Part shown: one piece after another, positions 1 through 64,000 of the stretch
How positions within the stretch are numbered: position 1 is the stretch's first letter
How the letters are laid out: every line of letters starts with the position of its first letter
Source of the DNA: Haliotis rufescens
Lineage: Eukaryota
Direction: 5' to 3'
DNA: 64,000 nt
Assembly (NCBI RefSeq): GCF_023055435.1
Contig: NW_025964001.1
Location: 3,286,001 to 3,350,000, forward strand
The notes under the pieces: generated by a model
Database searches by the model: none
Seen by the model: only the letters and a program-made list of their open reading frames with translations
What the model was told of the DNA's origin: nothing
Translations under genes and position numbers: made by a program

Positions 1-180
1 CTTAAACAAATTCTTAGCATTTGACAGTGTATACAAAATCGTAGCCTTGGACCTTTTATATAAATCGTACGCTTTGTCGGCGTATACAAAATCGTAGCGT
101 TTGACTTGTTTTACAAAACTTAGCCTTTGACATCCTAAACAAAGCCTTGGAATGCGTATACAAAATCGTCACATTAACAC
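1..180. repeat. Degenerate minisatellite (~26-28 bp unit, core ATACAAAATCGTAGCCTTTGAC), truncated by window edge
   Basis: ATACAAAATCGT recurs at ~31, ~83 and ~158, with looser variants between. Confidence 0.6.
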
Positions 181-508
181 CTTGTTCTGTCCCATCAATC
201 AGTATATTAATTATACGATCGAATTAACTGTAAGGACTTCCCATATCAACCAGCAGATATGACATTAAAAGAACAATAGTAGTGATATCTGTCTCGACAG
301 CGCGTAGCCATAAATACGTATGTCGACTAGTCCCCATAACCACAACAACATTACTCAACATCACTCCATGCACTTTTTAGCATCACATCAAAAGGTGACA
401 CTTATTTGACTCCATCTGTGATCCTCATAGATGCTAAACATATAACCTAAATGCCTCCATTATGCCTCGTTGGATGATATATAATCATGGGATTTATTTG
501 GGATATCC

Positions 509-752
509 GACCCATGAACACCCGGGGTAGAAGAGGTCTTCAGCAACCCTTTCTTGACGTAAAAGGCGACTAACGGTATCGGGTGGTCAGGCTCGTTGAC
601 TTGATTAATGTATGCCATCGTATCCCAATTACGTGGATCGATGCTCATGACATCAATCACCGGACTTTCTTTTCCAGACTCGTTTATTTACAGACCGCAG
701 TAATATAGCTGGAATATCGCTGAGTGCGGCGTTAAACAACAAACAAACAAAC
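509..752 (+). mobile_element. SINE-like family A copy (non-tRNA head)
   Basis: Matches other copies: CCGGGGTAGAA.AGGTCTTCAGCAACCC...AGGCGACTAACG...GCTGGAATAT.GCTGAGTGCGGCGTTAAAC followed by an (AAAC)n tail. Confidence 0.85.
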
Positions 753-2228
753 CTACCTTACTGGTACTGTGAGTGAGTCTAAGCTGAAAAAAAACTGCAA
801 ACACCAACAACGAATAACCATTTCTTATTTGTTTTATTTTGAGCCACCATCAAACATGAGTGTATACTTAATGCTGCCTGACTGTTTATATTCGACTTGA
901 GGATAAACCAGTCACACAGACAAAATATATTGATTTTGTAAAGAATAACATTTCTCATCAATCAGACACCGAGTGTGTTAACAGCACTGACATTACCAGA
1001 TCCGCGGATATCCTGACTTAAGCTTAAGTTCCCCTCGATGGCACAGGCCCAAGTAGGCTCGTGAACAGAACAACATCGACGACTAGATGGCAGGGCTCCA
1101 ACCTTGGAGCCGACCGTCGGCTTATCGCCGCATCACGCTGGGCTCCCAATATCCTGCTCAAGAGGATGTCACGGCAGAGGATTAAGTCGCACGCATTTGA
1201 AAGTTTAAACAAGATTTAATGCCTCTATTGACACATATAGAATAGGCACGGCACGAATACCATGCGTGGGCCACGGCGATGTGGATAAAGAGGGCCAGAA
1301 AAAGTACTAGCGTATTATGAAGAACCAAAGGGTTACTAACACCGGTGCAGGAAGGAGAAACTATATCATAAGCTTCGATCCGACGCCGGGAGGGGAGATT
1401 GATTCCCTCTGCACCTGTCATCAACATCGGTGACGAGAGTCTTTTCAACCATACACTTTCTGCAGGACTGTTTTTTTTGTCCTTTACAAATGTTAAATCG
1501 TTAAAAATGAGACCATATGTCCTGATGTTCATTTGCGGGGTTGCTATGACGATATATCCTTAATCACATGTCTGGTATTTTATCGAAAAAATTCTTTAAA
1601 AGTTATTATGCTTCAGACTTTCGAAAAGGAAAAATATAGCCTGCAGCAAGAATTGCATTGTTGCAAGGTGTTTTTCTTCAACCAAAAAGCAGGTTCATAT
1701 TTTTAAATGAAATATATCTGGTTATTAATATATTAATATTTAGTCTCGCTTCAAAATCCCAGATCCTAAACACAAACTTACACACGTTCCTTGTCCCATA
1801 AGTTTGACATGTTTTGGTCATAACATGTTTAGAATTGTGTTTAACAGCTAAACGTGTTTATGGTCTAAATGTGTATACAACCCATGAAATTCATTGTAAG
1901 TATTTTTTAAAAGGGGTGCATTTTATGAGTTTCATGGGACTACATTATTGTGTGTATGGTGGTGGGTGGAATAAAAGCTATTTTAGCAGTATGAATGGAT
2001 TAATGTTTGGGTGGGTTGGTGGTGGTAACTAAACAAAGTTAAGGGTCTATCGTAGTCAGCTTCCTGTATGTGAGAAATACTTCTAGTCAACATATTTATT
2101 TTTTAAGAACACATAAATGTTTAAACCTCGGCGGAATACGAACCTGCAACCTCTTCTTGTGTAGTCCCTCATCACGGGTGTCAGCTATCCTTGCCACCAT
2201 TACCTGAGTTAGGTCGTTGTAAGTCCTG

Positions 2229-2335
2229 GGCCCACTTGAACAAAGCGATCTTAGCGCGATGACTTTTGTAAGCCTATGTTAAAGTATTGGAGTTAAGATC
2301 ATCTTAGCGATAAGATCGCTTTGTGCAAGTGGGCC
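2229..2335. mobile_element. Short MITE with ~25-bp terminal inverted repeats (possibly PIF/Harbinger-type)
   Basis: Left GGCCCACTTGAACAAAGCGATCTTA; right TAAGATCGCTTTGTGCAAGTGGGCC (one mismatch). Flanks CTG/TTG fit a 3-bp TSD. Superfamily is inferred. Confidence 0.7.
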
Positions 2336-2728
2336 TTGGTGGCATAGGAGTTATGCGAGTGCCTGTGAATCTGTAAACTTTAAACATGTTTATAATCAAA
2401 ACAATGAACAATGGTCCTGTGAACTGTGTTCGAAGACTTGCTACATATTTATTACATCTGTTTAAGGTACATGCAACATTTATGTTGACTCAACCCATTA
2501 CATTATACCATACATGATGTGATTAATATTTTAAGCCAATTTATTTCTGTGACTTTAGACTCTTCGTTTCTAAATCGTGTAACGTCTCACCGCGCCAAGA
2601 AGAACTGGTATGCCTATTGTGCTATGGGCCACTGGCCTCCAAGTGCAGAAATACAGTCTCATGCCTCATCTCGTGTATCATGTATCATGTTTAGGTGGTC
2701 TTTAGGCTGTGAGACTCATTCATTTAAG

Positions 2729-3079
2729 GTGAGGTGAAATGGGGTTTAACGTCGCGTCCAAGATTATTGCACTTATATAGCGACGTGCATGTACGTGTGT
2801 GTGTTTGTGTGGCTGCTTGTACTAGTCCGGACTGATGCCGATTTATAGTGCTAGCTCACTGAGATACCATGCCGCAGTTTAACATGAATACCCCACTCAG
2901 ACACAGTATACTGACTCCGAGCCGACCAGTCCTTGTTTTAGCCCCTTAATGCCGAGCGCCAGACAGGGTAACAACAAGTACCATCTTTTAACGTCTTTTG
3001 GTATGACGCGGCCGGGGATCGAACCCCGGACCTTCCGCTCTCCGGGCGGACGCTCTACCACAAGACCACGGAGGCGGTC
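2729..3079 (-). mobile_element. tRNA-derived SINE family B (Meta/MESC-type central domain)
   Basis: Minus strand has A box (TGGTCTTGTGGTAGAGCG) and B box (GGTTCGATCCC), central GGTACTTGTTGTTACCCTGTCTGGCGCTCGGCATTAAGGGG...GTCAGTATACTGTGTCTGAGTGGGG, and a (CACCT)n tail. 12-bp TSD CATTCATTTAAG at 2717-2728 and 3080-3091. Domain name recalled from MetaSINE consensus, not searched. Confidence 0.9.
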
Positions 3080-3239
3080 CATTCATTTAAGACTAAATGC
3101 GTTTAGATAGAACACACATGTGTATTCCGTTTAGAATGTATCACATTCCTAATCATGTTTAGACATGAACATGTTTCAGGTGTTTACATTCTTAACACAT
3201 TTTGTACAGCTCAAGGTCTTTAGGTGTTTGTTTGTATAT

Positions 3240-3246
3240 GTGTGTG

Positions 3247-3294
<48 letters not shown>

Positions 3295-3298
3295 TGTG
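3240..3298. repeat. (TGCG)n microsatellite
   Basis: Direct reading. Confidence 0.95.
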
Positions 3299-3684
3299 TC
3301 CTACACCAGCAATGATATCAATGGATGTATTCACAAATCTGTTCATCAAAACCTAGTCAGATCTTTCTATATTTACCTTATACACAACACAAAGTGAATC
3401 GATTTGATATTCGTGAAGTCAGACGTACCAACCAGCACGATTCTACGCTCTACTGTCTCCCAGCATTCGTGGTGACCGAGCAATTGTTATCGGCCAATTT
3501 GGACGTCATCATATTCCATCCATCATCCAGAGAACGCAGAAAGTAGCTTGGCCTCCGAGTGGATATGACATTGACGGACACAATGATCCTAATGATTGAT
3601 ACCCCAGGACAAAGATGACCAGACACTGACCGGGGTCATCCTGTTACAGCTGGTCTGTGTGTAGGCTGGTTCTGCTGTCTTCTT

Positions 3685-4140
3685 TTGTTTGTTTGTTGTT
3701 TAACGCCGCACTCAGCAATATTCCAGCTAAATGACGGCGGTCTGTAAATAATCGAGTCTGGACCACACAATCCATTGATTGACATCATGAGCATTGATCT
3801 ACGCAATTGGGATACGATGCCATTCATCAACCAAGTCAGCGAGTCTGACCACCCGATCCCGTTAGTCGCCTCTTACGACAAGCATAGTCACTTTTTATGG
3901 CAAACATGAGTTCCTGAAGACCTATTCTAACCCGTGTCAATCTATATGACGGCGGTCTGTAAATTATCGATTCCAGGCCAGACAATCCAGTGACTGACAT
4001 TATAAGCATCAATCTACGCAACTGGGATATAATGACATGCATCAACCAAGTCAGCGAGCATGACCACCCGATCCCGTAAGTCGCCTCTTACAACAAGCAT
4101 GGGTTGCTGAAGACCTATTCTAACCCGGATCTTCCCGGGG
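3685..4140 (-). mobile_element. Two head-to-tail SINE family A copies (3685-3934 and 3942-4140)
   Basis: Both are reverse complements of the family A body. The second lacks the 3' tail but keeps the 5' head (minus strand CCCGGGAAGATCCGGGTTAGAATAGGTCTTCAGC). Confidence 0.85.
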
Positions 4141-4299
4141 GCCAAGCACCATGGTTTTGTACATGATGGCTAAAATGAGGGGTCGGTGCTCAAGCTGTCG
4201 ACAAGCTACTTATCTCCCTTACCTCACACACACTGTTCCATAGAATATTACGTACCAGTTATATGTTACCCTGGCTACATCGAATGTGATCACTCGCTG

Positions 4300-4543
4300 G
4301 GCACACACACGCAGACACAAGCACACACACAGACACACACGCACAGACACAGACACACACGAACACAGACACACCGTCGCACGCACGCAGGCACACAGGG
4401 AGACACNNNNNNNNNNNNNNNNNNNNNNNNNNNNNNNNNNNNNNNNNNNNNNNNNNNNNNNNNNNNNNNNNNNNNNNNNNNNNNNNNNNNNNNNNNNNNN
4501 NNNNNNNNNNNNNNNNNNNNNNNNNNNNNNNNNNNNNNNNNNN
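4300..4543. repeat. CA-rich microsatellite followed by an N gap (4407-4543)
   Basis: Direct reading. Confidence 0.9.
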
Positions 4544-4650
4544 TGGTCTCTGGATTCTGTCATTGGATCCCTGCCTCTGTTTCGTCTTGCCACCGCGATA
4601 AAGCTGGAATTCAACTGACAGCGGCGTTGAACAACATGCACTCACTCACA
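4544..4650 (+). mobile_element. SINE 3' fragment with the shared tail
   Basis: CCGCGATAAAGCTGGAATTCAACTGACAGCGGCGTTGAACAACATGCACTCACTCA resembles the common tail. The 5' part is lost in the gap. Confidence 0.6.
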
Positions 4651-4769
4651 GTGCCCCAAACAATGAAACAAACAAACTGCATAAAAATAACGTTATCCCC
4701 CGCCGTGATATTATTGCAATGTTGCTATAAGCGGCGTCACTCTTTTAAAATACGAGTAATCCATAACAG

Positions 4770-5005
4770 AACAAAGATGGCGAACAACATGTAATTCAAT
4801 AATGGAGCAATTGCCTGTTCAACGGCGCGTCTATTGTCGTTCAGTTATCGACAAAACCAAGTCAGAGCCAAGTTAAGATGACGTCATGAAGGAACGACGT
4901 GTTTAAAACACAGCGAGCAGCACGCCGGCCGCCATGTTTACTTGTTTACATATATCCCAGCCATCCATGCGCCAACACTTAATGACGTCATTGCTACACG
5001 TGCAG
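4770..5005. promoter_or_regulatory. Putative promoter/enhancer motif cluster
   Basis: Two full CRE palindromes ATGACGTCAT (~4878, ~4982), YY1-like AAGATGGCG and CCGCCATGTT, forkhead-like TGTTTAC twice, and a CACGTG E-box. Motifs only; no expression evidence. Confidence 0.3.
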
Positions 5006-5290
5006 TGTGTCAGAGGCGGTGTGTAGACTCTGTAGATGCCTTTACATGCACACCTCGTTTGAAGTACGTACATATTTCATCAGTATCAAATACTTTGATT
5101 TCAGCCTTAGAATCGACCTTGAGGATACATTAAATAATTTGCACGGAATTCTTTTAAATATTTGTAATAATCGTGTTGTGGTCCAGCCTTGTGCTCATAT
5201 ATACATCCGGGTTCTCCTCTATCTATTATTAACAACTTCATTTCAAGCTGAGCAAAAACAACTGAAGTGGGCTGTTTAAGCTGTGATTGA

Positions 5291-5571
5291 GTGAGTGAGT
5301 GGGTGAGTTGTGTTTAACGCCGCTTCTAACAGTATTCCAGTTATATAACGGCATGTCAGCTTAATGGGGGAGGAAAGCCCGAAGTGATGCAGGTCTTAGA
5401 CGTTTACCACTTCGGTGAAACCCACATGCAGGGGTGTGGTGCTGACAAACCTAGAAACAAACCGGAGACAAACCGGGATTCAAATCCACATCCTAGGTTT
5501 CTCGGCGCCCAAGGGACGCAACTCTGTACAGCGAATTGCGGCGCTTTAGACGACTGGGCCTCTTGTACCCC
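5291..5571 (-). mobile_element. tRNA-derived SINE family C
   Basis: Minus-strand A box GGCCCAGTCGTCTAAAGCGC, degenerate B box, shared tail with (ACTC)n, imperfect TSD TAAG..TGATTGA. Confidence 0.85.
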
Positions 5572-6159
5572 TTAAGGCTGATTGAACCTGCTACTTGTCA
5601 TAACATCCATGTGGCCGTCGATTCACTATGAGGGTGCTCAAGAACATGTAGGGTATTGATTACGAATATGGATGTAGCAGTATTCATAAAGAGTTTTGTT
5701 TTAAGAATTCAATATTCCGTTTGCTACTCAGAACATAGAACAGCAAAAACATTACGTTTCGCACCTTTATTCTTAGTTAGTCCACCTGTTGTGTGTGTTA
5801 GAATTGCCGGCGGTGCGACACTCAAATAGAATTGTAGATGCTGTTGATCCTCAACTACCGTGGTTTCACTGGAGGCACTGACTATTTGCTTTAAGACTGT
5901 TATATAAACCGCGTTGAGCCTTACTTATCCTCCTGAAGTAATTCTAAACAAACTGTTGTATTAAAGTCTTTCTTTGATGTTTTGCTGTAGCTTGTTGTCC
6001 TGCTCTACCTTGCGGTAAATTGCAAATCTGCCCCTCTTTTGTTCTAAGAGTAAACACGCGGCTTTAGGACATACCGTATTTCTTCGATTAAACCTTAAAC
6101 CCCGGGTTACAGGGTCTCGATTAAACGCCAGGCCTCGATTAAACGCCGAGTAGTTAAGA

Positions 6160-6522
6160 GGTGAGGTGAGGTGAGGTGAAATTGGGTTTAACGTCGCGTC
6201 CAAGATTATTGCACTTATATAGCGACGTGCATGCATGTGTGTGTGTGTGTGTGTGGCTGCTTGTACTAGTCCGGACTGATGCCGATTTATAGTGCTAGCT
6301 CACTGAGATACCATGCCGCAGTTTAACATGAATACCCCACTCAGACACAGTATACTGACTCCGAGCCGACCAGTCCTTGTTTTAGCCCCTTAATGCCGAG
6401 CGCCAGACAGGGTAACAACAAGTACAATCTTTTAACGTCTTTTTATATGACGCGGCCCGGGATCGAACCCTGGACCTTCCGCTCTCCGGGCGGACGCTCT
6501 ACCACAAGACCACGGAGGCGGT
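6160..6522 (-). mobile_element. SINE family B
   Basis: Nearly identical to 2729-3079. 13-bp TSD CGAGTAGTTAAGA at 6147-6159 and 6523-6535. Confidence 0.92.
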
Positions 6523-6829
6523 CGAGTAGTTAAGACAAATGAATGAAAGCGCCAGTTTCATGACCCATACCGAATTGAATTTCAGACAACTGTATGCGTA
6601 CACGCCAATGTACCAGCTCAACAGAAGCATTTAGAGAACTTTTAAACTACGGTACCGAAGTTGGGTCGGAACGAATCATTAGTCGGAAGTTGAAATTCTG
6701 AACGCTGGGCCCCGATTATACGGGAGCGTAAAGATTGCCTGGAAGAAATATAGCGCTGGGCGTATAGTTGAGGAAATACGCTAGAGGATGAGGTTTAGCA
6801 AAATTCCAGTTATTTGTACGACGTGGGAC

Positions 6830-6929
6830 ACAGAGTAAGGTTTCCCACTTGTATCGATGTGGAGACTCGAACATGGACCTTCAGCGTGACGAGCCAAGAT
6901 TTGACCACGTGGCTACCTCACCGCGCCCC
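6830..6929 (-). mobile_element. Old, diverged family D-like SINE head
   Basis: Minus strand GGTAGCCACGTGGTCAAATC..GGCTCGTCACGCTGAAGGTCCATGTTCGAGTC resembles the family D head. Confidence 0.55.
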
Positions 6930-6970
6930 GCGCACCATGTTTAAACTCGCAATATTGAAACAGGGATCAA

Positions 6971-7136
6971 TTGATTGATTGAGTGTGGTTTTACGCCGCT
7001 TTTAGCAATATTCCAGCAATATCACGGCGGGGGACACCAGAAATGGGCTTCACACATTGTACCCATGTCGGGAATTGAACCCGGGTCTTCGGCGTGACGA
7101 GCGAACGCTTTAACCACTAGGCTACCCGACCGCCCC
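6971..7136 (-). mobile_element. Short tRNA(Asp)-like SINE family D
   Basis: Minus strand GGTAGCCTAGTGGTTAAAGCGTTCGCTCGTCACGCCGAAGACCCGGGTTCAATTCCC plus shared tail. TSD TGAAACAGGGA(T/C)CAA at 6956-6970 and 7137-7151. Confidence 0.92.
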
Positions 7137-7631
7137 TGAAACAGGGACCAACTCAGAGGCAGATAAATATGGTGGCCGAGTAGCACAGGGGCACCTTACA
7201 TGGCGTACATGTTTTGTGCGATAAAGATTTGAAAATATTTTTTAAATGAATAATTAACAAAAACATCTGAATTTGATCTATAACTTTCATGGATATTAAA
7301 TATAATATATACGTAGTATAATTTGACAAATATTATATATAGGGGCAAAGATATCGGTGTAATTATTCTCATTGAACATTGTCATATCTTATTCATCTGA
7401 TTGGCTAATTCATGCTTAATTGTACAAATATTTCCAGTGTTTGCAAATCGGCCCATAATCATGTTACGACATGTAAACGCATTGTCGCAAATGATTACAG
7501 ATGATGTCACCCATTATTCATGGACTCACAATCCGTTTTATGTAACGTCGTTCCCGCAAAAATAGATCGATTGAGCTGAAGTCTCCACCTGTGATCGGGA
7601 AAACCTATTTTTTCTTCATTATCTCAGGAGA

Positions 7632-7797
7632 GTGAGTGAGTGAGTATGGTTTTACGCCGCTTTTAGCAATATTCCAGCAATATCACGGCGGGGGACACCA
7701 GAAATGGGCTTCACACATTGTACCCATGTCGGGAATCGAACCCGGGTCTTCCGCGTGACGAGCGAACGCTTTAACCACTAGGCTACCCGACAGCCCC
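7632..7797 (-). mobile_element. SINE family D
   Basis: Near-identical to 6971-7136. TSD TTATCTCAG(G/A)AGA. Confidence 0.92.
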
Positions 7798-7830
7798 TTA
7801 TCTCAGAAGAAGAACTGTGGGTAATATATA

Positions 7831-7963
7831 TATAAAATAACCTACTCGTAACTCGGAATTGCGGATTACTTGTCATTCCTGATATAGTGTTGAATGTCCG
7901 TCGCTAAGGCTCGGAAACTCGGGATAGATAAATATTTCCCCATGCTCGCGAGTAGTTATTTAT
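7831..7963. repeat. Imperfect inverted repeat, possibly the end of a non-autonomous DNA element
   Basis: Left arm TATAAAATAACCTACTCGT; reverse complement of right arm TATAAATAACTACTCGCG. Confidence 0.45.
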
Positions 7964-8119
7964 AGTTTAGACTAGCGCCAATGTGTAAGTCTGTATCAAA
8001 CAATTCTGTAGTTGTTATTTTATCAATCATACAACTACGGTTTACAATAAACAAATCTCTGTGTGGCTTTTACTCACAGTGTTCAAAGATAGTCTACACA
8101 GTCAAATAATTTAGGGGAC

Positions 8120-8246
8120 TGACTCACTCGCCCGCTCGCTCGCCCGCCCACCTCGCCTCGCCTCGCCTCGCCTCGCCTCACTCACTCACTCACTCACTCA
8201 CTCACTCACTCACTTACTCACTCACTCACTCACTCACTCACTCACT
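8120..8246. repeat. Compound microsatellite (CTCGC)n-(CTCA)n
   Basis: Direct reading. Confidence 0.95.
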
Positions 8247-9686
8247 CGTGAGATATATGCTACACAAACTGGTGTTACTTTGCCCGCGCTGAAATCTAGT
8301 TCAAGTAGAATATAAAACCTACTGCGCATCACTAATCATACAAAACCTCAACATACGAGGAGACTTAACTGTAACCCTAGTTGGTATATTGACGTGGGTT
8401 CCGATCACCTACATACATACATACGTGGAGGCTCCTTGCAAGTTCATGTTACATTGTGAAACTGATAGTTATGACAAACAACATGCCTACCTCTTACATT
8501 CCGCTCTACTTCTTTGAATACATAGATGGCTCATCATATCAATTTAAATGGTTGTCTTATCGACCGGATAAATTTGATGGTTTCCTTTTTTCTCTCATCC
8601 ACAAGTGAAAATGTCAAGTCACTGTATAAGACAAAGGCAAGAAAAGATTTATGTTCTATATATCCTTAACGCACTAATCTCAGTGAGAAATCACGGCGTC
8701 ACTGTGGTTGAGTCCAAGAAGTTCAGGCACAAAGTGACATTATACTCGGTGACATATCGATTTCATAAACAGCCGGGCAAAAGAAAATATACACTTGAAA
8801 ATTTGATATGACCAAACTATTACAATCGTTATCAAAACGTTACTGGGCTGAAAACAGTCGCCGAAACACTACAAACGATAGGTCCAACACATCATACCCG
8901 TATAAAATCCATCACCAACGAATAACTATTTCTTGTTTGTTAAATTTTAGCCGCCATCAAACAAAGGTGTACTTTCTTTTGCCCGGCAGTTTATTTTCAG
9001 ATCCGTGCCTTTTTGTCACGACTTTCGTAATTCGTAAGAAGAAAATGGCCAATTAAAATGAAAGCGATATTCTCAACCCACACTCATGAACCACTTTAGA
9101 ATTACAAGGGTGACACGTGGTGTTCTCGAACCAACAGGGCATGTCAAGCCTTGCTTGTAACAACCGAGCTACGGTCAAGGTCACGCTACTGTTAACCCCG
9201 GAACGTTCTACGCCCTTCAAGAAATAATTTTCTCTGAAGATACAGGCGAAACAAACAGTTCCATCTCACTCATCTGCGATGTGTGCGGTTACTTGAAGTG
9301 TTTCATTATCATACTGTGGCTCTCTCTTTCAAGGCTATTCTGGCCACAACTACAAATACAGATGTGCCTGAAATATATCCTTGCCGTGTCTTTCAAAGGC
9401 TTCTGAAGAAAAAGGATATATTTCAGTAACATAGGAATACACCGTGAAATAACGCCAGCAAAGAATCACTGACAGCATGAACGTCGGAGTGAACAGCACC
9501 GTTCAGCCTCTCGTCTACAGATATTTTAAAACCACATTATAACTAACAAATGCATTAGAATGACGGGCTTTAAAGGTGATTTTAAGTTATAAATACACTG
9601 CAAGGCCAAAGAAAGTATACACCCATGTTTGATGGTAGCTAAAATGAAATGAGGAATGGTTATTCGATGGTGACGTATTTGATGCG

Positions 9687-9939
9687 GATCGAGTCTGGAC
9701 CAGACAATCCAGTGATTGACTACTTGAGCATCGATCGATACAATTAGGATACGATGACATACATCAACTAATCGGGTGGCCAGGCTCGCTGACTGTTGCA
9801 TGTCATCGACCCCAATTGCGTGGATCGATGCTCATGATGTCAATTACTGGATTGTCTGGTCCTGACTCGACTATTTACAGACCGCCGTCATACAGCTGTA
9901 ATATTGCTGAGTGCGGCGTTAAACAACAAACAAACAAAC
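9687..9939. mobile_element. Inverted pair of family A fragments (minus 9687-9770, plus 9771-9939)
   Basis: The left part is the reverse complement of the body carried by the right part. Confidence 0.8.
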
Positions 9940-10589
9940 GCTAAAGGCTAGAACACTATATGTATTTCACTATTTCAGTTTACATTTTGCATGGATTATA
10001 ATGAGTTAAATTGTGATGGGATCCCCTACAGAACTTGAAAAACTTCAATGGCGAACGATAGGAATAATACTCAATAATATTAATTTCAGTTATATACGAT
10101 GCAAAACCTTTAAATGTTTCAGAAAGATCAAATGTCGAACTTTGATGTTTCGAACTTGTAAAAGCTTCGTCCCTGCGTGTTCCTTCTTTATTGATTATTT
10201 TTCGGTTGTGTCGAAGCTCGGATAACTCGACGTATTTACGTAGGTCCCTTCAACTTTTACACAACGGCGTTGAACTGTAGCTTCCTGTTATGTATGTTCA
10301 TCTAGTACACTAAAACAACTCCATCAATCGATAAAAGACCTTGCTTTTAAGCAAACTGCGTCTCTGCTATCACGCGATATTTCTGTGCCCACATATGCAA
10401 TGTATTTTTTATTTGTGGATAAAATAAGTCGCAAAATAACGTTCATTATTATTGCCAAAGTTAGAGTTGGCAATATGACTAAGCCATATACGAGTTCAGA
10501 TGAAATAACTACTTCAAGATCTAGAATGACCTAGTGGCAACTCAATATTACATGAAATGACACAAGCTCCGGATATTTCATTAGATGAG

Positions 10590-11175
10590 TAAATAAGATC
10601 CAGGTGGAACTAATATGACTCAACTTTAGATCTGATAATATCACAACAGTGATATGACAATGGCGCAATATCTAGGCCTAAGATGTGAGAATGCCACAAG
10701 ACTCACAATGAAATTACTTGACTCATCTTTAGATTTGATATCAACTTAAACCGAAATAAGACAATGCCACGCTCTCTAGACCTAAGACCAGACAATGCCA
10801 CACTCTCTAGACCTAAGACAAGACAATGCCACGCTCTCTAGACCTAAGACAAGACAATGCCACGCTCTCTAGACCTAAGACAAGGCAATGCCACACTCTC
10901 TAGACCTAAGACAAGACAATGCCACACTCCCTAGACCTAAGACAAGATATACTAGACCTTAGATCAGACAATGATACAAGCTCTAGACCTAAGATCAGAC
11001 AATGATATAAGCTCTTGACCTAAGATTAGACAATGATAAAAGCTCTAGACCTAAGATAACAATGACACAGGCTCTTGACTTAAGACAAAGACAAAACCTC
11101 TAGACTAAAGACAAAGACAAACCTCTTGACTTAAGACAAGACAATGACACAAGTTCTAGACCTAAGATGAGACAA
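10590..11175. repeat. 31-bp minisatellite GACAATGCCACGCTCTCTAGACCTAAGACAA (homogeneous core 10760-10950, degenerate flanks)
   Basis: Period 31 (10760, 10791, 10822...). Confidence 0.9.
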
Positions 11176-11639
11176 TTATTATGTGACGTAACCAAAGTTA
11201 AGGCAAATTGCATTCGATATGCTGTCGTCAGCGTATACGAGCTTCAGACATATTCTCAGTTCTTTATATAGCTGATACATCTGTTTTCCAGTTGATCACA
11301 TCGTATTCGCAGTTCTTAATATGGATAATACATCTGTTTTCTAGTGGATTGTTTGGAAAACGAAACCGGAAACAATTTTGGCGCCACACGCTCACTTGAT
11401 CTCCTCCAGTTGCTTCGCTCGATCTGTTCTCGTAGACACGTACCCTGAAGATGGCATGTCAGTGGTAATCGCCTGCTTCTGTCCGTCTATTTTCATCAAT
11501 GAAATTGCGCCTTCTCGTGGAAGGCCCAGACTTGGCACTTCCGCTAGTAGTTACCAGCAGGAAACTTGAACAACACCCTGTCGTCGATGTCTACCATGTT
11601 CCGTACTGTGTCATTCGTCGATGGTGATCATTTGGTAAA

Positions 11640-12115
11640 CATCATTGAAGTAGGCCTGATCCCGTGAAATATGTCATTGATGTAGGCCTGATCCCGTTAA
11701 ATACGTCATTGATGTAGGCCTGATCCCGTTAAATATGTCATTGATGTAGGCCTGATCCCGTTAAATACATCATTGATGTAGGCCTGATCCCGTTAAATAC
11801 GTCATTGATGTAGGCCTGATCCCGTTAAATACGTCATTGATGTAGGCCTGATCCCGTTAAATATGTCATTGGTGTAGGCCTGATCCCGTTAAATACGTCA
11901 TTGATGTAGGTCTGATCCCGTTAAATACGTCATTGATGTAGGCCTGATCCCGTTAAATACGTCATTGATGTAGGCCTGATCCCGTTGACTACGTCATTGA
12001 TGTAGGTCTGATCCCTTGATATACGTCATTGATGTAGGCCTGATCACGTGGTATACATCATTAATGTAGGCTTGATCACGTGGGACACGTCATTGATGTA
12101 GGCTTGATCATGCCG
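11640..12115. repeat. 32-bp minisatellite GTCATTGATGTAGGCCTGATCCCGTTAAATAC
   Basis: Period 32 (11701 vs 11733), about 15 units. Confidence 0.95.
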
Positions 12116-13496
12116 TATGTACCAGTGGTACATGTTTGATCCTGTAGAATATATAACTAGTGTATGTTTGATCATGTAGAATATATATCTAGTGTATGTT
12201 TGATCATGTAGAATATAAAAGTAGTGTATTTTGATCATGTAGAGTATATCACATGTGTATGTTTCATCATGTCGAATATATAACTAGTATATGTTTGATC
12301 CTGTAGAATATATAACTAGTGTATGTTTGAACGTGTATAATATATCACATGTGTATGTTTGATCAGGTAGAATATATAACTAGTGTATGTTTGAACGTTT
12401 ATAATATATCACATGTGTATGTTTCATCATGTCGAATATATAACTAGTGTATGTTTGATCCAGTAGAATATATAACTAGTGTATGTTTTAACCTGTATAA
12501 TATAACACATGTGTATGTTTGATCATGTAGAATAAATACCTAGTGTATGTTTTAACGTGTATAATATAACACATGTGTATGTTTGATCATGTCGAATATA
12601 TAACTAGTATATTTTTGATCCTGTAGAATATATAACTAGTGTATGTTTGAGCGTGTATGATATATCACATGTGTATGTTTGATCATGTAGAATATATAAC
12701 TAGTGTATGTTTGATCATGTAGAATATAAAAGTAGTGTATGTTTGATCATGTAGAGTATATCACATGTGTATGTTTCATCGTGTCGAATATATAACTAGT
12801 GTATGTATGATCAGGTAGAATATATAACTAGTGTATGTTTGAACGTGTATGATATATCATATGTGTATGTTTGATCATGTAGAATATATAACTAGTGTAT
12901 GTTTGATCGTGTAGAATATATCACTTGTGTATGTCTGATCATGTAGAATATATAACTAGTGTATGTTAGATCGTGTAGAATATATCACTTGTGTATGTTT
13001 GATAATGTAGAATATATAACTAGTATATGTTTGATCGTGTATAATATAACACTTGTGTATGTTTGATCGTGTAGAATATATAACTAGTGTATGTTTGATC
13101 GTGTAGAATATATCACTTGCGTATGTCTGATTAAGTAGAATATATAACTAGTGTATGTTTGATCGTGTAGAATATATCACTTGTGTATGTTTGATCGTGT
13201 ATAATATAACACTTGTGTATGTTTGATCGTGTAGAATATATCACTTGTGTATGTTTGATCGTGTATAATATAACATTTGTGTATGTTTGATCGTGTAGAA
13301 TATATCACTTGTGTATGTTTGATCGTGTATAATATAACATTTGTGTATGTTTGATCGTCTAGAATATATCACTTGTGTATGTTTGATCGTGTATAATATA
13401 ACACTTGTGTATGTTTGATCGTGTAGAATATATCACTTGTGTACGTTTGATCGTGTAGAATATATCACTTGTGTATGTCTGATTAAGTAGAATATA
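12116..13496. repeat. 32-bp minisatellite GTGTATGTTTGATC(A/G)TGTAGAATATAT(AACTA/CACTT)
   Basis: Period 32, about 43 units, continuous with the previous array. Confidence 0.95.
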
Positions 13497-13641
13497 TAGG
13501 GGATATTTCATGTGTGGAGTGAGGTGTCTTGTTTCCCTCATCGAGTGACGGAGGTGTAGACACGAGTGTAAATATCCCCTTTTCCCCCGTCACGAGATGA
13601 GCGAAACATGATACTTCACTCGGCACATGGGATATCCTATT
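13497..13641. repeat. Imperfect long inverted repeat (~50-bp arms)
   Basis: Left TAGGGGATATTTCATGTGTGGAGTGAGGTGTCTTGTTTCCCTCATC; reverse complement of right arm TAGGATATCCCATGTGCCGAGTGAAGTATCATGTTTCGCTCATC. Confidence 0.65.
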
Positions 13642-13685
13642 TATTATATACTTTGTGTGTAGTTGTCCACGGGGAAATTATATTA

Positions 13686-13860
13686 CAGTAAACTACGGTT
13701 ATAACGAACTCAAAGGGACTACTATTTTTAGTTCGTTATAACCGTAATTCGTCATAAGCATATATACAGTATAACAACAGCAAGAAGTCGGGACTAAAAA
13801 GTTAGTTCGTTATATCCGTTAGTTCGTTATAAGCGTGTTCGTTATAACCGTAGTTGACTG
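13686..13860. mobile_element. Tc1/mariner (pogo/Tigger-like) MITE, 175 bp
   Basis: 24-bp TIRs CAGT(A/C)AACTACGGTTATAACGAAC, TA on both sides, internal repeats of GTTCGTTATA. Confidence 0.85.
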
Positions 13861-14214
13861 TATTTCATTACAAATGTAAAACTTGAAAAGTAAATTCTCC
13901 CCACCTAACAATAGTTCCATTGAAGTGTTATGTTCACTGCAGATCGATGTTGGTTTGCAATGTTTATCATACTAGTCCAATGATACCTGATACTGTACTC
14001 TTGTTGTTTGAACTAATTAACTCAAGCTTTTGATCACAAAGACTGTTTGTGCGAAAAGAATATTCAGCTTTTGTTGTATGAATAATAATAAGTATTAATT
14101 GATATTAATATTACTAGGGTAATAAGTGTATATTGTCATAGAAAACAGGCTGTATAAGTGTCCAATTCTGGCAATATCCAATTTGGTTTCTTTGGTTTCC
14201 AACACCGACAACAC

Positions 14215-17200
14215 AACCACATGGGACACTTGCTTTGGTAAAGAACAACCTGGGACACTGCCTATCGTAAAGAACCACATGGGTCACTGTTTGCAGTCAA
14301 GAACCAACTGGGGCACTGCCTATAGTGAAGAACCACATGGGACACTGCCTATGGTGAAGAACAACCTGGGACACTGCCTATCGTAAAGAACCACCCGGGA
14401 CACTGTCTATAGTAAAGAACCACCTGGGACACTGCCTATAGTAAAGAGCCACCTGGGACACTGCCTATAGTAAAGAACCACCTGGGACACTGTCTATAGT
14501 AAAGAACCACCTGGGGCACTGCCTATGGTAAAGAACCACCTGGGACACTGCCTATCGTAAAGAATCACCTGGGAAACAGCTTATCGTAAAGAACCACCTG
14601 GGACACTGTCTATAGTAAAGAACCACATGGGACACTGCCTATGGTAAAGAACCAACTGGGACACTGCCTAATTGTAAAGAACCAGCCGGGACACTGTCTA
14701 TAGTAAAGAATCATCTGGGACACTGCCTATCGTAAAGAATCACCTGGGACACTGTCTATAGTAAAGAACCACATGGGACACTGTTTGCAGTAAAGAACCA
14801 TAAGGGGTAATGTCTATAGTAAAGAACCATCTGGGACACTGTCTATAGTAAAGAATCACATGGGGCACTGCCTATGGTGAGAACCACCCGGGACACTGTC
14901 TATAGTAAAGAACCACCTGGGACACTGCCTATCGTAAAGAATTACCTGGGACACTGTTTATAGTAAAGAACCACCTGGGACACTGTCTATAGTAAAGAAC
15001 CACATGGGACACTGCTTGCAGTAAAGAACCACATGGGGCACTCTCTATCGTAAAGTACCACATGGGGCACTGTCTATCGTAAAGAATCACCTGGGACACT
15101 GCCTATAGTAAAGAACCACCTGGGACACTGTCTATGGTAAAGAAACACCTGGGGCACTGCCTATGGTAAAGAACCACCTGGAACACTGCCTATCGTAAAG
15201 AACCACCTGGGACACTGCCTATGGTAAAGAACCAGCCGGGACACTGTCTATGGTAAAGAACCACATGGAACACTGTTTGAAGTAAAGAACCACACGGGGC
15301 ACTGTCTATCGTAAAGTACCACATGGGGCACTGTCTATCGTAAAGAATCACCTGGGACACTGCCTATGATAAAGAACCACATGGGACACTGTCTATAGTA
15401 AAGAAACACCTTGGGCACTTCCTATGGTAAAGAACCACCTGGGACACTGCCTATCGTAAAGAATCACCTGGGACACTGCCTATGATAAAGAACCACATGG
15501 GACACTGTCTATAGTAAAGAAACACCTTGGGCACTTCCTATGGTAAAGAACCACCTGGGGCACTTCCTATGGTAAAGAACCACCTGGGACACTGTCTATC
15601 GTAAAGAATCACCTGGGACACTGCCTATGATAAAGAACCACATGGGACACTGTCTATAGTAAAGAAACACCTTGGGCACTTCCTATGGTAAAGAACCACC
15701 TGGGACACTGCCTATCGTAAAGAATTACCTGGGACACTGTTTATAGTAAAGAACCACCTGGGACACTGTCTATAGTAAAGAACCACATGGGACACTGTTT
15801 GCAGTAAAGAACCACATGGGGCACTCTCTATCGTAAAGTACCACATGGGGCACTGTCTATCGTAAAGAATCACCTGGGACACTGCCTATAGTAAAGAACC
15901 ACCTGGGACACTGTCTATCGTAAAGAATCACATGGGACACTGTCTATAGTAAAGAATCACCTGGGACACTGCCTATAGTAAAGAATCACCTGGGACACTG
16001 CCTATCGTAAAGAACCACCCGGGACACTGTCTATAGTAAAGAACCACCTGGGACACTGCCTATAGTAAAGAGCCACCTGGGACACTGCCTATAGTAAAGA
16101 ACCACCTGGGACACTGTCTATAGTAAAGAACCACCTGGGGCACTGCCTATGGTAAAGAACCACCTGGGACACTGCCTATCGTAAAGAATCACCTGGGAAA
16201 CAGCTTATCGTAAAGAACCACCTGGGACACTGTCTATAGTAAAGAACCACATGGGACACTGCCTATGGTAAAGAACCAACTGGGACACTGCCTAATTGTA
16301 AAGAACCAGCCGGGACACTGTCTATAGTAAAGAATCATCTGGGACACTGCCTATCGTAAAGAATCACCTGGGACACTGTCTATAGTAAAGAACCACATGG
16401 GACACTGTTTGCAGTAAAGAACCATAAGGGGTAATGTCTATAGTAAAGAACCATCTGGGACACTGTCTATAGTAAAGAATCACATGGGGCACTGCCTATG
16501 GTGAGAACCACCCGGGACACTGTCTATAGTAAAGAACCACCTGGGACACTGCCTATCGTAAAGAATTACCTGGGACACTGTTTATAGTAAAGAACCACCT
16601 GGGACACTGTCTATAGTAAAGAACCACATGGGACACTGCTTGCAGTAAAGAACCACATGGGGCACTCTCTATCGTAAAGTACCACATGGGGCACTGTCTA
16701 TCGTAAAGAATCACCTGGGACACTGCCTATAGTAAAGAACCACCTGGGACACTGTCTATGGTAAAGAAACACCTGGGGCACTGCCTATGGTAAAGAACCA
16801 CCTGGAACACTGCCTATCGTAAAGAACCACCTGGGACACTGCCTATGGTAAAGAACCAGCCGGGACACTGTCTATGGTAAAGAACCACATGGAACACTGT
16901 TTGAAGTAAAGAACCACACGGGGCACTGTCTATCGTAAAGTACCACATGGGGCACTGTCTATCGTAAAGAATCACCTGGGACACTGCCTATGATAAAGAA
17001 CCACATGGGACACTGTCTATAGTAAAGAAACACCTTGGGCATTTCCTATGGTAAAGAACCACCTGGGACACTGCCTATCGTAAAGAACCACCTGGGAAAC
17101 AGCTTTTCGTAAAGAACCACCTGGGACACTGTCTATAGTAAAGAATCATCTGGGACACTGCCTATCGTAAAGAATCACCTGGGACACTGTCTATAGTAAA

Positions 17201-20000
17201 GAACCACATGGGACACTGTTTGCAGTAAAGAACCATAAGGGGTAATGTCTATAGTAAAGAACCATCTGGGACACTGTCTATAGTAAAGAATCACATGGGG
17301 CACTGCCTATGGTAAGAACCACCCGGGACACTGTCTATAGTAAAGAACCACCTGGGACACTGCCTATCGTAAAGAATTACCTGGGACACTGTTTATAGTA
17401 AAGAACCACCTGGGACACTGTCTATAGTAAAGAACCACATGGGACACTGTTTGCAGTAAAGAACCACATGGGGCACTCTCTATCGTAAAGTACCACATGG
17501 GGCACTGTCTATCGTAAAGAATCACCTGGGACACTGTCTATGGTAAAGAAACACCTGGGGCACTGCCTATGGTAAAGAACCACCTGGAACACTGCTTATC
17601 GTAAAGAACCACATGGGACACTGCCTATGGTAAAGAACCAGCCGGGACACTGTCTATAGTAAAGAACCACATGGAACACTGTTTGCAGTAAAGAACCACA
17701 CGGGGCACTGTCTATCGTAAAGTACCACATGGGGCACCGTCTATCGTAAAGAATCACCTGGGACACTGCCTATGGTAAAGAACCACCTGGGACACTGTCT
17801 ATAGTAAATAATCACATGGGGCACTGCCTATGGTAAAGAACCACCTGGGACACTGCCTATGGAACAGAAACCACCTTGGACACTGTCTATAGTTAAGAAT
17901 CATCTGGGACACTGTCTATAGTAAAGAACCACCTGGGACACTGTTTGCAGTCAAGAACCACATGGGACACTGTCTATAGTAAAGAACCACATAGGACACT
18001 GCCTATCGTAAAGAATCACCTGGAACACTGTTTGCAGTAAAGAACCACACGGGGCACTGTCTATCGTAAAGTACCACATGGGGCACTGTCTATCGTAAAG
18101 AATCACCTGGGACACTGCCTATGGTAAAGAACCACCTGGGACACTGTCTATAGTAAAGAACCACATGGGACACTGCCTATAGTAAAGAACCACATGGGAC
18201 ACTGCCTATGGTAAAGAACCACCTGGGACACTGCCTATAGTTAAGAATCATCTGGGACACTGTCTATAGTAAAGAATCACATGGGGCACTGCCTATGGTA
18301 AGAACCACCCGGGACACTGTCTATAGTAAAGAACCACCTGGGACACTGCCTATCGTAAAGAATTACCTGGGACACTGTTTATAGTAAAGAACCACCTGGG
18401 ACACTGTCTATAGTAAAGAACCACATGGGACACTGTTTGCAGTAAAGAACCACATGGGGCACTCTCTATCGTAAAGTACCACATGGGGCACTGTCTATCG
18501 TAAAGAATCACCTGGGACACTGCCTATAGTAAAGAACCACCTGGGACACTGTCTATCGTAAAGAATCACATGGGACACTGTCTATAGTAAAGAATCACCT
18601 GGGACACTGCCTATCGTAAAGAATCACCTGGGACACTGTCTATAGTAAAGAACCACATGGGACACTGTTTGCAGTAAAGAACCATAAGGGGTAATGTCTA
18701 TAGTAAAGAACCATCTGGGACACTGTCTATAGTAAAGAATCACATGGGGCACTGCCTATGGTAAGAACCACCCGGGACACTGTCTATAGTAAAGAACCAC
18801 CTGGGACACTGCCTATCGTAAAGAATTACCTGGGACACTGTTTATAGTAAAGAACCACCTGGGACACTGTCTATAGTAAAGAACCACATGGGACACTGTT
18901 TGCAGTAAAGAACCACATGGGGCACTCTCTATCGTAAAGTACCACATGGGGCACTGTCTATCGTAAAGAATCACCTGGGACACTGTCTATGGTAAAGAAA
19001 CACCTGGGGCACTGCCTATGGTAAAGAACCACCTGGAACACTGCTTATCGTAAAGAACCACATGGGACACTGCCTATGGTAAAGAACCAGCCGGGACACT
19101 GTCTATAGTAAAGAACCACATGGAACACTGTTTGCAGTAAAGAACCACACGGGGCACTGTCTATCGTAAAGTACCACATTGGGCACCGTCTATCGTAAAG
19201 AATCACCTGGGACACTGCCTATGGTAAAGAACCACCTGGGACACTGTCTATAGTAAATAATCACATGGGGCACTGCCTATGGTAAAGAACCACCTGGGAC
19301 ACTGCCTATGGAACAGAAACCACCTGGGACACTGTCTATAGTTAAGAATCATCTGGGACACTGTCTATAGTAAAGAACCACCTGGGACACTGTTTGCAGT
19401 CAAGAACCACATGGGACACTGTCTATAGTAAAGAACCACATAGGACACTGCCTATCGTAAAGAATCACCTGGAACACTGTTTGCAGTAAAGAACCACACG
19501 GGGCACTGTCTATCGTAAAGTACCACATGGGGCACTGTCTATCGTAAAGAATCACCTGGGACACTGCCTATGGTAAAGAACCACATGGGACACTGCCTAT
19601 GGTAAAGAACCACATGGGACACTGCCTATGGTAAAGAACCACCTGGGACACTGCCTATAGTTAAGAATCATCTGCGACACTGCCTATGGTAAAGATCCAC
19701 ATGGAACACTGCCTATAGTAAAGAACCACATAGGACACTGTTTGCAGCAAAGAATCACATGGGGCACTGCCTATAGTAAAGAACTACCTGCGACACTGTG
19801 TGCAGCAAAGAATCACATGGGACACTGCCTATAGTAAAGAACCACATGGGACACTGCCTATAGTAAAGAACCACATGGGACACTGTCTGTAGTAAAGAAC
19901 CATATGGGATACTGCCTATAGTGAAGAACCACATGGGGCACTGTCTTTAGTAAAGAACCATGTGGGATACTGCCTATAGTGATGAACCACATAGGACACT
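14215..20000. repeat. 29-bp satellite GGGACACTG(C/T)CTAT(A/C/G)GTAAAGAACCAC(C/A)T, about 200 units, with higher-order structure
   Basis: Period 29. Rare variants recur at fixed large offsets (e.g. GGGAAACAGCTTATCG at 14571 and 16195). Confidence 0.97.
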
Positions 20001-20774
20001 TCCCTCTTTGACATTTCCAAAAGGAAACCCTTCATATTTCTGCCCATAATGCATTTTCGATTTTGTGTTTGAGCCAATCTGATATTCCACAAGGCGTTAT
20101 TAATGTTTGGCTGTCGTGATGTGTGACAAGACTGACACTGTTCCCCCTCTAGACCCGTCTGCCTCAACACACCGTCACTTAGCGACGGCAGCAACGATGG
20201 TACACCAAGACGAGGGCAATGCATGGGGGTAACTCGCTAATTGACTCACAATCCTGCCTACACGGGTACAAAGGAGGTTCACACCGACTGTTGTGGTCGT
20301 TAATCCCCATGGTGAGCAGGGCGACATCACGACTGTCAACGTGGCACTCACTGCCTACGACGGCATCCACGCTGTTCCCAAGACTCGTCAGGTTACAGAC
20401 AATCACTTGACTGATCAGGCCAGTATATCAGACAAGGATCCCGTTACCCCAGGGGCTCCTAACGCTGGAACTACTGTTTTTTCCGTTTGTTTGCGATCCA
20501 TCTAAGTGGTGCAGGTCACAGATTCACCACATACGGAGTTCGAATCCTAAAACTGATGCACTTTGCTCGACCAATCCTTGATGATGATGCATTACTGCTA
20601 GAAGGGATTTAAACTAATATTGCAAGACTTGTAGTCTATAGATCAGCTGAAATTATTTCAAGAGAATGTTATTGCAACTATTGCCAATGATGTAAATAAA
20701 AGCGACAAAACGCTTTCTACATTCATAATACATCTCCTCCAATAAGTCGCTGTTCCATGTAGGTGTAGCGGCCA

Positions 20775-20900
20775 TTAAATTTCCGAGTCCCGTGATGGGA
20801 TTCCAACCACAGACCTTCTGATCAGAGGTCGGACGCCTTGTCCACATGACCAAAGAGGTTAACCCCGTCAGCAAGCTGACAAGGAAAGGACCCTACTACA
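20775..20900 (-). mobile_element. Degenerate tRNA(Arg)-like repeat head
   Basis: Minus strand TGGTCATGTGGACAAGGCGTCCGACCTCTGATCAGAAGGTCTGTGGTTGGAATCCC resembles tRNA-Arg D, anticodon and T arms; no intact acceptor stem seen. Confidence 0.45.
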
Positions 20901-21785
20901 CAGGACTGTGCGCATATACATCGCCATACTTTGTGTAAAGGCTGTTGTCGGTGATTCCGTAATTCAGATCGAAAACCCACTCAAAAACATTGGACTCAAC
21001 CCATATCGTTCCTGACTCAATATATTTTCTGACGACAAATGGTTCGCGTTATATTTAGACAAGGTAGAAAGGAGATAAACCTACTGTGCTTCCCTGGTAG
21101 AGCTCGGTTACCTGTATATTTAACTGAGCTATGGTTCCAAATTCAATTCAGCACAGTTAAATCGCATTGATAACGCTGTACATTTATCTCATAATTCACT
21201 CACTGTTACTGAAAATTATGAAAAATGGATAACAACTTTTATAGATAACAACTTCGTTATTGATTCTCGCGGCTTTTCGGGGTTACTTCTCCTAATATAT
21301 AGAGATAACAAGATAACATGGAAGCCAATACGATTAACGAGGCAGCGTTGACAAGGTAGGGTTGTCAATGAAGGCATTGTGATTGAGCTGAGCGGGATAA
21401 AATACAGCTTACTGGGACGACAACGCGGTTGTATAACAATAGGGTCGGCAGTGATGATTGCCTGTACAGCACAGATGAGTTTGAAGATAATTCCTTTGGA
21501 AACCTATTTCAAAGAGAGTGGAAACATCTGATTTATATATATGTATATATTAAACCTAACGTGTTTAAAATTAATGTGTTTTTAATAGCTCAAGATTATC
21601 AACATTACAAAAAACTAACAAACTCTATTTTGTGTAAAATAATAATAAAGTTCAAACCTGGAAAGAATATTTCAATAAATATCCTACATATTTCCTGAAT
21701 GTGTGTTTTTAAATTGACCCGAATGATCTGAAAAGATGTTATTGTAATATTGTATTTTTATACATACATTTTTGTGTAAATAACG

Positions 21786-21826
21786 TTCAGTTCGGTTCGG
21801 CTCGGCTCGGCTCGGCTCGGCTCGGT
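21786..21826. repeat. (CTCGG)n/(TTCGG)n microsatellite
   Basis: Direct reading. Confidence 0.9.
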
Positions 21827-22534
21827 TAATGACGCTTGTTTCTTTGAATTGTGGTTACCTTTTAACAGTCTGTAAAACGTATGTTTTGAGTAAGACGTTC
21901 ATTAATACAAAGTTATTTAGATTACATAGCCTGCAATCCATTGCAGATTGTACACACACACACACAGGTTCAGTCTCGGTTGAAGTAGCTTCAATTTATA
22001 CAAACTCTGCTCACAGATCTGCGTTACATTACTTCAACTCACAAGTATTCTTAGGAATGTATTTACATGTTTAAAAAAACAAGCATCAATTGCACAAGGC
22101 TGACTTTCGGCCATCAATCAATCTGTTGTCCTTCCTTCCTGCTGAAGATAGTACTCCAGTAGATGCAGTGTGGAATTAACTAGATGCGCCACCGCTCGTT
22201 GCCGCTACTTGCCTCAAGAGGTGTGCTTATCTCCCTGCCTTCGGCCCTGCGTTAATACACCACGTCTCCCCACTGTGCGTAGTCATATCTCACCCTACCA
22301 GATCATCGACAAGAGGTGATCCTAATTTCCAGGGAATGGCACTGTGCCTGCTGTAATTACACGGCACCGCAGCACCTGCCCAGGGGCTGAACAGGGAGTT
22401 GCACCCTCAAGTACAGCTTGTTAGTGGTGGTTCTGTGTATGGTTTGGGATTATATAATAAATGATGCTACATTGGGCTGTTATGTCCGTATATATGGTTA
22501 AAATTTATGTATTGCAGTTTGGGTTATTGGTAGT

Positions 22535-22830
22535 GCTGATCCGCTTCCGTGGCCTGGTGGTGGTCTGTCCGGATTTGGAAGATTGGTGGTTCGTTCCCCG
22601 GCCGATTTCATACCAAAAAGACAACACTTGTTGTTACCCTGCCTGGTTTTCGGCTAGGAGTCAGTATACTGTGTCTGAGTGGGGCAACCATGTTAAACTG
22701 CGGCATGGAAGTTTAGTTGGCTGGACCTATAAAAGATCCAGACTAGTACAGGCAGCCACACACGCACGCACGCACGCACGCATGCACGCACGCACGCACG
22801 CACGCACCGTGCACACACAACACACACACC
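22535..22830 (+). mobile_element. Diverged, internally deleted SINE family B copy with (CACG)n expansion
   Basis: CCGCTTCCGTGGCCTGGTGG...GGTTCGTTCCCCGGCCG...GTCAGTATACTGTGTCTGAGTGGGG...GACTAGTACA. Confidence 0.75.
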
Positions 22831-22854
22831 TTGTATTGATAAACTGTTAGGGGC

Positions 22855-23200
22855 ATTATTGTATACCGACGTCAATTACGACATTGTGTGCTGAAGTCAA
22901 TTACGACATTGTGTATTGACACAATGTATGGTATTGTGTACTGACGTCATTTACGGCATTGTGTACCTTTACCAAGTAAGACATTGTGTACTGACGTCAC
23001 GTACGATATTGCGTACTGTCGTCACGTACGACATTGTGTACTGACGTCATTAACGACATTGTGTACTGAGGTCAATTACGACATTGTGTACTGGCGCCAC
23101 GTATGACATTGTGTACTGACGTCATGCACGACATTGTGTACTGGCGTCACGTATGACATTGTGTACTGACGTCATGCACGACATTGTGCACTGACGTCAA
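22855..23200. repeat. 25-bp minisatellite CGACATTGTGTACTGACGTCAATTA
   Basis: Period 25; many units contain TGACGTCA. Confidence 0.9.
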
Positions 23201-24119
23201 ATTCAGTATTGCGCAGATGCTTTGCTTTATGTGTCCCGACTTTATGTGTATATCGTGGTTTAGCATACGGTACCTGCCTTTTAGACTTGAATAGATTTTA
23301 TTGTTTTTTAAAAATCTATTTATATTGTTAACCACGTGAGCCCATCCCATCAAGACCGACGTGTTTACAGCAAGACTTGACGTGCTTCAGTTGTGTGAAG
23401 TACTCCCTCTTTCTGTGCGCCAACACTCATCGATAACGTAAACATTTTCACACGTGCTGGAACCATACCAGCCTGCGCCATGTTGTTGTAACTGCAACTC
23501 CACCACCTATTCCCAACCCATCACGAACGTACGCCCAACGGGCCCCCGTGTCGAAACAGATGGGGATGGATGTGCTTGGGATGATGAAGCGGAACTAATC
23601 ACCCCACCCTGGCATGGAACATGTTGGCACGATGCGCCGCTCTTGCTGTTGATGCTTCTATGCCGTCCATCGTCTGTACTGGCGGGGAGAGTTAGTGCGC
23701 ATGTGCGAAATATTACCGTTTTAATAGGGACACACTGGTGGGAAACAATAATTTTGACAAACTGTCCCCCGTGAACGTGCTGCAACGCTTAACGGTACGG
23801 TTGTACTGGGGTTTCCCAGGGTGTTTATGTTCCGATGGTTTAGGTCAATGAGGGGTTTAGTGCGGAAAGATGGGGGCGCATAGAAACACGGGGCAACATC
23901 GACGCGGTTGCCGCGCAACTTCACCGTCGGCTACAGTGACCTGAGTTTACGGGACTACCTTTTCAATAATAAAAGAAATCAATACATGTATCTTTGTTTA
24001 GGTCTACCATGCTGAGTCTTTTTTTCTTGAGTGAGTGAGTTGGGCTTTCTGAACAGCATTGGCGTCTTAACTTAATGTGGGAGGTAAGTGAATGTCCACG
24101 ATTAACGTACACAGTCAGG

Positions 24120-27100
24120 GTACACGTACTGTGCCGAACACGGCACACGTGCACACACTGAGGCGAACACGGTACACGTACACAAACTGAGGCGAACACA
24201 GTACACGTGTACACACTGAACCGAACACGGTACACGTACTTAAACTGAACCGAACACGGTACACGTACATACACTGAGGCGAACACGGTACACGTACACA
24301 CACTGAGGCGAACACGGTACACGTGTACACACTGAGGTGAACACCGTACACGTACACAAACTGAACCGATCACGGTACACGTACACACATTGAACCGAAC
24401 ACGGTACACGTACACACACTGAACCGAACACGGTACACGTACATACACTGAGGCGAACACGGTACACTTACACACACTGAACCGAACACGGTACACGTAC
24501 ATACACTGAGGTGAACACGGTACACGTACACAAACTGAACCGAACACGGTACACGGGCACACACTGAACCGAACACGGTACACGTACACAAACTGAACCG
24601 TACACGGTACACGTACACACACTGAACCGAACACGGTACACGTACACACATTGAACCGAACACGGTACACGTACACACACTGAGGTGAACACGGTACACG
24701 TACACACACTGAACCGAACAAGGTACACGTACACAAACTGAACCGAACACGGTACACGTACACACACTGAACCGAACACGTTTCACGTACACACACTGAG
24801 GTGAACACGGTACACGTAGACACATTGAACCGAACACGGTACACGTACACACATTGAACCGAACACGGTACACGTACACTCACTGAGGTGAACACGGTAC
24901 ACGTACACACACTGAGGTGAACACGGTACACGTACACACACTGAGGTGAACACGGTACACGTACACACACTGAACCGAACACGGTACACGTACACACACT
25001 GAGGTGAACACGGTACACGTACACACACTGAGGTGAACACGGTACACGTACATACACTGAACCGAACACGGTACACGTACACACACTGAACCGAACACGG
25101 TACACGTACACACATTGAACCGAACACGGTACACGTACACACACTGAGGTGAACACGGTACACGTACACAAACTGAACCGAACAAGGTACACGTACACAA
25201 ACTGAACCGAACACGGTACACGTACACACATTGAACCGAACACGGTACACGTACACACACTGAGGTGAACACGGTACACGTAGACACATTGAACCGAACA
25301 CGGTACACGTACACACATTGAACCGAACACGGTACACGTACACACACTGAGGTGAACACGGTACACGTAGACATATTGAACCGAACACGGTACACGTACA
25401 CACATTGAACCGAACACGGTACACGTACACTCACTGAGGTGAACACGGTACACGTACACACACTGAGGTGAACACGGTACACGTACACACACTGAGGTGA
25501 ACACGGTACACGTACACACACTGAGGTGAACACGGTACACGTACACACACTGAACCGAACACGGTACACGTACACAAACTGAACCGAACACGGTACACGT
25601 ACACAAACTGAACCGAACACGGTACACATACACACACTGAACCAAACACAGTACACGTACACACACTGAGGCGAACACGGTACACGTACACACACTGAAC
25701 CGAACACGGTACACATACACACACTGAACCAAACACGGTACACGTACACACACTGAGGCGAACACGGTACACGTACACACACTGAGGTGAACACGGTACA
25801 CGTACACACACTGAACCGAACACAGTACACGTACACACACTGAGGCGAACACGGTACACGTTCACACACTGAACCGAACACGGTACACGTACACACACTG
25901 AGGCGAACACGGTACACGTACACACATTGAACCAAACACGGTACACGTACACACACTGAGGCGAACACGGTACACGTACACACACTGAGGCGAACACGGT
26001 ACACGTACACACACTGAGGCGAACACGGTACACGTTCACACACTGAGGCGAACACGGTACACGTTCACAAACTGAACCGAACACGGTACAAGTGCACACA
26101 CTGAACCGAACACGGTACACGTACACTCACTGAGGTGAACACGGTACAAGTGCACACACTGAACCGAACACGGTACACGTACACACACTGAAGCGAACAC
26201 GGTACACGTTCACAAACTGAACCGAACACGGTACACGTACACACACTGAGGTGAACACGGTACAAGTGCACACACATTGAACCAAACACGGTACACGTAC
26301 ACACATTGAACCGAACACGGTACACGTACACACACTGAGGTGAACACGGTACAAGTGCACACACTGAGGCGAACACGGTACACGTACACACACTGAGGCG
26401 AACACGGTACACGTACACACACTGAGGCGAACACGGTACACGTACACACACTGAGGCGAACACGGTACACGTACACAAACTGAACCGAACACGGTACACG
26501 TACACACACTCAGGTGAACACGGTACAACTGCACACACTGAACCGAACACGGTACACGTACACACACTGAGGTGAACACAGTACAAGTGCACGCACTGAA
26601 TCGAACACGGTACACGTACACACACTGAGGCGAACACGGTACACGTTCACAAACTGAACCGAACACGGTACACGTACACACACTGAGGTGAACACGGTTC
26701 AAGTGCACACACTGAACCGAACACGGTACACGTACACACATTGAACCGAACACGGTACACGAACACATTGAACCGAACACGGTACACGTACACACATTGA
26801 ACCGAACACGGTACACGTACACACATTGAACCGAACACGGTAAACGTACATACACTGAACCGAACACGGTACACGTACACAAACTGAGGCGAACTCGGTA
26901 CACGTACACACACTGAGACGAACACGGTACACGTACACAAACTGAACCGAACACGGTACACGTACAGCCACTGAGGCGAACACGGTACACGTACACACAC
27001 TGAGGTGAACACGGTATACGTACACACACTGAACCGAACACGGCACACGTACACACTCTGAACCGAACACGGTACACGTACACACACTGAGGCGAACACG

Positions 27101-27310
27101 GTATACTTACACAAACTGAACTGAACACGGTACACGTACACACACTGAGGTGAACACGGTACACGTACACACACGGAATCGAAAACGGTACACGTACACA
27201 CACTGAACCGAACACGGCACACGTACACACACTGAGGCGAACACGGTACACGTACACACACTGAGGCGAACACGGTACACGTACACACACTGAGGCGAAC
27301 ACGGTACTCG
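24120..27310. repeat. 29-bp minisatellite CTGA(ACC/GGC/GGT)GAACACGGTACACGTACACACA, about 110 units
   Basis: Period 29. The minus-strand ORFs cycle through the same 29-aa pattern in all three frames. Confidence 0.97.
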
Positions 27311-27777
27311 TATACCCATTATGCAAACCAGAAGAAACATAGACGCATTTAACTTCAAGTTTCACACACTGAATAATCCAAAGCACGCACACCCAGGTTA
27401 ATATACAGGGACAAGGATAACCACACGCCCATTAAGCCTTCCGGGACAACATACATATATTCAACTGGATGTACCACACCTTGAACCATCCAGAGCACTT
27501 TACACTAACACACACCAACGGTGAACACGTAAGAGTTTGATAAAAACCTACACGCATTTACTGACGAGGAAAACCTAAACACAAGACAACGTATGATGAA
27601 CTCGCCTCCCCGGATATATATGTGAACGAAGCTGCCCGGCTGGGACAAGCTTAAACTAACGCTTAGTCTCTGAAAATATGTAACTTTGATAGAAATAAGT
27701 AACTCTATTTAAATTGCAAAGGAGTCCCAGTGAGGTAGGAGATTCAGAACCAGAAAGCCAAGATTTGCTACATTAAG

Positions 27778-28061
27778 TGAGTGAGTGAGTGAGTTGGGTT
27801 TAACGCCGCTTTTAACATTATTCCAGTTATATCGTGGCGTGTCAGCTTAATGTGGGAGGAAAGCTCGAAGTGATGCAGGTCTCAGACGTTTACCACTTCG
27901 GTGAAACCCACGAGCATGGGTATGGTGCTGACAAACCTAGAAACATAATTGGGGTGAACCGGGATTCGAACCCACAATCATAGGTTTCTGGTGTGTCCAA
28001 GGGACGCAACTCTGCACAGCGAATCGCGGCGCCGTAGACGACTGGGCCACCCGTGCCCCCC
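27778..28061 (-). mobile_element. SINE family C
   Basis: Full length. Perfect 12-bp TSD TGCTACATTAAG at 27766-27777 and 28062-28073. Confidence 0.92.
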
Positions 28062-29202
28062 TGCTACATTAAGGGCTTTGGCATTACAGAATTATGGGAC
28101 GAAGGGGAATATTTTGTGCATGACCCTATCAAAAACACAAGCTATGTGTTGAAAGACGTACTGCAAAGCTGAACAGACACAGCGAGAAAACAAAGCTTCA
28201 GTTAATGAGTATTGTTAACTTGCTGTCCAAGAGTTGATGGAAACGGAAGGAAGCCAATCTGGTATTATAGTTATAGACGCATGTATGATGACACCAGACT
28301 ATCGACGGCTGCATCTGTAGTCACGTGGTGTTCCTCCTGTCATCATCCCCCCCTCCTCCAACTGGGATCCAGACAAATTAGTTATTAATATTATCTCTGA
28401 CTAGTTCTTCTATTTCTCACCCGTAGGGACGGCATCAGTGTCAAGGAGAAGACGCTCTGACATCGTTGCAGTCATGATGTTGATACTGTCATCAACGATA
28501 TTGTCTTATAACCTAACGCTCCACATGTTTGGGGAGCAACCCTGCAGTTTAATGAAGAAAGATCAAGGATCAATATTTAGGGTTCCAATCCGCGGATCCT
28601 GGTACGAGCTTTTGGCGGCGCTGGTCATGCCATCGTGGTGCTGCAGATGGTGTCGAAGGTTATGCTACAGCGGCCTGACAATATACACATCTGTATGCAC
28701 GTCTTGTATGGCCTGATCCCCGCTGCAGGAAATGATAAACGATGCATACAGCTTGATATTGCCTCCGTTTGTTTGGCCATTACAGTCCGTGAAGCCTGAG
28801 ATGGCAGACAACGAAGCGTGATGGAGGAGACGGCGGTAATTGATTGGTCATCAACAGGTGCGCGTTATCTGCCCAAGGGAGTTAAGACGAGCGCTGGCTA
28901 ACGTGGCCTGATAGCGCTCACACACACGTCTGTGGCACTCGAAACCTCCATTTGTCTTTATGAAAACATGGCGCAGCGTCCAACTACAAACACTTCAAAT
29001 TCACTTATCCACCGTACGTTCTCAGTTTTCGAGGAACCAAAGGCGAGGTAACCCCTACTTTGGTTTTTTCATCATGTTAGAGTGTTTTGTCAGTAGAATA
29101 GTAAAGCAGACATTTTCCTATTTCCATTCACGGCCAGATGCACCCGCTATAACACGCTATCCTGGGCATGTGCGCCAGCATGGGAACAAAGGTCAAAATA
29201 CC

Positions 29203-29376
29203 AACAGGGACATATGGCTCCCCGAAGAGGTCACCCTGGTTAGGCCTAACTACAGGGGACACGTGGCTCCCTGAACAGGTCACTTTATCTACAGGGGACA
29301 CGTGACTCCCTGAACAGGTCACTCCATCTACAGGGCACACGTGGCTCCCAGAACAGGTTGCTCTCTTTCTACAGGG
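29203..29376. repeat. Short 39-bp minisatellite ACAGGGGACACGTGGCTCCCTGAACAGGTCACTTTATCT (3-4 units)
   Basis: Direct reading. Confidence 0.8.
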
Positions 29377-30499
29377 AATACACTACGAAACTGGTAGGTT
29401 CACCAGTTATTTTGAAATATGAATGAATCAAACATTGTCAAACCGAAGTGAGCAAAATGATTAAGGAATGTTTTGTTTGACCAAACGAATAAGCCGACGT
29501 TGCATTTTGATGGAATCAATTTCATCTCTGTAAATCATCTTCTTGTGTCAACAAAGACTCCCTTCACTCTTGAGTGGCTTCCGGCAAGCCGCTAGTCTGT
29601 CTTACAGACCCTGATACAAATATATATCAAATACAGCCCATGCAAGTCTATAATGTTTGGCAAGTCTAGATTACTGGAGTATCAGTATCTGAAAATTAAG
29701 AGAGTCACTGGGCTCCCTTGTATTATATTTTTATTAAGATAACTGAACAACTGTTTTTTCTGTACATGTTCATTTCAGAGACTAGATGTTAGTCTAGCAA
29801 GCCGCCACAACTGGCCAGCTTCCCTTCGCATCATCATCAATCTCAGCTCGATGAGGCTGGTACGACGTCAGTCCCTCTCCGACAGTGCTAGCTTCTAAAA
29901 GCATGTCATTAGGCTCATTAGCGTGTCTGCCCCCACCTCTCCTTGCCTCTCTGTCCCTGGAGATATGTATGGGCTGAACGCTGTGTCTCCCATAACCACT
30001 GGCATCAACTCTGGTTCATAGCGAACAACATCGTCGACATTGGCGACCTGTAATAGATAACTTTTCAGGGAGATCAATGCCACGGTTCAATTAATACAAA
30101 TCTCATGGGATTACGGGGTTACTAGAATATCGTATTGAGAAGGAGCCTACGGAATGCCGTTGATCTGAAACATATGGTTGCAGAAGCGTATGCGCGGTAA
30201 AACGGAGTTAGTCCAGGGACTGAATACTCCCACAGTAGAAGGAGAATCATCCGGCCAGGTTAAATGATGACTTTCCTCTCTCCATAACAAACTGACTGAA
30301 TGGATGTTGATAAATGCCGCAGTTATTCATATTCCGTCTATGTCACTCCGGCCTGTAAAAAAACGAGGCAAACCAGTGACTGAGTCTGACCACCCGTTTC
30401 TGGTTGTTTTTTGGGGTAGTTTTTGTTGTTGTTGTTTTGTATTTTAATTTGTTTTGTTTTCTTTCGGGGGGGTACTTAAAGAAGACCACATCTCATAAT

Positions 30500-30502
<3 letters not shown>

Positions 30503-30558
<56 letters not shown>
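30503..30558. repeat. (GA)n microsatellite
   Basis: Direct reading. Confidence 0.97.
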
Positions 30559-30561
<3 letters not shown>

Positions 30562-30639
30562 ACAGAATGATATCTCTCAGTACATCTCCGCCCTTCTCTG
30601 AACGTAATGTTAAACAGGGGAAAACTCAATCTAGGAGTT

Positions 30640-31020
30640 CGGATTAACAGGTTGTTAAGGTTTGTTGCGTTTGCCAGGAGAAAGAAACTTTGTTCCTATC
30701 TAGTGTACTTCTAAGGAGGTCAATCGTGAGTTTGACAGTTTGAGGCAGTTGGTTTGCTAGCGGTTTTTAGCAGTGTGTGTCAACAGACATTCGGACATAT
30801 CTTGACGAACAGAAAGTGGATCAGTTACACCAGACTGCTTCTCATAATGTTAGTTCTAGGCAGTCAGGGCTTTCAGGCAGGAATTCACATGTTACAAATC
30901 AGGAATGGATAGTTCAGCCCCTCCTAGATCTAATTCTAACATTTCTCAGGTTCTGAGTTTGTCCCCACTTGCAGATAGTGCCATGAGCCAGGACATGTCA
31001 TTTCTGTGTGTAAAAAGTTT
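30640..31020 (+). pseudogene. gag: Retrotransposon gag relic (SCAN-like capsid C-terminus plus CCHC knuckle)
   Basis: Translated fragments EVNREFDSLRQLV and QCVSTDIRTYLDEQKVDQLHQTA; knuckle at ~30967-31017 with an in-frame stop. Confidence 0.7.
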
Positions 31021-31119
31021 ATCCTTTCCCTAATGCTTTTGTGAGTGTCGAGTCACAGCCTTGTTGTGGTTCGGGTAATGAAGACTTAGCCTTTGTGGAC
31101 CAGTCATCAAAGTCTGGGG

Positions 31120-31470
31120 TTGTGAGAGAGGAGTACTTACCTTTTGTTAGTAAGGGTTTCGTGTCACCTAAACGTGACACTTCCAATGTTAAGCCCATTA
31201 CCGTTGTGATACTTGTGCTCGGCAAACTCTGCTTTTGGTGGTACTTTGCCACTTCCGAAGAGTCATCAGCAAACTCTGAGGTTTTGTTAGAGGGTTTATG
31301 TGGTTCTACGAGTGCATCTCTCCATTTTATGAATTTGACAGATTTGGTGTCAGGGTTGGTAAGGTGGAGGTTGCAAAAACAGCTCCTGTTAACGGTGTAG
31401 ACATGTCCATTGGGAATCATTTGGCAGGGGGAAATAGTTGGCTGATCCTGTTGTTGGTCATGAGCCTAGC
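31120..31470 (+). pseudogene. Retrotransposon aspartic protease relic
   Basis: YLPFVSKGFVS..VKPIT, frameshifted DTCARQTLLL (degenerate DTG), then PVNGVDMSIGNHLAGG. Confidence 0.65.
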
Positions 31471-32112
31471 ACTTCGGAAAGGACTGAAAATCTTGAAAAA
31501 GAAACTCCACGTATTATTCCTTCATGTTTAGTTACTCGTGCTGTGGCTAAACAGCTTTCTTCTGAGAATGATTCCAGTTATGATTTGACTGGCACCTGTA
31601 TCGATCATTCTCTTGACCTGTCTTAATTGTCAAGGAAGAGTACTCCAAATTCTGACAATTGGGCTGTTGATGAACCAGTTCTGAGCAATGAGCAGTTGGT
31701 TAGGTTACAGGGGGAAGATCTCAAAAGTCTTACCAATAGGGCACTCTCTTTAGAAGACGCTGACATGGTTCCAGTTTGTTATTATTTTACGGATTACGGA
31801 TTAGGAAATGGAGGCCGCCAGAAGGCTTTTCATCAAATTGTTCTTCAATGTTCATTTCGACAATGTTGTGTTGACTTTGTCACATACAACTCCTTTGGCA
31901 GGTACTTTTGGGTGTGAATAAAACTTGTGACACTTTTCTATCCCATTTCTTTGGGGTTATTTTACGGCATGGTGTGGCAGAATTTTGCAAAACGTGTCAA
32001 ATGGTTGGCAAACCTAATCAGAAAATTTCAGCCGCACCTTTGAAACCCATTCCAGCCTTTGAAGAACCTTTCAGCAGGGCCATCATTGATTGTGTTGGTA
32101 CTTTGCCTAAGA

Positions 32113-32392
32113 GTGAGTGAGTGAGTTGGGTTTAACGCCGCTTTTAACAGTATTCCAGTTATATCACGGCGTGTCAGCTTAATGTGGGAGGAAAGCTTGA
32201 AGTGATGCAGGTCTCAGACGTTTACCACTTCGGTGAAACCCATGAGCACGGGTATGGTGCTGACAAACCTAGAAACATAATTGTGGCGAACCGGGATTCG
32301 AACCCACAATCATAGCTTTCTGGCGTGCCCAAGGGATGCAACTCTGCACAGCGAATCGCGGCGCCTTAGACGACTGGGCCACCCGTGCCCCC
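32113..32392 (-). mobile_element. SINE family C inserted in the integrase
   Basis: TSD CT(T/G)TGCCTAAGA at 32101-32112 and 32393-32404. Confidence 0.92.
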
Positions 32393-32749
32393 CTGTGCCT
32401 AAGACTATAATTAGGAATTCAGTATATGCTTACTATCATGTGTGCTTCCACAAGGTATCCAGAGGCTAATTCTTTATGGTAAATTATGACTCATGTTATT
32501 ATCGAGACTTTGGTAAAGTTCTTCACTATGGTTGCTTTGCCAACGACTATTCAGGCACATCAGGGCTGTAATTTCATGTCAGGTGTTTTCCAACAAGCTA
32601 ATGCTTATCATCCTGAATCTCAGGGAGCTTTAGAGGGTTGTCATCAGACTCTTAAGAATAAAAAGGATTCTTTTGAGGACTGAAAAGGATTAGGATGAAG
32701 ACATTCATTTGTTCTTTGCTGTGAGGGAGTTCAGGGGTCCTTAGGGTTT

Positions 32750-33250
32750 AGAGCTCCAGATAAGCTTTTGGTGTTGTGGGTATTTTACCCATGCATTTTA
32801 AAATCATTGGGTATCAGTAATTATATCTGGGTATTCAAATTTCTGTTACCCACTAGTTTTTACACATGTTGGTTTTTAAGTTAAATATTTAAAAACACTA
32901 TTCATCTAGTCCCTGCAAACTGGTGTCGTGTGGGTTCGAGAGCTTTATAGGACTCAACAATATGATACTTCCACAAGAAAGTGTGATGGCAAATGATCAT
33001 GATGTAACTGTCATCGTGGAGTTTGGCAAGCTTGACGGAATGTCCGTTTATAATTTCAAAATAAGTTGCTGATTTGCTAATCGAATACGCAGGGTTACTT
33101 CACAACATGTTGATGATACGCACAAGTTATATTATTGTAGCGTATCTGTAATGTTCGTTGCGTATTTGATACGCTTGAATTTTATTTTACTGCGTACTTC
33201 TGCATTTCTGATGCGTATTTTACGCAGATACGCAGCTTATCTGGAGCTCT
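32750..33250. mobile_element. ~500-bp non-autonomous TIR element (MITE) inserted in the integrase
   Basis: 17-bp TIR AGAGCTCCAGATAAGCT / AGCTTATCTGGAGCTCT. Removing it restores an SLGF-SPFDLVFGHTVRG-like integrase segment. Confidence 0.85.
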
Positions 33251-33982
33251 GTCAGTCCTTTGACCTTGTCTTTGGCCATACTGTCCGTGGACATTTAAAG
33301 CACTTGAATGAGCATTGGTTTGGTGATAGGTCTGAAATGAGTCTGTGGGAGTTTGTTTCATCAGTTCGTGCTAGGCTTTCTAAAGCTTGTGAAGTTGCTG
33401 GGGATGGCGTGAAAGAATCCCAGGACATAATGAAAGTACATTCTCATGAGAGACATTTCAGTCCTGGCGATAACGTTTTCTTGTTTTTGCCAATCCCTGG
33501 TCAACCATTACGTCCTAGGTACCATGGTCTTTATGTCATTGATAGGAAAGTCAGATATACTGACTATGTTGTACAAACACCAGGCCGTCGTAAAACAGCT
33601 TTGTGATGTCAATATGATTAGAAAGTATCATGAAAGAAATGACAGTGTACCTACTCAGTGTTGCCAATGTTTCTCCTGTGGTTGTTGTATCAGATTTTGA
33701 TTCTGATGAGAATTGTGACTTTGTGAAGTTTGATGGCATTGCTGAGCATGCTAGCCCTAAGCTAGACAATTCTGAAGTTATCTCTAACTTAAATGTTAAG
33801 TTCGGTTATTTTTCAAAAGGCTCAAGTGTCAAAGTTAATTCAAGAGTTTACTCACTTGTTTTGTTTACAGATGTACCTGGCCATACAGATTTAGCATGTC
33901 TTAATGTAGGTGCAGGTGACACTCTGCCTGTGTAATAACATCCATACCGGATGAATCCAATCAAGCTTGAAGCTTTGCCTCT

Positions 33983-34097
33983 CCCTTATCCCTTAGATCT
34001 CCCTCCTGCCTGAGATCCCTTATCCCTTAGATCTCCCTTATCCCTTAGATCTCCCTTATCCCTTAGATCTCCCTTCTGCCTGAGATCCCTTATCACC
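33983..34097. repeat. Pyrimidine-rich minisatellite (~18-19 bp, TCCCTTATCCCTTAGATC)
   Basis: Direct reading; lies at the Gypsy-RT / LINE junction. Confidence 0.85.
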
Positions 34098-34099
34098 AT

Positions 34100-35460
34100 A
34101 TATTTTTATATTATGCGTTACCATTTTGGGTATAATGATCAGAAAAGATAAAAACATAGGAGATAAAAATGTTTGTAACATTGAATTTATTCTGTTACAA
34201 TTCGCTGATGATACCAAGTTAACATGAGATGGTAGAGAAAAAGGTCTCTATGCTGTGTTTATTGTTCTGCAGTTTTTCACGCGTTTTTTTTTATTAATAA
34301 TAATATTGAGAAGGCCAAGATGCAAACAATGTAAAGAGTGATAATCACAAACATAATTTACACTGTCAGGATTACATTTCGATATCAACTTATGAAATAT
34401 GAAAGAAAAATACTAAGAGGACAAACTAAATATGATGCAAAAGGAAATCAACGTATGGCAGGTTCGGACACTCACACCTATTGGAAGAAATGTGGTATTG
34501 AAATCCCTCATGTTACCTGAATAAAATCATCTCTTCTCGGGATTGCCAAATCCATCAACCGATGCCATTAAATATCTACAAACATTTGTATTAAGGTATC
34601 AAAAAGTATAGAAACTATCACTGTCCAAAATGTTAGTTAATTGATAAGTTAATATTTGATAATAAAAAGTGGGCTGTTCTTTTTGTTAAAATGCTTGCTG
34701 AAAGGCCTCTCGCTTTGCATGTGAGTAGATCCTATATTGATAAACAAAAGAATACCAAAATGTACAAATATATTTTGCGAGGACGTTACATCACTGTGTA
34801 AGAATCCGCAATACAATCACAATCAATGTTGCATAATATTGATATAAAGATCGTTTAGGTATTACCATTGTTATGAAAAAGGAATATTTTTTGTTAACAA
34901 TTTAATAAATGAAAATGGCATTTTCTATACTTCACATACATTTTCTGAAATATGAAGGCATTAAGAAAGCTTTTGATGATTTCATGAAAAAGCTTAATTT
35001 TAGACATTTTAAAGAAAAGCTCTCCAATCCTATATTTCCTTATAACCTATCGGTTTTTAAAAAAGAAGGTACGGATAAATATTACAAAATTCTTCTTAAC
35101 TCAAGGTTTACTAGACTACCTTGTCACCAAAAATATAAAGATATGGTCCTGAAAGATTTTACAGATAAGGAGGGAAATTTTCAATATTATACCATTAAAA
35201 TGTACACTGAGTTCAGGTTGGATTTGGTTACAATGAAATTAATGCACAATATATTTCCATCAATAAAGTTTGTTTACAATATAAGATATACTGACACACC
35301 TGACACATATGTAGTTTTTGTAAACTATAGAACACCTTCCTGGGGATTGTGATGCTGTTAATACTTTTTGGAAAGACATTGAAAACTGGATACTAACACC
35401 ACAAGACATTACTTTCACCTTATCAAAGAGAAACATAACTTTACTAGTTAAACAAATAAT
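34100..35460 (+). mobile_element. Decayed L1/Tx1-type LINE ORF2 fragment occupying the place of most of the Gypsy RT
   Basis: EFILLQFADDT at ~34184-34216, then DG.EKGLYAVFIVLQFF..IEKAK. Downstream ORF 34909-35352 and WDCDAVN.FWKDIENWI resemble the zf-RVT C-terminal region. Clade is inferred. Confidence 0.7.
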
Positions 35461-35479
35461 TTTCAGATGAAGTACTGTT

Positions 35480-35906
35480 CTCCAAGCTCCAATTTTTAAA
35501 ACCTTTCAGATTGGCAATAGTAGCTATGGACATTAGTCCTGAATCTGTCTTATTGCAAGAATATGCATCAGGCTTTGATCCTCTTGTTTGTTATTATTCA
35601 CGAAAATGTGACAACCATCAGATAAATTATTCCATCATTGAAAAAGAAACCTTTGTCCTATTATTAGCGTTGCAACAATTTGAAGTGTATTTGTGTACAT
35701 TGTTTCATATTCAAGTGTACACTGACCACAATCCACTGATTTCTCTTCATAAAATGAAGAACAGAAACCAGCGCTTAATGCACTGGCGCTTGTCTTTGCA
35801 AGAATTGTATAAGGACTTCAGACATTTTAAGAGCAAAGACCACATTATTGCTGATGCAGTATCACGGTGCTTGGATGTCATCAGTTTTGACTGCAAACAT
35901 GAGTGA
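35480..35906 (+). pseudogene. Ty3/Gypsy RNase H relic
   Basis: FRLAIVAMD..VLLQ..VCYYSRK..NYSIIEKETFVLLLALQQFEVYL..VYTDHNPL..RLMHWRLSLQ..HIIADAVSR. Confidence 0.9.
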
Positions 35907-35924
35907 CAGGAAACTTTTTTCTCC

Positions 35925-36485
35925 GAAAGGGGAGAGTGTGTTATGACAGTGTAATTTATTGTTGTAATTGTATCACATTGTTTCTGTTGAGATTCAGTAG
36001 AAGTTCATATAGCATGGTGTTTTGACAATGGTTAGTTGTCAGGAATGTAGTACAATCTAATGTAAGCAGTTGTGTGAAAGTTACTACATTTAGATGCTTC
36101 TGGAGTCAAACGTCATCTGGAATGTTCTGTAGAACAGCTAGACTATTCCAACATTGCATAGAATCTACTAGAAGGTATTTAGACGATATAAAGGGATCAA
36201 TGCATGTGTCTCACATCTCAAATGATGTGTAGAAGAGCGGATGTTTGATCATTGTTTTTTATCCTGGATATACAGCCTAGGCCTTTTTTGGAAGCTTGAC
36301 AGCTGTTGCTGCAAGGTGAATATTGTTACTACTGCTATTATATTTCATACTGCCATTGAAATTGTACTTTCATTGAATTTTGTACTGCCACGCCTTTGCA
36401 TCCTGCCATTGCAATTGTTGTGTAGTAGTTTGTAATGATTTGTAAACCTTGTTAATTTTGTAATACACTTGTTAATTGTATAACA
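35925..36485 (+). repeat. Polypurine tract (35925-35936) and probable 3' LTR starting TGTTAT at 35939
   Basis: GAAAGGGGAGAG just after the pol stop. The inverted end ATAACA at 36480-36485 is one candidate; an alternative end lies near 36940, beyond the SINE. Confidence 0.55.
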
Positions 36486-36566
36486 TTTGTTTGTTATGTA
36501 TTGATTTCACACTGAGTTATTTTACGTATAGATTTCTTAGTTAACTTATTGTTTCAAGTAGGAAGT

Positions 36567-36916
36567 GAGGTGAGGTGAAATGGGGTTTAACGTCGCGTCC
36601 AAGATTATTGCACTTATATAGCGACGTGCATGCACGTGTGTGTGTGTGGCTGCTTGTACTAGTCCGGACCGATGCCGATTTATAGTGCTAGCTCACTGAG
36701 GTACCATGCCACAGTTTAACATGAATACCCCACTCAGACACAGTATACTGACTCCGAGCCGACCAGTCCTTGTTTTAGCCCCTAAATGCCGAGCGCCAGA
36801 CAGGGTAACAACAAGTACCATCTTTTAACATCTTTTGGTATGACGCGGCCGGGGATCAAACCCCGGACCTTCCGCTCTCCGGGCGGACGTTCTACCACTA
36901 GACCACGGAGGCGGTC
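36567..36916 (-). mobile_element. SINE family B
   Basis: Full length; TSD AAGT(A/T)GGAAGTG. Confidence 0.92.
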
Positions 36917-37761
36917 TTAAGTTGGAAGTGGATACGTAGCAATATATGCATGAAGATTCAGACTGGCAAAGAAGTATCCACAAGACTGTAAGTCAAGGGG
37001 GATGACGACACCTTTCCCTTTATGTCAAGCAATATTCAAGCAGCTCCAGGCTTTGGTGTCTACACCAACTTTATTGGCAGATTTCAATGAGTGTCATGTG
37101 ACTGTTGCTCAAAAGTTGTTTGATCGGGGTTTCAACATTGAAGGCCTTTTTATGGTTGTTATGTTGGCGATTTTTCCTAATTTGATGCATCAGTGACAAA
37201 AATGTCCGATGCAATTCCTTATTTGATGAACAGTTGACTTGCCTATGCATGTGTTTGTGAAGTGTGCAATCACTGGGGCAGGATACGTTCACCTCTTTGA
37301 GAACACCTATTCAACGCTATTTGCTAGTGATTCATATCATTCACACGTGCTTATGATATAGTTAGAATCGGACAATTGACCCTGGTTTTAGCAGAGATTC
37401 CTTATATTTATGGAAATTGTTTCTTGTATTTCCCTTTTTGAGATTTCCGTATCAAATAATGGAGCTCTTTCCTATTTCAAAGTCGCTGATTGGTCGTCGT
37501 TGTTTATTTCGCACTTGGAAACACTAAATCCCTGTAAAATACATATGTATCGACCTACTGTTATTTCCGAACCAACGTGGCGGATAATTGGACAGGTTAT
37601 GTAAGATGGTCCGAGGTTTTACAGTGCGAACATGTATGTACCTAATGTTGTTCGACATACCCAACTCTCTTTCTTTGGGTCCCTATATATCCCCGACCCC
37701 CACCCCCAGGCACGTACCCCACCCCCGGCCCTGCCTCCACCGTGGGATTGTCCATAATGAG

Positions 37762-38391
37762 GGTGGCTACAGTGTGTGATCTGCAAGGCTGATTATGTGC
37801 CTTCGTGTCAGAATAGGTCCTCATTAAGCCCGTGCTTGTCGTAAGGGTCGGCTAATGAGGATCGGTGGCCACAGTGTGTGATCTGCAAGGCTGATTATGT
37901 GCCTTCGTGTCAGAATAGGTCCTCATTAAGCCCGTGCTTGTCGTAAGGGTCGGCTAATGAGGATCGGTGGCTACAGTGTGTGATCTGCAAGGCTGATTAT
38001 GTGCCTTCGTGTCAGAATAGGTCCTCATTAAGCCCGTGCTTGTCGTAAGGGTCGGCTAATGAGGATCGGTGGCCACAGTGTGTGATCTGCAAGGCTGATT
38101 ATGTGCCTTCGTGTCAGAATAGGTCCTCATTAAGCCCGTGCTTGTCGTAAGGGTCGGCTAATGAGGATCGGTGGCTACAGTGTGTGATCTGCAAGGCTGA
38201 TTATGTGCCTTCGTGTCAGAATAGGTCCTCATTAAGCCCGTGCTTGTCGTAAGGGTCGGCTAATGAGGATCGGTGGCTACAGTGTGTGATCTGCAAGGCT
38301 GATTATGTGCCTTCGTGTCAGAATAGGTCCTCATTAAGCCCGTGCTTGTCGTAAGGGTCGGCTAATGAGGATCAGTGGCCACAGTGTGTGA
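37762..38391. repeat. 102-bp tandem repeat, 6 near-identical units, partly derived from the SINE family A head
   Basis: Units start at 37771, 37873, 37975, 38077, 38179 and 38281. Each contains AGAATAGGTCCTCA..GCTTGTCGTAAG.G.CG.CTAA..GGATCGG. Confidence 0.95.
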
Positions 38392-38474
38392 CGGGACTGA
38401 TAATACGTCATCATTCCCAGACGGTCTAGAACGTTGCTCAACCACTGGCTCTCTGGTATGATTATGTGCAGACA

Positions 38475-38662
38475 ACAAACACACACACGCACACACACGC
38501 CCGCACACACACACCACACACAGAGACACGCACACACACATACACACACTACACACAAACACAGACACACACCACACATATAGACACACACACACAGCCT
38601 CACATAGACACACACAGACACACACAACATAGTAACACACCACACACACGCACGCACACACG
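38475..38662. repeat. CA-rich microsatellite
   Basis: Direct reading. Confidence 0.9.
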
Positions 38663-38699
38663 TTACATAAGTACAATTACTTGTCCTGATTCAACTGGT

Positions 38700-40030
38700 C
38701 ACAATAAATAAGTAGTGGAGTTAATCGCCTATATCAGATTGTTACAAAATACATTTTCCTGTTTTCAACAGATATATAGCTCCTGCATGATTTTTCTTTA
38801 GACAGGCGGTGGTGATATGAAGTTCTGAAATACAGAAAACTAAGTATTAATGATTCGCAGTGTAGTAAAATAATTTCTCTCTATGCTATGTTGATCAGTC
38901 AGACAGTTGTCGGTGTAATATAATCAGTCAATTTGTAAAATAACTGAATTTTTCACTTAGGCAGTTTACAAAACGCCAAAATACTTCTGTCATTTTACAA
39001 TTATTTTTTCGATTTATTATATCGTGATAACTAATTCCAAACATTGTTCTACTTTATTACCCAGTGACTAAAAATGATAGGATTAAAAGAAAACGTAACT
39101 CAATGTATATTTATTTCGCATTTCTTGGCTTCTAATCATGGCATAATTTGTATATTGTGATGTTTTTTAAGCACTATTAAACTTCTTAATAACGTTTAGT
39201 TCATCTGACAGGAAAATAATTGTAAAATTTTACACATTAACTGTAACATTAGTTACTAAGTACCAAGCCAACTTAGTTAACTTTCATTCTTCTGATATCT
39301 ATTCATTAAAAATTGGTACATTTTTATCGATTTACCCTAAAAAAGTCGTGCACAGTAAGATATACCTACTGAGCAGATAATGACATACCTGTTTCCCCAC
39401 AAAGCTTATACAGAGGTGTGTCCTTTTTAACAGACAATACTTATGCGAATACAGTTGAGATTGACATTTTCATACCCCATATTTCTCAGCTGTCTTTTGT
39501 AATGGGGGCGACAAGGGCATGAATGTATCTAAACTGACATCGTTTGGCAAGCTGTGATATCTTGATTCTGACCATAGGTACAGCATTGCTTTCAAACCCT
39601 TTCCGCACAATGCTTCTTTGATTCAGCAAGTGAACATGAAGATAACTTGTTCAAGATATTTAAAACTATCAACATCCTCCAAAGTCGCATCATGTAACAA
39701 AAACATTTTTGATAATCGTTCTTCGCAACTCTAAATATTAGTATAGTTTTATATAATTTCATCTTAAGTTTCCCCTCAGAACAAAGTCCAAAGTCAGTGG
39801 CTAATTGTAAATATTTTGTTGTCAGCCAATAATTGTGTCATCAGCATATAACAAAATGATTAGTTTGAAGAACATATCTAGAAAAATTCTGATAACAATC
39901 AAGTTTGAGATTAATGCTGTAACATTATGTTCAAGAACGAAAGAAAGTCATTTAAATGAAGTGCAAACAAGACTGGAGATGGATAGTCACCTTGTCGTAC
40001 CCCACTGCATCATGGGAAATATTGCGTGGT
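38700..40030 (-). mobile_element. Decayed non-LTR retrotransposon RT plus C-terminal zinc-knuckle fragment
   Basis: Minus strand VGVRQGDYPSPVLFALHLND (~40010-39950), FKLIILLYADDTII (~39870-39828) and VENRK..SDIGD*LHYL near 38770-38708. Confidence 0.75.
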
Positions 40031-40129
40031 TATTATTACTTTATATGCCTGGCTGATGGGCTGATACATATAATGGGTGATTCTTAAACACTTTCCATCT
40101 ATACTTCTGGTCAATTATTTTCTTCCCCA

Positions 40130-40391
40130 GTATAGATTCCGGGGTAGAATAGGTCTTCAGCAACCCATGCTTGCCGTAAAAGGTGATATGCTTGTCGTAA
40201 AAGGCAACTAACGGGATCGGGTGGTCAGGCTCGCTGACTTGGTTGATGCATGTCATTGATCCCAATTGCGTGGATCGATGCTCATGATGTCAATCACTGG
40301 ATTGTCTGGTCCAGACTCGTTATTTAAAGACCGCCGTCATATAGCTGGAATATTGCTTAGTGCAGTGTTAAACAACAAAACAACAACAACC
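40130..40391 (+). mobile_element. SINE family A with an internally duplicated TGCTTG(C/T)CGTAAAAGG hairpin segment
   Basis: Matches family A; (ACA)n tail. Confidence 0.88.
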
Positions 40392-40496
40392 ACAATTCTT
40401 CCCATACGTTATCGAAGGCTCTCGAGCTCTACGAAACAAGAGTGTAATATATTGTTGTGACTTGACTATGTAGAAGCCTCAGTGACACAGCAGAAG

Positions 40497-40700
40497 GGCC
40501 GGCGGGGTAGCCTAGTGGTTAAAGCGTTCGCTTCGCACGCCGAAGGCCCGGGTTCGATTCCCATAGTGGGGAGAATGTGTCAAGTCTTTTTCTGGAGATC
40601 CCCGCGTGACACAAAGGAGGCGAAAGGAGGCGTTATACCATGCTCACTCACTTACATCGTAGGATTGCTGAATGCGGCGTAAAACAACATCCTTACACTC
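40497..40700 (+). mobile_element. Diverged SINE family D with a duplicated tail
   Basis: GGGGTAGCCTAGTGGTTAAAGCGTTCGC..GCCGAAGGCCCGGGTTCGATTCCC. Confidence 0.8.
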
Positions 40701-41864
40701 ACCGCCCCTACTTACTCTCGCTAACACGGTATACTGACAAGTTCACAGACTTCACCCGCTGCAACTCTGACCTCGACCTATAAACGACTAATCTAACTTA
40801 CTGCTAACTCGCCACTCGAGGTGGCGTTTCTTCAGATAAGCTACAGGATTAGAACAGCTTGAATCAATTAGCAGCGCGGCCGGATGTTTTAGTGCGCCGT
40901 ACTATATGACAAAGCTTTCAACACTCTCTTCACGACTATCAAGTTGGGCAGATTTCTGGTAAGGAGATCAATAAATCGATCAGACAGCGTTGCCTTAAGG
41001 GTTACGCAACTCAAAGTTGTCAGTAGGAGTGACTCCGCCAACATCATAGCAACGTCACAAGACACCTAGCACGTTGAAAAAACCCTTACATTTTCAATTA
41101 TCGTTTCTTTGTTGTATTCATGAAATATTCAGACAGTCCCTTTTATTGCTAATGAGCAGCCAAAATGGTTTGTCTTTTCTTGTTTCAAGTTAAGAGATAA
41201 TATGCTGCTTTCAAAAACATCTTTTAAACAGTCGCAGTAAACTGGAAATGAGATATCGATGGTCATTTTATGACCTTTTTTTAAAGTTCTTTGACAGACA
41301 AATCATGATTCATCGTCTATAAATGGCTGTCGATATACACTCGAACGAAGCACATATAAGCCGGTGAAGTCACTGCTCTCTTAGTCCGGAAAGACCACAG
41401 ACAGACAGAGAGTTTATTTAGGTCTCACTTCAACTTATGATAAAAAAAGAAGTTACATTGAAATATGCGGCAGTTCTATGCGGAACTACGAGAGACTATT
41501 TACATAAAATACATCCGAAGTACCGAAGTAAAACAAAAACTACGCTAGATTTAGGTAAAAATGTGACAGGTGTATGGCGGATACTGTGGGGATAATCTGT
41601 ATCAAATCCACGGTAACTCCTGCGAGTCCACTGATCCAAGTAATTGTACAGGCAGCGACATTTCTGGAATAACAAGGTTTACCTCTATATGATTTAACGT
41701 AATTCTATCTTTACATCTTCACACTGAGCATGGACTGGCAATAAACTTTGAATGATTTCACTTTTACAACTTGTTTAAATACAAAACAGTTTTATTACAC
41801 AATCCATTTATGTTTCAACATTACTGTATGAGTAGAACTCAAGGAGTGCCTCTTCTGTTGGTTA

Positions 41865-42035
41865 TCGATTGCGCGTGAGCGTTATATCGCCGGAAGGGCG
41901 AGACCGAGAGTTGTCTGCCGACCGACCCGGCGCGTGTCGAGACCCGACTCAGTTAATTACACTTTCTTATCACCTCCGGCTTCGAACAAGCCAGCCACAG
42001 ACAAACGTAGGGTGGTAAAGGGTCACGTGATTAGA
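41865..42035 (+). promoter_or_regulatory. CpG-rich putative promoter upstream of the 241-aa ORF
   Basis: Locally CpG-dense; CCGGAAG (ETS-like) at ~41890 and GTCACGTGA (E-box) at ~42022. Confidence 0.35.
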
Positions 42036-42252
42036 GAGACCCTTTGTAACATTCGGGAACTATCGTCTTGGAGGTCACGGAGAATGTCGAGTTGTTCTGA
42101 ATGAGGAGTGAAAGTCGGATGACTTTACCTGGAGGAAAACATTTTTCATAACTTATTTCACGGATCCGTGGGCAACAACATTTGAAAATGTGAAGAAATA
42201 TCAAAATTGAATTTAAGGTTTCCGCTGGCATGACCACTTTTGTTCCCTTTTG

Positions 42253-42620
42253 AGGTGAGGTGAAATGTGGTTTAACGTTGCGTGCAACATTGTTGCACTT
42301 ATATAGCGACGTGCATGCACGTGTGTGTGTGTGTGCGTGCGTGCGTGTGTGTGTATATGTACTAGACCGGACTGATGCCGACGTTATAGTGCAAGCCCAC
42401 TGAGATAACATGCCGCTGTTTTAACATGAATACCCCACTCAGACACAGTATACTGACTCCGAGCCGACAATTCCTTGTTTTAGCCCCTTAATGCCGAGCG
42501 CCAGACAGGGTAACAACAAATACCATCTTTTAACGTCTTTTTGTATGACGCGACCGGGGATCGAACCTTGGACCTTCCGCTCCTCGGGCGGACGCTCCAC
42601 CACTAGACCACGTAGGCGTC
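42253..42620 (-). mobile_element. SINE family B
   Basis: Full length; TSD TGTTCCCTT..GAGG at 42241 and 42621. Confidence 0.9.
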
Positions 42621-42683
42621 TGTTCCCTTCAGAGGCCAGGCATCGCGCTGTAAGGTGTATTTACAGCTGACACAAACGGTGTC

Positions 42684-43347
42684 ATGGCTGGACAAATGAG
42701 AAAGGGTAGTCTTGCACAATTAAACCAGAACCAATGTTTATCATTAAAAAGCAAGTTCAGCCAGCTCTATTCCAAATTTGAGTTTACAACGCCAGAGATA
42801 AAAACGCCAGCCTCGATTATCCCACGAAACAAATTCCATGGTTGTAAAATGCTTAAATGCGATGAAAATGATCAGCGTCAGCATCAAACAAAAGTAGAGG
42901 AGGGAATTGCATTCGCAATAAAAGATTTCAAAGACTCCATGTCAGTCCATAGAACGAGTGCTAAGCGTGGTTCTGAAGCAAGCCGACCGGAAGTCCGTGA
43001 TCAATGTAAACCACAAAGGCTGACCTATGAGAAGGAATTATCCACGCTGCCCTGTACTAACACGGTGGACCGGAAGTCCACTGACCGCCATTCAGATGAA
43101 GCGAAAAGAAAACATGGAGTACAAGGAAGTCTCTTGAGATCTGACTTCATTAGGCCCGACGCACCCTTCCGGGAGATAAGACTGGCACCAAAGTGTTGCT
43201 TCTACACTGCCGACTGGTTCGATAGTTCGGAAACGTGTTCAATACCGAACCGCACGGCCAAACGAGATTTGACTCCACACAGCGACTGTAATGTACCCCT
43301 AGTTAATGACATAGGAAATGGTGCCATCATATACCGTCTGTTAGGGT
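42684..43347 (+). CDS. Candidate first coding exon of an uncharacterised host gene (unspliced ORF runs to 43409)
   Basis: The only long non-repetitive, non-TE ORF (241 aa). ATG in GTCATGG context; consensus donor GTGAGT at 43348, after which sequence becomes AT-rich. No domain recognised. Confidence 0.45.
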
Positions 43348-43696
43348 GTGAGTTGTGTTTTATATTATATCATAATCGTAAACACGTGTTACATATGCTA
43401 AAACGGTAACAACGGAATGCGATTAAACACAGTTTCGAGAAACCTAAGCAGTCAGTGAAAGCTAGAAGAAATTGACTAATAGTTGCCAGGGAACGGTTTA
43501 AAACTATTGAGCTGTGTGGGTGAAGAATGAAGTTATCATTATGATCGGTGATCACCAAGGGTCTGGTCTTTTTCTGTCATTGGCCATTTTTTTAACTTGT
43601 TACATTTAAAACAGAAAGGAATAAGAGCTGACGCTGTTGTGAGCGATATTTCCAAATTCAATTTCATAAAATGTCAGAAACATAAAAGCAGCTACA

Positions 43697-45235
43697 TCAT
43701 GGCTATCATTGTGAGACACATTACAACAGCTGTATCGTGGCAATAATTGACACACACATTAGAACAGCTGTATGGTGGTCATCATTGTCAGACACATTAC
43801 AACAGCTGTATGGTGGTCATCATTGTCAGACACATTACAACAGCTGTATCGTGGACATCATTGTTAGACACATTACAACAGCTGTATCGTGGACATCATT
43901 GTCAGACACATTACAACAGCTGTATCGTGGACATCATTGTCAGACACATTACAACAGCTGTATCATGGCTATCATTGACACACACATTACAACAGCTGTA
44001 TCGTGGCCATCATTGTCAGACACATTACAACAGCTGTATCGTGGACATCATTGTCAGACACATTAGAACAGCTGTATCGTGGCCATTATTGTCAGACACA
44101 TGAAAAACAGCTGTATCGTGGACATCATTTTGAGACACATTACAACAGCTGTTTCGTGGTCATCATTGTCAGACACATTACAACAGCTGTATCGTGGCCA
44201 TCATTGTCAGACACATTACAACAGCTGTATCGTGGACATCATTGTCAGACACATTACAACAGCTGTATCATGGCTATCATTGACACACACATTACAACAG
44301 CTGTATCGTGGCCATCATTGTCAGACACATTACAACAGCTGTATCGTGGACATCATTGTCAGACACATTACAACAGCTGTATCGTGAACACCATTGTCAG
44401 ACACATTACAACAGCTGTATCGTGGCCATCATTGTCAGACACATTACAACAGCTGTATCGTGGACATCATTGTGAGACACATTACAACAGCTGTATCATG
44501 GCTATCATTGTCAGACACATTACAACAGCTGTATCGTGGACATCATTGTCAGACACATTACAACAGCTGTATCGTGGCCATCATTGTCAGACACATTACA
44601 ACAGCTTTATCGTGGACATCATTGTGAGACACATTAGAACAGCTGTATCGTGGACATCATTGTCAGACACATTACAACAGCTGTATCGTGGCCATCATTG
44701 TCAGACACATTACAACAGCTGTATCGTGGACATCATTGTCAGACAAATTACAACAGCTGCATCGTGGCCATCATTGTCAGACACATTACAACAGCTGTAT
44801 CGTGGACATCATTGTCAGACACATTACAACAGCTGTATCGTGGCCATCATTGTCAGACACATTACAACAGCTGTATCGTGGACATCATTGTCAGACACAT
44901 TACAACAGCTGTATGGTGGTTATCATTGTCAGACACATTACAACAGCTGTATCGTGAACATCATTGTTAGACACATTACAACAGCTGTATGGTGGTTATC
45001 ATTGTCAGACACATTACAACAGCTGTATCGTGGACATCATTGTTAGACACATTTCAACAGCTGTATCGTGGACATCATTGTCAGACATATAATAACAGCT
45101 GTGTCGTGGACATCATTGTCAGACAAATTACAACAGCTGTATCGTGGCCATCATTGTCAGACACATTACAACAGCTGTATCGTGGCCATCATTGTCAGAC
45201 ACATTACAACAGCTGTATCGTGGACATCATTGTCA
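43697..45235. repeat. 38-bp minisatellite ACATTACAACAGCTGTATCGTGG(A/C)CATCATTGTCAGAC, about 40 units
   Basis: Period 38; the ORFs repeat a 38-aa cycle. Confidence 0.97.
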
Positions 45236-45284
45236 GGGGTATTTCAAGGCAAATATCTCGCCCACTATTGCATTATTTGTTATT

Positions 45285-45978
45285 TTCATTTCAACAGCTG
45301 AACCACTATTGTCAATAGGCACTACAACAGCTAAAGCACGCCCGCTATTGTCTAGAGTATTATTACAACAGCTAAAGCACGTCCGCTATTGTCAAGAGTA
45401 TTATTACAACAGCTAAAGCACGTCCGCTATTATCACCAGCACTACAACAGCTAAAGCACGCCCGCCATTGTCAATAGTATTAGAACAGCTAAAACACGGC
45501 CATAACTGTCAAAAGCATTATTACAACAGCTAATGCACCTCCGCTATTGTCACCAGCACTACATCAGCTAAAGCACATCCACTATTGTCAACAGCATTAT
45601 TTTAACAGCTAAAACACGGTCATTATTGTCAACAGCATTATTTCAACAGCTAAAACACGGTCATTATTGTCAACAGCATTATTTCAACAGCTAAAACACG
45701 GTCATTATTGTCAACAGCATTATTTCAACAGCTAAAACACGGTCATTATTGTCAACAGCATTATTTCAACAGCTAAAACACGGTCATTATTGTCAACAGC
45801 ATTATTTCAACAGCTAAAACACGGTCATTATTGTCAACAGCATTATTTCAACAGCTAAAACACGGTCATTATTGTCAACAGCATTATTTCAACAGCTAAA
45901 ACACGGTCATTATTGTCAACAGCATTATTTCAACAGCTAAAACACGGTCATTTTTGTCAACAGCATTATTACAACTAT
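45285..45978. repeat. 38-41-bp minisatellite, ending in a homogeneous 41-mer CATTATTTCAACAGCTAAAACACGGTCATTATTGTCAACAG
   Basis: About 9 almost identical 41-mers at 45595-45970. Confidence 0.95.
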
Positions 45979-48209
45979 ATCATGGCCACGTCTGTCATTT
46001 TCTGCACTCGTCCTGAGCAATAGTTTCAGCTAGATTGATTGTGTAAGGGTGGCAGGGACCAGAGCTTTTACAAAGACTGTTGGAAATAGACTCCATACTG
46101 ACACCACACAGACCTACTCCACAGATTACACCATCACCAGCAAAGGACTCGTGTAAATCAGTGTCGCAACTAGAGGACCTACCGTTGGCGAAATCAAAAT
46201 GTCTGTTTAACAGATTAGTCTATTCACTATAACGTACCAGCATGTATTGTGGAGGTTGAAGCTTGGTGATATTGGGTGGCATTTGGTTGGCCGTGGATCT
46301 GTCTTGCGATCATTGGACGGGGTGGACTCCACAGAGAAGAAATCACCATGCTTGTTCCTCTGACACAACAAGGTGGTCCTAACGTCATGGATTACAAGGC
46401 CCGTCCACACGGAGTGGTTCATAATACCTCTTCTTCTAACATGTTAAAACAGTATGGTGACGTCACGTTATTGTAATTGCAGTTAATTCCGAGCCAGGCC
46501 TTCATTGGTCATTCTGAACGAGCGTCAGGCAACACACGCTTACTTTTAGTGCAACCTGTGCGACTGGCGGGTGCTACCGTAGGGCAGGACATGCTTACCT
46601 TTTGGCGAAAACCATGTGTCATCACCGATTTTGAGTGATCCATTCACATTTTTATCCCTATTTTGCCTTCCGCGAATGTTTTTTTTTTCTGCGGGTAATC
46701 GAGACTGGTTGTTCTCTGACGTTGACATTTTATATTTTTACAAGTAAAACTTACTGGACTACAAGTCAATGTGCAAAATTATATAGAAATTATTTAAGAA
46801 ACATAACGTGGTTCAAGTCGAAGAAATCACTCTAATCTTCCCTTCGGGGATCTTGATTCTACTTCCAGCATCAACAGGTTCAAGGAACTTCTGCATTACA
46901 TCACAGATAGGAACTGGCCTCTTAGATACAGTCATTACCTAACTCCTTTTTAACATGCTTAGGACGTCTTGATGAGACGTGGTTATGGGCTCAAGTTTCA
47001 GAACAGACTTCTGGCCCACCTGAGAAATTCCAAGGGTAGCAAGACAGAACGTTTCTCAGCAGCTCATCTGGTTAATGCCACGACTCGTGCAAGCTTAAAT
47101 GTGCGCCATCAGTAGACATACGTGTCACGGAATCTTGATAGTCAGCGGACAATGGTAGATTGGTGTGGATTCAGATGTGGATGTCCTGACCAATGCATTG
47201 TTTTGCAAAGGAACCTATGTTTTGGAGCTTGTCACACTTTAATTGTAACCTTTCTACCGCGTTGATGTAGTTTGGTGCTTACATTTCCAGTATGTTGTTG
47301 CAACGTGCTTTGAAAACTGAAGATAGGTGGGCACACTCAAGGTAAACTGCTTTGGTATTATCAACTAACTTAGAGATTGACTGATATATAGAGAATCTCA
47401 CCCGAGTATTTGACATCAAATATATCAACGAGTGTTGAGATTTTATTTATCATCCAACATCATTCTTTCAACTTCTTCAGTTTGTAGACAGTAATAAACA
47501 GTGTCTTAAGCGTAAAAAGTAGCAGTAGCAGAGCCATTAGTGATGTCATTTGATGATAACCAATGACGTCACAATGGTCTGCAAAGCGTTGTGGTGCAAT
47601 TTCATTGCAGCGATATCTACAATAGCTTGATCTTACCCAAGCAATATCTCCTGTGGTAGCCAGTATTTTTTGGGATGATAAACATTCATATCTAACAAAT
47701 ATGTATTTTTCACTTCATACATAACATTCCTCCTTATGAATCAAGACGCCATTCTATCTGAGTGGGGTCTGTCATCGGACCCGGCTATTACGACATGTTT
47801 CCCTATCTTGTCACATATGTAATCTGCCTTGCATTCGATTTCTCGTCAAGTCAGCTAACACAATGTGCATTTGGAAAATCAACCTTCTTCATCAAAGTTC
47901 CTTGAAAGCTTGTGGCATTTCTCGGGACTAAACCTCCCTGAAAATGAAAGGTCATTCTGCAACAACAGACCAATCAAAATGGCTTTAAGTCAAGCCGCCA
48001 CACAGAGCAAGATCTAAAGGAGTTTTGCACTCCACATATGAATATTACGTAACAGCCCTCTGTAAGTTTCCATAAAGAGATCTTAGGGCAACGACTATCA
48101 TCAATCTGTGTATAGAGTTAATGCCGTCGAAGATCGCCTTGTGCCACGGGGCTCCGACGGAGAGAGTTTAAAGTGAACACCACGGGATTACGTCAAGAGA
48201 ATTGTTATT

Positions 48210-49492
48210 TTGTATACCGTCCATGTAGTTGAATACCGTCAATGTAGTTTTATATCGTCCATGTCGTTGTATACCGTTCCTGTAGTTGGATACCGCCCAT
48301 ATAGTTGGTTACATCGTATATATTGTTTAGATACCGTCCATATAATTGGGTACGTCATGACTATTGTGAGGATACGTCATGACTATTGTTTGGATACGCC
48401 ATGAATATTGTTTGGATACGATATGAATATTGTTTGGATACGTCATAAATATTGTTTGAATATGTTATTAATGGTGTTTGGATACGTTATGAATATTGTT
48501 TGGATATGTCATAAATATTGTTTGGATATGTCATGTTGTTTGCATACGTCATGAATATTTTTTGGATACGTGACGCACATTGTTTGGATACGTCATGAAT
48601 GTTGTTTGTATATGTCATGAATATTGTTTTGATACGCTATGAATACAGGTTCGATACGTCATGAACATTGTTTGGATACGTCATGAATACTGTTTTGATA
48701 CGTCATAAATATTGTTTGGATACGTCATGAATAATTTTTGGATACGTCATGAATGTCGTTGGATACGTTATGAATAATGTTTGGATACGTCATGAATGTT
48801 GTTTGGATACGTCATGAATACTGTTTGGATATGGCATGAATATTGTTTGGATATGTCATGAATACTGTTTTATGCTTCATTAATATTGTTTGGATACGTC
48901 ATGTTGTTAGGATACGTCATGAATATTGTTTGGGTACGTCATGAATATTGTTTGGATATGTAATGTTGTTTCGATACGTCATGAATGTTGTTTGGATACT
49001 TCATGAATACTGTTTCGATATGGCATGGATATTGTTTGGATATGTCATGAATACTGTTTGTATGCTTCATTAATATTGTTTGGATACGTCATGTTGTTAG
49101 GATACGTCATGAATATTGTTTGGATACGTCATGTTGTTTGGATACGTCATGAATATTGTTTGGATATGTAATATTGTTTCGATACGTCATGAATATTGTT
49201 TGGGTACGTCATGAATATTGTTTGGATATGTAATGTTGTTTCGATACTTCATGAATATTGTTTGGATACGTCAAGAATATTGTTTCGATACGTCGTGTTG
49301 TTTGGATACGTCATGAATATTGTTTGGATACGTCATGAATATTGTTTGGATATGTAATGTTGTTTCGATACGTCATGAACATTGTTTGGGTACGTCATGA
49401 ATATTGTTTGGATACGTCATGTTGTTAAGATACGTCATGAATATTGTTTGGATACGTCATGAATATTATTTGAATATGTTATGTTGTTTGGA
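48210..49492. repeat. 22/18-bp minisatellite GAATATTGTTTGGATACGTCAT
   Basis: Period 22 with interspersed 18-bp deletion variants. Confidence 0.95.
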
Positions 49493-52400
49493 TCTATCTG
49501 CCTAGTCACCTCTGCGGGATCAGCTCAAACACAAACGCATGCTCCAAGCACATGGTATAGTATTACCCCAGTCAATGGATCTGTGTGGCCATTCAAATTG
49601 TCATTCTCAGCGCCGTGGGGAGTATACAGACAGTATTGGATTGCGTCAAATTACCTTCTAATCCTATCGGGTACCCAACTGTGTGACCAGAGGCACAATT
49701 CGAAACAGTCATTTGCTTAAAGAGACGAATGTTTTACAACCATGTTTAAGTGTTGGCAGACCGGATAAATAAATAGACAAATAAATGAATCTTGATCTGA
49801 GTCTTAATATATCCCAATTCTATAAACATCTCCAGCAATGATTCCCATTACTACGATGTATGGTTTACACTGGAATAATTATTTCAAATACAAAATACTC
49901 TTCTGACACGACAGCTATTCATTAAACGAGGAAATGCATTAAGTTCCCCCGATACATGCGTGTGCAGGGGATTGAGAGAGACGCGGCTGTGAAAGAAATA
50001 GACGTCGACAAGGATGTCCGTGCGTAATGGTACTTAAACGGAGAGGGTACAGCCATCTAGAGAACGCTTTCTCACGACCAGTGTTCATGAACATCAAGTG
50101 ATTTTCCTCGCGTGTCGAAAGGGAGCATATTTGCCGGGTTACCATGGCAAAGTTAATCTATTTCCTAAGGCACCAACAAACCGACGTTTTTTTAACTAAA
50201 TGGTGATTCATTTTCCGTGGATGTAGTGCGAGAGTACCTAAGTGAAACAGATGCTCTGCCAGGAGAGGGGGTAGTGGCGATCGAGTTTACAGGGGATAAC
50301 AGACACAGACAAACACAGAAACAGACACAGACACACACTGACACAGACACACACTGACACAGACATACACTGACACAGACACACACAGACGTACACATAG
50401 ACAGACNNNNNNNNNNNNNNNNNNNNNNNNNNNNNNNNNNNNNNNNNNNNNNNNNNNNNNNNNNNNNNNNNNNNNNNNNNNNNNNNNNNNNNNNNNNNNN
50501 NNNNNNNNNNNNNNNNNNNNNNNNNNNNNNNNNNNNNNNNNNNNNNNNNNNNNNNNNNNNNNNNNNNNNNNNNNNNNNNNNNNNNNNNNNNNNNNNNNNN
50601 NNNNNNNNNNNNNNNNNNNNNNNNACACACAAACACACACGCACAGACACACACACGCACAGACACAGACATACACATAGACACAGACACACACACACAT
50701 ACATTGACACAGACACACACACAAACGTATACGGACATACACACAGACACAGAGACACGCAGACACACAGACATAGACATACACACACACGGGCACAGAC
50801 ACACACAGACGTCATGGCTATCATTGTGAGACACATTACAACAGCTGTATCGTGGCAATAATTGACACACACATTAGAACAGCTGTATGGTGGTCATCAT
50901 TGTCAGACACATTACAACAGCTGTATGGTGGTCATCATTGTCAGACACATTACAACAGCTGTATCGTGGACATCATTGTTAGACACATTACAACAGCTGT
51001 ATCGTGGACATCATTGTCAGACACATTACAACAGCTGTATCGTGGACATCATTGTCAGACACATTACAACAGCTGTATCATGGCTATCATTGACACACAC
51101 ATTACAACAGCTGTATCGTGGCCATCATTGTCAGACACATTACAACAGCTGTATCGTGGACATCATTGTCAGACACATTAGAACAGCTGTATCGTGGCCA
51201 TTATTGTCAGACACATGAAAAACAGCTGTATCGTGGACATCATTTTGAGACACATTACAACAGCTGTTTCGTGGTCATCATTGTCAGACACATTACAACA
51301 GCTGTATCGTGGCCATCATTGTCAGACACATTACAACAGCTGTATCGTGGACATCATTGTCAGACACATTACAACAGCTGTATCATGGCTATCATTGACA
51401 CACACATTACAACAGCTGTATCGTGGCCATCATTGTCAGACACATTACAACAGCTGTATCGTGGCCATCATTGTCAGACACATTACAACAGCTGTATCGT
51501 GAACACCATTGTCAGACACATTACAACAGCTGTATCGTGGCCATCATTGTCAGACACATTACAACAGCTGTATCGTGGACATCATTGTGAGACACATTAC
51601 AACAGCTGTATCATGGCTATCATTGTCAGACACATTACAACAGCTGTATCGTGGACATCATTGTCAGACACATTACAACAGCTGTATCGTGGCCATCATT
51701 GTCAGACACATTACAACAGCTTTATCGTGGACATCATTGTGAGACACATTAGAACAGCTGTATCGTGGACATCATTGTCAGACACATTACAACAGCTGTA
51801 TCGTGGCCATCATTGTCAGACACATTACAACAGCTGTATCGTGGACATCATTGTCAGACAAATTACAACAGCTGCATCGTGGCCATCATTGTCAGACACA
51901 TTACAACAGCTGTATCGTGGACATCATTGTCAGACACATTACAACAGCTGTATCGTGGCCATCATTGTCAGACACATTACAACAGCTGTATCGTGGACAT
52001 CATTGTCAGACACATTACAACAGCTGTATGGTGGTTATCATTGTCAGACACATTACAACAGCTGTATCGTGAACATCATTGTTAGACACATTACAACAGC
52101 TGTATGGTGGTTATCATTGTCAGACACATTACAACAGCTGTATCGTGGACATCATTGTTAGACACATTTCAACAGCTGTATCGTGGACATCATTGTCAGA
52201 CATATAATAACAGCTGTGTCGTGGACATCATTGTCAGACAAATTACAACAGCTGTATCGTGGCCATCATTGTCAGACACATTACAACAGCTGTATCGTGG
52301 CCATCATTGTCAGACACATTACAACAGCTGTATCGTGGACATCATTGTCAGGGGTATTTCAAGGCAAATATCTCGCCCACTATTGCATTATTTGTTATTT

Positions 52401-55400
52401 TCATTTCAACAGCTGAACCACTATTGTCAATAGGCACTACAACAGCTAAAGCACGCCCGCTATTGTCTAGAGTATTATTACAACAGCTAAAGCACGTCCG
52501 CTATTGTCAAGAGTATTATTACAACAGCTAAAGCACGTCCGCTATTATCACCAGCACTACAACAGCTAAAGCACGCCCGCCATTGTCAATAGTATTAGAA
52601 CAGCTAAAACACGGCCATAACTGTCAAAAGCATTATTACAACAGCTAATGCACCTCCGCTATTGTCACCAGCACTACATCAGCTAAAGCACATCCACTAT
52701 TGTCAACAGCATTATTTTAACAGCTAAAACACGGTCATTATTGTCAACAGCATTATTTCAACAGCTAAAACACGGTCATTATTGTCAACAGCATTATTTC
52801 AACAGCTAAAACACGGTCATTATTGTCAACAGCATTATTTCAACAGCTAAAACACGGTCATTATTGTCAACAGCATTATTTCAACAGCTAAAACACGGTC
52901 ATTATTGTCAACAGCATTATTTCAACAGCTAAAACACGGTCATTATTGTCAACAGCATTATTTCAACAGCTAAAACACGGTCATTATTGTCAACAGCATT
53001 ATTTCAACAGCTAAAACACGGTCATTATTGTCAACAGCATTATTTCAACAGCTAAAACACGGTCATTTTTGTCAACAGCATTATTACAACTATATCATGG
53101 CCACGTCTGTCATTTTCTGCACTCGTCCTGAGCAATAGTTTCAGCTAGATTGATTGTGTAAGGGTGGCAGGGACCAGAGCTTTTACAAAGACTGTTGGAA
53201 ATAGACTCCATACTGACACCACACAGACCTACTCCACAGATTACACCATCACCAGCAAAGGACTCGTGTAAATCAGTGTCGCAACTAGAGGACCTACCGT
53301 TGGCGAAATCAAAATGTCTGTTTAACAGATTAGTCTATTCACTATAACGTACCAGCATGTATTGTGGAGGTTGAAGCTTGGTGATATTGGGTGGCATTTG
53401 GTTGGCCGTGGATCTGTCTTGCGATCATTGGACGGGGTGGACTCCACAGAGAAGAAATCACCATGCTTGTTCCTCTGACACAACAAGGTGGTCCTAACGT
53501 CATGGATTACAAGGCCCGTCCACACGGAGTGGTTCATAATACCTCTTCTTCTAACATGTTAAAACAGTATGGTGACGTCACGTTATTGTAATTGCAGTTA
53601 ATTCCGAGCCAGGCCTTCATTGGTCATTCTGAACGAGCGTCAGGCAACACACGCTTACTTTTAGTGCAACCTGTGCGACTGGCGGGTGCTACCGTAGGGC
53701 AGGACATGCTTACCTTTTGGCGAAAACCATGTGTCATCACCGATTTTGAGTGATCCATTCACATTTTTATCCCTATTTTGCCTTCCGCGAATGTTTTTTT
53801 TTTCTGCGGGTAATCGAGACTGGTTGTTCTCTGACGTTGACATTTTATATTTTTACAAGTAAAACTTACTGGACTACAAGTCAATGTGCAAAATTATATA
53901 GAAATTATTTAAGAAACATAACGTGGTTCAAGTCGAAGAAATCACTCTAATCTTCCCTTCGGGGATCTTGATTCTACTTCCAGCATCAACAGGTTCAAGG
54001 AACTTCTGCATTACATCACAGATAGGAACTGGCCTCTTAGATACAGTCATTACCTAACTCCTTTTTAACATGCTTAGGACGTCTTGATGAGACGTGGTTA
54101 TGGGCTCAAGTTTCAGAACAGACTTCTGGCCCACCTGAGAAATTCCAAGGGTAGCAAGACAGAACGTTTCTCAGCAGCTCATCTGGTTAATGCCACGACT
54201 CGTGCAAGCTTAAATGTGCGCCATCAGTAGACATACGTGTCACGGAATCTTGATAGTCAGCGGACAATGGTAGATTGGTGTGGATTCAGATGTGGATGTC
54301 CTGACCAATGCATTGTTTTGCAAAGGAACCTATGTTTTGGAGCTTGTCACACTTTAATTGTAACCTTTCTACCGCGTTGATGTAGTTTGGTGCTTACATT
54401 TCCAGTATGTTGTTGCAACGTGCTTTGAAAACTGAAGATAGGTGGGCACACTCAAGGTAAACTGCTTTGGTATTATCAACTAACTTAGAGATTGACTGAT
54501 ATATAGAGAATCTCACCCGAGTATTTGACATCAAATATATCAACGAGTGTTGAGATTTTATTTATCATCCAACATCATTCTTTCAACTTCTTCAGTTTGT
54601 AGACAGTAATAAACAGTGTCTTAAGCGTAAAAAGTAGCAGTAGCAGAGCCATTAGTGATGTCATTTGATGATAACCAATGACGTCACAATGGTCTGCAAA
54701 GCGTTGTGGTGCAATTTCATTGCAGCGATATCTACAATAGCTTGATCTTACCCAAGCAATATCTCCTGTGGTAGCCAGTATTTTTTGGGATGATAAACAT
54801 TCATATCTAACAAATATGTATTTTTCACTTCATACATAACATTCCTCCTTATGAATCAAGACGCCATTCTATCTGAGTGGGGTCTGTCATCGGACCCGGC
54901 TATTACGACATGTTTCCCTATCTTGTCACATATGTAATCTGCCTTGCATTCGATTTCTCGTCAAGTCAGCTAACACAATGTGCATTTGGAAAATCAACCT
55001 TCTTCATCAAAGTTCCTTGAAAGCTTGTGGCATTTCTCGGGACTAAACCTCCCTGAAAATGAAAGGTCATTCTGCAACAACAGACCAATCAAAATGGCTT
55101 TAAGTCAAGCCGCCACACAGAGCAAGATCTAAAGGAGTTTTGCACTCCACATATGAATATTACGTAACAGCCCTCTGTAAGTTTCCATAAAGAGATCTTA
55201 GGGCAACGACTATCATCAATCTGTGTATAGAGTTAATGCCGTCGAAGATCGCCTTGTGCCACGGGGCTCCGACGGAGAGAGTTTAAAGTGAACACCACGG
55301 GATTACGTCAAGAGAATTGTTATTTTGTATACCGTCCATGTAGTTGAATACCGTCAATGTAGTTTTATATCGTCCATGTCGTTGTATACCGTTCCTGTAG

Positions 55401-57414
55401 TTGGATACCGCCCATATAGTTGGTTACATCGTATATATTGTTTAGATACCGTCCATATAATTGGGTACGTCATGACTATTGTGAGGATACGTCATGACTA
55501 TTGTTTGGATACGCCATGAATATTGTTTGGATACGATATGAATATTGTTTGGATACGTCATAAATATTGTTTGAATATGTTATTAATGGTGTTTGGATAC
55601 GTTATGAATATTGTTTGGATATGTCATAAATATTGTTTGGATATGTCATGTTGTTTGCATACGTCATGAATATTTTTTGGATACGTGACGCACATTGTTT
55701 GGATACGTCATGAATGTTGTTTGTATATGTCATGAATATTGTTTTGATACGCTATGAATACAGGTTCGATACGTCATGAACATTGTTTGGATACGTCATG
55801 AATACTGTTTTGATACGTCATAAATATTGTTTGGATACGTCATGAATAATTTTTGGATACGTCATGAATGTCGTTGGATACGTTATGAATAATGTTTGGA
55901 TACGTCATGAATGTTGTTTGGATACGTCATGAATACTGTTTGGATATGGCATGAATATTGTTTGGATATGTCATGAATACTGTTTTATGCTTCATTAATA
56001 TTGTTTGGATACGTCATGTTGTTAGGATACGTCATGAATATTGTTTGGGTACGTCATGAATATTGTTTGGATATGTAATGTTGTTTCGATACGTCATGAA
56101 TGTTGTTTGGATACTTCATGAATACTGTTTCGATATGGCATGGATATTGTTTGGATATGTCATGAATACTGTTTGTATGCTTCATTAATATTGTTTGGAT
56201 ACGTCATGTTGTTAGGATACGTCATGAATATTGTTTGGATACGTCATGTTGTTTGGATACGTCATGAATATTGTTTGGATATGTAATATTGTTTCGATAC
56301 GTCATGAATATTGTTTGGGTACGTCATGAATATTGTTTGGATATGTAATGTTGTTTCGATACTTCATGAATATTGTTTGGATACGTCAAGAATATTGTTT
56401 CGATACGTCGTGTTGTTTGGATACGTCATGAATATTGTTTGGATACGTCATGAATATTGTTTGGATATGTAATGTTGTTTCGATACGTCATGAACATTGT
56501 TTGGGTACGTCATGAATATTGTTTGGATACGTCATGTTGTTAAGATACGTCATGAATATTGTTTGGATACGTCATGAATATTATTTGAATATGTTATGTT
56601 GTTTGGATCTATCTGCCTAGTCACCTCTGCGGGATCAGCTCAAACACAAACGCATGCTCCAAGCACATGGTATAGTATTACCCCAGTCAATGGATCTGTG
56701 TGGCCATTCAAATTGTCATTCTCAGCGCCGTGGGGAGTATACAGACAGTATTGGATTGCGTCAAATTACCTTCTAATCCTATCGGGTACCCAACTGTGTG
56801 ACCAGAGGCACAATTCGAAACAGTCATTTGCTTAAAGAGACGAATGTTTTACAACCATGTTTAAGTGTTGGCAGACCGGATAAATAAATAGACAAATAAA
56901 TGAATCTTGATCTGAGTCTTAATATATCCCAATTCTATAAACATCTCCAGCAATGATTCCCATTACTACGATGTATGGTTTACACTGGAATAATTATTTC
57001 AAATACAAAATACTCTTCTGACACGACAGCTATTCATTAAACGAGGAAATGCATTAAGTTCCCCCGATACATGCGTGTGCAGGGGATTGAGAGAGACGCG
57101 GCTGTGAAAGAAATAGACGTCGACAAGGATGTCCGTGCGTAATGGTACTTAAACGGAGAGGGTACAGCCATCTAGAGAACGCTTTCTCACGACCAGTGTT
57201 CATGAACATCAAGTGATTTTCCTCGCGTGTCGAAAGGGAGCATATTTGCCGGGTTACCATGGCAAAGTTAATCTATTTCCTAAGGCACCAACAAACCGAC
57301 GTTTTTTTAACTAAATGGTGATTCATTTTCCGTGGATGTAGTGCGAGAGTACCTAAGTGAAACAGATGCTCTGCCAGGAGAGGGGGTAGTGGCGATCGAG
57401 TTTACAGGGGATAA

Positions 57415-58310
57415 CAGACACAGACAAACACAGAAACAGACACAGACACACACTGACACAGACACACACTGACACAGACATACACTGACACAGACACACA
57501 CAGACGTACACATAGACAGACNNNNNNNNNNNNNNNNNNNNNNNNNNNNNNNNNNNNNNNNNNNNNNNNNNNNNNNNNNNNNNNNNNNNNNNNNNNNNNN
57601 NNNNNNNNNNNNNNNNNNNNNNNNNNNNNNNNNNNNNNNNNNNNNNNNNNNNNNNNNNNNNNNNNNNNNNNNNNNNNNNNNNNNNNNNNNNNNNNNNNNN
57701 NNNNNNNNNNNNNNNNNNNNNNNNNNNNNNNNNNNNNNNACACACAAACACACACGCACAGACACACACACGCACAGACACAGACATACACATAGACACA
57801 GACACACACACACATACATTGACACAGACACACACACAAACGTATACGGACATACACACAGACACAGAGACACGCAGACACACAGACATAGACATACACA
57901 CACACGGGCACAGACACACACAGACGTATACGGACATACACAGAGACACAGAGACACACAGACATAGACATACACACACGGGCACAGACACACACACAGA
58001 CGTATACGGACAGACACAGAGACACANNNNNNNNNNNNNNNNNNNNNNNNNNNNNNNNNNNNNNNNNNNNNNNNNNNNNNNNNNNNNNNNNNNNNNNNNN
58101 NNNNNNNNNNNNNNNNNNNNNNNNNNNNNNNNNNNNNNNNNNNNNNNNNNNNNNNNNNNNNNNNNNNNNNNNNNNNNNNNNNNNNNNNNNNNNNNNNNNN
58201 NNNNNNNNNNNACACGGACACACACGGAGACACAGACACAGATATAGACACGGACACACACAGACAGACAGAGACACGGACACAGACACAAACAGACAGA
58301 CATACATACA
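57415..58310. repeat. CA/CAGA-rich microsatellite with N gaps (57522-57739, 58027-58211); partial copy at 50300-50811
   Basis: Direct reading. Confidence 0.9.
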
Positions 58311-58689
58311 TATCTGTTTTCATTAACTGTCACTATGTCACTGTATACCTTGTCCAATAACCAAACGAGGGGACACGCTTTACTGTAAATGAGAAATTGA
58401 AGCTAATAGTTGAATAATCCCTTTATCTGATCGTCTTAGCATTCTACATGTAGCTTAAATCAATTCATTTGAAGCAGCTAGGATGTCTTAATTGACTTGT
58501 GGAGTAGTCNNNNNNNNNNNNNNNNNNNNNNNNNNNNNNNNNNNNNNNNNNNNNNNNNNNNNNNNNNNNNNNNNNNNNNNNNNNNNNNNNNNNNNNNNNN
58601 NNNNNNNNNNNNNNNNNNNNNNNNNNNNNNNNNNNNNNNNNNNNNNNNNNNNNNNNNNNNNNNNNNNNNNNNNNNNNNNNNNNNNNNNN

Positions 58690-58909
58690 AGGACTAGTGC
58701 CGGTTTTATAGTGCTAGCCCACTGACATACCATGCCGCAGTTTAACATAAATACCCCACTCAGTCACAGTATACCGACTTCAAGCCAACCAGTCCTTGTT
58801 TTGTCCCCCTTAATGCCGAGAGCCAGGCAGGATAACAACAAATACCATCTTTTAGCGTCTTTTGGCATGACGCGGCCGGGGATCGAACCATTACACCACA
58901 GAGGCGGTT
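58690..58909 (-). mobile_element. SINE family B, partial (tail lost in N gap 58510-58689)
   Basis: GGACTAGTGCCG..TATAGTGCTAGCCCACTGA..GACGCGGCCGGGGATCGAACC. Confidence 0.85.
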
Positions 58910-59058
58910 AATTTCTTGAGATAATGAAAGAATATGCATCGTTTTTCTTACTGATGGCTTACACAATCAGATCAATAATTTCTTGAGCATGGGGTTGGGA
59001 TTTACTTCGTGTTTCTAATACTTGTGGATTGTTGTACCCAGTTTTCTAAATAGTTTAC

Positions 59059-59333
59059 AGGACACGGGTGGCCCAGTCGTCTAAGGCACCGCAATTCGCA
59101 GTGCAGAGTTGCGTCCCTTAGGCACGCCAGAAACCAATGATCGTGGTACGAATCCCGGTTCGCCCCGATAATGTTTCCAAGTTTGTCAGCACCATACCCG
59201 TGCTCGTGGGTTTCACCGAAGTGGTAAACGTCTGAGACCTGCATCGCTTCGGGCTTTGCTCCCACATTAAGCTGACACGAAGTGATGTAATTGAAATACT
59301 GTTCAAAGCGGCAGTAAACCCAACTCACTCACT
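59059..59333 (+). mobile_element. SINE family C
   Basis: GGGTGGCCCAGTCGTCTAAGGCACCG..GGTACGAATCCCGG..AAGCGGCAGTAAACCCAACTCACTCA. Confidence 0.88.
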
Positions 59334-59525
59334 AACTAAATTATTAGGGTAGTCAGAAATGCTCGACAGAAGGGCTTCTCGTTAGAAGCTCCTGTTGCTT
59401 GGCAGCTCGGTATTGCGTTATGTCCTAATTACTTTCCGAGTCGGTGTAACTTGGTGTTACCGCCAAGGCCAAGTCCACCCTGCGTTCCCCTCACAGGGGT
59501 ACAGCTAATAATAACAGCTGTAGTC

Positions 59526-59724
59526 GTTGTTGTTGGTTTGTTGTTTAACGCCAAACCCAGCAATATTCCAGCTATATGACGGCGGTCTGTAAATAATCGA
59601 GTCTGGACCAGACAACCCAGTGATTGACATCACGAGCATCGATCCACGCAATTGAGGTACGATGACATCTATCAACCAAGTCAGCGAGCCAGACCACCCG
59701 ATCCCGTTAGTTGCCTCTGACGAC
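59526..59724 (-). mobile_element. SINE family A, 5'-truncated
   Basis: Reverse complement of the family A body and tail. Confidence 0.85.
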
Positions 59725-59805
59725 ATTCACAATGGATACTAAACCAACTGGCTCACAATTATTTTACGACGCTTCACTAGGTTTGTTAATGTGAAACTTT
59801 TTATA

Positions 59806-60069
59806 TGAGTGAAGTTGGTTTTACCGCCGCTTTGGGGAGTATTCCAGTTATATCACAGCGTGTCAGCTTAATGTGGAAGGAAAGCCCGAAGTGAATCAGG
59901 TCTCCGACATGTACTACTTTGGTGAAACCCACGAGCACGGGTGTGGTGCTGACAAAAAAAAAACAGGTCGAACAAGCATTCGAACCCATGAGCGTAGGAT
60001 TCTGGCACACAAAGGGGCGTAACTCTACCCAGTGAATTGCGATGCCTTCGACGACTGGCTCATCCTGTC
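59806..60069 (-). mobile_element. Diverged SINE family C
   Basis: CCGCCGCTTT..TATTCCAGTTATATCACAGCGTGTCAGCTTAATGTGG..GGTGAAACCCACGAGCACGGG. Confidence 0.8.
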
Positions 60070-60497
60070 CGCTAATGTCTTGACGTGACAGACATAAAAA
60101 TGAAGTCGGCATTTTAATTGACATTTGCAGCTCTGTCTGTAGAGAATAATGGCTGCTGGCTGACACGAACATCGTCTGCAAGTGGAGCTGCTCGTCTTAC
60201 AAATCAAAAATTCACTCTACACCAGTAACACAACATACAGTTGCCCTCGAGAGAGAGAGTCACATTGCACACCCCACTCCATCGGTTCTCCAACCATAAG
60301 GTCAAATTCAGTGGACCTACAGCCTGGTAGCTAAAACCTAAGCAAAAATCACGTTAAAACAATCACTTGGTTTATTTGCCAAGGTGATACATACAAAACA
60401 CACCTGTCCAAAAAAGGTCAAAACAAAATAGCTATGATACATAGAGGATTCATCACGAGTGTTTTTTTTAATATGGGAAATATCAACCGAATCTTAG

Positions 60498-60812
60498 TTA
60501 ATCGGTATTTGCCGAGCCTTTGTTTTGATCTAGGATCACACCATCGATCATGCCGTCCTCAACAGCCACAAATCTTCCTTGGGCATCTTTCGGCTTTGTG
60601 TTCGTCGTCTGCTTCGCCGTGCTCGACGATGGCGTTTCGATGATGAAACTTTGGCCACAGGGAAGTTTTGATAATCTGCCTTCATCACAGTCAAATTCAA
60701 ATTCGGTACCATCAACCTGTAACCTGTAATATCCATTTGTCAACAGGGATATCACTGTAGCACTTCCCCTTTGATCTATTCAAACATTGTCTCCAACATC
60801 AAAGGTATCCAT
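60498..60812 (-). pseudogene. Disabled ORF N-terminus, possibly from a Crypton/DUF3504-type tyrosine-recombinase element
   Basis: MDTFDVGDNV*IDQRGSATVISLLTNGYYRLQVDGTEFEFDCDEGRL...GRFVAVEDGMIDGVILDQNKGSANTD*LRFG. The RF...NT..FG spacing resembles N-termini of DUF3504 proteins (recalled, unverified). Confidence 0.3.
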
Positions 60813-61385
60813 GTTGTTTGTAAACACCTACTCACGTGCACCGGCGAAAAAAGTCCCACTTCCGGTTATCTAATTTGCATATCTAATTTGCATACATATG
60901 TCATTGGGGTATGACATACATGTTTTTGTCATATGCTTGTGTCAGGGATAAATGCTTCAGTTAAATGATACTTAGTTTAATTATTCCAGCAATGTTCTAA
61001 TTGGTCATTACAACCATGTGTAAAGATGTTAATGAGTTTTATGTAGATGCTGTGATGGTGTCACAGTCGATGAGGTGGATCAATGCGTACTTGATTGTTC
61101 AAACCAATATTTCATTTAAAAGATGGCAGAGCCGCATGAATAGGCAATGTTATTGAAATGTTGAAAGCCCCGAAAATGTGGTAATGCCTTATCTTAAAGC
61201 AATATTTAAAGGACTGTTTGTGTCTGGTAATTTTTCTTGATGTTTTGACTACAGCTGCCAACAACGACTAGACTGTTATTGGTTACTGGAGACCTATTCT
61301 ACCCCGGATCTTCACGGTTAACTACCGGGGTATCTCACTTCTCAGCGTCTCAGGTAAAGTCTACACCACTTTTCCATGTAAACGG

Positions 61386-61670
61386 ACCCGTGAATGTCCG
61401 GGGTAGAATAGGTCTTCAGCATACCATGTTTGTCTTTCCGTGAATATCCGGGGTAGAATAGGTCATCAGCAACCCATGCTTGTCGTAAGAGGCGACTAAG
61501 GGGATCGGGCGGTCAGGCTCGCTGACTTGGTTGATGCATGTCATCGTATCCTAATTGCGTGGATAGATGCTCATGATGTCAATCACTGGATTTTCTAGTA
61601 CAGGATCAATTATTTACAGACCGCCGTCATACAGCTGGAATATTGCTTGGTGCGGCTTTGAACAACAAAC
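61386..61670 (+). mobile_element. SINE family A with a tandemly duplicated head; an inverted head fragment lies at 61289-61318
   Basis: CCGTGAA..TCCGGGGTAGAATAGGTC occurs at 61388 and 61438, and its reverse complement at ~61290-61317. Confidence 0.88.
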
Positions 61671-61699
61671 ATACACACTTTGTAAACGACTAACGCTCT

Positions 61700-62700
61700 G
61701 CTCAATCATAACGAATATAGTACCAGAAACTCAAGCCTGCTTAACACAGGTTTATTCAACGACCAACCACCTATTTACATTATATGCTATGGTACAGAAA
61801 TGTTAAACCAAAAAAAACCAGAGTTTATGTGTGTGTTTTAAGATTTTAAGAAAGCGTATGATTTAGTAAATCGGACAATTTATGGCTTCTTTTAAAAGCT
61901 TATGGTCCGAATGGTAAAATGCTGAACGCCTTAAGAAGTATTTATAAAGGTGTTAAATCTTGTGAAAGAGGAACGCTAAATGTAAACGATATTCTGATTG
62001 TCCAAATGGTTTGGGCCAAGGATGCACTTTAAGCCCACTACTAATTGTTCATTAGCGAACTGTCAAAGGAAAGGTAAGTCTCATGGCAACGTTGTACCCA
62101 GTTACTTCCTGATATATTAGAAATTATTCACTGTTATTCGCTGACGACGTTAGTTTAGTGTCAGCGCCAATGGGTTACAGACGTAATTAATTATACTTGA
62201 AACGAATTTCGGTAAGTGGAACGTAAAGCTTAAAATTTGGACCAGACGAAAACTGGTGTATTGAGACGTGGGGGGTACTCTTTCGAAAAAGGATATTTGG
62301 CATTATAGAGGAAATTTATACCCAGCTACAAATATCCTGGCTTACTCTTTATTAGTCAGGAAATCAGACTTGTCCATTATGGGGAAAAGATCACTCCTTG
62401 AAACGGTTGTGAGTCTACTGTCTAACTCTTTCATTAGGGTACATATATCAACATGGTCTGTTTTTCAAATCTGGCACTCACTGGTTAATTCAAGTTCACG
62501 TTTCCATCTATACAAAGAATTTACGAGTCTATTAGAACCAGGATATATTTAGAAACATTCTTTGGAGATTTGAAGCGGATCTTTTAATATTGAAAAACAA
62601 GGGAAATATCGGCAATTGATAGATCACTAAAAATATGTCGAATTTGCAACTACGACAGAGAGGGCGAATTCCACTTTCTACTTATTTGTTTATATTATGA
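61700..62700 (+). mobile_element. Decayed non-LTR retrotransposon RT (clade uncertain, RTE-X-like)
   Basis: YSTTNHLFTLYAMVQK, DFKKAYDLVNR, GKMLNALRSIYKGVKSC, GLGQGCTLSPLL, LLFADDVSLVS, and C-terminal CRICNYDREGEFHFLLIC. Confidence 0.82.
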
Positions 62701-62794
62701 AATTGAAGTTCATTATGAGAAATATATCTGCCGGAAGGTTTTGGTGAATACCCTCAAGACAGTTTGGGGCACAAAGAAAATTTTCAAAGATATG

Positions 62795-62890
62795 GTTGTT
62801 TGTTGCACTCAGCAATATTCCAGCTATGTGACGGTGGTCTGTAAATAATTGAGTCTTGACCCGACAATCCAGTGATTGATAACATGCATA
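62795..62890 (-). mobile_element. SINE family A 3' fragment
   Basis: GCACTCAGCAATATTCCAGCTAT.TGACGG.GGTCTGTAAATAAT. Confidence 0.8.
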
Positions 62891-63182
62891 AGCATGCCAC
62901 TTCTAACATTAGGTTGTTCGAGCCACTTGAGGTTGAATATTGGCTCGTGTATCAGCACCGGTAATCTATGCGACAATGTTCGGCTCCTGTTAATTTGCCG
63001 TCGATATAGGTGTTGCTTGGTAGTAAAGTTGACTAGGCATAACCCACAATGTGTCTTCAAGGAGGAACCTTCCGCTTGCAAATGGACTATTTCCTGTGGA
63101 CTCGCGTAAAAGGACACAAGAAAAAGAGTTGTTGACATCTTTGCTTGTTGCCTGGGGAACTATCATTAATATGATCCATTAC

Positions 63183-63357
63183 ATACCAGCATACCTGTGG
63201 TCGAGTTACACCAGGGACCGCCATTTGCTTCTAAAGAACATTCTCAAGGATTGTAGTTACTTCTGATGGATCAGAAGTAACTACATTCCTTGAGAATGTT
63301 CTTTATCCTGGTAAATGGCGGTCCCTAGTGTAATTCGAACACAGGTATGCTGGTATA
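63183..63357. repeat. 175-bp near-perfect palindrome (fold-back element)
   Basis: Arms ATACCAGCATACCTGTG...GTAGTTACTTCTGAT and ATCAGAAGTAACTAC...CACAGGTATGCTGGTAT around a 2-nt GG centre. Confidence 0.9.
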
Positions 63358-63596
63358 TCTATCTGACACCAATGAACTAACTAATATATATATATAGCCA
63401 TGAAGTGATTTGTGTTTCAGCACCAGAACAGTGCTACAAGCCCTTGTAGTTTCAGGTCCATGGTCTCCTGATAGAACAGGTTAAAAGGTGGTGCGGGTTG
63501 TGATGGGGTAGGGTGGGTCCCAAGCAGAGTGACGATTTCCTGCAGTCAGCAGTATTCTAGTCTGGGCCAGACAAGATTACTTCTGATAGCATGCGA

Positions 63597-63763
63597 GTGG
63601 CAGACGGGTAGTCTTGAGGTTAAAGCGTTTGCTCCTCACGCCGAAGACCCGGGTTCGATTCCCGACATGGGTACGTTGTGTAATGCCCATTTCTGGTGTA
63701 CCCCGCCATGATATTGCTGGAATATTGCCACAACCTGCGTAAAACCATACTCATCCACTCACT
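63597..63763 (+). mobile_element. SINE family D
   Basis: GGTTAAAGCGTTTGCTCCTCACGCCGAAGACCCGGGTTCGATTCCCGACATGGGTAC..GATATTGCTGGAATATTGC. Confidence 0.88.
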
Positions 63764-64000
63764 GACACCATGAGCATGGACAGCTAACTCCATGTTCTAG
63801 TACGCTCGAATGGACAGTCATAGTGCCATACCCTAGGTTGAAGTATGGGAGAACTGACCCGACCATGGCAGGGAGCCGACAGTCTTCAAAGGCAGTAACA
63901 CAGACAGGTTCATATAAATAGATTTATTTTGCTATAAAAATGGTGTCACAGGGCAGCAACAGGCGAGGACATTAACTTGGACAAATACAAAAGTGAGGGG

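What the first reader, a model, noticed from the sequence alone, without database searches (positions are those of the whole stretch)
509..61670. SINE family A has no tRNA head but a predicted pseudoknot plus hairpin 5' module (candidate cis-acting RNA or self-cleaving ribozyme)
Seen: heads at ~509, ~4105-4140 (-), ~40130, ~61290 (-), 61388 and 61438 give the consensus CCCG-TGAAGATC-CGGG-GTAGAATA-GGTCTTCA-GCA-ACCC-ATGCTT-GTCGT-AAGAG-GCGAC-TAA-CGGG. CCCG/CGGG closes a loop (TGAAGATC) complementary to the downstream GGTCTTCA through an A-rich linker, which is an H-type pseudoknot topology. A second stem-loop (GTCGT/GCGAC inside CCC/GGG) follows. There are no Pol III A/B boxes, yet the 3' tail is the one the tRNA-SINEs carry. 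Established: several non-LTR elements (R2, Ingi/L1Tc, some RTE) carry 5' HDV-like ribozymes, and bipartite LINE-5'/LINE-3' non-autonomous elements exist. Inference: family A is such a bipartite element and its head is a functional RNA for 5' processing, translation or internal promotion. I could not fit it to HDV, hammerhead, twister or pistol folds, although the stem-loop/UAGAAUAG/pseudoknot part loosely recalls the pistol 5' half.
Basis: partly seen in the sequence, partly recalled or inferred. Interest (0 to 1): 0.7.

Follow-up and report, generated by a model that had tools for sequence, protein, structure and literature searches.

The report
RNA knot shared by retrotransposons, viruses
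This very common jumping element starts with a 70-letter stretch that is predicted to fold into a double RNA knot, also found at the start of larger jumping genes and near the ends of unrelated RNA viruses; it is likely a roadblock against the cell's RNA-chewing enzymes that would fix where the element begins, rather than a self-cutting ribozyme.

Summary
The heads are real (23,648 exact 18-mers genome-wide, control 0). The family fits the published LP-SINEs (Matetovici 2016), whose ~70-nt LINE-derived head was proposed as a promoter. The module also sits near the 5' end of this genome's RNase-H LINEs, which share the SINE tail, and after the last stop codon of six RNA-virus contigs (tandem in two) and between genes of a DNA virus. 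In these LINEs a separate HDV-like ribozyme lies upstream and marks the 5' end (28/30), so the head is probably not the cutter. In four ribozyme-less SINE families the 5' end lies 6 nt before the pseudoknot's bulged U although distance to the conserved hairpin varies 41-110 nt. Best reading (0.5): a new fold of exoribonuclease-resistant RNA defining element 5' ends; untested. Rivals: translation element 0.22, promoter 0.1, ribozyme 0.1. No Rfam match. This scan reached the same reading earlier on other DNA (two unchecked notes).

The parts
509..752 (+). Family A (LP-type) SINE, full copy; structured head 509-582
3942..4141 (-). Family A copy, head 4068-4141, tail cut by the next copy
3686..3949 (-).
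40125..40386 (+). Family A copy of the duplicated-hairpin subfamily, damaged 5' end
59536..59753 (-). Family A copy truncated in the head
61274..61320 (-). Head fragment: first pseudoknot only
61385..61431 (+). 5' duplicate of the first pseudoknot; true 5' end of this insertion (8-nt target duplication ends 6 nt before the bulged U)
61435..61680 (+). Family A copy with complete head and LINE-like tail
61438..61467 (+). Pseudoknot 1: P1 61438-61440 with 61449-61451; bulged U 61441; PK1 61442-61448 with 61461-61467; conserved AGAAUA 61455-61460
61468..61503 (+). Pseudoknot 2 module: P3 61468-61471 with 61477-61480; hairpin P4 61482-61496; UAA 61497-61499; P3 loop 61472-61476 pairs with 61500-61503
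37762..38391 (+). Six-unit 102-bp tandem array of a variant head (PK1 strands changed together A-U to G-C, long linker, P1 5' strand lost)
7004..7030 (-). Tail segment of a tRNA-headed SINE shared with family A
7665..7691 (-). Tail segment of a second tRNA-headed SINE shared with family A

Best explanation
The head is a ~70-nt RNA module, predicted from covariation to fold into two pseudoknots in series, that this SINE took from a LINE 5' end and that likely works as a roadblock to 5'-3' exoribonucleases (xrRNA-like). Shown: the pairings covary; the module occurs at or near LINE 5' ends, at SINE 5' ends and in viral 3' UTRs; element 5' ends sit 6 nt before the bulged U. Inferred: a copy is transcribed inside a host read-through RNA, Xrn1/Xrn2 degrades the uncapped upstream part and stalls at pseudoknot 1, the unit-length RNA left over is reverse-transcribed by the LINE enzyme that recognises the shared tail; in viruses the same fold would leave a protected 3' subgenomic RNA; in LINEs with an upstream HDV-like ribozyme it would be a second shield for an uncapped RNA.
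For: Covariation on an unfitted MAFFT alignment of 21 copies: PK1 7/7 and P3 4/4 pairs with changes on both sides, score 0.418 vs 0.152 shuffled (0/500) and <=0.123 for slid partners; RNAalifold finds P3 and P4 unaided; PK2 permutation 117/200,000, or 1,282/200,000 after dropping 5 related rows; frequent G-U pairs fix the sense strand as RNA. Viral context: 5-123 nt after the last stop codon and 17-122 nt before the contig end in six RNA-virus contigs, tandem in two (RdRp or capsid Pfam hits), the place and arrangement described for xrRNAs (PMC8374639). The stretch closed by the last PK1 pair is 12-13 nt in 8 of 8 viral copies (14-15 with the closing pair), near the 15-16-nt rings of solved xrRNAs. 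5' ends: position -6 conserved and -7 random in family A (G 27/42 and 14/22), F2 (A 21/30), F3 (G 18/20) and F6 (G 5/6), while U-to-hairpin distance is 41, 48, 61 and 82-110 nt, so the end is measured from the knot, not from the conserved sequence; Xrn1 needs ~5 nt from surface to active site (PMC12081666). A self-cutter would sever viral 3' ends (inference).
Against: No nuclease assay or RNA 5'-end data. In the HDV-bearing LINEs 0 of 30 copies start at the knot (28 at HDV G1, 2 truncated elsewhere), so no stall product is seen there. The spacer is 15-28 nt in 8 of 13 non-viral rows and about 60-80 nt in F6, so ring size is not kept in SINEs. The first base is a purine in all four families, as for a transcription start. 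The strictly kept P4 hairpin lies ~40 nt downstream and is not explained by a mechanical ring; it looks like a protein or ribosome binding site. P1 is only 3 bp in some viral copies. Family F1's boundary is blurred (-4 to -6). PK2 is absent in 5 of 21 rows.
Confidence: 0.5

Rival explanations
1. A cap-independent translation or ribosome/initiation-factor binding element: a 3' CITE-like enhancer in uncapped viruses, a 5' UTR enhancer for ribozyme-cleaved LINE RNA, and for SINEs a ribosome tether like Alu's SRP9/14 domain.
For: Kept directly behind an HDV-like ribozyme that would leave an uncapped LINE RNA; 3' UTRs of tombus-like viruses, a group known to use 3' CITEs (recalled; also mentioned in PMC10520033); sequence-level conservation of the P4 hairpin between viruses and LINEs found without the motif.
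Against: Does not explain why ribozyme-less families end 6 nt before the bulged U; the module is ~500 nt from the ORF1 start; non-coding SINEs keep it.
Confidence: 0.22
2. An internal Pol II promoter at DNA level (the LP hypothesis of PMC4758252), possibly with a second role as RNA, as in the trypanosome Pr77 segment.
For: Position at element 5' ends; purine at the first base in four families; proposed in print.
Against: Compensatory changes with G-U pairs and presence in RNA-virus genomes cannot come from DNA recognition; 5' end does not keep a fixed distance from the conserved sequence; in the local LINEs the start lies ~60 nt upstream at an HDV G1.
Confidence: 0.1
3. A new self-cleaving ribozyme that cuts 6 nt before the bulged U.
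For: Sharp 5' ends; compact double pseudoknot with invariant unpaired bases; precedent in other non-LTR elements (search listings).
Against: No Rfam ribozyme match; redundant with the HDV-like ribozyme in the LINEs, where no copy starts at the predicted site (0/30); bases around -6 are not conserved in viruses; cutting would remove viral 3' ends.
Confidence: 0.1
4. A binding platform for some other host protein (stability, localisation or replication), with sharp 5' ends arising from that protein's footprint.
For: Invariant P4 hairpin and AGAAUA; duplication of the hairpin in the commonest subfamily.
Against: No candidate protein; makes no prediction that the data here test.
Confidence: 0.08

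Closest known systems
LP-SINEs and the shared ~70-bp 5' domain of Nimb-17_LMi, I-3_DR and RTE-9_CPB (Matetovici et al. 2016, PMC4758252; read: passages, section 10, supplement file 4 part 1 of 5; Fig. 3 not visible)
   Same: Head derived from a LINE 5' UTR replacing a tRNA head; the scallop head printed in suppl. Fig. S2 has the same P1/AGAA/hairpin layout and the GAGGCGACTAA end; tail shared with tRNA SINEs; target duplications.
   Different: The paper proposes a promoter and gives no structure, no viral copies and calls the partner LINE unidentified; here the head covaries as RNA, occurs in viruses, and an RNase-H LINE family with the same head and a 32-nt tail match is found.
Viral exoribonuclease-resistant RNAs: flavivirus classes 1a/1b/2, Luteo/Tombus xrRNA, coremin (PMC8374639 parts 1-2 of 5; PMC10520033 part 1 of 6; PMC12081666 passages)
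   Same: Start of viral 3' UTRs, tandem copies, pseudoknot at the 5' edge, patchy spread over unrelated viruses, an RNA end fixed a few bases from the fold.
   Different: No three-way junction, no coremin consensus, different topology (two H-type knots plus inserted hairpin); found in cellular retroelements; resistance not tested.
HDV-like ribozymes at 5' ends of non-LTR elements (R2, L1Tc/ingi; search listings only, plus one passage of PMC11331408)
   Same: Structured RNA at the element's 5' end that would free and protect an uncapped RNA.
   Different: The head has knots in series, not nested; a separate HDV-like ribozyme precedes it in this genome's LINEs.

Membership tests
LP-SINE | Head homologous to the first ~70 bp of Nimb/I/RTE LINE 5' UTRs, no tRNA head | tested here: met
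   78-80% identity over 63 nt to local LINE 5' regions; same layout as the printed 'Nimb-17 homology' head; no tRNA hit
LP-SINE | Target-site duplications and 3' short tandem repeats | tested here: met
   Exact duplications >=9 nt in 11 of 42 copies, 7 of them ending 5-6 nt before the bulged U; (CAAA)n-like ends
LP-SINE | Tail shared with tRNA-headed SINEs / a LINE 3' end | tested here: met
   32-35-nt match at 83-91% to the 3' end of 5 of 8 full-length LINEs
LP-SINE | Identity with the named Hdi_LP/Hmi_LP consensus | not testable with these tools
   Those sequences are in Fig. 3, which is not held
xrRNA (works-like claim) | Blocks Xrn1 without protein | not testable with these tools
   needs an in vitro assay
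xrRNA (works-like claim) | Pseudoknot-closed ring of 15-16 nt round the 5' strand | tested here: inconclusive
   14-15 nt closed loop in 8 of 8 viral copies, longer in many SINEs; no 3D model
xrRNA (works-like claim) | Located in viral 3' UTRs or intergenic regions, often tandem | tested here: met
xrRNA (works-like claim) | Protected RNA with its 5' end at the fold accumulates in cells | tested here: inconclusive
   DNA copies' 5' ends cluster there; the only raw reads were small-RNA libraries
Known xrRNA classes (1a, 1b, 2, Luteo/Tombus, coremin) | Three-way junction, or fall-back stem-loop, or coremin hairpin-spacer consensus | tested here: not met
   Structure against descriptions; no Rfam match on viral loci at E<=5 over the motif
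HDV-like ribozyme | Nested double pseudoknot P1-P2-P3-P1.1-P4 with G1 at the 5' end | tested here: not met
   Head has knots in series; the HDV model matches the segment upstream of it in LINEs (E 0.11-0.25, below gathering), not the head
Pistol, twister, hammerhead and other Rfam ribozymes | Match to the family covariance model | tested here: not met
   0 matches at E<=10 on 61300-61750; none over the motif
Self-cleaving ribozyme of any kind | Site-specific self-cleavage | not testable with these tools
   needs an in vitro assay

The most novel reading that the evidence does not exclude
A new structural class of exoribonuclease-resistant RNA that moves between RNA viruses, a DNA virus, LINEs and SINEs, and lets retroelements mature their RNA 5' end with neither promoter nor ribozyme: a cellular xrRNA present in tens of thousands of copies and a third way to make a SINE head.
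Probability: 0.45. Interest if true: 0.88.

Novelty: new variant of a known kind. Interest (0 to 1): 0.72.

Why it matters
SINE heads are defined as Pol III promoters; LP-SINEs were the unexplained exception. If the head is an exonuclease block, it answers how they get unit-length RNAs, supplies the cellular xrRNA that the field anticipates (PMC8374639 abstract), and links retroelement and RNA-virus RNA biology. Whatever the function, a covarying 70-nt fold absent from Rfam and shared by viruses and retroposons is a small, directly testable target.

Tried and rejected
Rfam: nothing on the heads at gathering or E<=10. Phage collection blastn: no match. Prokaryote genomes: 5 exact hits; 4 have the module in animal-like context (read as host carry-over, inference), 1 is chance. 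An automated descriptor mis-parsed tandem and long-linker copies (permutation 30/100,000) and was replaced by the MAFFT-based count. The DNA-virus record could not be searched for more copies (not held). No RNA holder listed among sequencing runs; small-RNA reads gave 16 reads on the SINE and no sense starts on the LINE: no test of 5' ends. Readthrough-signal idea rejected: no ORF over 29 codons follows the viral copies. A circularly permuted reading of the 102-bp array rejected: it is a long-linker head repeated in tandem. Literature: nine searches found only PMC4758252 on this head; figures, bioRxiv supplements and most subscription papers are not searched (one search missed the motif that is in that paper's supplement), so a prior description may exist. 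Ruminski 2011 on LINE HDV ribozymes was not held and is only recalled.
Full report
Observation. The six heads named are in the window. The 18-mer has 12 matches at up to 3 mismatches against 0.06 expected and 23,648 exact matches in the 1.33-Gb genome against 0 for the reversed control. Rfam has no match on the heads.

What the element is. A search with an ORF1-like protein found behind a metagenomic copy (L073) gave LINE loci in this genome; 19 of the top 20 carry the head about 500 nt before ORF1, although they were found without using the motif. Eight fetched in full are LINEs whose ORF2 has endonuclease, reverse transcriptase and RNase H domains (one scanned); they match the SINE head at 78-80% over 63 nt (8 of 8), and 5 of 8 match its tail over 32-35 nt at their own 3' end. 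So family A is LINE head + unrelated body + LINE-like tail. This fits the LP-SINEs of PMC4758252 (section 10 read), whose supplement prints a scallop head with the same layout. That paper proposed a promoter, gave no structure and left the partner LINE unidentified. The local LINEs end in (CTCA)n and the SINE in (CAAA)n, so the exact partner is probably a sister family.

Distribution. In viral contigs all 5 exact hits have the upstream pseudoknot. With relaxed patterns the total is six distinct RNA-virus-type contigs and one 212-kb DNA-virus contig, 8 of 12 hits were true and 4 chance. Four have RdRp Pfam hits, one a tetravirus-type capsid only, and one (L156) no Pfam hit. The module starts 5-123 nt after the last stop codon, on the coding strand, with 17-122 nt left to the contig end, and is tandem in L156 and L240. 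Contig ends need not be genome ends. Each viral copy has its own stem sequences and no SINE body, so these are not fresh SINE insertions (inference).

Structure. On an unfitted MAFFT alignment of 21 copies (13 retroelement, 8 viral; rows chosen by me, one per family, leaving out the long-linker F6, one garbled copy and the array) the pseudoknot PK1 has changes on both sides at 7 of 7 pairs, and a 4-bp stem P3 directly following it at 4 of 4; covariation score 0.418 against 0.152 for shuffles (0/500) and at most 0.123 for slid partners. The shuffle control ignores relatedness, but the rows span retroelements and unrelated viruses. RNAalifold predicts P3 and P4 by itself. P4 is invariant by selection, so it is untested for covariation; its conservation is shown only by the LINE copies found through protein. 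Single-strand folding gives no support for window copies.

5' ends. In family A the base 6 nt before the bulged U is conserved and the next is random (42 copies, 30 of the source loci picked by head similarity; 22 of 30 copies picked by the hairpin alone); 7 of 11 target duplications end at -5 or -6. The same boundary holds in F2 (30 of 35 scored), F3 (20 of 33) and F6 (6 of 28), whose distance from U to hairpin is 48, 61 and 82-110 nt against 41 in family A; F1 (11 of 12) is blurred. The end therefore follows the knot, not the conserved sequence. In the local LINEs a separate HDV-like segment lies upstream (Rfam HDV model, E 0.11-0.25, below gathering, in 5 of 5 local LINE loci scanned); 28 of 30 copies retrieved with a downstream query start exactly at its G1 and none at the knot.

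Mechanism. One activity must suit RNA-virus 3' UTRs, LINE 5' ends with or without a ribozyme, and SINE heads. An exonuclease block does: such elements lie in viral 3' UTRs, often tandem, depend on a pseudoknot and a 15-16-nt ring (PMC8374639), and Xrn1 needs about 5 nt to reach its active site (PMC12081666). Here the loop closed by PK1 is 14-15 nt in all 8 viral copies. A structured 5' end as a shield for retroelement RNA has been posited for R2's ribozyme (PMC11331408, one passage). Against: no assay; no stall-type copies among HDV-bearing LINEs; long linkers in many SINEs; purine first base; the conserved hairpin unexplained. I give 0.5, translation element 0.22, promoter 0.1, ribozyme 0.1, other 0.08. 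Small-RNA reads did not test this.

Comparison and novelty. Family A is filed as an LP-SINE; the head is not a member of any Rfam ribozyme or described xrRNA class. Nine literature searches found no description of its structure or viral copies, with the limits given above. Two earlier unchecked notes of this scan, on other DNA, reach the same reading; I had stated an xrRNA-or-translation reading and found the LP paper before seeing them, and they are not counted as support. Verdict: real, covarying, undescribed fold in a known element class; new variant of a known kind; interest 0.72.

Noticed in passing
L538-L545 (G000 C445, C268, C2, C57, C68, C46, C124, C157): Full-length RNase-H LINEs start with a minimal HDV-like ribozyme (P4 almost absent); target duplications end right before its G1 in 7 of 8; several ORF1-divergent families share the same first ~200 nt.
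   Followed up: partly
L255-L257 (G000:C13:40872842-40877970): A satellite of 67-bp units made from the SINE head (lacking P1), over 40 units, ending in a normal SINE body.
   Followed up: no
window 40125-40220; L268-L297: Most of 30 copies sampled by the 18-mer alone carry a 22-nt duplication of the P4 hairpin; the upstream copy has a C-A mismatch in the stem.
   Followed up: partly
L213:1460-1489: One small-RNA run has 127 antisense reads of about 30 nt starting at one place (5' U) over pseudoknot 1 of the LINE, piRNA-like; one run, possibly one molecule amplified.
   Followed up: no
L060, L063, L108 and related (family F1): The module sits directly upstream of a tRNA-like A box, as in scallop MESC SINEs: a head added in front of a tRNA head.
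   Followed up: no
L157:3981-4054: An intact module between two same-strand genes of a 212-kb DNA virus contig (NAD-dependent ligase nearby).
   Followed up: partly
L164, L161, L184-L203: A further conserved hairpin-like block follows the module in LINE 5' UTRs of this genome and of two prokaryote-labelled assemblies; a possible separate translation element.
   Followed up: no
window 43672-49493 and 50820-56608: The same series of tandem arrays occurs twice about 7.1 kb apart: a recent duplication or an assembly repeat.
   Followed up: no
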